Shown here one piece after another: positions 1 through 64,000 of a stretch of DNA of 64,000 bases. The translations under genes were made by a program, and so were the position numbers. Every line of letters starts with the position of its first letter. The first letter of the stretch is position 1. This DNA is from Botryllus schlosseri (lineage: Eukaryota). The notes below the pieces were generated by a model. That model searched no databases and was not told the origin of the DNA. It saw only the letters and a list, made by a program, of their open reading frames with translations. Location: assembly GCA_051294905.1 (NCBI GenBank), contig CM119371.1, positions 35,342,001 to 35,406,000 of the forward strand, read 5' to 3'.

Positions 1-279
1 GGGAACATTGGTCGCTAGCTATATACAATTTCCGTTCAGGCGATGTATATCAGCTATTAGTCTGGTTAAGAATAAGAGGTTAATTGAGAGAGGGTTGTGT
101 ATAATAGTGTTGGTGGATCTAAATTAGTTTGGTTTCGACGCCCCTGCGTGACAGTGTCCTGGTCGTGTTGTACACAAGCACATGTAGCTCCACCTCGGCA
201 AGCGTGTAAGTTTAGGTCAAGCGCTATCCATGAGTTAGGGTTAAAGGTGCTGGAGTTGGGTTATAATCTGCAATGTATA

Positions 280-1237
280 GGGGAGATGTGGTACCGATGG
301 ATCACTGGGACCGAAAATACTTGAGAAATTCTCCATGATAATTCCATGATTTCACTCCGTGAATTTGTCTACAATTGCATGCTGGCAGAATCTTTCCTCA
401 CATGCAAAAAAATTCGACCTGCGTGAGTTATGGGGTCTGTGACGAATGATTTACGTTTTAGGGGGTGTGAAGTAAATTTCGATCGACATTTGCATTTTTC
501 TATATCATCTTTCAGACTAACAAACCCGCCATAATTTTTGATGTGAAGTATAGGGCTTGTATCAGGCTATATAATGGCACATATTTTTTTATTCAATACC
601 ATCCTCGAGTGGACTATTTTCAAGTCAATTACAATATTTATGGGGTGGGGACCTATGGTACCATGGCAAAATCAAGCAAAATAGATGGACCAACTAATCA
701 CTTAGCAACAGAAACTCGCCTACATATATATAGGCTGTAAATCATAGTTACCTGTGGTGTTTTATCGCTATTACGAGGTATTTTAAAGTCAAAATGTCGA
801 TTTGCGGGTAATATGTATGTGGTATTAATTTTGTAAATTTTAGCGTAAATTAAAACAAGATTTTATCCCAACATTTGAGTTGATATAATCTATTTTATTC
901 TTGAAGGTCGCGACGAAACATTCTTCATTGACTTGCGGTAGCTTAGCTTATAGTACACAAAACAAGTAAACTAATTTGAATTTTTGAGCGTGTGTCTCAT
1001 AGGTCCCATGGTCGTGTGCCTTCGGACCCACCGGGTGGGGACCGATGACACGTTCGAGCAACAAATTTTAAACGTTCATAAATATTTTTTGAAAAGACGG
1101 ATATTCATGTAAATGTCTGCAATAGGTAGAGCTTGTATCGAAGTGTTGAGACAGCAAAAGATCTGCTATTCTCGGCTGAAGATTTGAGGGCCAGAGATCA
1201 TTTTGCAATTTTTGATCCATCGGTACCACATCTCCCC
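280..1237 (+). mobile_element. Non-autonomous DNA transposon (MITE) with ~25-bp TIRs and TA target duplication, copy 1
   Basis: TA|GGGGAGATGTGGTACCGATGGATCA ... TGATCCATCGGTACCACATCTCCCC|TA; close copies at 42175-43136 and (inverted) 53833-54792; no ORF of note. Confidence 0.9.
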
Positions 1238-1703
1238 TACTCAAGACCGTAACAACACTTCGTTAGCGCACACCTAGGCAAACTGCACACCACGGGCTAA
1301 ATGCGGCCCGTGACAAGTTGCTTGGAAATTCGAATATGTGGCATACTTTTAAATGTAAAAAGGTAATGTAAAACCATATAGGCTGTGTAAACTGAACCGG
1401 AAATATGTGTCTATGAAACATGTTCGTTTATGTGCTGTTATAGTGAGTGGCCTACGTACATATCCTCGCTTACTGATGATCATCTGTAAGCTCTGCTTCA
1501 CATATCAACTTCATATACTCAGACCAACTTTAGGGCACCCAACAGATGCAATATGTCTCTCACTAAATAAGACTGTAGGACACCGACATACGCGCTCATT
1601 TTACTTTTCTTATGCAAAACGTGGCCGTTTGACAATCATAATATGACATATCTCTGTCATCATATTTGAATTGCATCCTGGTATCTTAATAGAAAGAGGT
1701 GTC

Positions 1704-1803
1704 TATCCATCCATCCATATGTCCGTCCGTCCGCCCGTCCGTCCATCCGTTCGTTCGTTCGTCCGTGCATCCACCCATCCACCGACCCAACCATCCACCC
1801 ATC
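1704..1803. repeat. Degenerate tetranucleotide microsatellite (CCAT/CCGT/TCGT)n
   Basis: Direct reading. Confidence 0.9.
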
Positions 1804-1959
1804 CTTAGAAATATCTACAGCACTATTGGGGCAAGCTGACTGCATTATAGGTCTCGAAAAAGATTCGCAACTTCACGACTTGCTGTGACAATGACAGGAC
1901 ATCGCTGCCCCATAATTCGACAGTTCCTCGTCGAGCGCTTCTGTAGTCTCACCACCATT

Positions 1960-2236
1960 TTCTTGTTGTTTGTGACATTCATGGTGTTTGTCGACTACTA
2001 TTGTCATTTACACCAGGCCAATTTTCATAATTTTTATTCCATAGCTGCCGAATTGTAGCACGGCCAACTTCTAGGCTTTTTATAAGACACCGTTTACACA
2101 GACGACATGGCGCGGATGAGCATAGCTAAACCTCCAACACTTAGGCAGGAATTCTGGAGTCGACCTCGGTTGGACTCGAACCCGCAACCCATTTGTGTTG
2201 CTGCTGTGGATTACACGACTACGCTATCTCGTCACC
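1960..2236 (-). mobile_element. tRNA-derived SINE, family 1
   Basis: Reverse complement of the 6121-6402 element with A/B-box head; TCACCACCATT repeated at 1949-1959 and 2232-2242. Confidence 0.85.
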
Positions 2237-2579
2237 ACCATTATTGAAAAGTGAATTCTATATTTAGTGTGACGAGTAAAGTGAAGCAGCAATTCCGTTC
2301 CAGGTCACACATTTGTGCATTTCATTTGATTTTACCGATTTTTTTATATGCAAGTATAGCGGTTGCGCTCTCAATAATCTAATGATCCTCTTTGTTTAGA
2401 TTACATACCAACATATTAGATTGTACCAGACGGTCATTAAGCTAACGTATATGTGAAGAATGGAGTTGAAACATTTTTAGCATTCCTAACACTTCACACG
2501 TGAAGACTTGAACTGGTTCAAGATCGTTGATGTGATATTTCCAAGAATAAATTCATGCAATCTCAAGTTTCATATAGGC

Positions 2580-3605
2580 ATGCATCCCGGCATCAAAAAT
2601 CATCAATGTGATATATGTGGAAAATCATTTACATCGAAGGCTTACCTCAAGCTTCATTCGAACAAGCATACTGGCGTCAGAAATCATAAATGTGATGTAT
2701 GTGGAAAAGCATTCACGTGGAAGAAGAACCTCTTGTATCATTTGGACATGCATGCTGGCATCAAAAATTATAAATGTGATATATGTGAAAAATCATTTAC
2801 TTCGAAAGGTAACCTCAAACTTCATTTAAACATGCATGCTGGCGTTAAAAACCATGTATGTGATATATGCGGTAAAGCACTTACTTCGAAGGGTAACCTG
2901 AAACTTCACTTGGATATGCATGCAGGCATCAAAAATCATAAATGTGATATATGCGGAAAATTATTTACATCGAAGGCTTACGTCAAGCTTCATTCGGACA
3001 AGCATGCTGGCGTCACAAATTATAAATGTGGTATATGTGGGAAAGCATTCACAGCGAAGGGTCACTTCAAGCTTCATTTGGACATTCACGCTGACATCAA
3101 AAACCATGTATGTGAAATATGCGGGAAAGCATTCACTTCGAAAGGTCACCTCATGCTTCATTTGGACATGCATGCAGGCGTTAAAAACTATGTATGTGAT
3201 ATATGCGGAAAAGCATTCACATCGAAGAGTAACCTCAAGCTTCATTCGAACAACCATGCTGTCGTCACAAACTATAAATGTGATATTTGTGGGAAAGCAT
3301 TCGCATGGAAGGGTCACATCAAGCATCATTTTGACATGCATGCAGGCGTTAAAAACTATGTATGTGATATATGCGGAAAAGCATTCACATCGAAGAGTAA
3401 CCTCAAGCTTCATTTGGACATGCATGCAGGCGTTAAAAACCATGTATGTGATATATGCGGGAAAGCATTTACTCGGAAGGGTAGCCTCAAGCTTCATTTG
3501 GGCATGCATGCTGGCATGAAAAATCATAAATGTGATCTATGTGAGAAATCATTTACTTCAAAGGGTAAACTCAAGCTTCATTTGGATATGCATGCTGGCA
3601 TCTAA
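2580..3605 (+). CDS. Tandem C2H2 zinc-finger protein (gene A), 12 fingers, ending at a probably premature TAA
   Basis: 12 x C-X2-C-X12-H-X3-H with 28-aa period; first in-frame ATG at 2580 (the ORF-track start at 2508 is TTG; in-frame TAA at 2487); an upstream exon cannot be excluded. Confidence 0.9.
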   Translation: MHPGIKNHQCDICGKSFTSKAYLKLHSNKHTGVRNHKCDVCGKAFTWKKNLLYHLDMHAGIKNYKCDICEKSFTSKGNLKLHLNMHAGVKNHVCDICGKALTSKGNLKLHLDMHAGIKNHKCDICGKLFTSKAYVKLHSDKHAGVTNYKCGICGKAFTAKGHFKLHLDIHADIKNHVCEICGKAFTSKGHLMLHLDMHAGVKNYVCDICGKAFTSKSNLKLHSNNHAVVTNYKCDICGKAFAWKGHIKHHFDMHAGVKNYVCDICGKAFTSKSNLKLHLDMHAGVKNHVCDICGKAFTRKGSLKLHLGMHAGMKNHKCDLCEKSFTSKGKLKLHLDMHAGI

Positions 3606-3765
3606 AATCATAAATGTGATACATGTGGAAAATCATTTAGATCGAAGGCTTACTTCAGGCTTCATTCGGAGATGCATGCTGGTGTCACAAATTATAAATG
3701 CTATATATGCGGGAAAGCATTCACATCGAAGGGTCACCTCAAGCTTCAGTTGGACACACAACACT
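3606..3765 (+). pseudogene. In-frame zinc fingers stranded after the stop of gene A
   Basis: Same frame continues NHK-CDTCGKSFRSKAYFRLHSEMH-AGVTNYK-CYICGKAFTSKGHLKLQLDTQH. Confidence 0.85.
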
Positions 3766-4139
3766 GTTACGTTGATACCGCAGCAGCAATTCAATTCTGG
3801 GTCGCTGCACTGGTAATGGTTCATGAACCAAACTCGGAATTTCAGTAAAAAGCACACAACCACGGCCCCCTCCAAATCATAACTACACTACCGTACACAT
3901 GATGAAAGTGTAGATTTGTGGGCCTGTGGATTGCGTAAAGGAAAAGGTAGCCATGCTACTTTATTAGTCAGTGGCACGGGGACAAGTAAGCTATATGCCA
4001 GCTGTATGACGCAATAGTCAGTCGTCGAAAATTTCAACTTGCATGTGTCGACGGCCGTGTACACAGCCGTACATATATTTTCCCCCCCATTTGTTGGCCA
4101 CCACTGATATACAGTGATTACTTTTCTTTCAATGTTAAG

Positions 4140-4465
4140 AAACATGTTGCCTGATGTACTTGAATCGCCGCTACCCAATCCTTGCTCAAATTAATTTCCG
4201 CTTGTCCGCATATGGTGTTTTGGTGAATATAAGGTACGAACCACGCATGCCTTTGCCGAAATTGATGAGAAAATGCTATCAATATGTAAAATACATTATG
4301 CTGTTTATTTTACGAAATGTTACAGTATGCTGATATGACTTGTCGAAATATAGTCCTTTGGACAATCATTTATTCATTTCATTTGATTTTATTGGTTGAT
4401 GTGTATGATATGCAAGTATAGCGGTTGCGCTATTTATAATCCAATCATGCTCTTTGTTTAGATTA
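4140..4465 (+). other. Orphan copy of the ZNF-gene upstream block ending in the shared acceptor-like TTTGTTTAG|ATT
   Basis: Homologous to ~2305-2402, ~25250-25543 and ~62020-62277, but no finger exon follows. Confidence 0.75.
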
Positions 4466-5143
4466 TACTGGTCTACAAATTTCAAATAGATTTTTCGATA
4501 AAAATTACAATGATTGATCCAGGTTAATTTTAGGTTGCTGAATCCGACTATGTGCTCAGAATTTCTCTATCACGTCAGATTTTTTCGGTATGAATGTTTC
4601 TCATGTCATTAAATTATTCAAATTTCGGCTACCGTTAGTGGCATTACGGTGAGCGTAAAGCGGCTACAGATCCAATACTGTCATTGAAATTATCTATGAT
4701 TAAACCTGGGTGGTTGTAGTGCAGCAGGACAGAGTTTTCGTTGTACTCCAATCTAGTGGTTTTCTTTTTTCTTCAATTATGAGCTGGTTTCGACCCATAA
4801 AATTACACTGGTCTACAAGTTTCAAAAAAAAATTGCCCAAAAAATTTTAATGATCGACTAACGCTAGTATTAGGTTTTTGAGTCCGATTATGTGCTCAGA
4901 ATTTCTCCATCACGTCAAATGTTCTCGGTATGTATTTTTCTCATTTTCATAAATTAATCAAACTTCGGTTTTCGTTAGTGACATTATGGTGAGCGTACAG
5001 CAGCATTATATCAAATATTGTTATTGAAATGATCTATAATGATGAAACCTGGGTTGTTATAGAACAGAATGAGTGAGTTTTCAGTGAGCTTGCATCCAGT
5101 GGTTCTCTCCTTCTTTCAATCAGGACCTCTTTTCGGCCCATAA
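4465..5143 (+). mobile_element. Two tandem ~340-bp left ends of a CACTG-terminated DNA transposon (Chapaev/CMC-like, tentative); matching right end at ~7750-7855
   Basis: Units start (C/T)ACTGGTCTACAA and carry ...TCCGA(C/T)TATGTGCTCAGAATTTCTC(T/C)ATCACGTCA; inverted counterpart TGACGTGATAGA...GATTCGGC...GTAGACCAGTG at ~7757-7855. Confidence 0.55.
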
Positions 5144-5403
5144 TATTATATGTAGACTCAACCATTTTAGTCGATAGTAGTTATCACCATTATATACCAC
5201 TCATCGTTAAGATTTTGATTAGTAGCTCCATACTCAATTTAGTTCGCCACGTTATCTTTATACATCGGTCCTGCTGACTTAATCGATCGATGCATTTTGT
5301 GACAGTACCCTTCTCTTTCGTCAAACGTAAAAAGTTTGCAAACAATAAATATGATATTGTTAGTATATTATGTAGAAGGGAACTGTTCAATCAGGCACGT
5401 GAC

Positions 5404-6086
5404 TCATCATCATCATCATCATTGGTTTATTAGCAATTTTATCAGTTCAATACACCACAAAAAATGCGATACAATGAAAAGACAGGAAGATGTCGAAGCG
5501 ACAAGGAGTAGTCTATGGAATCTGACACCCACCTTGGCCTAGGCGATGTAAAGAGGAGGCATGCACACTGAATGAAAATAAAGAATATAGTATAGAAAAA
5601 GAAAGCGACAAGAAATAGGGCGGCATGTCATGGGAAGCGAGATCGATAGGTCAGTCGTGGTCCGGTAATCTTTAGGATGGACTGTATTTATTTAGTAGTA
5701 ATTGCTTGTATTTCGACTTGAATGTGGACATGCTCGTCGACTGTCGGATGGCCGGCGGGATGCTGTTCCACACATCAGGTCCGGCATATTTGATAGAGCG
5801 ATGATCTTTCCGGTCGATCATATGATATTTGGACGACGTGGACGCGCGTGTGTTGTACTTGTGCGCTTTTGATTCAGAGGTAAAGAAGTCATTGAAATAT
5901 TCGGGGCAACGACCGCAGTGAACCTGATACATAAACTTGGCGATTTCTAGTTTCCGCATATCTTCTATGTTTAGGACGCCGAATCTCTTCAGCAGCGACT
6001 TATTGGATGGGCAGCCAGGCCCCTTTGGGGCCGTAGCTATGATTCGAAATACTTTATGCTGTAGTTTCTGCAGTGGCTTGAGTGCC
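5404..6086 (-). mobile_element. 5'-truncated LINE (CR1/L2-like) 3' end: ORF2 C-terminus, 3'UTR and (ATG)n tail
   Basis: ORF 5672-5959 with KFMYQ..CP.YF..H.YNTR..SIKYAGPDVWNSIP..FKSKYK motif; high similarity to 48297-48975. Confidence 0.85.
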
Positions 6087-6120
6087 CTTTAAGCTTGTTT
6101 TGAAACATTAACATACAGGA

Positions 6121-6402
6121 GTGGCGAGATAGCGCAGTGGTATAATCCGCGGCTGCAACACCAATGGGCGCGGGTTCGAGTCCGACCGAGGTCGGCTTCC
6201 GAATTCCGATACCTAAGTGTTGGAGGTTTAACTAAGCTCCTCCTCGCCACCTCATCCGCGTCAGCGGTGTCTTACAAAAGCCTAGAGGTGGGCCGTGCTA
6301 TAAGTCGGCAGTTACGGAAAATAAGAAGAAAACCGGCCTGGTGTAAATGACCATAGTAGTCGACAAACACCATGAATACCCCCCTCCCCCCCAAAAAAAA
6401 AC
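6121..6402 (+). mobile_element. tRNA-derived SINE, family 1, full length
   Basis: A-box TAGCGCAGTGG, B-box GGTTCGAGTCC, A-rich tail; TSD TTAAC(A/G)TACAGGA at 6108-6120 and 6403-6415. Confidence 0.9.
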
Positions 6403-6483
6403 TTAACGTACAGGATGTCTGCTTATCCAGAGAAAAAGTGCTAATCATGATAACCTGAAATAATTTATCACCAATGGTGATGC

Positions 6484-6600
6484 GTCCGGCCAGTTGTTCG
6501 GTAGGTCGTGGGTTCGATTACCGGCCGGGTCAGACCAAAGACTCGAAAACTTGGATCCGCCGCTATCCTGCTAGGCGCTCAGCATCCACGGATAGCATGG
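6484..6600 (+). mobile_element. tRNA-derived SINE fragment, family 2 (second copy ~56403-56520)
   Basis: B-box GGTTCGATTACC followed by GGCCGGGTCAGA(C/T)CAAAGAC...GGCGCTCAG, shared with the 56.4-kb copy. Confidence 0.65.
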
Positions 6601-9471
6601 AGGAGAAAAAAGCGAGGGAGCTGACCAGATGAACCTGCGGTCGTATCGCATCTCCGTCGTCAAAAGCATCTCGATGGTGCAGACGAAACCGAATACCCCC
6701 TTTTCTCATTATTCTCCGCCTGTTTATGATGCTAGTTTTTATCCAGTTTCCATATACTGTGATCTTTTATTGGAATTGAGAAAAGCTGTTTCTGGGCTGG
6801 TTTTCTTTTGGTCTATTGTCATGTTATGAAGAGCTTCTTTTGTATTGTGAATTATAGTAAACCAGATGAATGGCGACTGCTTGCTAACACCTCAACATGA
6901 AACCTGATGTGCGTGTGGGTGGCACTCACAATACAAAAAATATATATCGGTTCTAGGACAGTCGATCTGTCTCGACTTAGGACATCGGTGGCCTACCCCA
7001 GTTGCGATGTTTTATAGGCTTGAACGTAGCCGGATCAGAGCATTGGTTAAGTTCTAATCATGTTTTTGATTGGTTCCAGTGTTTCTGTTTCGCATGAATC
7101 AACGCCAGTTGTAAATATAAAAACTGTAACATTTTTGGCGGTTTTTGATTTGCCGTAATGCTATTCTATGAACCAGAGTAGTTGATCGGCGTTGCTACTC
7201 AAGTAGAACAAGTAACGCCTTATATTTCTACTCAATTACAAGTAGAGGTTTTAATTTCTATGACCCGTCAAAAGTACTTCAAGTGCTCTGAAGACTAAAC
7301 GAAAGGTCTCTGAAGTACTAAAATTCAGTCAGTCAGTCAGTCAGTCTAAGTATATTTGGTCGGTGGAGGGTGGCCGCATACTTTCAGCAGTTAGTCGGTG
7401 GTGGCTACATACGAATTCGCAAGATATATCTTCTCGGCAATAGCAAAGTGTCTATAATGACACTCCACATTGGTAGAATATTCGGAAATATTTTCAGTTA
7501 CCATGCTTCAGGGGCTATGTCACGCAGCTCGAATGACAATGAAACTCATGAGAGTGGTGCAATATTTTCTTCAAACTACTTTCTACTTTTCAAAATCCAG
7601 AATGCAAAAGCAAATAATTTATCCAAAATACTGTTCAGGTAGAAGTGGAAGTAGTCTGAAAACATATCAACTTCAGTAAGTACTGCAAGTAGGTTTAATC
7701 TACTTGAGTACCCCGAAAAAGTAGTGATAATCAACATTTCTAGTATCTCCAAAACGTGACGTGATAGAACAAAAATAACACCAGATTCGGCGCGCCATTA
7801 AATTAGTTATAATTGACTCAAAGGAATCCTGGCGCAAAAAGAGTGTAGACCAGTGCTATTAACCAATATACCAGATCGTCCAGGCGTTCATTCACTATGT
7901 TATATGTGACATGTTTCCCAGATCTGCATACAACTGTTCTCTTCGAGTTCTCTATGGCGTTCATGCCCGTAAAAACGTAGCATACTAACGTTAAATGCCT
8001 TCCTTTTGATCTGTGAGGCTTGGGTCGCGAGATGCCATTAAACTCAGATTTGGGTCGCGATCAGAACCACTGGCCTAAGGCATAGGAGCAATGTCAAATA
8101 AAGAATCGATTTTGACAAAATGTTAACGCATGTACCAATAAGGACTAAACGTTTTAGCGCTCGTGCCCCGTGAGCTGTCATGAAATGTTTTTCGTACCCC
8201 TTATCCAGGATCGAAACAGCACTTTGTCAAACCACCACCAAAGGCAGGTCTTGGGCCCCCATAGGGTTTTCAACATAACCTATTTAGATTTCAGGGATAG
8301 ACGACGTTTCAGCGACCGGAGATATTAATATCGAAGGTTTCGTCGATGTGATATGATTTTAGGGTACAAATGTAAAACGCCGCCGGTGTACCGAAATGTC
8401 ACAGGTATTGGCATGTCATGGGGTGGAAGTTACGGCCATCGCCAATATTTGGGAGTGTGATATAGTCCCGTCCCAGAAGGTTTCACACCCTTTGACTAAA
8501 GCATCCCAGCGCCCTCAAAGCACCATTCTCTCATAATTGCGAGAAAATCTAGACTCATTTCTGCAACGCATGTTGTATTTTTATTATAAGCCTACCATTA
8601 TTGTGTGGGAGAGAATGACATGCCCAAATTAGAAGTAAGAATTCTCTGGAAAGGGAATCGCGCGGCACGCGATGAACATTTTAGAGTTGAAGAAATCCGG
8701 TCAATAATATTCCACTTTATGTGAATTTGCAAAATAATATGAGTAATTAAGAAACGTATTATTGAGCACTTCATCTCGTACCCCCTATTCCGGTGCTACG
8801 TACCCCCAAGTGATCCGTGGACACCTGTTTAAGAACCGCTGCCTGAGGATTTGAGGGGGCGGAGTGCTGACGCTATTATACATTATTAATGTTTAGATTT
8901 TCGGAATCTGTGTGACAATAGCATTCCGTTAATACCAGTTATTATAAGTTCCCAGCTGTTTATGATGAATTGCGCTATCATGTGAGGCTGTGCCTCAATT
9001 GTCCACCCCCCTTTCGCTCAACGTATTTGAACAATCAATATCCAATCTAGTCCTTTGTTTTGTAAAACAGTGGCTCACGATCTGGCGATATCGCCCCCGG
9101 TGGGCGAATTTGAGATACCTAGGGCCAAAATACCGAAGGGGGTGATCGGGGGACAGAACATGCGGAGGAGGCGAAAATATTAGAACGTTCAGTCCTATAT
9201 ATTCAACTAACCGGCAACCGAATATAGGAAGAAAATACACGTGAAAATCAGTTTATTCTGAAACTGCCGTTCATGTTACCTAAAATAAAGGACAACTTGC
9301 CACATACTATCCTCAGATAGGCCTACCGGGATTTTCAGGGATCACCGCGAAAGTTTACCATTTTTGTTTTTATTTTATTTTTCAAGCGATCAGAGTTAGC
9401 GGTATAAATTTCCCGTTTATATGTCTATTCTCGGATCCGCAAATATGGAGGGCGATAAATATATGTCGGGC

Positions 9472-9748
9472 TGTAGGAACTCGTTTCCTACTGAGTAGTT
9501 AACTAACTACGTAACTCTCATTTCGATACTGAGAACGCCAGACAAGTACAGTTACACTCAATCTGTAATCACAACAACAATAATATATACATGCTCTCTG
9601 ACTGGCACCTTTTGAGCGTGCAAGTCAGAGCGGTACGAATGTATCAGAATGTTAATATTCGAACGGTAACGCGTCAGGAATAAGCGTAATACATTTGTGA
9701 GTCACGATCGCTTGGATATAGTTTGTAGGTGTATTATGTGCAGCTACA
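9472..9748 (-). repeat. 3' LTR
   Basis: Matches 13792-14068 except G9641 vs C13961. Confidence 0.97.
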
Positions 9749-9760
9749 CCACCCTCCACC
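9749..9760 (-). promoter_or_regulatory. Polypurine tract
   Basis: Purine-rich GGTGGAGGGTGG on the minus strand abutting the 3' LTR. Confidence 0.85.
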
Positions 9761-9778
9761 AGATCGTGACTAGGCTTT

Positions 9779-12700
9779 TCATGCTCGGAATCGAGGGGGC
9801 ACGTTAATCATTCTTCCGAAGCGAGTCTTCATCTGCTTGTTGCGCGTATACGTCGTGTCATCCTGTTCACGTTGGGAGCTTTCGGGTGATCGTTGCTCAT
9901 GATCTGGAGATGGTATGGAACGATCACGCAAGGGCGGTCTACCTCTTGTAGGTGGTTGCGCCGCCACGAATGGATGCTCTTTGTCAATGTAGGCTGGTTT
10001 GAGTCTGTCCGCCGAAACAAGTTCTTCGCGCAAGCCAATCCTCAGTCTGAAGACCTTCTCTCCTGGGGAGATTACCTCGTATGGTCCGTCATACGGTCTT
10101 GTCAGCGGGTGCCCATGTGCGCCTCTTCGCACGAAAACGAATTTACTGTTTGATAAGTCCGAAGTCACATGAGCTGATGTGTTTCCATGAGACGAGGTAG
10201 GGGTTGGGCGCAAACTTCCGGCAGTTTCTCGGAGGCGGTTAAGCAGTGGATTGTAGTTTGTAACGGTCTCAGGCGTGGCCATGAAATCTGCTGGCACTGC
10301 TATTGTCTCACCGTACACAAGCTCCGCCGAAGTCGACCCTAGGTCCGCTTTTGGCGTGGTTCGAAGTCCAAGTAAAACCCACGGTAGCTCGTCTACCCAG
10401 CCTGGATGCGTGCATCGAGCACGCAAGGCAGCCTTCATAGAGCGGTGGAAGCGTTCCACCAGTCCGTTGGCTTGGGGATGGTACGAAGTGGTCCTGTGAA
10501 GTTTGGTGCCGAGCAGTTCACAAACTGCGTCCCATAGTCTGGAAGTGAACTGAGGCCCTCGGTCAGATGACATATCTGCCGGAACGCCAAATCTCGCCAC
10601 CCAATTATACAGCAGTGCGCGGGCACATCCGGCGGCGGAAATGTCGGAAATCGGTATGGCTTCGGGCCACCTGGTGAACCTATCGACAATTGTAAGGAGA
10701 TACGTGTATCCCCGCGAGTGAGGCAAGGGGCCTACGAGGTCGATGTTCAGATGACTGAAACGCCTTTCCGGAACACGAAACGTTTCAAGAGCAGTTTTCG
10801 TGTGTTGGGTGACCTTCGACTGTTGGCAGGCGATGCAAGACCTGCTCCACTGGTTCACGTCTTTTGCAAGACCCTTCCACACATACTTGGCGCTTACCAA
10901 ATTCTTAGTGGTCCTAATGCCCGGATGGGACAAGGTGTGTACAGCGTCGAAAACCCGTCGTCGCCACGATGGTGGAACCACCGGCCTCGGTGTCCCAGTG
11001 CTGACGTCACAAAGCAAGGTGGACCGCCCACCGTCAAATGGAATCCTCTGTAACTCAAGGCTGGTATCGCGTAGATCAAGGTCCGTTTGTTCTCGTGCCA
11101 TCGCTTGGAAATCAAGGCCGTCGTCGATAGCGTTGACGGTGGCACGCGACAGTGTGTCCGCTACCGAGTTGCTTTTCCCAGAAACGTGCCGTATATCAGT
11201 CGTGTACTCACTGATTGCGGCCAATTGTCTGGATTGCCTGGCCGACCACGGTACAGATTTCTTCGCCATAGCAAAAGTCAACGGTTTATGGTCGGTGTAG
11301 ACGGTGAAGTGACGTCCTTCCAGAAAGTAGCGGAATTTTCTGATGCTCAGATGAATCGCCAGCAGTTCCCTATCAAAAGCACTGTACTTTCTTTCAGCAT
11401 TATTCAGTTGACGGCTGAAGAAGGCTAACGGCTTCCAAACACTCCCCAACTTCTGTTGGAGGACGCCTCCAACAGCCACATCCGACGCGTCTACTGTTAA
11501 GGCGGTTGGCGCGTCCGTTTTAGGATGCACCAAGAGCGTGGCCTTGGCTAAAGCAGCCTTAGTAGCGTTGAAAGCCGTGGTCATGTCTGTTGACCACTGG
11601 ACAGTTTGAGTCTTGGATTTACGACCTGCGGTTGCTCTGTACAGAGGCTGCATAATTTCCGCAGCACTCGGTAGAAATCTGTGGTAAAAGTTCACCATTC
11701 CATTAAATTCCATAAGTTGCTTGACCGTCCGAGGCGCAGGAAAATTGCGGATTACCTCCACCTTCTCAGGAAGAGGCTTGATGCCGCTGGCTGAAACTCG
11801 ATGGCCGAGGAAATCGAGCGTGGACCGGCCAAATTGACATTTGGTGGGGTTTATCACATGCCCGTGTTCACGAAAACGGGAGAATAATGTCCGTAAGTCT
11901 GCTAAGTGCTGTTCTTGGTCTTGGCTCGCAATTAAGACGTCGTCAAGATAAACAAACACGTTTTGAAGCCCTTGACAGACAGAATCCATCAAGCGTTGGA
12001 ATGTTTGTGCCGCGTTTTTCAAACCGAACGGCATTCGTAGAAATTCAAAGAGTCCGAAAGGCGTGGTGATTGCAGTCTTCGCCACGTCCTGTGGCCTGAC
12101 GGGGATTTGAAAATATCCCTTCACAAGGTCGACTTTTGAAAACACCGATTTTCCATCCAAGTTGTGTGAGAAATCTTGAATGTTAGGGACCGGGTAACGA
12201 TCCGGTGTCGTGGCATCGTTCAAGCGCCTGTAATCGCCGCAGGGGCGGCTTTCGCCATTGGCTTTTGGAACTACATGCAGAGGAGACGCCCACTGGCTGC
12301 TGGACCTGCGTATAATCCCCAGTCTTTCCATGTTGTCAAACTCATCTTTCGCGGCTTTGAGACGGTCAGGGCGCAATCTGCGTGGGCGCGAAAAGACGGG
12401 TTGGCCGGTCGTTACGATGTGGTGTTCCACACCGTGTTTCGGCTGTTGTAGTTCAAAAGACGGTTTGGTAATCTCGCTGAATTCATCGAGAAGCTTCGAG
12501 TATACCGTATGTGGATGCTTTTCGACTACATGGAGTTGCATGTGACGAGACCATGACAGGTGGCCTACGACAGCTGTACGGCATGTAGAAGCTTCAAGGA
12601 GCCGTCGCCCACCTATGTCAACTAGGAGGCTATGCCGCAAAAGGAAATCTGCTCCGAGAATGGGACGAGAAACGTCCGCGAGGACAAACCGGCACTCGTA

Positions 12701-12952
12701 CGTTTTGGTACCGATGTGCAGTATTTCCGTTCTGTATCCATAAGTCTTGATCTCTGAGCCATTTGCTGCTACCAGAAGGGGATCGGTATTGCGAGAGAGG
12801 CGATCAGAGCGTAGAGCGGGAAGGATGCTAACCTGGGCTCCTGTGTCTACCAGGAACCCGCGGCCGGATTTGGCATCGTTGATGATCAAGAGGCAGCTAC
12901 GAATTCCACCAACCGCGTCAGCCTCTAACCGCGATCGGCGTCGTCGTTTCCC
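9779..12952 (-). CDS. pol: Pol polyprotein (protease, RT, RNase H, integrase), entered by a predicted -1 frameshift from gag
   Basis: FLVDTGA protease; LRMPFGL and YLDD RT; VDASD RNase H; HTLSH...CIAC zinc motif; IDLVG/SDRG/VERF DDE integrase; GPY module; frame open from the slippery site at 12946-12952. Confidence 0.95.
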   Translation of the reverse strand, partial: GKRRRRSRLEADAVGGIRSCLLIINDAKSGRGFLVDTGAQVSILPALRSDRLSRNTDPLLVAANGSEIKTYGYRTEILHIGTKTYECRFVLADVSRPILGADFLLRHSLLVDIGGRRLLEASTCRTAVVGHLSWSRHMQLHVVEKHPHTVYSKLLDEFSEITKPSFELQQPKHGVEHHIVTTGQPVFSRPRRLRPDRLKAAKDEFDNMERLGIIRRSSSQWASPLHVVPKANGESRPCGDYRRLNDATTPDRYPVPNIQDFSHNLDGKSVFSKVDLVKGYFQIPVRPQDVAKTAITTPFGLFEFLRMPFGLKNAAQTFQRLMDSVCQGLQNVFVYLDDVLIASQDQEQHLADLRTLFSRFREHGHVINPTKCQFGRSTLDFLGHRVSASGIKPLPEKVEVIRNFPAPRTVKQLMEFNGMVNFYHRFLPSAAEIMQPLYRATAGRKSKTQTVQWSTDMTTAFNATKAALAKATLLVHPKTDAPTALTVDASDVAVGGVLQQKLGSVWKPLAFFSRQLNNAERKYSAFDRELLAIHLSIRKFRYFLEGRHFTVYTDHKPLTFAMAKKSVPWSARQSRQLAAISEYTTDIRHVSGKSNSVADTLSRATVNAIDDGLDFQAMAREQTDLDLRDTSLELQRIPFDGGRSTLLCDVSTGTPRPVVPPSWRRRVFDAVHTLSHPGIRTTKNLVSAKYVWKGLAKDVNQWSRSCIACQQSKVTQHTKTALETFRVPERRFSHLNIDLVGPLPHSRGYTYLLTIVDRFTRWPEAIPISDISAAGCARALLYNWVARFGVPADMSSDRGPQFTSRLWDAVCELLGTKLHRTTSYHPQANGLVERFHRSMKAALRARCTHPGWVDELPWVLLGLRTTPKADLGSTSAELVYGETIAVPADFMATPETVTNYNPLLNRLRETAGSLRPTPTSSHGNTSAHVTSDLSNSKFVFVRRGAHGHPLTRPYDGPYEVISPGEKVFRLRIGLREELVSADRLKPAYIDKEHPFVAAQPPTRGRPPLRDRSIPSPDHEQRSPESSQREQDDTTYTRNKQMKTRFGRMINVPPRFRA

Positions 12953-13710
12953 TGTCGGGTCTTTCTGCGACGGGCGTAGCGCACCGTGTGCGGTGCCGAA
13001 GATTCACTTTTCTGCTTAGACACCAACTGGGCAAATGTGCACCCTTGTTTGCAGTTCGTAGCCTTCATACCGAAAGTTTTGTGGTAGTGACAAATGAAAA
13101 CTCCGGTTGCGCTGTCTACTTCTGCCTGTGGGGCGATATCCTGCGCGTCATGGCGTAGGGCGCTCACGTTGACTGTCTGAGTTGCGAAAAACACTCTATC
13201 CGCAACTTCGGCCAGTTTTTCAACATCTGTTTCTGCGGATGTGGCCAGCGCTGTTCGCACTGCAGCAGGTAGCTGGGCCAACCAGAACGCTCGCAGTAAT
13301 GTCTCTTGACTGCCACCTAGCGCACGCATGTGTCTCAACAAACCAGACGGCTTTCTGTCTCCTAAGCCGGCTATGTTAAGAAGTTCAGAGTCCTTAACTT
13401 CTTGTGGCTTGCCATATACTTTGATTAGCGCGCTTTTGATAGCAGGGTACTTTTCTGTTGCTGGCGGTTCAGTAAGCAGAGAGGAAATTTCGCTAGCAGT
13501 GGCGTTATCCAACACCGAAACCACATGGTTAAATTTCGTATCATCTCGAGTGATGCTTGCAGCCTCGAACTGAGCTTCAGCTCTAGCGAACCACAAAGTA
13601 GGGTTGTCAGTCCAGAGTGACGGAAGTTTAACGCTTACCGCATTAGCTGACGAAGGGATGACGAGTTTCTTCAGTGCGTCGGTCAATCCTTGCATAGCGG
13701 CGGTATCCAT
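12925..13710 (-). CDS. gag: Gag protein with CHCC zinc knuckle
   Basis: First ATG at 13710 (MDTAAMQ...); KLPSLW...WFARAEAQF N-terminal motif; CHYHKTFGMKATNCKQGC = C-X2-H-X9-C-X3-C. Confidence 0.9.
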   Translation of the reverse strand: MDTAAMQGLTDALKKLVIPSSANAVSVKLPSLWTDNPTLWFARAEAQFEAASITRDDTKFNHVVSVLDNATASEISSLLTEPPATEKYPAIKSALIKVYGKPQEVKDSELLNIAGLGDRKPSGLLRHMRALGGSQETLLRAFWLAQLPAAVRTALATSAETDVEKLAEVADRVFFATQTVNVSALRHDAQDIAPQAEVDSATGVFICHYHKTFGMKATNCKQGCTFAQLVSKQKSESSAPHTVRYARRRKTRQGNDDADRG

Positions 13711-13778
13711 GTTGGAAAGCGTCCGTATAATCCTGGCTGTGCACAATACTTGCGGTCTTCTGGAGTCTTCCAGGTAGT

Positions 13779-13790
13779 TCGGGGTCACCA
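13779..13790 (-). promoter_or_regulatory. Primer-binding site complementary to tRNA-Trp 3' end
   Basis: TGGTGACCCCGA one base after the 5' LTR; matches the start of the known tRNA-Trp PBS (TGGTGACCCCGACGTGAT). Confidence 0.85.
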
Positions 13791-13791
13791 A

Positions 13792-14068
13792 TGTAGGAAC
13801 TCGTTTCCTACTGAGTAGTTAACTAACTACGTAACTCTCATTTCGATACTGAGAACGCCAGACAAGTACAGTTACACTCAATCTGTAATCACAACAACAA
13901 TAATATATACATGCTCTCTGACTGGCACCTTTTGAGCGTGCAAGTCAGAGCGGTACGAATCTATCAGAATGTTAATATTCGAACGGTAACGCGTCAGGAA
14001 TAAGCGTAATACATTTGTGAGTCACGATCGCTTGGATATAGTTTGTAGGTGTATTATGTGCAGCTACA
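13792..14068 (-). repeat. 5' LTR
   Basis: 277-bp direct repeat of 9472-9748. Confidence 0.97.
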
Positions 14069-14529
14069 GGGCTGTATAAAGGGGCGATGAGTAGAAAAAG
14101 GTTGGGAACCACTGGTTTGTATTTTGTATTTTATTGAGCATTTTTTGGCGCTTATCACCGATAAGGTCATTTGCGCCCGATCATGAATATTGTCCTTTTA
14201 CTTGGTCTTTTGCTCGTGGTACGATTTTTGTGGACTACGTCCAGTCACACTCTCATCCGCGTCTTTCACTCTCTCTAGCACGCGTGCTCGTCAAAGTGAG
14301 TTGCAGCCGATTTTCGTAAGCTCGACTTTACTTGCTTCATCTGGGCTTTTCGTACGACGCTCGTTTAAAGGATAGTTATTCATTGAAAATTGAACATAGA
14401 TAAACATACCCATAAATAGAAAGATCAGAATAAGTCAAAATTTTGTCAAAATTGTAGCGTTAGGTCAAAAATTGTCAAATTTGTTTAAAAGAAGTCAAAA
14501 AACTTTTTTGAAACCAGCATTTCGTATGA

Positions 14530-16975
14530 GGCGGGATTTTTGGACTGTCGATGATCTTATCATTTGACATTTTACAGCTTGTCCTACTTCATAAGCCTAC
14601 CGTTTTAAACGGCTATAGTTGTCTGCTCATTGTGAATCATAAATATTCAAATAAATCAAATAGGTAGACATGGTGTTATGGTCAACGTACCGCAATATCC
14701 TAACTGAAAAAAGACTTATTGGGCATTGTATCATTCTTATATTAAGAAGCCCATAATGAAAAAGTGTGATGTTGACAGCATTGTCGGAATGAAGCAAAAC
14801 GGTGTGTCACAAACAGTGTACGCACAACTTGAGTCTTGTCAGCCAACAACTGTTGCTGTGGAACGTCCTTGGCAAGCTTCTTGTTAAGGGCATCCACTTT
14901 CTACCCAATAATGTGGTAAAGTATCTCTCGTTGAACTACAAAATTTTTCAATTATTTCTGCCATAATACGTATTGTAATCACTTGAATTCTTCATAGTAC
15001 CAGATTTCGTGGAAATACTGTTTTTTTCATGTAAAAATTTTTGTGTTTCCAAGCCAAAAACGTTTTTTTTTCAGGCCAAACTACTTCGTTAGGGCAGCCA
15101 TCTCTAACCAGAAATGAAGTTATGTGATACAATTTTACCATTATGTGGGAAAACACCTCATTTGCATATGGTAGATCAAAATTTTGATTTTTAGGTCAAA
15201 ATCTTCCTTTTTTAGGTAATGAAAAACGTCCTAGTCATAAGTAGAAATAGTTTTTAGAAATGAGTCGTAACTGCAAAGTTATAGGTAGCCACTGCACTTG
15301 AATTTCTTATTAGTTTTATTTCAATTATTCCACATCAGAAAAAGTAGCAAGTATTTATGATTTTCGTCCGCATTCATCCTGATTTCAATCCGCACCGCGT
15401 TCGTCAGCCGCATTGCAATTTGTTTCTATCCAACAAGTGCGTACCATCCCACAGGTTTGAAAGCACTGGTGTAATCCGATGGTATACAACAGGCTTGTCA
15501 AACTCGACTGACGTCGCAGGCCGGATTCAACAATTCAGATCGCTCGCGGGACGCACCAAAATACCTCAGTCACAAAATATCTCAAAGTCCATTCTTTTTT
15601 TTTCATTTTAATACTTCATCAACCTGCCTATATACGCAATAGTATATTACATTACATTTCGGGTCATGGGGTTCTATTCTAGCTACACCTTTATTCGCAA
15701 ACACTCCAATTGGCTATAATATGAGGATTGTGCGGGTAAATACAGTCATAAATAGGGTTGCATTTACAACTAAAACCAATTTAAAACGAACATTTTTAAA
15801 ACAAGGCCCTTTATAAAACATTTCTTTGAAGCCAAGACGTCACGAATATTCAATTGTGACGTCACAGTGGATTGGCATTGACAATTGAAAATATAGGGTA
15901 AATATAGCTCCTTTGACGAAATATATGTATTATTGTTGTTGAACCGAGTATTTTGAGGGTTCCAACCATCCCATATCGATATACGTCGGCTACATCTGGT
16001 GGTAATTGTCCGTAGGCTCATACAACATGTCTTTTAGAAAGTATTTACACAATTATGGCATAATTTTACAACTTGAAAAAAAAAACAATTTTTTTTAGAT
16101 GGCCTTTGTTTAAAACTTTGTTTAAAACATTGTTTAAAACATGATTTAAACAAAGTGTTTTAAAATACAGTTTGTTTCAATTGCAACCCTAGTGCTCGAT
16201 AATACACGCATTTGTCAATCTACTCAGAATTGCTTCGCCGGCCATATGTTTGACACCCCTGATATACATGAATGATGTGTATAATATAAATAACACCATG
16301 CCCGTAACAATTAGCTAACGTTTTTCACCGATTGTCCAGTATAATGCCTAATTCTGACTTCAAGCATACTTTCCGGGTGGCTTGAACTGATGTGATTTAC
16401 ATTTTCGCAAACGGTGATGCAATAGTGATCAATGTATTCTAAAAGCTCACGTAAAACCGCACAGCCAGTCACCAACCCGATCGCTAGACCGGAAAACCAG
16501 TCGGAGCGTCAAGAATATTCAGTCAATAATTGCATCTATCAAAATCACATGAGCGGTAATAGCTTCCATTGAAAAAAAGTGTAATTGCATTTCGCCCTCG
16601 GGCCGCCAGCTATAACACTAACAAATCGTTCGTTGACATTCCACGTTGACATTCGATACTGAATCAGTCTGGTTCTGCGTCAGCTATTCGAAGGAGAAGC
16701 ACTAAGCATTTCAGAGGCGTTGTCGCGGTTAGTTTCGTGTTGTTGCTCCATATATCGCAGGTTTGCGTATGAGCAGGAATAGTTGTTAAAGTATACATTA
16801 TCAGATTAGATACGAATCATGTCACCACGCTTACGCATAGACTTTTAACAGATTCTTGATGTCAGCAGTCGGTTCAGTTCATCTCAAATCAGAATAACTT
16901 ACACCGTGATATGCATTACGTACCGTAACGTATCTCATGTCTGAGTCCGTCGTCGCAGGTCTCGGACATTGTCAT
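14530..16975 (+). repeat. ~2.4-kb duplicated segment (second copy ~49825-52250) containing several MITEs
   Basis: Colinear high similarity; paired spurious ORFs 15357/50645 and 15770/51098 in the ORF track. Confidence 0.9.
15490..16261 (+). mobile_element. hAT-type MITE with nested TAGGGTTGCA-ended element (15753-16191); duplicate at 50778-51521
   Basis: CAGGCTTGTCAAAC...GTTTGACACCCCTG ends; imperfect 8-bp TSD (ATATACAA/ATATACAT in the 50.8-kb copy). Confidence 0.75.
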
Positions 16976-19900
16976 TTATGGATGACTAAAAAAAAAAAAA
17001 AAAAAAAAGTCTTCATTTCGCTCAGAGCTGAAATCACCGCTTTTCCTCCGAAATACCCGCCGGAGCTTCACTTCTGCGCTAATTTGCGGCATATCACTCG
17101 CAATTTCCTCCATATCTGACCTCAATTTTCAAAAAAGAGGACAAAATCTCAAAAAAGAGGACAAAAGGGCGTCCTCCGAGGACACTTTCAAAAAAGTCAA
17201 AAAAGAGGACAAATCCTCTTAAAAGAGGACGTATGGTAAGCCTAGTTGACTGGGGCTATACTGTTACATGCGTAGCAGTGCAGCGCGCGACTTCTTATGT
17301 GTACTGTATTATCAACTCCTTATTCGTTCTTCAATGCAGAAAATACGGGCTCCCCATTTATATTTAAAACGGTAAAATGCAATGACTTTGAATGATGTCT
17401 CGTACTTTAAAAATTCATCTTGACTTGATTAGTGACTTGACTCGTGACTTGACTTGACTAGAGTCGAAAAGTGCAATGACTCGAGATGACTTGTGATTCG
17501 ACGGTAGTGACGTGAACCCAACACTGTATTACACAACGATGTATTCTTCATATCAATTTCATTGATTGGTTGAATAAGCATCATTCGCTGACCACCTACA
17601 TGTAGTGTATTTCGTTTTTGATGTTGTGTGATTGGAAGTCAAACTCACAGCAGAGTTACTAAATATTCACGAACGGCAAAGCTGATTATTTCGTGCTAAC
17701 TTTTGTAATAAAGCAAGTTAAATCTATGAGATTGGCCAGGAGCATGCTTGTTTAGTCGTTATATTTATTATGCTGCCCATTCATAGAGTGGCCCGAAGTT
17801 GAAATGCAAGGAATTTCAACGAAACACGTTATAATCACGTAATAATGTAATGTATGAAAAACGTTCATATTGCAGAACCTACAAAGGTTCGTTAGCTTCA
17901 CACACAGAACGCGAATGTGAACCTCACGTTCACACCATCCCTGGCCGAGAGCATTCATTCAGTAAATCGCATCAATCAAAATTAACAGGGCGATAGTATC
18001 TTTCGATTTCGACAGAATGCATTACATTTTGCCTTCGGGCGACCATAGTCATAACATTACCAACATAGCTGGTTTTGCATTGCGCATCGGTAAATGCGCA
18101 CGTGTAATCCTTTGATCTGGCAAGCAGAACGAAGCAACGGAATCGATCGTTGCCCTTCCACGTTTACATTTGATTCTTGATCAGTCTGATTCGGGGTATG
18201 CTCGCCGAATTATGAGGTGTTGCCGAGGATCGTTTTATATAGTTGTGTAAGAGATATCTAAAAGTTATAGATATTGCAGGCTTGTGTATGTGCAGAAATA
18301 GTTGCTATAGTCCAAAGTTATTACATCAGATACGAGTTATATGTCGCGATGCTTTCGCAGAAACCTTTAACGTTTTACTCGAGGTGTTCTCAAACTTTTT
18401 CCACATGCGTACCCTAAACGAATTATATGTATGTATGGTGCACCTCTTAGCAGCGTTGGGATGACTCGAGTCAGACTCGAGACAACTTTTTCGTATGACT
18501 TGACTTGACTCGAGTCACTTCGCAAAAATTACTTTACTTTACTTTACTCGGTGTTTCAGAAATGTGGATTGAATCGTGATTCGGAGCTAACTTTACGGGT
18601 CAATTTCAAGTCACCAAGTAAACGGTGTGGATTAAATCTCTGTATCTTGTTTATGTTAGGATTGTTCTCGATACGCCGGTGTGACTTGTGAGAGCAACGG
18701 GTCATTCACCGATTGTATCCTTCACTAATCCTCCATTGTTGCATCAAAGATAAATTGACTGAAAACGAAATAATCGCAGCTTACGTTTATGTACTTGAAG
18801 TGGAATAATAATCTAATTGCAACGTATCTCTGTTATTTAGACGGCGCGGTACCTACACCGCGCAGTTCCCACCTTAACCAACCCTCATGTATGATTTGAA
18901 TCTAACGAATATATATTATGCGCTTCTATTCTCACGGGTGTGTAGGTGGGTAGTGTATTGTACCGTAGCAATTTGATTCAACTTCTCGGCGCTTCGTATT
19001 CAATCTTCTATTTTGACTCACGTATTTATTAGGGATGGTGTGAACCTCTGAAAGGTTCAGGTTCGTGTGAACGCGAACCTTTTTGAAAGGTTCTGTGTGA
19101 ACACGAACGTGAAACTCGTGACGTCATTTTGCTAATTGCGAATTCCAACCTTATCTTCCAATGAAGTGATAGCCTATATTAATGTACACGATGCCTAGCG
19201 AAGACTCGGTCCACATAATGCCACAATGCTGAAGTACTTATTGGCGTATTAAACGTCGCTAAATGTATCAACCGCGGTAATCAAAGGATATAATAATTGC
19301 ATAAAATCAATACATTCCGTCGCTTTGCCAACAATTTCGACGAGAACTTACCAAGCAATATAAGCTTACGCCTTCACGGTCTTAGCCAGACCGAACAATG
19401 TGTTCGGAATCTGAGTATTGCTACATTTATATTGAGCAGAGTGTACAACGGGTCTCTATACTCGCTACCGATACCATAAACAACAACAAGTTATGCAGCA
19501 GTAGCAAGCACCTTAATCGCACGGATTTGGTTTAAATGATAGGCTACAGTAGATATGAAGTCAAGATTGACTCCGTACGCCCGTTCAATTTTTTACATCA
19601 GAAGACGATATCAATGTCATTGATTGGTTGAATAAGCATCATTCGCTGATTACGTATATATCGCTCGTGATGTTGTGTGATTGCGGGTCAAGCTCACATC
19701 AGAGAGTCACTAAATATTCATAAACGGAAAGCTGGTTTTTCCGAGAATATTTTTGCAACAAAGCAAGTAAAACTTTTAAGGTTGTCGAGGTGCATGCCGC
19801 ATGCTCGTTTAGCGTTGATTTTTTTATGCTACCAGCACCATCCACCGATTCTTTGTTTATTTATTATAATTGTGGTCACCGTAAATACTATTTTATTCAA

Positions 19901-20392
19901 ATCCGAATTTTTCGACGGCAATAACTCCGCTTCCACTGGTTGGAATTGAACCAAATTTGGTGAGCAGCGTTTCTATAGACAGCCTAACACTTTCATGGGG
20001 TGAATAGAAAATTTTTAAATTTTTTAATATTTATTTTTATGTAATAAATAGAAAACTTCTTCTCCTGTAGCAAAGCGGTTACTGGCTGGAATTGATCCAA
20101 ATTTTGTGTGCAGGCTTAAATCAGGCAACCTAACAATTTTATCAAGTAGCCAGTACGATTTGAGAAAAAAGTCATTTTTGAAGAGCCCTAGGCAACATAC
20201 GGCCCGCGGACAGTTTTCCGTCTTACATGATAATATTACCCGCGGCCCCAGTCTGCCTAGATTCCCCACTACTCGCTTAGTACGTCAAATTTTAGTTACT
20301 GTGTGTTATTATATACGTGAATGCGCACTTGCGCAGCGTGCGAGAGTGGAGCTTACGCGTAAATTCGTCGAAGCGAGAAGACTTGCATTATC

Positions 20393-20659
20393 TGTGGCGA
20401 GATAGCGCAGTGGTATAATCCAGTGCTACAACACCAATGGGTTGTGGGTTCGAGTACGACCGGGGTTGACTCCAGAATTCCTACCTAAGTGTTGGATGTT
20501 TATCTAGGCCCCTCCTCGCCATTTCATCCGCGTAAGCGGTGTCTTAAAAAGCCTAGAAGTGGGCCGTACTACAAGTCGACAGATACTGAATCAAAAAAGG
20601 AATATCGGCCTGGTGTAGATGACCATAGTAGTCGACAAATACCACAAACATCAACAACA
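20393..20659 (+). mobile_element. tRNA-derived SINE, family 1
   Basis: A/B boxes, (CAA)n tail, TSD ACTTGCATTAT at 20381-20391 and 20660-20670. Confidence 0.85.
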
Positions 20660-21321
20660 ACTTGCATTATTGATATTTACGATGTAGTCAACCCTAAAGT
20701 CATTTGCGGTGATCATGGTGTTTGTCGACTACAATGGCCATTTACACCAGGCTGATACTTCTTATCTTTGATTCTGTGACCGCCGACTTGTAGCACGGCA
20801 CACTTCTATAGGCTTTTATAAGTCGCGGCTTATGCCAGGGGTCGCCAACTCAAAACGGGTCGCGGGCCACTTTTCAAATTTCGTAGAGGACGCGGGCATG
20901 CATTCAATATCGAGATTATTAGGCCATACAGTTGAACAACGACGCTATCTCGTCACCTACTCAAGCTTAATGAATTGATATCTTGGTAAATTTGGGGTAC
21001 CTGGCTTATCGAACGCCTTGAAATCCTAATTAAGGATTGCACCGTCTGTTGATTGATCAGATAGAAGCAGACACGACGGCGCCTGTATGACAATGCTATT
21101 CTCAAAGCCACATTGTCTTCGCTATTATCGGCGAGAAATGGCTTTGAAGTGACATTGCTATCGTTAAAATACATTCATTAAATGTGATTTATTCCTTGTA
21201 TATGTGGATAAACGTGCGAATAATGTATCGATTCAGCAATCCGGCCGGCCAAGTATTTAATTTTCCTACATCCGACCCGCCGACTGGAGAAGTTGCCCGC
21301 CCCTGCTATAAAGGTATATCG

Positions 21322-22202
21322 CAGTGGTCGGGAACCTATGGCTCGCGAGCCATATATGGCTCTTTTGGGGATAAGATATGGCTCCTTGCCAAATATATAT
21401 TTTTGAACTGAATTGATCAATATTGCAGCGACTTGTTGGTAAATTTTCATCACGACCAGAATAATTATTCTCGTGGCAGGATAAACAAACATGTCTTTAG
21501 GAGGTAAAGACAATACCGTCTTCAGGTTTAGGGGCTCGGACCCCCTCTTTTCAAAATCATCAAATTTAAGTTACTGTCGCGAATTCTATGTACCCGACAC
21601 AAAATCTTTAATTGAGCGATACGTTGATTAATCAAAGAGCATAGCATACATGGCGACGCCCATTCAAAACGCAGTTTTAAAATACTCATTGTCTTCCTGA
21701 TCTACGGCGCGGAATGAGCTGTTGTGGATGTGACATTCACAATTACAAAATCGAATTACAAACAACGCCATAGCTATTCACGTTCTTGATAAAATGTAGG
21801 CGTGTAGCGCAACGTTATGTTACCACCGAATACTTTGAGAATTTAAAAGTCGATAAGTATTAAGATTTTCCGAATCAGTGTTCAGCATTCGATTAATATC
21901 ATCAGTTTTAACAAATTCTGAGCTACTTACGATGGATTGTGTTATCAATGGTGAGGCTTGGCCCGTCAGTGCCTTACCCTTAGTTTCGAGCTTTATTTTC
22001 GAGCAATAAATACCAGTTTTTACAGAGAAAATATAGCGCACACGAGGAATCCCATGTAGTGACTTCGAATTAGTACTATGATGACGTCACGAATTTTCAA
22101 TTGTGAGGTAACAGTTGAATGGCATGTATGGCTCTTTGGGAGTTGAGATGGAAAAAATAGGGCCAATATGGCTCTTCGGACAAAAAAGGTTCCTGACCAC
22201 TG
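21322..22202 (+). mobile_element. hAT MITE (uninterrupted paralog of 30358-33818)
   Basis: TIR CAGTGGTCGGGAACCT / AGGTTCCTGACCACTG; TSD GTATATCG/GTGTATCG. Confidence 0.85.
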
Positions 22203-22309
22203 GTGTATCGGATATAAATGCATATCGAGTATATAAATGTATATCGGTCACATTGTAATTATGAAATAGTTTCGTTATTAGCACTGAGTAGAAAGACAGT
22301 GGTATAGAT

Positions 22310-23560
22310 CAGTGGTTCTCAACCTTTTTCACCTGGCCGACCGGTAAAATATCAAAAAATGTTTGTTGGACCGGTGAACTTTCAAAATTGAAATGAAGCC
22401 AAAATGCAAAGTATGCAACGTTTTTTGCAATTATGTGGTGCTAGAAAGCGACATTTAGAGGGTTTCGATCATAATTAATTATTCTCATGATGGCATCCAG
22501 GTGATTTCATGATAGTCAGTCTGCTGAGTCGAGGTAAAATTGCCTTTCCAGATAAAAGTACTACCGCCGAGAGTTGTTTACAATTTTTCGAGCCGAAGGG
22601 TGGGTATAACCTACCACGTCAATTCGAATAATATTCTTCTCTTTGAGAATATCAGGAGAAGAAGCGTTTCGGAGTCGAACCAAGCACCTTGTCGCTCTAC
22701 CTTGTTCATTGCTCACTGCCACCAGACGCATAGGCTACACTGGCAACTACGAATACTATGCGTGCCGCAAGAACATACGTTACAGCAACTATATCGACAA
22801 GTCCGGGCCGAAAAAACACTCCGTCAGCCCACATCTATAACGTTGGTCTTGGGCCCACACAGGACGACAAGTCAAACTTCCGGGGGCTTCGCCCCCAGAC
22901 CCTACAGTTGGGTGGTTGTTTTCACCTGTACTTGTGAGCACACTCATTGTACTCAGTGTAAGCAGAGAGTTTATGTAGCTTAATCGCGCCAATAGCGAAA
23001 ACTTTCGATCATTCATGACTGAATCGGGTTTCTCGCTGCTGAATTTTGGCACACCTTTCGGAGTCCCCTGTTAGCCTGTACTTTATTATGTGTTGGTACT
23101 TCGTGGCGCGGTAATGGCTGACGCTGAAATGCCTATATTTATAAATCCTGCGCGTTTATTGGAGAAGGGGACCTAATACGCTCGGTCCATCTCCATTTGG
23201 GCGGTTTGGGGAGCCCAGTTAAGGTCCAGCACAAAATGAATGAATCGAAAACGAATTATCGCGCAAAACTGCGCTATTTAGCAATGAGTCAGCTCGTATC
23301 TGTTCTGTACCTGTCGCTCGCATGTCGTCAGATGACACGTCTTGAACTTTAAGTCAAATCGAACATGTTTCCAGCCCTAATGTTACCTCACGAAGTTCGG
23401 AATTATTTCAAAATTTGATGTTTTATTTATTTTATCAATGGACACGCCTTCACCATTGCATCTTGAAACTAAGGTATAAAATTGTAATATACCTGGTGGA
23501 CCGGCAGGAATTTCGTCGCGGACCGGCACCGGTCCGTGGACCGGTGGTTGAGAACCACTG
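22310..23560 (+). mobile_element. hAT (Charlie-like) non-autonomous element (paralog of 37971-40409)
   Basis: TIR CAGTGGTTCTCAACC / GGTTGAGAACCACTG; degenerate TSD GTATAGAT/CTTTAGAT. Confidence 0.85.
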
Positions 23561-25716
23561 CTTTAGATAGAGTAGGCCTACTACTAGTCTACGACAATGT
23601 AGACTATATTCACTACGTTAGTGGTCATTTTATTTGCGACTTGGCGACGGAGGCTCAGTAAAATCAGACTGCACGGTTGTTGAATGGCTGGTTTCTCGCA
23701 CAGTAGACCATATCAGGGTGTTAGGAGCATGTACGTATAGGCACAGCGACTTAGTTAATACCGATCACTTCATGACTTGAAATTTATTCGAAAATTTTGA
23801 TTTGAGTCACGAGCCAATCCCCATTTTTGAGATTCCGAGTCAAGTCAAGTCACCTGTAAAAGTTTACTCGAGTCACGTCGTAACTCGGGTCATCCCAACA
23901 CTGCGCGACAGTGGGGAAACAAAAATTCACTACCGATAGCTTGGGCCTACATGAGGTCTTACGCCTTAATATCTGCTGAATAATTGTCGATTTTCACATA
24001 ATTACTGAGGTCAATGTCACAAAAAACCGTCCAGTGCTAGAAAAATCATGTTGTTCGTGTACCCCTGTACCAGACTCGAACAACAGAAAAATTTCAGCTA
24101 TTCTAAATTAGATTTGAAATCGAATTACAGTTAACAAGATTTTTTTTCAAATTACAATAGTATTAGAGGCATAGCTGTAACGTTTGTTTCCAAATTAGAT
24201 TAGAATTGGACTTACTGAATTCACGAAACACACATTTTATCTGGCTTTATTGAAGCTCCCATTACCGAAATCCGAGATTGCGTGCTCATGCCTAAACGGT
24301 TCCGTGGCAAGTGCGCCGGCCGCAGCTGGGTCCCCCATTTTTAAATCCGCTAGTGGGCGCTAAAGAGTGTCTGGAATTTGCTTCACGAAAATATGGTAAC
24401 CCTATACTAGACAACCTTACTTGAAGGTCGTATCGCATGTCCGTCGTCAAGCTTCACGATTCCAAATTGGTATTTCTTGGTGTGGCGCATCATTTTACTC
24501 TGCGGTTTGGATTTGTACGGCGGTACTCAGATTGCAAAGATGTTATCATAATAAAATCGAAAGATGAAGTCCCACTCAATTTCTCCAAGCACGAATACAG
24601 TTGAATTACATACAAATTGAATTGATCTTTCGAAAAGACTCTATAGTCTGTGCTTTCCGGAATATCGTAAAGGTATGCCGAACCTCCTCTGTGAATATAC
24701 TAATTAATCTGGATGCCGGCTTGGGGGCCAATTCGCAAACTCAAATCGCATGTTACCGGCCATCAACACATGGTAGTTGAATTACGTGCGCACAGTCGTT
24801 TATTTATTCTTCTACGACCGCATGCCGCCGTACGGTCACAAACTTGCAGGCGTTGATCTACAATGATTACAACGTTGTTTATCGTACTTGAATCGACAGT
24901 CTTCCACCCTTGGCCCGATAAATTTTGCTAGTCCGGATGTACCGTTTTGGTGAATAGCCACTACAAGTAATTATTTTGACAAACTATGCCAAGTACAGAA
25001 ACAAGTTTATTAAAATACTTGAAAATGTGATTTTTGTCGTGCCAGGCGTGAATAAACAATAGGGTAAATTACATTTTCACGATGTGTGTGGAATGTCAGT
25101 CTGCAAGGTTCCGTCAAATAAGGCCGACCTGGAAATACATTGAATTCCCCCAATATTGGTGCTGCAGCCCGCGGCGCCGCCAAAAAGTAGGAAATTGACC
25201 CGCGAGCACATTTGAGTTTGAGATCTTTGATCTACAATGATTACAACGTTGTTGATCGTACTTGAATCGACAGTCTTCAACCTTTGCCCCTATAAATTTT
25301 GCTGCTCCGGATGTACTGTTTCGGTGAATACCCACTACGCCTGTTGTTGTCGAGATTGCTGAGAGAATGCTATCGATATTTATAGTAAATTATGCTGTTG
25401 TTTGACGAAGTGTTACGGCTTGTTGGTATGTAGTCTCTGGACTATGATTTGTGCATTTCATTTTATTCTACTGATATATTTGTTTAATATGTAAGTATAG
25501 CAGCCACGCTGTCTATAATCTTATGGTGCGCTTTGTTTAGATTGCTTCCGATGATATAAGACTGTGCTACACGATCATTTAGCAAAGTTATATGTGCCGA
25601 ATAGATTTGAAAAAAATTAGCATTCCTGACTATTTAAACATGAAGAATTGAACGCATTCAAGCTCGTCGATGCTATATTTCCAGGCAAAAATATTTCATA
25701 TGAACTAAAGAGAAAT

Positions 25717-26748
25717 ATGGACATGCATGTTGGCGTCATCACTCATAAATGTGATATATGTGGAAGAGCATTTCCTCGGAAGAGCGCCCTCAAGCTTCAT
25801 TCGGACATGCATGCTGGCATCAGAAATCATAAATGTGATATATGTGGAAAATCATTTATTCAGAAGGGCTCTCTCAAGACTCATTTGATTAGGCATGCTG
25901 GCGTCATTCATAAATGCGATATATGCGGAGAAACATTCACATGGAAGTGTGCCCTCAAGCGTCATTTGGACATGCATATTGGCATCAAAAATCATAAATG
26001 TGATATATGTGGAAAAGCATTCGTTCAGAAGGGCTCCCTCAAGCTTCATTTGGGCATGCATGCTGGCATCAAAAATCACAAATGTGATATTTGTGGAAAA
26101 TCATTTATCCAGAAGAACAACCTCAAGACTCATTTGGGTAGGCATGCTGGAGTCATTCATAAATGTTATCTATGCGGAAAAGCATTCACATGTAAGCATA
26201 CCCTCAAGCATCATTTGGAAATGCATGCTGGCATCAAAAATCATAAATGTGATATATGTGGAAAAGAGTATACTCAGAAGGGCTCTCTCAAGCTTCATTT
26301 GGGCATGCATGCTGGAATCAAAAATCACAAATGTGATATTTGTGGAAAAGCATTTATCCAGAAGAACACCCTCAGGCGTCATTCGGATAGGCATGCTGGC
26401 GTCAGTCATAAATGTGAAATATGCGGAAAATCATTTACTCAGAAGGGCAACCTCAAGTTTCATTTGGACATGCATGCTGGCCTCAAAAACCAAAAATGTG
26501 ATGTATGTGGAAAGGCATTTACATCGAAGAGTTTTGTCAAGCTTCATTTGCATATGCATGTTGGCATCAAAAATCATAAATGTGGTATTTGTGGCAAAGC
26601 ATTTATCTGCAAGAGCAACCTCAAGCTTCACTTGGAAATGCATGCTGGCGTCAATCATAAATGTGATAAATGTGGGAAAGCATTTAACAGAAAGGGCAAC
26701 CTCGAACGTCATATGGTTGCGTGCCACCGTCGAAAATCAAAAATGTGA
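25717..26748 (+). CDS. Tandem C2H2 zinc-finger protein (gene B), 12 fingers
   Basis: 11 HX3H fingers plus a terminal HX4H finger; first in-frame ATG at 25717 (track start at 25648 is TTG; in-frame TGA at 25627); a possible acceptor TTTCCAG at ~25684 leaves room for an upstream exon. Confidence 0.92.
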   Translation: MDMHVGVITHKCDICGRAFPRKSALKLHSDMHAGIRNHKCDICGKSFIQKGSLKTHLIRHAGVIHKCDICGETFTWKCALKRHLDMHIGIKNHKCDICGKAFVQKGSLKLHLGMHAGIKNHKCDICGKSFIQKNNLKTHLGRHAGVIHKCYLCGKAFTCKHTLKHHLEMHAGIKNHKCDICGKEYTQKGSLKLHLGMHAGIKNHKCDICGKAFIQKNTLRRHSDRHAGVSHKCEICGKSFTQKGNLKFHLDMHAGLKNQKCDVCGKAFTSKSFVKLHLHMHVGIKNHKCGICGKAFICKSNLKLHLEMHAGVNHKCDKCGKAFNRKGNLERHMVACHRRKSKM

Positions 26749-27413
26749 TATTTACTGGGAAGGGAGCCCTCCAGCTTCATATGATTATTCCTCGTTCATA
26801 ATAGTCAATAATCATGAATGTGTATCTTCCTGGACAAGTAATAGTCCAACGCTCCTGTATCCTCTTGTCGTTGAAGTGAAGTGAATTATATATTTAATAT
26901 TATTGGTATAACGTTGGTTTATCAGTTGATGAGCTTTTATTTCTTGCGTTACTTGTTACGGGAGAATACGTCACTCTCCGAGTGCTCGAGTGTCTATCTG
27001 ACTTGCGGTTTGGATTGGCTGTTTTCTGTATCGAAGTCCTTTTATTTCGTCTTGGACAGGGGTGAGCAATTATTTTCCTTCGCTTGCCTAATGAGAAAAA
27101 TAAATACGTTGGCGGGCAGAGTGAAAATTTTTGCTGTATTCTCCAGCGTATTTTAATTTTATTTGACTCCAGTATACGAATACATTGTGCTCTAAATTTT
27201 AAACCCAGACCTTCTTTGCATTTCACTTTTAGGGATGGCATCCTTTATGAGTAGTTGATATGATGAGTCGTATAGTAATCGCAAGCACCGATTGACTGGT
27301 TTTACGAATTGGGATTTGGAAAAATATCGCGTAACAAATTGACACACACGCCTATAATGCGTAATGTGACCATGGCAACAAATAAGGTTTGCACTAAACT
27401 ATATGGAAAGGGT

Positions 27414-27592
27414 TTGTTTTTGGGGTATACATGGTGTTTGTCGACTACTATGGTCATTTACACCAAGCCGATATTCTTCTTATTTTCCGTAGCACTTAGA
27501 TATCGGAATTCGGTAGTCGACCTCGGTCGGACTCGAATCCGCACCCATTGGTCTTGCTGCCGCGAATTATACCACTGCGCTATCTCGCACTC
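27414..27592 (-). mobile_element. tRNA-derived SINE, family 1, internally deleted
   Basis: Head and tail homology; TSD ATATGGAAAGGGT at 27401-27413 and 27593-27605. Confidence 0.85.
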
Positions 27593-28507
27593 ATATGGAA
27601 AGGGTGATTTTTTTTGTGATTTCTATTACTTCTCATACTTTGTCACATTGCCTTTATTTTTAAATCTGGATTACGCATGTCAGGTACGTAGGCAGCACAA
27701 TCGTGTCATAATAATGAACAGGCGTCAAAGTAAACGAATTTCCTGGTCATTTGATAAAGCATATGCTTTTAGTCATTCAAAAAGCAAATTTCATGTTTTG
27801 AATTCCAAGCAACATTTCGTGGGCCGCACAGAATGGCTTCGCGTCCGCATTCGACCCGCGGGCCGCACTTTGCCCAGGTCTGGTCTTGGAAAAATAAAGC
27901 GTGTCACACTGTTGATCTGATACCAAAGCAGCAAGATCTATTCCAGTCAGTGCATCCAAAATGATTCTTGATCCACAATCGGAATTTCAGCAACAACACA
28001 TCAGGTCCCTCAGTCAGAGCAAAACTACACTACCGTGCTCATGATTACAACTGGGATGTGCGAGCCTGCTGATTTAGTAAAGAAAGCAATGATAATTCAT
28101 TAGTCATGAGCATGGTGGCATGTAAGATGTGTGCCTGTCGCGATAGCCATCATTGTAATCGCAACTCGCTAGTAACTTTGTAGCCCCATACACCCTATTT
28201 ACTCGTTCGTGTCGTGCTATCAAGTTGACACAAATATAGCTGACGTTGAGCGTGCAGGGCTTCGCCAGCGCCGAATTGACATTCTCTCACGACTGAAGTC
28301 ACCGGATCATATTGTTTGTACTCTATATTTATCCTGTAGTCTGGATTGGAGTAGAGGATGACGTCGGGGATAATATTTATTGTCCCGGAATCGACTAGGA
28401 GTCTAGCAATTCTGACAGTAACATCACTTCGTCCAGATGTACTAAGTGTTGCAGCAAATTTACCTGAATTAATTAACCTTATTTCACCAGTAGTTTACCA
28501 TCTAATC

Positions 28508-28990
28508 AAGTGGTTCTTAACCGATGTTCGCTAGAGCGCTGGTGTCTCCGCGAGTCAGTATCAGGGTTTCCGCGGATGCTAAGATACCCACTGCCCCACC
28601 CAACCCATACATATGATTTGCGATGATACCCATTTCATGGCCATTATTTTTTGCAACCGATCAGCAGCCGAACTGTTACTGGTGTGGTGGTACGTCCTGT
28701 GCAGTGGAACTCGAAACTAGTATCCTTCTGAAATGCCAGATAAATCTCTAATATTTAAAAGCACAATTGTAATGAGACCTTCGCGCTTTGACCGCAAGAT
28801 ACGATGACCCTTAACAATGTGAAGCCTCACATTTCTGAACTTCCATCTGAATAGCATCATAAGAAGTCACACTGTAATTCAACAAATATTGATCATGTTT
28901 TCGTTTTGTGTTAAAGTTGTATGTTATCGGTTTCCTTCTTTTGACACTCTTTTGATGGCTTCATGCCCAGTTCATTTTTACACACGTATT
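28508..28990 (+). mobile_element. hAT (Charlie/Buster-like) relic with transposase C-terminal remnant
   Basis: TIR-like CAAGTGGTTCTTAACC; DLRAL...VKPHISEL...KKSH resembles the Buster-type C-terminus. Confidence 0.5.
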
Positions 28991-29402
28991 TTATGATAAT
29001 GTAGCGTCTAGTGCAGGTGTGGGCAAGCTTTCCAGCTCGCGGGTCATATTCAACATCTGAATCCATTCGCGGACCGCATTATAGTATCATCGAAATTATA
29101 AGCCAAGACTTCAACTTTCATTTGATTATATAGTAACTATGGAGGCATGGAGATAATCCGTAGATCTAGTTTAAAGCGATTCAAAGATTGATTTGATGAT
29201 AACGCACATGCGTCGGAAATATTACCGAGATTTTATTAGCGGGCCATTTTCTATCAATTCGTCAAAATTAGGGATGGAAGTAGGTTGTGTCCAGTGACGT
29301 GCATCCCTACCCCTCACCCCGCCACCCACCTCACACAGACATACAAAGAGACGTAAGTACCTTATGAATATACACCGAGATGTGAATAACAACAGCAGCA
29401 AG

Positions 29403-30070
29403 AGAAAGCGGGTTGGTGAGACCATTTTCTCCGCAACCGGTTGGCCGTTGCAATTCTACAATATACATAATTCAATTTCTCCGTTAGTAAAATATTGTGG
29501 TATTTTTCGTAATAAAGATCAGCAAAACTAATCACTCACTAAGATCGAACTGAAATGCTTGAAAACATCTTCAGACTGTGAAAAATCAGGGTTAGATTCA
29601 TGATTGGGAAATAGATTCCTTTAAAATAAGATTCGCAAATATGGAAACATTCAAGGTTAGCTGAATGAGTTGGCGACCTGTTTCTTATCCCATTAGCCAT
29701 GTTCACCCGCCGCATATCTCGACCACTCCGCACTGTCTGATCCACATACGCGGAAAGCGGGTTGGCGCGATCATTTTCTCTGCACTCTGGCCGTTGCAAT
29801 TCTACAATACATATTTCAATTTTTTCGTCAGTGGAATAAGTGAAATATTCAGTTATTCAATGCAGATCAGCGAACTATATATGTAACTCACTAAAGTAAA
29901 TGATACGTAAATGCTTGAAACCATCTTCCAGACTGTGGAAATTCAGGGTTAGGTTCATGATAGGGATGCATATTCCTTTGGAATAAATTTAGCAAATGTA
30001 CAAAACTTTCAATGTTAGCTGGATGATTCTTACCGCATTAGCCAGCTTCACACGCTGGCTATCTAGGCCA
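29403..30070. repeat. Diverged tandem duplication of a ~345-bp unit
   Basis: GAAAGCGGGTTGG...TGGCCGTTGCAATTCTACAATA...CAGACTGTG..AA.TCAGGGTTAG at ~29403 and ~29752. Confidence 0.8.
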
Positions 30071-30968
30071 TTCCTCACCATCTCATCCGCGTATAAGCGG
30101 TGTCTCACAAAAGCCTAAAAGTGGGCCGTGCTACCAGTGGTCAGAATAATAACATGGAATATCGACCTGGTGGAAATTACTATTGCAGTCGAAAACACCA
30201 TTAAGGCCAGAATCGACGACGACGCAGGCTACGTAGGTAGCTTCTAGCTATCATTTACCACAATTTAAGGCTTATGGATGGAAAATAGGGTACATAACAG
30301 CTACATCAGTAAGGGAATGTATTTGCTCCGCATCACGCATTGACCATCGCTATATACCAGTGGCCGGAAGCCTATGGCTCGCGAGCCATATATGGCTCTT
30401 TTGGGTATAGGATATGGCTCTGACATATTTTTAATTTTGCACCTAATTTTATCGATATTGCAGCAACTTGTCAGTTTTCTTAACGGCCAGTATACTTATT
30501 CTCGTGGCAGCATCAACACGTATTTGAGAGGTCGAGGCAGTGGCGTATCCGGGGTTAAGGGCTCGGATCCGTAACAAAATCCGCAAATTTAAGTTGCTGT
30601 AGCGGCAGCGACCAATATCCCTCCCGAATCAGATGTACCCGGCATCGCGCGCTCTGTAATCTTTGAGTACACCTTACGTTGGGTGATTAAGAGTAGCCTG
30701 TAGCAGACATGGGGACCCCCATATGACAATCTAGTTTTCAAATACACATTGTCTTCCTGATCTATGCTAAGAAATGAACTGCCTTGGAAGTGACAGTCCA
30801 ATTACAAATCCAAATTACAAACAACGCTTCGCTATCCGCGTCAAAATTGATAAGCAGCTTTCCATTAATGCAGTTAAAATGTAGGCGTGAAGTGCACTGG
30901 CGTAGCAGCATGTGCGGCCGCCCCTGGTTCTCGCTTAAAATGCCGCCCCCATTAAGTAGACCGCAGCT

Positions 30969-31048
30969 AAGAGAGAGGGAGAGAGTGAGAGAGAGATAGA
31001 GAGAGAGATAGAGATAGAGATAGAGAGAGTGAGAGAGAGAGAGAGAGA

Positions 31049-31133
<85 letters not shown>
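30969..31133. repeat. (GA)n microsatellite
   Basis: Direct reading. Confidence 0.97.
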
Positions 31134-31135
<2 letters not shown>

Positions 31136-31299
31136 TCTTATTTTCATCCAACCAAAATACATAACACACGGCAGTGGTGGTGGTCAGAAAATATGCATGC
31201 ACAGAATGATCGATAAGACCGTGAAGGTCATCTAGTCTGATCACACCAGCATCAAACAGGCTCACTTGACTCAAAGAGTTCAGGCTGTAAAAAATGTTA

Positions 31300-31745
31300 C
31301 GGTATTTAAAAAAATAAAATAGAAGAAAAATTAAACGATGGTAGCAAATGATCAATGAAGCAATGTCTGGTCAAGGCTCGGGCAACAGTGCAACAGTGTT
31401 AGTGTAACGACAAGAGGTGATCAAGTAGAGCTTTTTTGAATTTATTATAAGGCAATTCACGGATATGTGGTGGTAATGCATTCCAGATGATAGGTCCCGA
31501 GTAGTCGATAGATCTCTTAGTTAGGTTACTATTGGGTGGGGGTGAGTAGATATTTCCTTTAGACGAGGATCTCGTGTAGTGGGAGTGAATATTTTTAGCA
31601 GGCATGAAAAAGTCATCAAACACAGGATGCAAACTATTGGAAAAATATTTTTGAACGACTTTTGATACTTCGAAGCGATATAGTTTGTCAACTTGCACAA
31701 TTTGGTGCTTACGGTGCTTGTCAATACATAGATTCATGTTCAAAC
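31300..31745 (-). mobile_element. LINE ORF2 3' fragment (second CR1/L2-like family)
   Basis: IHSHYTRSS...RSIDYSGPIIWNALPPHIR...FKKAL. Confidence 0.8.
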
Positions 31746-32960
31746 AATCTTGTCAATAAAAATAATTGCAAGTAATATGCCGCGTCTCAGCCCCACAGTC
31801 TCAACGTTATAATAAGGCCAAAAATATTAAAGGCAAGAAATAGCGAACGAATGTAGAGTGCAAATAGAAAATCAATAGCTGTCCCGAAACTTAACTTTTC
31901 GGGCTTTGCCGATGCAAAATCTGCGATAATATCCTCAAATTCAAGATTTTGAACGTAGTCTCTTTCTATAGACCAGTGGTTCTCAACCGGGGGTCCGCGG
32001 ACCCCTGGTGGTCCACGACGCATTTTCAGGGGGTCTGCGAAGCCTCTGGTCATTGTAAAGTCACTGGTAAGGGTAACCTAATTTACATTATTTTAATTAT
32101 AGGAAAATCATGGGACAGTTTTCGCTTCGCTTCATAATTACTAAAACTTTACGACTCACGTCATTAAACTGGTCGTCTGAGATGAAATATCCGACTGTGC
32201 AAACTCATTTTATTGTCAACTTACCAAAGTCATGGCGATACAATCATATATTGCTGTGTATAAATGTTTTGTTAAGGTTTCTGAAAAATTGAACGTTGGA
32301 TATAACAATTTGGATTTGCAGTTGTCAGTCGCAGCAAATTTGTAAACATTCGTTTGAAATAGAAGTTCCTGAACTTTTTTCCTGATCTGTCCCAATGAGG
32401 GAATTGAAACCGCGCCGCCTCCAAATCCATTTTCTTCTGTGATATAACCACTAAATACCTTCAAGATGAGATGATAGATAAAAATGACTATAGGCTGTGT
32501 GGACATGATATGTTCATTACAAACACACCACCGTATTATTTCGTGTTTTCGGAATTAGCGTGACACTAGCGTTCGTTTAAGACGAGTTTGATTAAATTTT
32601 AGCTCACGGGACGCCAGCTATATGACTACCAAATACGCTGCTTTAGCCGGCTGTGTACACTGTGTTAGCGTCATTTTGCCGCCCCCTTGGAGCCTGCCGC
32701 CCTGGCGCACAGCCAGAACCACCAAGTGGCTGCTGCGCCAATGGTGAAGTGCAACGTTTATGTTACCGCCGAATTTAGAAGTCGATCAATATTTATTTTC
32801 AGAATCAGTGCTATAGTTATATTCGATTAATATCAGTTATTATAAATTCCGAGCAATTTACGACGACTTGCACTATCACAGGATGATTAGTAGCCTACTA
32901 GTTTTTATAGAGAAAATATAGCACCCACGACTAATCCCATGTAGTGAGTTCGAATTAGTA

Positions 32961-33683
32961 CAGGGCTAGCCAACCTTTTTAGCCAAAGGGCCACATTCGA
33001 TTGACGAACTGTTGCGCGGGCCACTAGCCGCGCGAAGCGCGAAATTTTTTTGAAGTTCACAGGTCAATAATATTCTCACCTGACTATATTGCGGGCCTGC
33101 TGTATATCGCTGGGCTCAGTTTGCAAGGACTGGACTATTGGCGTCTGGACATATCGATATCGAAAGTTTCGACCAGGATGCGTCAATCATTTTGTGCCTA
33201 GGTTTCATAGTCGACGGTCTTTCTGCGAGTGCAAACGCAAAGTCGCATATGTTGAACGACACTCTGTCTCGTAATCGCGAATTTAGTTAGATTCAATCTG
33301 ATACATTAGGCGTTCTTTCATTTTCACAAAGGGGCAACAATATTAAAAGCAAGAAATCTAGTGACAACATGTTGCGCGAAACGCGTAGAAAATTTTTACT
33401 TTTGATAAATCTATCACAAATTATTCTGCTTTATTGTAGTGTACGAAGATCTACCAATATGTGACTGGCTCATGGATCTGCCAATGCGTCGGAACTGATA
33501 TTTTAGTCATCACATCTCAAGTGTTGCGGCCAGACTAATCAAATTTTTGGTTGGCCTCACAAGTTCGCAATCTGTGTAATCCATTTTTGATAACATTAGA
33601 AATTTCGGAAATTACCTTGCGGGCCACTCAAAACCTTCTCGCGGGCCACATGTGGCCCGCGGGCCGCGGGTTGGCCGGCCCTG
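32961..33683. mobile_element. Nested hAT MITE
   Basis: TIR CAGGGCTAGCCAACC / GGTTGGCCGGCCCTG; perfect TSD AATTAGTA; empty site at ~22068-22075. Confidence 0.88.
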
Positions 33684-35739
33684 AATTAGTACTACCATGA
33701 CGTGACGTATTTTCAATTGTGAAGTCACAATTGATTGACAAGTATGGCTCTTTTGGGGTTAAAATGGAAAATATACGGCTAACACGGCTCTTCAGACGAA
33801 AAAGGTTCCCTACCACTGCTATATACAATTCATACAGCACTGTACTGTTGGTTTCCGAAATCGATTTCATGTTTCACTGTGGTGCGATTGTCCGATTGTT
33901 AGCGAAGAGTGATTGAGACTGATTCGATTGCGCCTCACCTGGCTATTGTTTTTCTGCGCGGATATTGTACGTAATAATGCCGAATTTCACATTCCTTGGC
34001 GATTTTGTGGGGGTTCCAGTACTCTAATATTGTGAATAAATTGCTTTTCGGAATCGGTGCTAGAATAGCATTTGATTTATTCCGTTCATTACGAATTCTG
34101 AGCTGCTTACGATTAATTGCAGTGCCACAGGGGAGGTACGACCCGCTCGTGCCTCACATGTGCCCCACCTGTCCTTTCGCGCTATATTTTACTAATACTA
34201 CATGTGAAAATTTGTGATGTTGGATCAAAAATATTCAAACCAAATTATTCATGAACATCAACTTACAAATGTCAATAATCCCTGAAGGTTTCACAATTTC
34301 CTTTACTCATCCTGGCGACAGATGAGGCACTGCCTCACCCGCCTCCCCTGACCGCACGTCACTGGTTGTGCCGATTACTGGGACAGGATGGAAATTTGAA
34401 TACGTGAAGAGCGAAGGCAGAAGTTACAAACAATTTTCACCAAACTGCGCATATCAAGAAATAATTAATTGCAGCAGTGAAGTGTGTTGGAAAAGGTAGG
34501 GCTCCTAAATAATAATTAAACATCTTCCGGCGTACCCGTTGGTATAACGACTTCGTTATATGTTGCTATTTCGTGACCTCTTATCTGCTATGTCAGAAGA
34601 TATTGAAATCGTCCAAAGGTACTAAACTAAAAGACGTATACCATTTCAAATTAGCATTTCTCTACTGGCAAATGCTGTTCCATGCGGGATGAAATTTGTC
34701 TTGTGCGGCTCATATTGTCAGGACAAAAACATTTGGCGCCAGCCATTTAGGCGCCTATCGACAATTAACCATATATGGATTGTATATATATCGAAGTTTT
34801 CTGTCAGCACAAGGGCTTTCCTTTTCGGCCAAGGTCTTCTCGCTGCTGATCGTACTGGCACACTTCTCTGAGTCGCATGTTACATGGCCTTAAACTTTAT
34901 ATGTCTTGGTGCGTCGTGCCGCGGTAATGGCCGACGCCGAAGTGCCCATTTCTATAAATGATGCGGATTTTTGTTGGGGCAGGGTACCCAATAATCAAGA
35001 AATCTGACAACACTATATATTTTTTTTGAATAAGTTGCATAAATTTCCAACAAAATACTCTATGATTTATGGGAATTCTCGAAATATTTGTTGGCCTCCC
35101 TCGAGCTCGCCCCCCATAATTGGGGGTTTGGGATGCGGCAGTTACTGTCCTGGTCCCGACCCAGGGTCGTGCTACTGCGCTAACCGTATACAATCAAAAT
35201 ATACAATATTAAGATTATAACCTAATCCAGTGCTTTTCGACCTGTGTGACGGTTCGCACTAGAGCAAATGAAAAAAATTGCAATGCAAATGACAAAGGTT
35301 GTGCGGATGAGTGCGAATGAAAATCGTGAATAATTGTCAATTTTTTTGACGTGGAATAATTCAAATAAACCTAATAGGAAATTCAAGGGCAGCATAATTG
35401 TTGTAGTTGAGACGCAATTGTATGTTTAACTTACGACGCACCACTAATCGTATCTCCCACAAGCCGTAGTTAATTATTATTTTTGCACTTTAACTACGAC
35501 GTAACCAAAAGTCTGGTTTGGAAGCTGGTGTAGTGGCAGACATGCAGTATATCAGCCCGTCTGAGCCTGCGACAGGCTGAAAAAAATGACGTCAAATTGA
35601 CTTTCTGCTTTCTTTCGCTAAACAGTCATCGTATTTTCATAATAACTGTTCGATTAGCGCGAGGCACGAGGATAGTAGTAAATATCATCATTACAGACTC
35701 ACATTTGCAAGTTACTGCATCGCAAAATTTTACCCGTTC

Positions 35740-36250
35740 ACGATTTATTAAAGTATGAACCGCAAAGGGTATCATTTTGGGTCGACACGGTGCCAGAGCT
35801 ATCTGTTAATATGTATGTACTATTTGTTGAATTTATTGCAAATAATCTTGCGATAGTTTTTACATATACAAGGTCACTGTGTAGGGTATCGTAACCAATG
35901 AGCGAGACACGCAAAAAGTATGACTTTTTCATGAGAATTCATGATAAGATTTGTGCGACTGTTTTTGCTGGAAAACATGGTCGAACACCGTTGAGATAAA
36001 CTAGTGTAGGGGTGAGCAACGAGCGAGTTCAACCTATGAGACTCATTCATTCTGACGCCAACCACTTCTGCGTCGGGGCACGTGAAGTCGTAAAGTTTTG
36101 GCCTACAAATCGCTTATAAAATATGGTCCCAAAAACATAAGCGGCGACTAAACCTTGGTCAAAAAATGACCTATGCTCGCGATGGCCAAATATTTCGATA
36201 TGAATACGCTCCGTTGTCGGCACGGAATAGTCCTGTTCTTGCAATCTGAG
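35740..36250 (-). pseudogene. Heavily decayed hAT (Buster/ZBED5-like) transposase fragment, tentative
   Basis: Broken motifs KWLASE*M, EKVILFAC and SSGTVSTQN resemble LAxESMKP, ExLILPA and LSxxTVxRR. Confidence 0.4.
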
Positions 36251-36934
36251 TAGACAGTAGTTACTGTAGTACAACTGTGACACGCAGAGGAATTTATTTC
36301 ACCATAATTAGAAATCGCGTGCGTCAGACATGTTTTGGAGAGCTGTGTTGGCTATAGAATTGTAGTGTGCGCGTTCTGTATGTCATGCATGTCCGTAAAC
36401 TCGTAATAGCATACTATACTGTAAGGTTAAAATTAATTCCTTTTCATGGGTTAGGCTCGGGTCGCGAGATGCAACAAAAACTCGGATTTTGATGGTAGTC
36501 TAAAAAGCTGCTTTACCGTTATTGTTGCACATCTGCAAAAAATGTTGGTAAGTATCGCGATCTTCTTTTCGTGAAGCAATTTTCGGCTAGTTGGTGCGAA
36601 TGAAATTTAATTTACGACAAAGGTGCGAACGGAGCTCAAAATGGTTGAAAAGCACTGACCTAATCAATATCCTGAATAAATATATCGGAAAAAAGTTAAC
36701 CATGAGTAACTTTATTTGTGATTCGCATTTTATGAATATTTCTACTAAATTTCTCGCTGCATTCATGGGCTGCACATAATGTGGCACGAGCCGCATGCGC
36801 CATGGGAGCAGTAGTTTGCCCATTCCTGGTCTACTGTATTGTGGCAGATTTTTGATTCTATGATTCAGGGAAAATATGGGGTTCCACGAAAGCCTAAGTG
36901 TTCCGCTGGATGGTAAAATTTAAGAACCTCTGAC

Positions 36935-37965
36935 GGGCGATTGGGGGCGAGAACATGCGGAGGAGGCGAAAATATTAGAACGTTCAGTCCTATATATTCA
37001 ACTAACTGGCAACCGAACACCGGAAGAAAATACACGTGAAAATCTGTTTATTCTGAAACCGCCGCTAAAGTTAACTAAAATAAAGGACAACTCGCCACAT
37101 ACTATCTTCCGATAGGCCTACCGTGATTTTCAGGGATCGCCGCGAAAGTTTAACATTTTTGTTTTTATTTTCTTAGTTAGTTTTCAAGCGATCAGAGTTA
37201 ACGGTATAAATTTTCCGTTTATATGTCCTTTCTCGGATCCGAAAATATGGAGGGCGATAAATATATGTCGGGCTGTATAAAGGGTCGATGAGTAGAAAAA
37301 GGTTGGGCACCACTGGTTTGTGTTTTGTATTTTATTGAACCATTTTTGGCGCTTATCACCGATAAGGTCATTTGCGCCCGATCATGAATATTGTCCTTTT
37401 ATTTGGTCTTTTGCTCGTGGTACGATTTTTGCGGACTGGGTCCAGTCACACTCTCATCCGCGTCTTTCACTCTGTCTAGCACGCGTGCTCGTCAGAGTCA
37501 GTTGCAGCCGATTTTCGTAAGCTCGACTTTACTTGCTTCATCTGGGCTTTTCGTACGACACTGGTTTAAAGGATAGTTATTCATTGAAAATTGAACATAG
37601 ATAAACATACCTATGAATAGGGAGATCAAAATAAGTCAAAATTTTGTCAAAATTGTAGCGTTGGGTCAAAAATTGTCAAATTTGTTTAAGAGAAGTCAAA
37701 CTTTTTTGCAACCTGCATTTCGTTTGAAGCGGGATTTTTGCACTGTCGATGATCTTATCATTTGACATTTTACAGTTTGTAGTCAACTTGACATGCCTGC
37801 CGTTGTAGCCGGTACATTGTCTGCTCATTGTGAATCGTAAACGGTCAAATGAAACAAATAGTTTGACATAGTGTTATACTCAACGTACTGAGATATCCTA
37901 ACTGAAGCAAGATTGCGTGGGGATTGGTTCTTATATCAAAAAGGGCATGATGAAAAAGTGTGATG
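36935..37965 (+). repeat. Paralog of the Gypsy-flanking sequence (~9143-9471 + 14069-14770) carrying the empty insertion site
   Basis: ATATGTCGGGCTGTATAAAGGG at ~37263-37284 has a single GGGC. Confidence 0.92.
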
Positions 37966-37970
37966 TAGAC

Positions 37971-40409
37971 CAGTGGTTCTCAACCTTTTTCACCTCGCGG
38001 ACCGGTAAAATTTCAAATAATATTCGGCGGAGCGGTGAGCTTTCAAAAATTGAAATCAACTCAAAACGGGAAGTATGCTACTGTTTTATGCAAGTATATG
38101 ATGCTAGAGAGTGGCATTTTGAGGGGTTTGATTGTAATTAAAGATTTTCATGATGGTATCCATCTGATTATACCGTAGCGGGTCTGCTGAGTCCAGTAAA
38201 ATTGCCTTGACAAAATAAACGTTCTAGCGCCGAGAGTCTTTGACAGTCTTTCGCGCCGAAGGTCATGGATTTCATCGACCACGTTAACTCGAATATTAAT
38301 ATTCTCTTCGACAATATTGAGAGAACAAGCGTCTCGGAGTCGAACCAAGCATCTTGTCGTGCTACCTTGCTCATTGCCCATTACCATCAGTCGTATGTTA
38401 CTCTTGCTATACTATATGAATTAGGAATGGTGTGAACGTGAGGCTCGCGTTCGCATTCTGTGAACCTCGGAAATTTAGAGGTTCACTTTCACAAACTAAC
38501 CTTCGCCGGTACTGGGCAGTGAACCTCTTCCATATATCACAATTTTTCACATCATAACATCATTGGTTGAAATTCCTTGCTTTCTAACTTCGGGCCACTG
38601 TGCATGACGCTGGCAATGTAAAAAATCAACACTAATCGAGCAGGCACCTTGCCAATCTCAAATATTTTACTTGCTTTGATACAATGGTTTGCTCGAAATA
38701 TCCAGCTTTCCGTTTGTGAATATTTAGTGACTCTCTACTTTGAGCATGACCCGCGGTCACGCAACATCAAGAGCGAAAAACGATACATGTAGGTAGTCAG
38801 CGAATCATCCTTCTCATTCCACAAATCAATGAAGTTGATATGAAGAATACAGCACTGTTTACTGTGAAAAATCTAACAGGCGTATGGGACCGATCATTAT
38901 TTTATATGCTTATTGTATCACGTATGGTCATAGGTACACGATTGCGTTCACACAGAACTTTGCAAAAAGATTCTCGTTCACACGAACCTGAACCTATCAG
39001 AGGTTCATACGATCCCTACTACGAATACAGTGCGCCGCACGAAAACACCTGACTACAGCAGTTATATCTGGCCATCCACAAAATCAGGGCCGATCGTCAG
39101 CCTAATTGCCCCAAAACGGTAGTCTTGGGCCCCACAAAGCATGAACCAAACGTCTAGCTAGGAGGCATCGCCACCAGACCCCACAGTTAGTTGGTTGTTT
39201 TCGTCAGGACTTGCGAACACATTCAATGTACTGAGTATAGGCAGATAGTTTTCTATAGGTAATTCACGACTGAATCGGGGTAGCGGGTGGCGCAGTTGGT
39301 TAAACACTGCAGTCACGACACCAATGGTTGCTGGCTCGGGTCTCGGCTCTACCATGTTTCTATGTGTCGGAGGTTTATCTGGACTCCTCATCGCCGATCC
39401 CGCTGTGAATACAGCGCCTTCAAAAGCCCAGAGGAAGAGAGAACCGAACTCTTGAAAGATGGCAGCTAAAGATCACGCTGAAGGAGCAAAAGCAATAATA
39501 CAATAACATTAATGAAATTCATGTACTGGGTGCAATTGACTGTAATAACGATAAGCGCCAATGATGTGTTAATAAAAACAAAAAAACAAACACGACTGAA
39601 TCGGTCAATAAAATTGTTATTTGCATATATATTGCTCTAAATTTGTATACTATCAGAATTATCAGATTTTCCGGTAGAGTTGATTGAGGTGTCGTGTAGG
39701 AAAATTTAGGAAAAGTAATAGATAGTAATTAAACATATTCGGGTGGGCCTGTTGAAATAATTATTTCATTGCATGTCAATTTTTCGTCACCTAATGTCTG
39801 TTATATTGTGACTAGATATTGAAATCACTCAAGCTTACTAAACTAAAGGACGGACACGATTCCAAATTGGTATTTCTTCACTGGAAAATAATTTTACTCT
39901 GGGCTTTGTCAGTTGTGCTGTGGAGGACAGATGGCCAGTTGAGATTAGGTGCCAGCCATTGTGGAGCCTATGGACAATTATACATATATAGGCTACATCG
40001 AACTTTTCACTTAATAAAGGGCAGTCTTTTTCGGTCAAGTTGATCCCACCGGTGAGTTTATCGCAAACTTTCCGGATTCTTATGTTAGCCTAAACTTCAT
40101 TATGTGATGGTGCGTCCCTTCACCAACGAATGAATCGAAAACGAATGATCGCACAAACTTCGCGGATTAGTGAGTCAGCTCGTATTAGTCCTTGCCGATC
40201 ATATTTCGTCAAATGACACGGGTTGAACTTCAAGTCAAATCGAACATGCTCCCAGACCTAATATGTTAATTGCTTCACGACGTTATGAATGAGTTAAAAA
40301 CTTGATATTTATTTTATTTTATCAATGGACAAGTCTTCAACATATTGCATCTTGAAATTTTGTTATAAAATTCCAAAATACCTCGCGAACTGGCGGTTGA
40401 GAACCACTG
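37971..40409 (+). mobile_element. hAT (Charlie-like) element with nested TAGG-ended MITE (~38422-39017) and SINE
   Basis: TIR CAGTGGTTCTCAACC; perfect TSD ATGTAGAC (37963-37970 and 40410-40417); empty sites ATGTTGAC at ~14769 and ~50059. Confidence 0.9.
39279..39590 (+). mobile_element. tRNA-derived SINE, diverged subfamily
   Basis: A-box TGGCGCAGTTGG, A-rich tail, 14-bp TSD CACGACTGAATCGG (39265-39278 and 39591-39604). Confidence 0.85.
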
Positions 40410-41084
40410 ATGTAGACAACATTTTCACGATGAAGAAACACGGTGTGTAACCAGCAGTTTATGCACAACTTCAGTGTGCCAGCCAAGAACTGCTGCTGGT
40501 GAACGCTCTTTCCCCATTCTTGGCAAGCTACTTAGTACAGACAGAGACTTTGTACACGAGAATGTAGGATAATATCATTCGTTGTACTACAACAAATTTT
40601 AATTATTTCCACCCATAATGCGTAATGCAACTACTGGAATTCTTCATAGGTTCAGATTTTTCAAGTCAAAAAGTGTTTTCAGATCGAACTATACGTAAGG
40701 ACAGACATTTCCAACTGGAAATGAAGGTAAGTAGCAAAATTCTAACATCATGTGGGAAAACACCTGATTTACATACATGAAGTCAAAATTTGGTCAAAAT
40801 TAAATTCTTTAAGGTGAAAAAATGTCATAATTTTGATTTTTTAGGTCCAAATCTTCCGTTTTTAGATACAAAAATCGCCCCACCCGTAAAGATCGGTGTC
40901 CTGATGAGCATTGACGGTTTTCACAATTTCATTTACTTGTCCGGATGACAGGAGCGGCAATGCCTCAATTACCTCCCTTGACCGTACGTCACTGACTGGT
41001 ATGTTGGATGGGCTATTTACTGTATCGCCGTTCATCAACTGATTTTGCTTCGTAGTTTTAGAGAAATCAAGAGGTGTAGTATAA

Positions 41085-41665
41085 CACATGATCGCCTGAT
41101 AGCGAGGCAACAATTCCCTTCATGGTCACTGCATCCATAACGGTTCGTGAACCACACTCTGTATTTCAGGAACAGCACATAACCGTGGCCCTCCTCGAAA
41201 GCGAAACGCCACCATCGTATCATTGATAAAATGAGGATATGCGCACCTGTGGATTTAGTAAAAACAAGCCATGATACTTCTTAAATCCCTGGCACGACCA
41301 CATATAGGCTGTGTTTCAACCACGATAATCACAATTTAATATTATACCTGTGAGCCTTGTTCTGTCGTGCGTGTCGTGCTGTAATTTGACACGAGCAGCT
41401 GACGTTGTGCTCTCCGGGTTTCGTCGACGTCGTATAAGGTATTCTCTCATGAATGAAATCACCGAATCAAATAGTTTGGACTCTATCTGTATCATGTCGT
41501 CGGGATGAGAGTAGCGGTTGGCGTCGATAATGAAAGTTATTGTCCCATAATCGTCTAGCATCTCTGCGTGTAACATAGCCTCCTCCAGATGTATACGGAG
41601 TGCTGCATTGTAGATTTACCTGAATGAATGAACCTAATTTCACGAGTAGTTAACACCTAATCATT
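41085..41665 (+). other. Orphan copy of the ZNF-gene downstream block
   Basis: Homologous to ~3765-3980 (after gene A) and ~27905-28505 (after gene B); no fingers upstream. Confidence 0.7.
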
Positions 41666-42174
41666 TAATAGTCTTTGTGAGATGGAGAATTTAAGTTAAC
41701 GCTCTGCAAGTATGAATATTCATATACAGCTTTTGTCAATCGTGTGATTTCAATGTGCGCGGGTATCATATTTTTATGATCTGTATATTACCGCCAAAAC
41801 GTAAGCTTTTGTACACCTAGTTCAAGCATGGTCTGATGAAAGGAAATTTGTAGCGACATCATACGGTTCATTTTATAGCATGCGGCACGTTCTGAAACTG
41901 GTCAGTGGTCATGGTATGACACATCGTGCGTTCGCAACGCTCAATTACCAGTGTTTATTATTATATAATAATTATGGATGTATTTCTCCTGAAATAATTG
42001 TAAAAATGTAAAAATGTAAAAATTGCACATCTCAGGATGTGTATCAGAAATTACCATTACCTGGGTTGTATTGCATTATATATACCTGGTGTTCTTCAAG
42101 TATGGGCCAGCACCGCCCTAAAGCGATTGCTAAAACAGAACGAAACAGAACGAATTCTTCGTGCATGGTTAGTA

Positions 42175-43136
42175 GGGGAGATGTGGTACCGATGGATCAC
42201 TGGGACCGAAAATACTTGAAAAATTCTCCATGATAATTCCATGATGACACTCCGTTAATTTGTCTACAATTACATGCTGACAGAATCTTTCCTCACATGC
42301 AAAAACATTCGACCTGCGTGAGTTATGGGGTCTGTGAAGAATGATTTACGTTTTAGGGGGTGTAAAGTAAATTTGGATCGACATTTGCATTTTTCTATAT
42401 CACCTTTCAGACTAACAAACCCGCCATAATTTTTGATGTGAAGTATAGAGCTTGTATCAGGTTATATAAAGGCACATATTTTTTGAATCAATACCATCCT
42501 CGAGTCGACTATTTTCAAGTCAATTACAATATTTATGGGGTGGGGGACCCATGGTACCATAGCCAAATCAAGAAAAATAGATGGACCAACTAATCACTTA
42601 ACAACAGAAACTCGCCGACATACATATACGCTGTAAATCATAGTTACATGTGGTGTTTCATCGCTACTACGACTTATTTGAAAGTCAAAATGTCGATTTG
42701 CGGGTTATATGTATGTGGCATTAATTTTGTAAGTTTAGGCGTATATCAAAACATGATTTTATGCCAACAATTGAGTTGATATAATCTATTTTATGCTTGA
42801 AGGTCGCGACAAAACATTCTTCATTGGCTAGCTGTAGCTTAGCTTATAGTAGACAACAAAACAAGTTAACAAATTTGAGTTTTTGAGCGTATGTCCCATA
42901 GGTCCCATGGTCGTGTGCCTTTGGACCCACCGGGTGGGGACCGATGACACGTTCGAGCTACAAATTTTAAACGTTTATAAATATTTTTTGAAAAGGCGGA
43001 TATTCATATAAATGTCCGCGATAGGTAGGGCTTGTATCGAAGTGTTGAGAATGCAAATGATCCGCTATTCTCGGCTGAAGATTTGAGGGCCAGAGATCAT
43101 TTTGTAATTTTTGATCCATCGGTACCACATCTCCCC
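42175..43136 (+). mobile_element. TA-targeting MITE, copy 2
   Basis: Same TIRs and TA flanks as 280-1237. Confidence 0.9.
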
Positions 43137-44224
43137 TATACGAACAATTGTACAATTGTACATGTGTGGGGGATTTTTGTTTATACAGTCCTAACTTTTG
43201 CGAGTTTTCAAATCAAGACATGGAAGGTCCTCATAGTACAATTTAGCCCGCAGAGGAAAATAATGCACCATGATTTGAAATCGCTTGCGTCATAAATGTT
43301 CCATAGAACCGCATTGAGTAACCTACATGGTTGTTTACTTCTTTTCTGTTTCATAAACGCGAGTAAATCGATAACATAGTGACAATAAAATGCATTCATG
43401 TTGATGTGTGAGGCTCGGGTCGTGAGATGGAATTTAACTCAGATTTGGGTCGCGGTCTAAAGAGCTTGAGAAGCACCTATATATACTTACGTTCACATAT
43501 TTTATGGAAGACTTTCAACTTCGAATTCCGCAGTGACGAATTTGTTTTTGTACTTTCCATTTCCGAGTGAAAAGGTCTGGGCGAACAGCCCGGGAATTCT
43601 CGCCGAGCCCACGGAATCTGTAATATATTCAAGCATAGTTTCAACGAACTAGTTTGGATAGTCACCGAAAATAAGCAATGATCAACTATAGTCAATGATC
43701 AAGATCAGCGATAGTGATCGCTCATGATTCTTCTGTACAAAGGGTATAGGCTATAATCGGGCGTTTTGATGAGTATAGGATTAAACTCTTTCGAGATGAA
43801 ACAGAAATGGGTGGATTAAGGAAATATAATATAAATAATACAATATAAATTCAAAATGGTCAAAATTTCGATTCAAGATTGCACGACCTTTACTGGTTGG
43901 AATTGACCGAAATAGGGTGTGTAGCGTCTTTTTAGTCAACCTGACGATTTTCTCATCAAGCAAGTGAAATTTGGAAAAATAAAGTTATTTTTGAACAACC
44001 CTAATGACCAACAGAACTCGAGATATATCGTTGTCTGCCGGGTATTCATCCATGCGTTTGACGATAGTCTGCAAGAATTCTCTTTCCAGGTTTTTAGAAG
44101 CGGCCTTGGACGGCTTTAAACATAAGTAATATCCCTCATTTTATTATTCATATACAGAAATTCACTGTACCTATTCATAGAAACAAACAACAACTGCCGT
44201 CTATTATATTTTGTGGCATATTTA

Positions 44225-44662
44225 TAGGCTTACCATATTTTGGAAATCTAAAAAGAGGACACTTTTTCAGAAATTTGAGACTTGCAAAACCGCAGAAGAA
44301 TCCTCAAAAACCGGTGAATTATTTCCACTTTGTAATCGGTTGACTAAAAAAAAAGGTCATCTTTCTGCTCAGAGCTCAAAATACCGTTTTTCTCTCCACA
44401 TTGCTAGGTGGATGACTAAAAAAAGGTCAACTTTTCGCTCAGAGCTAAAATCACCGTTTTTCACTCCGAAATGCCCGCCGGGGCGGCACTTCTGTGCTAA
44501 TTTACGGCATATCACTCGCAATTTGCTCTAAATCTGACCTGGATTTTCAAAAAAGAGGACAAAATCTCAAAAAAGAGGTCAAAAGGGCGTCCTCCGAGGA
44601 CACTTTCAAAAAAGTAAAAAAAGAGGACAAATCCTCTTAAAAGAGGACGTATGGTAACCCTA
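44225..44662 (+). mobile_element. hAT MITE with AAAAGAGGAC subterminal repeats (partial copy ~16976-17244)
   Basis: TIR TAGGCTTACCATA / TATGGTAACCCTA; perfect TSD CATATTTA. Confidence 0.9.
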
Positions 44663-45880
44663 CATATTTAGACGTTATTCATAGTCTCAAGAAGACTACC
44701 GTGAAGCCGCATGCGGCTCTAAGAGGCGCGGCTGGGAATCACTGGTTTAAATGCATATAGTCAAATATTCCTGGACTAGGACTATTGCACCCTATCTTAA
44801 ACATTTGTTCGACCCATGTGAATGAGCTACTTACTAGAAATATTTTTGATTTTCTCAAGTGGGAAGCAGTCTTTGGTTTGATTTTCATCAATGTTACAAG
44901 TGATGTTGTCACTTACAAAACCAGGCGATGTATGTACTGTTTCATAACATCATGGTATAATTCCAAAAATTGAACCAATTTGTGACTGCAGTGTAATTTT
45001 GTGTTGGTCTCGATTTGGTTGAAATTTTTTCCTCTAACCAATTGAACTGCAATTTGCAATAAATGTTCAGTTTTATCAATATAGTTACTAATACCTATGC
45101 TTGTTGGTACATAAAAACCCTATTTTATTTATTATTACCAATTTTATGAGAACTTTGAAAGCACTTGTTTTCATATTCAATAAGTTGGAGTCGGAGCCGG
45201 AGTCGAGAGCATTTTCACAAACTCTCGACTCCGACTCCAGTCAGTATTTTTTCTCAACTCCGACTACAAGGCATGCTAAAAAGAGACCGCGACTCCGACC
45301 CCATCAAGGTAAAATTAGCGAAACTCCGACTCCGACTCCGACTCCACAGCCCTGGTCATGATGCATTCTCTCGCATGATGTCTACAACTCATTATTTTAA
45401 CATAATATGCCCGGTACAAAAACAATTTTATTCAAATATTTGAAAATGTGATTTTTCCGTGCCAAGCGTGAATAGTACAATAGTTAAATACATTTTCACG
45501 CTGTTGGTGGAATGCCTGTCAGCAAGCTCCCGTAAAATAAGGCATACTTGGAAATTATACACTGAGTATCCTTATGTTATTGATGCTGCGACCAGCGGCG
45601 TCATCAAAAACTATGAAATTAGCCCGCGAGCACATTTGAGTTTGAGACGTATGATTCAGTCTAATTAGAGTTTTGGACAACTAGAATTATCTAGCTGCCC
45701 TGTACTACGCATTCGCAATGTCAATAGTCAGTCAATTTTAGGGCGCCTGACATCTGTGGTGGGGTTTAAGAAATGTGTATGAACTCCCGATTTCCCGACC
45801 CTCCATTTCCCAGAAGCTCCATTATTTGTTGTATTTCCCTGCTGCAGACGCACTCATTCTGGTTTGGCATGCACGCACAG

Positions 45881-46493
45881 TAGGGCTGTTCAAAAATAAC
45901 TTTTTTTTCCCGATTCAAGTCGGTCACCTCTTAAATCGTCAGGGTGCAGTAGAAAACCTTGCTCACCAAATTTCACTCGATTCCAACCACTAAAGGCCTC
46001 CGCAGATCCAATTAAAATTTTTAATTTATCGTGGAAAATTGAAAAAAAAAATTTCCAAATTTTTCTGCCAACCCCATGAAATTGTTGAGCTGTCTTCAAA
46101 GACGTTGCAAAACAAATTTGAGTCAATTCCGACCAGTAGATGCGGAGTTATGTGAGTGTTTCGTTGATAAATCGCGGATTATCCATCGATCAAGGATACT
46201 TAAGGATTATTATCGAAAAACTCACATAACTCCGCTTCTACTGGTCGGAATTGACTCAAATTTGTTTTGCAACGTCTTTGAAGACAGCTCAACAATTTCA
46301 TGGGGTTGGCAGAAAAATTTGGATTTTTTTTTTAAATTTTCCATAATAAATTGAAAATTTTAATTGGATCTGCGGAGTCCTATACTAGTTAGAATCGAAC
46401 CAAATTTGGTGTGCAGCGTTTTTTAGGGTAACCTGACCATTTAATCAGTGAATGGCTGGAATCCGAAAAAAAAGTTATTTTTGAACAGCCCTA
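45881..46493. mobile_element. Palindromic hAT-type MITE, older copy of the 62656-63275 family (fragments also ~19900-20190 and ~43780-44003)
   Basis: TAGGGCTGTTCAAAAATAAC ends; TSD ACGCACAG/ATGCACAG. Confidence 0.9.
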
Positions 46494-48296
46494 ATGCACA
46501 GTTCAATCAACTACACCATTCATTGTCAAGTGTCCGTAGTTGACTCTAGTTTCTGACGATTCCTTCGACCAATACACTAAAATTGATAAATTGCATTTAA
46601 GAAACAAAGGTGCAATACTTACAGAGATAGATGAGTTTGTGCTTCGAGAGTTGCAACAAGACGGGCGAATTCCTCCTCTGAATATTGAGGCTCAAATCGA
46701 TGCGGCAGGCTCTCACCAAATATCGTCGAAATCTTCTACATCTGTATCTTCATCAGAAGTTCATTCATCAACCAGATCTTCTTCCATACCATTAATAATT
46801 TTAACTAATTTTACGTTATCTACGTGTCAAAGGGATTGCATAAATGAACTAATGGAAACAACAGATTCGTTTGTGAAACTGAGATCGAGATAGTTGCTAT
46901 GCCAAGGGTAAAAAATGCAAAATATCCCGTGTCTGTCTCTTCCGCAAGACCACTACTCCAAAGTCTGTGCACGGTGCAGTCAGTAATACGCTGTAAATCC
47001 ACAGCTTGAAAATTACAGGTGTATGAATAGCTTTGCATCAATATACAACTGTAATGGCATCTCAGTATCAGTCAACTGGCAAATATTACAGAGTCATGAC
47101 AAGTTCCAGACACGAATCCTCCTGACGTAACATGGTACGTTGAGAGCCGCCCTGATGTGTAAGACATAATTCCTTCATAACATCGGCTGACAACTATCTA
47201 ACGCTCGTTCTCTAAGTAACTGCCTAATCGCGTCGAGCAAGTGCGGCGGTGAAGATATCGTGCCATAAATTTCGTCAACGGGTTAAGAAACGATGACGCA
47301 CAACCGCGAGAGCTGGAGCGTGAAGTTGCTATCGAAATTTCAATAAATTGCAGCTCCATTACGGTGGCGTTCTGAAGAAAATGGCTGTAGCCAAAATTAT
47401 TTTTTCGTTTTGCCCTTCAATTTGAGACCACATCATTTTTTGAGTGCAGTGCCCCTTTTAGGGCGGGTTTGATAAATTTTCGCTCATACAATTACCCTTC
47501 AGGCGATATATGTCTGTCGGCTGGTTAGAATTATATTTCCTGAATGCGGGTTGTGAATAATACAGTTCCTTTACCGCTTACCCCAGATAGCAAAGTCTCT
47601 CGTTAGTGTGGAACGGCAAGAGTTAGTAGTGGTGTCCAGACCATTCGGACATTTTCCACTTAGTACAGAGAGTATGGACACATTTTATATGGCTTGAATA
47701 CAAAACACCCCACCACAAAAATCCAAGATTGCTAGCTCATGCCTAAATGCTTATGTGGCGAGTGCGCCGGCCGCGATTACAAGTGTTCGGTGACAGGGCC
47801 CAGGTCTTCTTGAACACAAGCATATGTATAGCTTCACCACGACATGTGTGTGGGTTTAGAGACCGACGGGAAAGTTACATTCACCGCTGTCCAGTGTCCA
47901 CGAGTTCGGATGACGGTATATTACAGCCACGAGAAATGATTAGTGTAATCAGAGATTGTGTAATCTAATGCTTTCCAACCTTTTTGAGCACCATCCGCTG
48001 TTTTTTTGCAAAATAAATTTCATTCGCACAAACGGTCTTCGGCGATGTTTTCCAGAGAAACCAGTCGGAGAAATCGTATAATGAATTCAAACTAATGCGT
48101 GTCATACCAAGATCGGGACATTTTCATGATCACACCATATTGTCTGAGTGTCTGGCTTGTTTGTTGTAATACCCGACCCAGTGCCATTGGATATGTAAAA
48201 ACAATTATCCACAGGATTTTTTTGCAACAAATTCAACAATTATTACATACATATTAACAGGTCGCTTTGGTGCCGTGGCGACCCAAAACTATATCC

Positions 48297-49465
48297 TTTC
48301 ATTCATTCATTGGTTTATTAGCAATTTTATCAGTTCAATACATCACAAAAAATGCGATACAATGAATAGACAGGAAGATGTCGAAGCGACTTGGATTTGT
48401 CAATGGAATCAGACACCCACCTTGGCCTAGGCGTAGTAAAGAGGAGGCATGCACACTGAATGAAAGTAAAGAATACAGTAGGCCTATAGAAAAAGAAAGC
48501 GGCAAGAATAGGGCAGCATGTCATGGGAAGCGAGATCGATAGGTCAGTCGTGGTCCGGTAATCTTGAGGATGCACTGTATTTATTTAATAGTAATTGCTT
48601 GTATTTCGACTTGAATGTGGACATGCTCGTCGACTGTCGGATGGCCGGCGGGATACTTTTCCACACATCAGGTCCGGCATATTGTACAGAGCGATGATCT
48701 TTCGGTCGATCATATCATATTTGGACGACGTGGACGCGCGTGTGTTGTACGTGTGCGCTTTTGATTCCGAGGTAAAGAAATCATTGAAATATTCGGGGCA
48801 ACGACCGCAGTGGAACTGATAGATAAACTTGGCGATTTCTAGTTTCCGCATATCTTCTATGTTTAGGACGCTGAATCTCTTCAGCAGCGACATGTTGGAT
48901 GGGCAACCAGGCCCCTTTTGGGCTCTAGCTATGATTCGGAGTACTTTATGCTGTAGTTTTTGAAGTGGCTTGAGTGCAGTTTTACTGGCAGCCCCCCAGC
49001 ACAGGATGCCATAATGTAACTTCGATTGGATTAAGGATTTGAAGAGTATCAGAAGAACCCATGCTGGCATGAAGCGCCTAAGGCTGTAGAACATAGGCCG
49101 CACTTCGGTGATAATTTAGTGTCTAGGGACTGAATATGACTCTTCCAGGACATGTTCGAGTCCATAAAAACCCCGAGATATTTGGCATTATCTGTGTTGG
49201 AAACGGGCTGTCCAGCGATATTAACGGTTAGGTTATTTTTTGAATTGACTGTCAGCAATTGGGATTTCAAGGCGTTTATGCAAAGGTTGTTCTGAACCGT
49301 CCACTCATGGACTTTAGGCATTTGGTCACTAGTCAGTGCATCCAGCTCTGCCGTCGAACATGCGGAAGAAAAGAGGTGAGTATCACCAGCGAACAGTGTG
49401 GTGTTCAATGAGGAGGTTTCAAAAATGTCGTTGACATATAAGGTGCAACCCATACTTTATTAAGC
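48297..49465 (-). mobile_element. 5'-truncated, frameshifted LINE (CR1/L2-like) with RT remnant
   Basis: LFAGDTHL (degenerate [Y/F]ADD), KYLGVFMDSNMSWKSHI, LHYGILCWG; (AATG)n tail. Confidence 0.9.
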
Positions 49466-52400
49466 CTTCTAGAGGTACAAATTTGCGTCACAGTGACTTG
49501 CAAATGTGCGTCTCTAATTATATGGTATTTACTTTTATCTTCGCGCCTCTCGCTAATCGAACTGTTAACACAAAAATATAATGATTGTTCAGCGAAAAAA
49601 GCAAAAAGGCGACTTGACATGATATTTTACGCGTGTCCGAGGCTCAGATGTGCCGTTTGTCTGCCACCACACCCGCTTTTGTTACCGGGCTTTCGATTAC
49701 GCAATTATTACAGTGCGCAAATATTAATTCACTACGGCTGGTGAGAGGAAAAGGTATTGTAAAAGGTACGGTTAGTGGTGCGTCATAAGTAGGGCGTTCA
49801 ATTTGTCAAAATTTTGTATCGTAGATTTTGCACTGTCGGTGAACTTATCATTTGATATTTTACAGCTTGAAGCCTACTTTATAAGCCTACCGTTTTAAAT
49901 GGCTTTGGTTGTCTGCTCATTGTGAATCATAAACATTCACATAAAACAAATAGGTAGACATGGTGTTATGGTCAACGTACCACAATATCCTAACTGAAAA
50001 AAGACTTATTGGGCATTGTATCATTCTTATATTAAGAAGCGCATAATGAAAAAGTGTGATGTTGACAGCATTGTCAGGATGAAGCAAAACGGTGTGTCAC
50101 CAGCAGTGTACGCACAACTTGAGTCTTGTCAGCCAACAACTGTTGCTGTGGAACATCCTTGGCAAGCTTCTTGTTAAGGGCATGCACTTTCTACCCAAGA
50201 ATGTGGGAAAGTATCTCTCGTTGAACGTCAAAAATATTTTATTATTTCTGCCATAATACGTATTGTAACCACTTGAATTCTTCATAGGGCCAGATTTCGT
50301 AGAACTATCGTTTTTTTTTCATGTAAAAATTTGTCTGTTTCTAAGGCGAAAACGATTTTTCAGGCCAAACTACTTCGTTAGGACAGCCGCTCTAACCAGA
50401 AATGAAGATAAGTGATACAATTTACCATTATGTGAGAAAACACCTCATTTGTATATGTTAGATCAAAATTTTGATTTTTTTGGTCCAAATCTTCCTTTTT
50501 TAGGTAAAAAAAAACGTCCTAGTCATAAGTAGAAATAGTTTTTAGAAATGAGTCGTAACCCCAAAGTTATAGGTAGCCACTGCACTTGAATTTCTTATTA
50601 GTTTTATTTGAATAATTCCACATCAGAAAAAGTAGCAAGTATTTATGATTTTGGTCCGCATTCATTCTGATTTCAATCCGCACCGCGTTCGTCAGCCGCA
50701 TTGCAATTTGTTTCATTCCCACAAGTGCGTACCATCCCACAGGTTTGAAAGCACTGGTGTAATCCGAGGATATACAACGGGCGTGTCAAACTCGACTGAC
50801 GTCGCGGGCCGGATTCAACACTTCAGATCGCTCGCGGGCCGCACCAAAATTCCTCAGTCCCAAAATATCTCAAAGTCCATTCTTTTTTTCATTTGAATAC
50901 TTCATAAACCAGCCTATATACGCAATAGTATATTATATTACATTACGGGTGATGGGGTTCTATTCTAGCTGCACCTTTATTCGCAAACACTGCAATTGGC
51001 TATAATATGAGGGTTGTGCGGGTAAATACAGTTATAAATAGGGTTGCATTAACAACAAAAACCAATTTAAAACGAACATTTTTAAAACAAGGCCCTTTTA
51101 AAAACATTTCTTTGAAGCCATGACGTCACGAATATTCAATTGTGACGTCACATTGGATTGAAATTGACATTTGAAAATATAGGGTAAATATAGCTCCTTT
51201 GACGAAATATATGTATTATTGTTGTTGAACCGAGTATTTTGAGGGTTCCAACCATCCCATATCAATATACGTCGGCTACATCTGGTGGTAATTGTCCGTA
51301 GGCTCATACAACATGTTTTTTAGAAAGTATTTACACAATTATGGCATATTTTTACAACTTAAAAAAAACACTATTTTTTTAGATGGCCTTTGTTTAAAAC
51401 ATGATTTAAACAAAGTGTTTTAAAACACCGTTTGTTTCAAATGCAACCCTAGTGCTCGATAATACACGCATTTGACAATCTACTCAGAATTGCTTCGCGG
51501 GCCGTTTGTTTGACACCCTTGATATACATGAATGATATGTATAATATAAATAACACCATGCCCGTAACAATTAGCTAACGTTTATCTCCGATTGTTCAGT
51601 ATAATGCCTATTTCTGACTTCAAGCACACTTTCCGGGTGGCTTGAACTGATGTGATTTACATTTTCGCAATCGGTGATGTAATAGTGATCAATGTATTCT
51701 AACAGCTCACGTAAAACCGTACAACCAGTCACCATCCCCATGTTCTGTCGATCGCTAGACCGGAAAAGCAGTTGGAGCGTAAAGAAAATTCATTCAATAC
51801 TTGCATCTATCAAAATCCCATGAGCAGTAAAGTAGCTTTCATTGAAAACAAGTGTCATTGCATTTCGCCCTCGGGCCCCCAGCTATAACACTAACAAATC
51901 GTTCGTTGACATTCTACGTTTACATTCGATACTGGATCAGTCTTGTTCTGCGTCCGCTATTCGAAGCAGAAGCACTAAGCATTTCAGAGGCGTTGCCGCG
52001 GTTAGTTTCGTGTGGTTGTTCCATAAATCGCAGATTTGTGTATGAGCAGGAATAGTTGTTAGGGTACAAAGTTATCAGATTAGATGCGATTCATGTTACC
52101 ACGCCTTCGCATAGACTTTTAACAGATTCGCGATGTAAGCAGTCGGATCAGTTCATCTCAAATCAGAATTACTTCTACCGTGATACGCATTATGTAACGT
52201 AACGTAACTCATGTCTGAGTCCTTCGGCGCGTGTCTGGGACAATGGCATGTACCTAATTCAAGTCATCAAGTAATCGGTGGCGATAAAATTCACTGTGTC
52301 CTGCATATGTTCGGATTGTTCGCAATGCGCCGGTGTGACCTATGAGAGCGACTGCTCATTCAATGATCATGCGTTTTACTGAGCCACCATTTTTCAATCA

Positions 52401-53399
52401 CAAATAAATTGACCGCAAACGAAGGGATAAGATCTTGCAGCTCACTATGTCGCAAACTAGCAATAAAGTATTACAATAGCAAAATATCTTCCTCTTTTCC
52501 ATAGACTGCACATTGTGTTGGGTTCATCTTAACCAAACCACCTGCTTGATTTAAATAGAATTTGAATATGGATTATAAGTTTATATTACTCGTCAACTAT
52601 TGGGGCAGGCTTGAATTGTATCTCATGGATGTGTACAGTGTAGTTGGTTTGTGACATCATTTCAATTCGTATTACATTCTATATCTAGGCTGAAATATAA
52701 TTATTGACTGATGTAATACGCCATTTATATAGTTGAGCAGTTATACGTATGTGTGAACGATACAATGCATTTTTGCATGTATATTAAACTATATATTCGC
52801 TCCTCGATTCAAAATAAATGGCCATTGAATCTGTATTTTAAGCAGCTAGCAAAATGCAATGACGTAATCATGCCTCGTACTTCGAAAAGGCAACTTGACT
52901 TGAATTGTGACTTGACTAGTGACTTGCCTTGACTCGATTTGATTCGATTCGAGTCACCTCGAAAGAGCAGGTAACTTGATTTGACTAGAGTCACCTTCGA
53001 TTGACTTGACTCGATTAATTTGACTTGAGTCAAAATGTTCAATTTTTCGAGATTCCTTGTGACTCAACGGTAGTAACTTGTTCGTCATATACTGAATTGC
53101 ACTATATACAACATGTATAGTGTATACACACCTGATTTACTGCTCAGCAGTGTACATTATTTTACCTGAAAAAACGACACATGATTTTGACTGCGTTACA
53201 TGTGGACTATCAGGGATATTTCTCCGTGAATTATCTTGCGATGTATAAGCGTAGCCAGAATGTCAGAGGTGCCATACCCCCAATTTTTTGATAAATTCCG
53301 TAAATAAACATTAAACATTGGTTGGAGTATTTTTGAGCAGATGTACTCAACTTGAAGATTTTCTTCGCGCTGCGCGCAACATGTAGTGTCGGTAGGTTT

Positions 53400-55430
53400 T
53401 TAATTGTTGATTATCCGCCTCCCGATAAATAAAAATGAAACAATAGGCCTAAATAAAAATACACATAATGTAACGAATTGAATGTATCTGTATTCTTGAG
53501 TGCTGCCTGTGCTTGTGGGACTAATAGGTACAATCTTTTGGGCGCAAAGAAGATATATCAAGGCAAATAGAGTTTTGGCCAACACGAAGTACGATCTCAG
53601 AAAGATCTCCAGGGATGAAACCTTGACCGAAGATCGCGCCGGATTGCCTTGTCCTTGCGGTATGAGTCCCGCGGTACAAATGCGATAAACAGAGTGAAGT
53701 ATTTCGCCCCGTGAATGAATGCAAATTGGGAACCGTACGCGTCTCACTAAAGAAGAGTCTCTTTTAATTTGTTTTTGAGTCGCAACAGCCGTCTCCGGAG
53801 GTCAAGAAATAACAGCATGCTTCAACAAAGTAGGGGAGATGTGGTACCGATGGATCAAAAATTGCAAAATGATCTCTGGCCCTCAAAACTCCAGCCGAGA
53901 ATAGCAGATCTTTTGCTGTCTCAACACTTCGATACAAGCTCTACCTATCGCGGACATTTACATGAATATCCGCCTTTTCAAAACATATTTATAAACGTTT
54001 AAAGTTTGTTGCTCGAACGTGTCATCGGTCCCCACCCGGTGGGTCCAAAGGCACACGACCATGGGACCTATGAGACATACGGTCAAAAACTCAAATTTGA
54101 TAACTTGTTTCGTTGTGTTATAAGCTAAGCTACAGCATGCCAATGAAGAATCTTTCGTCGCGACCTTCAAGAATAAAATTGACTGTATCAACTCAAATGT
54201 TGGCATAAAATCATGTTTTGATTTACGTCTAAACTTACAAAATTACTGCCACATACATATTACCCGCAAATCTACATTTGGACTTCCAAATACCTCGTAA
54301 TAGCGATAAAACAGCACGGGTACCTATGAATTACAGCATATATATATGTAGGCGAGTTTCTGTTGTTAAGTGATTAGTTGGTCCATCTATTTTGCTTGAT
54401 TTGGCTAAGGTACCATAGGTCCCCCACCCCATAAATATTGCAATTGACTTGAAAATAGTCCAGTCGAGGATGGTATTGATTCAAAACATATGTGTCATTA
54501 TATACCCTGATACAAGCCCTATACTTCACATAAAAAATTATGGCGGGTTTCTTAGTCTGAAAGTTGATATAGAAAAATGCAAATGTTGATCCAAATTTAC
54601 TTTACACCCCCTAAAACGTAAATCATTCGTCACAGACCCCATAACTCACGCAGGTCGAATTTTTTTGCATGTAAGGAAAGATTCTGTCAGCATATAACTG
54701 TAGACAGATTCACGGAGTGTAATCATGGAGTTATCATGGAGAATTTTTCAAGTATTTTCGGTCCCAGTGATCCATCGGTACCACATCTCCCCTAATTAAT
54801 GACGATTGGCCCCCGACGCTCACCCTGGATAAACTAACGAATGGTTTTAACGTATGGCACAGGCATAAACAGATAGATCAAGATGTATAATCACTTGCCC
54901 TCTGAATCTTTGAATTCAACGCTTCTATCAGCTCTATCGATAAATATGATTGTGGTTTTCCATAATATATATAAAAATATTCTAACCTCCCAATATGCCT
55001 GTTGGTGGAATAAATGTATAAAGTTCTCACCAGAAGTTGTGTTAATCACCAAATAAGAGCCCAAAAACGACCTTTTGTGCTATATTTTTCCATGTCTTCA
55101 ATGGTGGTTCTTTTACTTCATTGAATCCTGGACATCGCATCGCTAGCAGCTTTTATGGTGTTCTGTGTCATCACTGTTTTCTTGTGAAATACCATGCGAG
55201 TGAAAGTTTTTAATTTTATATTGTATTGCAGCGTTACGTAAGCGTTACACCATACATTATGCAGAAATAGGATCGATTTTTATTATTTCAAAGCGAATTC
55301 TGCAGGCGCACTTATTAAAATCAGTGGTAGTATCAGCAAACTCCACGCCTTCGATTTGATATAAACGAATGCTGACAATCCATTTCCACAAAAATAGGTG
55401 TTGACGAATGTAATATTAGCCCGTAACGCA
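53400..55430 (-). pseudogene. Decayed hAT transposase relic interrupted by TA-MITE copy 3, tentative
   Basis: Ordered broken motifs FADTTTD (first catalytic D region), CLCHTL (CxxH) and FSETR (SxTRW-like). Confidence 0.45.
53833..54792 (-). mobile_element. TA-targeting MITE, copy 3 (inverted)
   Basis: Reverse complement of 280-1237 with TA flanks. Confidence 0.9.
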
Positions 55431-56849
55431 GGGATGTCAAACTCAAATTGCGCCGCGGGGCGGATCAGTCAATGTTTCATTTATATCTCATGCCCTTGCT
55501 TTTCACTTGCATGGCTTATTGCTAAGCAATTAAGCAGATATAGACAATTATAATAATACCATATGTTAGGCCTACATTGCACCACGGATCATAGTGGGTT
55601 TCATTCTATGAATCAGCAACACCTTTATTCGCGAACAATGGAATAGGAAAAAAAAATACGATGCTAGGCAGGTTGAATACAGTCTATGAACCTCTAAAAC
55701 AGTGGCGCTTACGACGATATAAGTTGGTACTTGGCACATTTCTATGCTCACCGTGCTTCGGCCGTGCTCTGGCATTAGCCCGCGGCGCATGCGTTGTGAC
55801 AAATACATGAGATTTAACTGTAGCCACAGACGTTGGAGTGTACTTTTTTACTATTAAATCTCGCTTCAGGTTTTTCTAGAGTTCGTGGACCTTGTGAGTC
55901 GAAAATGACACAGCAGTGCAGCCACATAAATTTGAAAATGTATTTTTGTGTATCTAATATAATCTGAATGTTAACTGCCTATGACGGTCCGCATTGGCGT
56001 TCTCGCTTCAGTGAATAACTACTTTTTGTCCCATTTCCCCATAAAACCCTAGACTCGTGTGCACTAGTTTTCCCGAAATTGGGTGTCAATGTCGCCGAGG
56101 CGAGTGGCTATAATGTGGTCATAAAATTGAAGATGCTCGATATTTGCTGTCTTGAGGGATTGTGTAAAGAAAGTAGCCTATCTACTATAAAACAAGTTGA
56201 ACATTTGTTACACATGTGCTGGATAATATAAGCATTCAATCTACTCAGAATTGCTATGCGGGCCGGATGCGGGCCGCGGGCCGGATGTTTGCCACCCCTT
56301 CGTAACGCTTCCGACGACACCATAAGGCACCAAAATTGACAAACAGAGTTTTGATAGTCTAGCTATTTTCATCTAGCAGCTCATAGGGAATATATGATGA
56401 AGCGTCCGGCTTATTGATCGGTAGGTCGATGGTTCAATCCCGGGCCGGGTCAGATCAAAGACCTGATTAGTAACACTGGTATCCGTATCCATGACTTTCC
56501 CGCTTGGCGCTCAGAATCAACAGATTACATAGAGGAGTGGTACAAAAATTAGAAAGCCTTACAAGACTTTATCTGCATCTTCCTTGTCCAGCGGCAAATG
56601 CACATCGAACACTCATGGTATATATATGCACATATCGTGATTATGCATATCATGAGCCGGGGTAGGCTATATGTCGCAGAAATATATATCTTTCTTTATA
56701 TCACATAAGAAAATGGATCAATAATTTCCATTTCCAACGACTGTTCACTAATTTGCTGAGATTGTAAACAGTGATTTTACTACTACAACTTTTTATTTTT
56801 TCACAGACCACAACAAAACGTCTTTAACAACCAATATATTTGTATCATG

Positions 56850-57829
56850 CAGTGTTGGGATGACTCGAATCCCCTTTTTCGTATGACTTGACTTGACTCG
56901 AGTCACTTTGCTAAAATGACTTGACTTGACCTGTCTCGGCGTATTCGAAATGTGGATTGACTCGTGACTCGGAGCAAAATTCACGAGTCAATTTCAAGTC
57001 ATCAATTAATCGGTGTCGATAAAAATCTATATCTGGCATATGTTCGGATTGTTCGCGAAACGCTGGTGTAACCCATGAGAGTGACCAATCATTCCATGAT
57101 CGTGCGTTTTACTGACCCTCCATTGCTCTCTCACATATATATTGACCTTAAACAAAGTGATCGAATCTTACAGCCTACGTTGTCGTAAACTAGTAGTAAA
57201 GTCATTAAATAGTAAAGTGTCTATTTTCGTTCTCACCTTCACCAAACCTCTTGTTTTATTGAAATTGAATTCGAATATAGTTTATATAGTTCTCAACCAT
57301 TGGCGCAGGCTTGAATTGTATCATATCAATTTGTAAATGGGTGATACATTGCATTATATCAATTCGTTTCTCTGTTCTATATTTTGGCTGGTAACTATAA
57401 ACTGAGGCTATGCAATTACGTACGTCGAGGTGGGCCGTGCTATAAGTCGGCAGTTACGGAAAATAAGAAGAATATCGGCCTGGTGTAAATAACCATAGTA
57501 GTCGACAAACACCATGAATACCCCAAAACAAACGTACGTAGTTTAACAGTTCTACGTATATGTGAGCGATACAGCGCCTTCTTGCGTGTATATTGACGTG
57601 ACGTAATCATGCGTCATACTTTGAAAAGGCAACTTGACTTGAATTGTGACTTGACTCGTGACGTGACTTGACTTGACTCGACTTGACTCGAGTCACCTCC
57701 AAAAATCGACTGACTTGACTTGACTCGAATCACCTTCGAAAATCGATTGACTTAACTTGACTCGAGTCAAAATGTTCAATGACTCGAAATGACTCGTGAC
57801 TCGAAGGTAGTGACTTGATCCCAACACTG
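56850..57829 (+). mobile_element. hAT-like MITE with (GACTT)n/GACTCGAGTC subterminal arrays and a nested SINE 3' fragment (~57427-57530); related pieces at ~17250-17526, 18451-18900, 23750-23903, 52255-53085
   Basis: TIR CAGTGTTGGGAT / ATCCCAACACTG; no clean TSD. Confidence 0.8.
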
Positions 57830-58207
57830 ATCATTAGGCTATTGTCCATTTGGAAATTAAAATTAGTTTGCATAGTTGGATATTTCATCTCCGAAGGCTA
57901 TTTTTTAATATGAGTCGTGAATCTTCAGGAGTAATGAAGCGAATCCGGCTCGTGATTCATGTAATCTAAAAAATTAAAAATTAGGTTATAAATCTTTTTG
58001 CAAATTTTGAGGTCTCGCGGTCCCCTGAAAATGCTTCACGGACCCCCGGTTGAGAACCTCTAGCGTAGGTTATTATTTAGTTCTTTGTTTTCGGGTTTTA
58101 ATCACGTGGAAAGCATGTTATGTTCCGTTACAAAGGGCCTCTCCATTTTTTCCTTCAATCTCGTATACCTTGCCTCAAGCCGTAAAAATAGATCAATGAT
58201 CCAGAGC

Positions 58208-58693
58208 AGGGGCGGGCAACTTGTCAGGTCGGCGGGCCGGATCACAGAATATATTCATTAGTCGCGAATTTATACACCTATAAAAGGAATAAATCATATT
58301 TAATGTACACTTTAAGTTTAAAGCATAGAGAACAAAAACAATATGATATTTAATGAATTTAGGAACAGTAGCTGTTGAAGTCAATCATACATCTGTGGCC
58401 GGTCAGAGGTGTCAACAAGTTCTTTAACTATGGCTGATTTCGTATGTAAAAACTCTTAGTAAAGACTGCACGTGAAGATTAGTTGTATTCTAACGCAGCC
58501 CTGTCTCGATAATGTTCATGGTCGAAAATACATGCACGCCCGTACAGAGCGGATACTTTCATGTCCCTCATTCTAAGGTGGTATTCTGTGACGAATAAAA
58601 TGTGTCAATACTTTCAGATAAGAATTTTACCCCCGAGGGCAGAAACTATCTGCGGGCCGGATCCGGCCCGCCGGCCGTATGTTGCCCGTCCCA
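58208..58693. mobile_element. hAT MITE
   Basis: CAGGGGCGGGCAAC ... GTTGCCCGTCCCA; degenerate 8-bp TSD ATCCAGAG/ATCTAGGG. Confidence 0.65.
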
Positions 58694-60212
58694 ATCTAGG
58701 GTGAGATATGGGCTGACACTGACATATTCGACCATAAACATAAACAAGCCAGAGTTGCGTTCCAATATAAATGGTGTTCACGTGCAGTCGTTACTAAGGG
58801 TTTCTACGTTCAACATGCGACCAGAGTTCAAAGATCTTGTCGACAACTTTGATCGACCATACATGTCTCATTTGACTGCTATTGAAGTATATTACGTTAA
58901 TAAATTCATTCAATACTGTTTTGACCTCTGTGCTTTAAACTTAAAGTTGACATTAAATACGATTTATTCCTCGTACATAACGCAAGGCGAATGTCTTTGT
59001 GATGTTTTACTTGTGTAATCTGACTTCAGAAGGTTATACTGTACCATTCGCTGCCTATATCTTCTTATCGACGGACCTGCGACCACGGCAGTGAACGAAT
59101 TGTTGAATTAGTTACCATATAGTCTGCGTCGTACACACATATATCAAAATCACGCGGACGACTGTCTTGTTTGTTTTGCCTTCAAGACATTTTTGAGTGA
59201 ATCGTACCAAAATGTAAGACCGAATGAATATAAATGCATATATATTTTACGTTTTAATACATACATATATATAAATATGTATTATTTCCTATCGATATTT
59301 CATACACCACACCACATGTCTTGTCGAGTTTTAATATCCTGTATCAAGCTTCGAGATACTGCATGCACTTCAATCAATGTGATTGCCCTGACGTGATAAC
59401 CAATATATGTTTCATTTCCCGTATCATGTTTCCTGTATCATGTTATATATAAAGTTATAATGACCTTCCAGCTATCGGCTTCTGAAATTTCGGGGTTTCG
59501 TGCAACCACCCAGAAAACTTGCCTGGATCCGCCATCAAAAACGTTTAGGAAGCCCTGATCTACAGTGATTACTTTTACTTCAATGGTAAGCATCACGTTG
59601 TCTAGGGCAGTCATTACCAATGATGTATATGCAACCCCAATATCATATTGGAAAGTTCACAATGCCACCTGTTTGATATTAGATATTTAAACGTGCCACT
59701 ATTCAAGTCTCTGCAAGAAAATGTTCGCGAAGACCTGTTATGGACCACTCACGTGATTGCGATCATTATAATATATCTAGCGGGCCTACAGGAAACTTGC
59801 CACAGACAGGCAGTTGAGCACGGCTGGTTTTGCGAACTTGAGTCGGCGGTACCCAATCCTTGCTCCGATAAATTCTTTTTCTTGACAGCGTACAGCAACT
59901 ACTCTAGTTGGCGGGTCGGATATCGAAAAATAAAATACTTGGTGGTCCGGATTCCTGAATCAATACATTAATTATGTATTTATCCACCTACGATGAATAA
60001 ATCGTATTTAATGCAAACTGTAAGCGTACAGCATAGAGAACAAAGACCTTAGTCAATGAATTTCTTGACGTTATGTAGCCTACTTCAATAGGTCTTGAAG
60101 TCAATGAGACATGTGTGGTCGATTAAGGTTCTTCACAAGTTCTTTGAACTCTGGATGTCTGCACGGGAACATACATTAGATTATAACGCCGCTTTACCTC
60201 GTTGATGTTCAT

Positions 60213-60870
60213 ACAGGGGTGGGCAAACCGAGGCTCGCGGGCCACATGCGGCTCTTTCAGCCTTTGTTTGCGGCCCTTTAATGATTGCACAATACAGATG
60301 CGTGTCGTCATTTTGCTCGAGGGGATTATCCTGATTATAAATTGAAGCATGACGTGATGTTTTCGCGTGGTTTCTTTCCTTATGTTCTACGCATTACTGG
60401 TATAAGTTTTGAGGAATGTGGCACTACAGGGCTAGAACTTTACAATTGTACTCTCAAATCGAGTTCACATAAACATTCCACCCACAGTCCCACAACAATG
60501 GTGCCCGGTCATCAATGAATCATAAGTCCTTGTATTCAACAATGAACTCGATGATAAATTAATCACGTCAGCGCAGGTCACAATCATTTCCGGGTTAGGA
60601 ATGGTGTCAAGTTGTCAAGTTGTATTGTAAAGGCTGGTAATAGCTGCAGAATTAATTCAGGAAAATGTCGTCGTCATATAATTGCAAGCAAACAAAGTAT
60701 GATCAGAAAAATATTACTGCAACTTGAAACATCATTACGAAACCAAACACCAAAACCTTGCCACGAGTTACCCAACGCAGACAGATTTACAGAATAATAA
60801 AAATACCGAGCTGAAATCGTCCTTAAATTCTCATCAGCGATATATCATTGGCAGCAACATGCGTAGTTGG
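60213..60870 (+). mobile_element. hAT (SPIN/Buster-like) 5' fragment with transposase N-terminal remnant
   Basis: TIR CAGGGGTGGGCAAACC; LKHHYETKH...ELKSSLNSHQ resembles the LKRHYETKH...ELKxxLxxQQ motif. Confidence 0.7.
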
Positions 60871-62563
60871 AATACCTTCTATTCACAACACCCTCGCAGG
60901 CCCATTCCGTCCATGGTATAGAGCAGCGTTTCTTAAACTTGTCTCCATTTTTTGTAATTTTTAAGGGGGCGGAAACGCTCCGGGGGAGAATGGCGGGGGG
61001 GGGGGCGATGAGCTCAGGGGGCGGTATGAGGGCGCTGAAGAAAAATGGCATCGCAGTAGATGGTGTAGTAATGACAAATGATTATATAGTAGAGCGATAG
61101 TTCTATATATCCCTGAGTTCTCAGTGCAAACGAACATCGAACATTCGACAAAATCTGTCAAATCACAACGTTATTCGTTGCGCTCATCGCAAAATATCCA
61201 CCGATCATGTTTCCATGAATGCAGAGGTTTATTTTATCTCATGTATATTGAATGAGGCGTAGTTTTGGATTGGCAATTCTCCGTTATACTACTGCCTCCT
61301 CGCTAGCTACCCCAATTCGACACCTTCCTATATTTTCATTGTATCGATGTTTTGCGACGTTTTGAAATGATGTAAATATTAATCCACTGATACTTGAACT
61401 GATAGCTCGGGGTTGTTCTCTACAAAATGTTTTGAACTAGCTGTTGTATCCTGCAGTGCACTGCGTGTCGAAATCGAAAGGGCACTGTAGGCTACTGTAC
61501 ATCTTTGAGAGTGATGCCCTTTGTACATTGAAGATGTTTTGAAGCTTTTTGACCAAAATGATTAACTAAATATACTTGTATTTGAGAGCTACAAAATTAA
61601 GTCTCCAGAATATTTTTTCATCGTATCACAATCAAATGATACTGCTAAGTGTTGTTACCGATTCATGTTAAGGCTAAGAGCTTGGTGCAGCACTAAATTC
61701 AATGTGAGCAAATCTCTACCACAGAGGAGAGGAGAGAGGAAAATTCGGGATGTGTACATCGATCTCGAACCAAATGCTATGAGCGTGTGAGCCCGTAGGC
61801 CTTAACCGATGGTAGTTATAACAACTTTGATTTGTTCCCGAAAATAGCACATACAATTATACCGTTAATTAACCGAGTGGTTACATTATAATAGTGAAGT
61901 CCCACCCGAAATCGGAATTCGACCACTTGCCCATTGTTTTTTACTACAGTCCATAAAATAAGGCGCGCCGGACCCAGACAATTTTGTAAGGGGCGCCGGA
62001 GAAAAAAAAATAAAAACCATTGGTATGGAGCGTCTTAGTGAATATAAGGTATTTCAACCAAGCATGTTGCAGTCGAAATGCTGAGAAAAGGCTATCAATT
62101 TGTATGGTACATGATTCGGTTTATTTTCCGAAGTGTTACGGTATGCTAGTATGGCATGTTGATATGCAGTGACAGGACTATCATTAGTGTATTCCGTTTG
62201 ATTCTATTGATTCATTTGTATGTTATACATATAGCAGTTGCGCTGTCTATAGTATATTGATGCTCTTTGTTTAGATTATTTCTAAACATATGAGATATTG
62301 TCAGATGGTTACGAAGCTAATTTATATCTGCAGAATAGAGTTGGAAAAAGTAAAGCGTGACATCTGTTCAAATCCTGTGTTAACACTTTAAAGTTAAAGA
62401 CTTGGACTCGTTTATCGTCCTAACTGTCATATATGAAAGTGTGCCTTGATACCTGTTGCAAAAGGAGTGACAAGACATCAAATATTCTAACCATCGAGCA
62501 CGACTTGAAAGATCCTAGCAGCGACATTTAAAAGAAAATATTTCATTTGATCACGAGTTTCAA

Positions 62564-62655
62564 ATGGATATGCATGCTGGTACCGAAGATCATAAATGTG
62601 AAGTATGTGAGAAATCATTTACTCTGATGGGTAGTATCAGCCGACATATGGATAT
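62564..62655 (+). pseudogene. 5' part of zinc-finger gene C (first finger), interrupted by a MITE
   Basis: MDMHAGTEDHK-CEVCEKSFTLMGSISRHMD|insertion; read-through into the MITE stops at TAA 62672-62674. Confidence 0.85.
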
Positions 62656-63275
62656 TAGGGCTGTTCAAAAATAACTTTTTTTTCCCGATTCAAGCCGTTC
62701 ACCTCTTAAATCGTCAGGTTACCCTAAAAAACGCTGCACACCAAATTTGGTTCAATTCTAATAAGTATAGGGCTCCGCGGATCCAATTGAATTTTTTAAT
62801 TTAAACAGGAAAATTGAAAAAAAAAAAATTCCAAATTTTTCTGCCAACCCCATGAAATTGTTGAGCTGTCTTCAAAGACGTTGCAAAACAAATTTGAGTC
62901 AATTCCGACCAGTAGAAGCGGAGTTATTGGAGTTTTTCGTTGATATTTCTCGGATTATCCTTGATTGGTGGATAATCCGCGATTTATCAACGAAAAACTC
63001 ACATAACTCCGCTTCTACTGGTCGGAATTGACTCAAATTTGTTTTGCAACGTCTTTGAAGACAGCTCAACAATTTCATGGGGTTGGCAGAAAAATTTGGA
63101 ATTTTTTTTTTTTTCAATTTTCCTGTTTAAATTAAAAAATTCAATTGGATCCGCGGAGCCCTATACTTATTAGAATTGAACCAAATTTGGTGTGCAGCGT
63201 TTTTTAGGGTAACCTGACGATTTAAGAGGTGAACGGCTTGAATCGGAAAAAAAAAGTTATTTTTGAACAGCCCTA
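62656..63275. mobile_element. 620-bp near-perfect palindromic hAT-type MITE inserted in gene C
   Basis: Perfect 8-bp TSD ATGGATAT (62648-62655 and 63276-63283); ~305-bp arms reverse-complementary apart from homopolymer length and a few central mismatches. Confidence 0.95.
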
Positions 63276-64000
63276 ATGGATATGCATACTGGCGTTAAAG
63301 ATCATAAATGCGATATATGCGGGAAAACATTTGCATTGAAGGGTACTCTCAAGCGCCATTTAGATATGCATGCTGGCGTCAAAAATCATAAATGTGAAAT
63401 ATGTGGAAAAGCATTCCCTTCAAAGGATGCCGTCAAGCTGCATTTGGACGTGCATGTTTGCATGAAAAATCATAAATGCGATATCTGTGGAAAAGCGTAT
63501 ACTTGTAATGGCTCCCTCAAGCGTCATATGGAGGTGCATGCTGGCGTCAAGCATCATGGATTTGAATGCGATATTTGTGGAAGAGCATTTTCCCGTAGGG
63601 AGCACCTCAAGTATCATATGGATTTACATGCTGGTATGAAAGATCATGAATGTGATATATGTGGGAAAGATTTTACACAGAGACGTTCCCTCGAGAGACA
63701 CATTAAGATGCACGCCGGCGTTAAAAAACACGAATGTGATGTATGTGGGAAAGCATTTAGTTGGCAGTATATGCTCTTGCAACATAAGGTGATGCATATT
63801 GGAATAAGAAATCATAAGTGTGATATATGTAAGAAAGCATTTAAATTAAAGGATGACCTCGTGCGTCATATGGTGATTCATGCTGGATTCAAAGATCATA
63901 AATGCGATATATGTGAAAAAACATTTATATCAAGGCGCTCCCTCAAGCTTCACGCGGCCAGGCATGCTGGCGTCGGTTATATATGTGATATATGTGGAAA
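63276..64000 (+). CDS. 3' part of tandem C2H2 zinc-finger gene C, 8 complete fingers plus a partial ninth, open to the window end (absent from the ORF track)
   Basis: Manual translation from ATG 63276 (MDMHTGVKDHK-CDICGKTFALKGTLKRHLDMH...) has no stop to 64000. Confidence 0.88.
   Translation, partial: MDMHTGVKDHKCDICGKTFALKGTLKRHLDMHAGVKNHKCEICGKAFPSKDAVKLHLDVHVCMKNHKCDICGKAYTCNGSLKRHMEVHAGVKHHGFECDICGRAFSRREHLKYHMDLHAGMKDHECDICGKDFTQRRSLERHIKMHAGVKKHECDVCGKAFSWQYMLLQHKVMHIGIRNHKCDICKKAFKLKDDLVRHMVIHAGFKDHKCDICEKTFISRRSLKLHAARHAGVGYICDICG

Follow-up and report, generated by a model that had tools for sequence, protein, structure and literature searches.

Described clusters of C2H2 zinc-finger genes

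Tandem clusters of C2H2 zinc-finger genes that lack an effector domain and are accompanied by pseudogenes are described from Oncopeltus and the pea aphid in the available part of PMC6444547, and the available part of PMC10547256 reports transposable element (TE)-linked expansion of zinc-finger genes across metazoans independently of accessory domains. Here we analysed a window of 64,000 nucleotides from Botryllus schlosseri (contig CM119371.1, positions 35,342,001 to 35,406,000, forward strand). With a probability of roughly 0.58, we read it as three finger-only C2H2 genes and two finger-less remnants clustered in tandem, which likely belong to a lineage-specific birth-and-death family whose products likely bind double-stranded DNA and whose targets likely shift.

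The cluster resembles the insect ZF271-like and APEZ families (PMC6444547, available part) in that the finger array is the sole domain, the genes form small tandem clusters with pseudogenes, and the expansion is independent and lineage-specific; the role of those families is itself inferred. It differs from them in belonging to another animal lineage, with no close sequence relative found (gene B best 52%), in its Thr/Pro-less linker and in the one finger exon that follows a closed leader. Tetrapod KRAB genes, as presented in the available part of PMC2604467, share the clustered paralogues, the single finger exon with 28-residue C-x2-C-x12-H-x3-H units, the gain and loss of fingers and the variable contact residues, whereas here there is no KRAB and no TGEKP, and the acceptor opens into a closed frame. 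KRAB genes bind TEs and recruit TRIM28. The cyprinid FiNZ-ZNF genes (PMC10547256, available part) likewise expanded independently and without KRAB in TE-rich DNA, and their contact residues also change fast; in these genes a 28-aa coding exon precedes the array, and knockdown points to TE repression. An OZF-like protein of the wrasse Cheilinus undulatus (P0046, the source's label) has linkers AGIKDFK and AGIRDFT, Lys at helix +1 and Leu at +6 as here, but it has a long N-terminal region and paired fingers and is 41% identical, and the likeness in the linker is likely convergent. PRDM9 combines an internally duplicated, homogenised finger array and variable contact residues with a SET domain. 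The arrays analysed here are also internally duplicated with variable contact residues, but they have no SET or KRAB domain, their fingers are far less alike, and they belong to a multi-gene family.

No family member was found among the best 120 matches of gene B, which were 188-601 aa long and at most 52% identical, among the best 120 matches of a finger-profile search (76-249 aa; best 49%), or among the best 150 representatives matching the leader and two fingers (mostly long generic arrays; best 48%). An aphid protein among the matches was 39% identical, on a par with other unrelated arrays, and the ESM Atlas gave generic C2H2 clusters. Searches of papers available without subscription turned up none that treats this family or its linker, and AGIKNH/AGVKNH occurred in 0 of them. 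An earlier sequence-only reading had seen here a candidate for an undescribed system; this is not supported, because finger-only clusters with pseudogenes are already known from the available part of PMC6444547, and TE-linked expansion without regard to accessory domains from that of PMC10547256. The evidence does support its proposal that a finger-only family expanded independently within one lineage, by birth and death.

Three arrays and two finger-less copies

The three arrays lie on the plus strand at 2607-3677 (gene A), 25750-26727 (gene B) and 63309-64000 (gene C). The upstream sequence that they had been said to share is indeed common to all three, at ~70-75% identity. Each gene has one exon, in which an acceptor is followed by a leader with stops in every frame, then by a Met that derives from the end of a decayed finger and by 8-13 fingers.

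The finger exon of gene A (2400..3761, plus strand) follows an acceptor AG at 2398-2399 and has a 180-nt closed leader, at the end of which a decayed finger was matched by nhmmer (2520-2585); the first in-frame ATG is at 2580. Twelve fingers are followed by TAA (3603-3605), finger 13, and a finger 14 without both His, and the array comes to an abrupt end in flank block X, at position 3761. We infer that the 3′ end was lost by deletion. The finger exon of gene B (25541..27104, plus strand) has a 176-nt closed leader, an ATG at 25717, 12 fingers and AATAAA at 27099. Its array contains a 249-nt three-finger repeat, finger 12 is H-x4-H or C2HC, the TGA ends at 26748, and a frameshifted remnant of a 13th finger lies at 26728-26788. 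In gene C, the leader and finger 1 (62275..62655, plus strand; in-frame ATG at 62564) run up to a palindromic 620-nt MITE (62656..63275), whose insertion separates the His pair of finger 1, which has an 8-nt target duplication and is 88% like 45878-46495. By the 8-nt target duplication rule, we take this MITE to be hAT-like. The target duplication gives gene C a new in-frame ATG at 63276, and from there fingers 2-9 and the first part of finger 10 (63276..64000, plus strand) remain open to the window end.

Of the finger counts given previously (12, 12 and at least 9), that of gene B stands; gene A has 13 intact fingers, with the TAA after finger 12, and in gene C finger 1 is split by the MITE, eight fingers are whole and one is cut by the window end. 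The different lesion in each gene is real, and the Met-initiated frames that remain hold 12 fingers in A, 12 in B and at least 8 in C. An in-frame stop at the equivalent upstream place was also confirmed in genes A (TAA, 2487-2489) and B (TGA, 25627-25629). Of the three, gene B has the best chance of being live; gene A is either truncated or has died recently, and gene C is MITE-disrupted or rescued by the new ATG.

Besides the three arrays, the cluster holds two finger-less ghost copies, D and E, and repeated flanking blocks (no strand is assigned to blocks W and X, unit E or the MITE). Block W upstream of gene B (21315..23505) is non-coding and piecewise co-linear with 30351-40394 (64-82%). 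The first copy of flank block X (3761..4042), also non-coding, is 67-70% like the second (27901..28508) and a third at 41079-41663. Block Y of gene B (24853..25540, plus strand; acceptor AG 25539-25540) is intron- or outron-like and contains an inserted repeat flanked by a 112-nt duplication, with a candidate donor at 24950/25324, and block Y of gene C (59555..62274, plus strand; acceptor AG 62273-62274) is split by insertions into three pieces (59555-59603, 59836-59874 and 62032-62274). Ghost copy D (4104..4466, plus strand) retains block Y and the invariant acceptor (AG 4460-4461), and its fingers are gone; it is broken off a few bases past the acceptor by a ~340-nt tandem repeat (4462-5148). 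Ghost unit E (30351..41663) consists of a fragmented block W (30351-40394) and then block X copy 3 (41079-41663), with neither acceptor nor fingers between them. Blocks W, X and Y were ruled out as coding exons by the absence of codon periodicity. Gap lengths were multiples of three in 3/3 cases in one block X pair and in 2/13 in the longer pair.

Constraint and turnover of the fingers

Selection was assessed from pairwise pN/pS counts in 17 non-overlapping pairs of the 34 finger units, with uncorrected tests and gene conversion ignored. The zinc ligands showed purifying selection (pN/pS 0.07, p=4e-14), and values were also low in the linker (0.42) and at helix +1/+5 (0.37). Linker G2, K4, N5 and H6 were held at 0.22-0.30, and linker A1 (0.78), I/V3 (0.66) and the acidic +9 (1.06) were without constraint. 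Base-contact positions gave 1.10 (p=0.34) and differed from non-contact positions (p=8e-9). By gene, the contact value was 2.46 in B (p=0.004, 6 pairs), 1.00 in A and 1.07 in C; values of 1.54-2.06 were obtained only when units were paired on non-contact columns, which lowers pS, or with transition correction. Overall, the contact residues vary freely, without a significant excess of nonsynonymous change, and the values depend on the pairing and on kappa. The nearest finger lay within the same gene for 26/34 fingers, nearest neighbours differed at 4-24 of 84 nt, and the 32 intact fingers contained 1 stop and 0 frameshifts. Internal duplication of units of 1-3 fingers enlarged the arrays and spread a founder linker along them.

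In a search for sequencing runs that contain this DNA, no RNA run was listed as a holder, and one holder had a share of 0.11. Sequences from RNA-labelled runs weakly covered the 3′ end of gene B, at 26071-26881, with 92-97% identity (4 of 24 listed runs). Their variants fell at helix -1, +2 and -2, and one B-like contig was one finger unit short with the frame kept. Reads over 25314-25715 numbered 0 in all 4 runs, which left the 5′ end unseen, and none lay at the acceptor. Because coverage was low (~1-14 reads, with almost none in run X7) and apparently unstranded, and because 97-99% of the raw reads placed on gene B fitted only partly, this signal could include paralogue reads or DNA carry-over.

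These data bear on the alternative that every copy in the window is dead or dying, that their ancestor carried an effector exon upstream together with a coding spacer, of which the closed leader is the decaying form, and that selection on the fingers is historical, which we consider unlikely. Such a history would accommodate the gene A acceptor, which is in frame with the fingers (207 nt), a leader that ends in a decayed finger, the many upstream ATGs, the lesion in every gene, the two finger-less copies and the low RNA depth. However, the leaders of A and B have diverged by ~29% without codon bias (mismatches by codon position 18/18/23, p=0.22, showing no third-position excess) and there are 3 stops in the finger frame of A, as against the 1 stop and 0 frameshifts of the arrays. 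This difference between a decayed leader and near-intact arrays indicates that the leader stopped coding long before any release of the fingers from constraint. The still invariant acceptor and the frame-keeping loss of one finger in the B-like contig also argue against a cluster of relics.

Linker and recognition helix

Almost every linker had been described as AG(I/V)KN(H/Y)(K/V). This consensus holds, but only 10/30 linkers match it exactly (A 6/12, B 3/11, C 1/7); 4/30 have six residues and 1/30 has nine. The 30 linkers of the three arrays are not of the TGEKP type, with Thr in 1/30, Glu and Pro in 0/30 each, and Gly2 in 27/30. Lys at helix +1, said to be nearly invariant, is so in A and B (26/26) but is found in only 3/8 fingers of C (total 29/34), and Leu is often present at +6, as claimed (19/34; A 12/14, B 5/12, C 2/8). 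Helix +9 is Arg in 0/34 fingers and acidic in 20/34; Arg occupies it in 34% of 1526 fingers of database matches. The fingers are C-x2-C-x12-H-x3-H repeats with a conserved Phe/Leu core that match PF00096 and keep the canonical 28-residue spacing. Each of five fingers modelled with AlphaFold had two short strands and a helix, and with a pTM of 0.26 and rmsd of 9-18 Å to the structures listed by Foldseek, PRDM9 finger arrays among them, the packing between fingers is not fixed by the model.

According to the available parts of these sources, helix +1 touches the DNA backbone (PMC5588721), the linker Gly caps the helix and the linker Lys reaches the backbone, and TGEKP predicts DNA binding (PMC11327367). 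A prediction of DNA binding is weaker here because TGEKP is missing. In the available part of PMC7293014, Arg+9 supports the DNA-binding geometry of greatest versatility, and function can disappear when it is lost, and one binding mode accepts Thr at -2 alongside diverse +9 residues; Thr at -2 is common in the fingers of this cluster. With Thr, Glu, Pro and Arg+9 all lost, it is plausible that the interface between neighbouring fingers is altered. The loss may weaken or re-angle finger docking, and the kept linker Gly and Lys, Lys at +1/+5 and the long array would restore backbone affinity. The predicted ligand of the proteins is double-stranded DNA, bound in the manner usual for such fingers; the targets likely shift with the contact residues, and any effect on chromatin would stem from occupancy or finger-binding partners rather than from a fused repressor. 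The arrays offer a natural experiment on the finger-finger interface, since Thr, Glu, Pro and Arg+9 were lost together and the contacts are still changing.

It is quite improbable that the fingers mainly bind RNA or proteins and lost the linker and Arg+9 because DNA wrapping was not needed. This would suit linkers with Pro in none and Thr in one, a +9 that is often acidic and never Arg, the frequent Leu at +6, and the reported loss of function that can follow the loss of Arg+9 (PMC7293014, available part), but variation is concentrated at the base-contact positions -1, +2, +3 and +6, the canonical 28-residue spacing and the linker Gly and Lys are kept, and the common Thr at -2 is accepted with diverse +9 residues.

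Acceptor, leader and search for an effector

At the acceptor, 13 consecutive bases are invariant in 4/4 copies. The distance from acceptor to finger 1 is 207, 209 or 322 nt, which places it in three phases, and there are 3-8 stops per frame; for these reasons an upstream effector exon cannot enter via the invariant acceptor. With 3-5 upstream ATGs, each leader is also poor for translation. B, C and D each have a candidate cis donor at 216-238 nt upstream of the acceptor. In tunicate SL trans-splicing, a spliced leader joins an acceptor without a used upstream donor. KRAB, SCAN, ZAD, BTB and SET domains were absent from the three array ORFs in a Pfam scan, in agreement with the earlier reading, and from 230/230 other plus-strand frames outside the Gypsy element, a scan that took in frames of at least 48 aa only. 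The scan of the 230 frames gave 2 finger matches and 3 sub-cutoff chance matches.

A small unrecognised N-terminal effector exon (FiNZ-like, ~30 aa) could still be joined at a second acceptor nearer finger 1, with the leader skipped. FiNZ itself, in the available part of PMC10547256, is a 28-aa acidic sequence on its own exon without likeness to known domains, and Emerson and Thomas warn, in the available part of PMC2604467, that small distant exons get missed; an exon of this size would fall below our 48-aa limit, the far-upstream region of gene A lies beyond the window start, and in gene B an AG preceded by a few pyrimidines lies ~30 nt ahead of the ATG. That AG, however, stands in a different phase in A and is missing from C, the shared upstream blocks have neither codon periodicity nor frame-keeping gaps, and no upstream-to-array joint was seen in the 4 RNA runs (low power), so that we regard a hidden exon as very unlikely.

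Also very unlikely is a sea-squirt-specific, repressor-less TE-recognition family built as a compact cassette, in which a trans-splice acceptor and a single finger exon would be easily duplicated together. Its finger interface would be rebuilt, with Lys +1/+5 and a selected linker Asn in place of the Thr-Glu-Pro/Arg+9 lock. Mitotic linker phosphorylation strips C2H2 proteins from chromatin (PMC4359306, available part); if such a cassette existed, its products, having no linker Thr, would escape this modification and may stay on repeats through division.

Transposon setting and candidate targets

Repeats are abundant, with 35,090/60,373 non-finger bases being a second copy within the window or Gypsy interior when old segmental duplicates are counted in; no Rfam family or tRNA was found in the window when both were searched. 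From analogy and proximity, the fingers may recognise TE DNA or RNA, as the earlier reading proposed; by analogy with described families, we put at about even odds that repeats are the likeliest target class of the fingers. Binding of young repeats by gene B and its kin, if it occurs, would make them a clean invertebrate-chordate test of whether finger arrays without a fused repressor can police TEs, a question that also arises for the insect finger-only families and the FiNZ-ZNFs in the available parts of PMC6444547 and PMC10547256. Short of repeat binding, this would be one more lineage-specific zinc-finger cluster.

The description of the surroundings as a transposon graveyard is apt as to the abundance of repeats, yet the Ty3/Gypsy retrotransposon at 9472..14068 (minus strand), which is nested in another repeat, is intact and young. 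It is called young because its LTRs (277 nt each) differ at 1/277 bases. The element has gag (12925-13818), pol (9779-13003) and a 4-nt target duplication, and the best database relative of its pol shows 87% identity.

Structure and domain content of the arrays

A six-frame scan of the window found three C2H2 arrays, all on the + strand. Gene A has 13 intact fingers (2607-3677, +), a TAA at 3603-3605 right after finger 12, and a unit 14 in which both His are missing. The 12 fingers of gene B (25750-26727, +) lie in a frame open from the ATG at 25717 to the TGA at 26748, and a frameshifted remnant of a 13th finger lies 3′ of it; owing to a frameshift at 26722-26727, finger 12 terminates in Cys-His. 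A variant of gene B in an RNA run lacks this terminal His, leaving a possible C2HC finger. In gene C, a 620-nt MITE, flanked by an 8-nt target duplication, interrupts finger 1; 8 whole fingers follow, and one truncated by the window end. Within the duplication (62648-62655, 63276-63283) is an ATG that reads in the finger frame, and its copy at 63276-63283 could have provided a restart after the insertion. The sequence-only reading had counted 12, 12 and at least 9 fingers, which is correct for gene B, misses the thirteenth intact finger of gene A and, for gene C, resolves into the split finger, the 8 whole ones and the one cut.

Pfam searches of the A, B and C frames gave only finger families above the cutoff, and otherwise finger-like cross-hits; in the other + strand frames, two matches were to pieces of fingers and three were chance hits below the cutoff. 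KRAB, SCAN, ZAD, BTB and SET domains were absent, as first noted, from the array frames and from all 230 other + strand frames of at least 48 aa outside the Gypsy element. Assignment to KRAB genes or PRDM9 was rejected by the tests made (no KRAB and no SET in the scanned frames).

Linker and helix composition

The motif AG(I/V)KN(H/Y)(K/V), initially ascribed to almost every linker, was exact in 10 of the 30 linkers joining intact fingers, and linker length was six residues in 4/30 and nine in 1/30. The loss of TGEKP was confirmed (Pro 0/30, Glu 0/30, Thr 1/30), with Gly2 present in 27/30. The helices likewise showed the expected Lys at +1 (29/34 fingers) and frequent Leu at +6 (19/34), together with Lys +5 in 26/34 and Asp or Glu at +9 in 20/34; Arg+9 never occurred, and the commonest finger boundary pair was Asp+9/Thr-2.

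For comparison we used 240 database matches picked for likeness to the A-C genes, in which seven-residue linkers contained Pro in 703/942 and Thr/Ser in 764/942 cases and 34% of 1526 fingers carried Arg+9. Private linkers are common: one, for example TGKKP or TGVKP, was repeated in 18 of the 150 proteins having at least three linkers. Of these 18 proteins, 17 retain Pro. A linker that lacks Thr as well as Pro is thus rare, though not unique; at least one was found in 3/240 matches and 2/150 representatives, and a wrasse protein combines several with Lys +1/Leu +6 helices. No A-C family member was found among the best 120 to 150 matches of each search of the protein collections, and the literature searches turned up no publication about this linker.

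Selection and duplication history

Selection was counted on 17 non-overlapping pairs from 34 finger units. The zinc ligands had a pN/pS of 0.07, the core 0.34, the linker 0.42, positions +1/+5 0.37 and the base contacts (-1/+2/+3/+6) 1.10. Contact and non-contact positions differed in pN/pS (p=8e-9), and the overall contact value was not significantly above 1 (p=0.34). By gene, the contact values were 1.00 (A), 1.07 (C) and 2.46 (B; p=0.004, 6 pairs). A transition weighting of 2 (estimate 2.2) raised the overall value to 1.32 (p=0.075), and pairing on non-contact columns, which biases upward, gave 1.54-2.06. Linker positions Gly2, Lys4, Asn5 and His6 were held, with values of 0.22-0.30 (uncorrected p of 0.001-0.014) that rose to 0.31-0.42 under the strongest correction; by per-position pN/pS in finger pairs, Ala1, Ile/Val3 and helix +9 were not.

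The nearest finger lies within the same gene for 26/34 fingers, and a 249-nt repeat in gene B equals three fingers. The simplest reading is that a founder linker spread through within-array duplication and was partly maintained, the Thr/Glu/Arg lock being simply lost. The flanks contain non-coding blocks (W, X and Y) that are repeated in the window with 64-82% identity; their arrangement traces an old tandem duplication, which includes two finger-less ghost units, D and E.

Acceptor and leader

An upstream block is common to genes A, B and C and ghost D, and at its end 13 bases surrounding an acceptor AG are invariant. Finger 1 follows this AG by 207, 209 and 322 nt in A, B and C, and the intervening leaders contain 3-8 stops in each frame. 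Because the distances fall in three phases and every frame is stopped, the conserved acceptor cannot put an upstream domain in frame. Codon-position bias was absent between the A and B leaders (18/18/23, p=0.22). A decayed finger directly 5′ of finger 1 contributes the first in-frame ATG from its tail; the 3-5 upstream ATGs per leader count against a start there. A short cis intron 5′ of the finger exon is possible, since a candidate donor lies 216-238 nt 5′ of the acceptor in B, C and D. Trans-splicing at the acceptor would be an alternative, considered because it is reported for about half of Ciona genes, whose putative outrons average 438 nt (PMC4691747).

RNA evidence for gene B

A search of sequencing runs listed no match recorded as RNA. 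Four of 24 listed runs (X1, X4, X7 and X8) were compared with 22500-28500 at 90% likeness, 6-13% of each raw run being sampled. Contigs from X1, which we guess to be RNA, span gene B 26071-26881 at about 92-97% identity, and one lacks an 84-nt unit. Raw RNA reads from X8 and X4 share variants with these contigs at the gene B 3′ end, and X8 and X1 contigs have three small deletions in common in the 3′ UTR. Depth over gene B was about 1-14, with almost none in X7, and zero in neighbouring unique bins, including 25314-25715, in the four sampled runs. Among the variants listed, all 7 that fall inside the frame are amino-acid changes, including helix -1, +2 and -2; the listing leaves 204 further differences aside. 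These data suggest, and do not prove, that gene B or else a very close paralogue is expressed at a low level, because each raw run was sampled only in part and the raw reads are apparently unstranded, with 97-99% matching only partially. The divergence of the reads from the gene B region (3-8%) and the window GC (41.0%) are consistent with the values reported for the Botryllus schlosseri genome, 3.63% heterozygosity, 63% repeats, N50 30 Mb and GC 40.5% (PMC12448946).

At a loose end at 26203, six X7 reads match gene B onward and are preceded by a different finger with an apparent stop, which suggests a transcribed broken paralogue located elsewhere. The top RNA depth of the region fell on an abundant repeat of ~270 nt with a poly(A)-like loose end (copies at 27412-27600, 1963-2235, 6121-6377, 20394-20661 and 57427-57533), which matched neither a tRNA nor an Rfam family; one of its copies lies about 300 nt 3′ of the gene B AATAAA.

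Binding mode and relation to known clusters

The conserved linker residues are described as Thr, Lys/Arg and Pro, with Gly capping the preceding helix and Lys touching the backbone (PMC11327367). The binding geometry that Arg+9 defines is reportedly the most versatile one, and this residue also contributes contacts to the backbone; a different mode prefers Ser/Thr at -2 and accepts various residues at +9 (PMC7293014). Residue +1 is said to touch the backbone, and residues of that kind to allow drift of contact residues (PMC5588721). In the A-C arrays, docking per finger may be weaker or re-angled, and weaker docking would be offset by the two fixed lysines, array length and a strongly basic chain (66 K+R vs 20 D+E in gene B). 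The AlphaFold model supports the individual finger fold only (pTM 0.26).

The cluster had been proposed as an undescribed system; it instead works like the known finger-only ZF271-like/APEZ clusters, with a looser likeness to KRAB-type and FiNZ-type clusters. Large lineage-specific C2H2 expansions are reported in cephalopods (PMC12513265), and C2H2 gene counts are 310 in B. schlosseri (apparently; table column order inferred) and 72-193 in other tunicates (PMC8122590). Transposons would be a reasonable guess as targets, because ZNF and transposon content are correlated metazoan-wide, with exceptions such as flies (PMC10547256); the milkweed-bug paper reports no such correlation within Hemiptera (PMC6444547).

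Other elements in the window

An intact, very young Ty3/Gypsy element (9472-14068, -) has open gag and pol and LTRs differing at 1/277 nt. It sits inside another repeat, which is also present without interruption at 36935-37970. Three ~965-nt copies, 93% alike (278-1241, 42173-43138 and 53829-54794), represent a non-coding element bounded by 28-nt terminal inverted repeats. Three 3′ fragments (5419-6088, 48307-49456 and 31399-31752, -), which we take to resemble LINE ORF2 ends, had no Pfam match. Two copies of a 2.4-kb repeat (14538-16978 and 49826-52252) are 91% identical and without long frames, and 29404-30100 is an old duplication, its two units of about 350 nt lying head to tail and being 72% alike.
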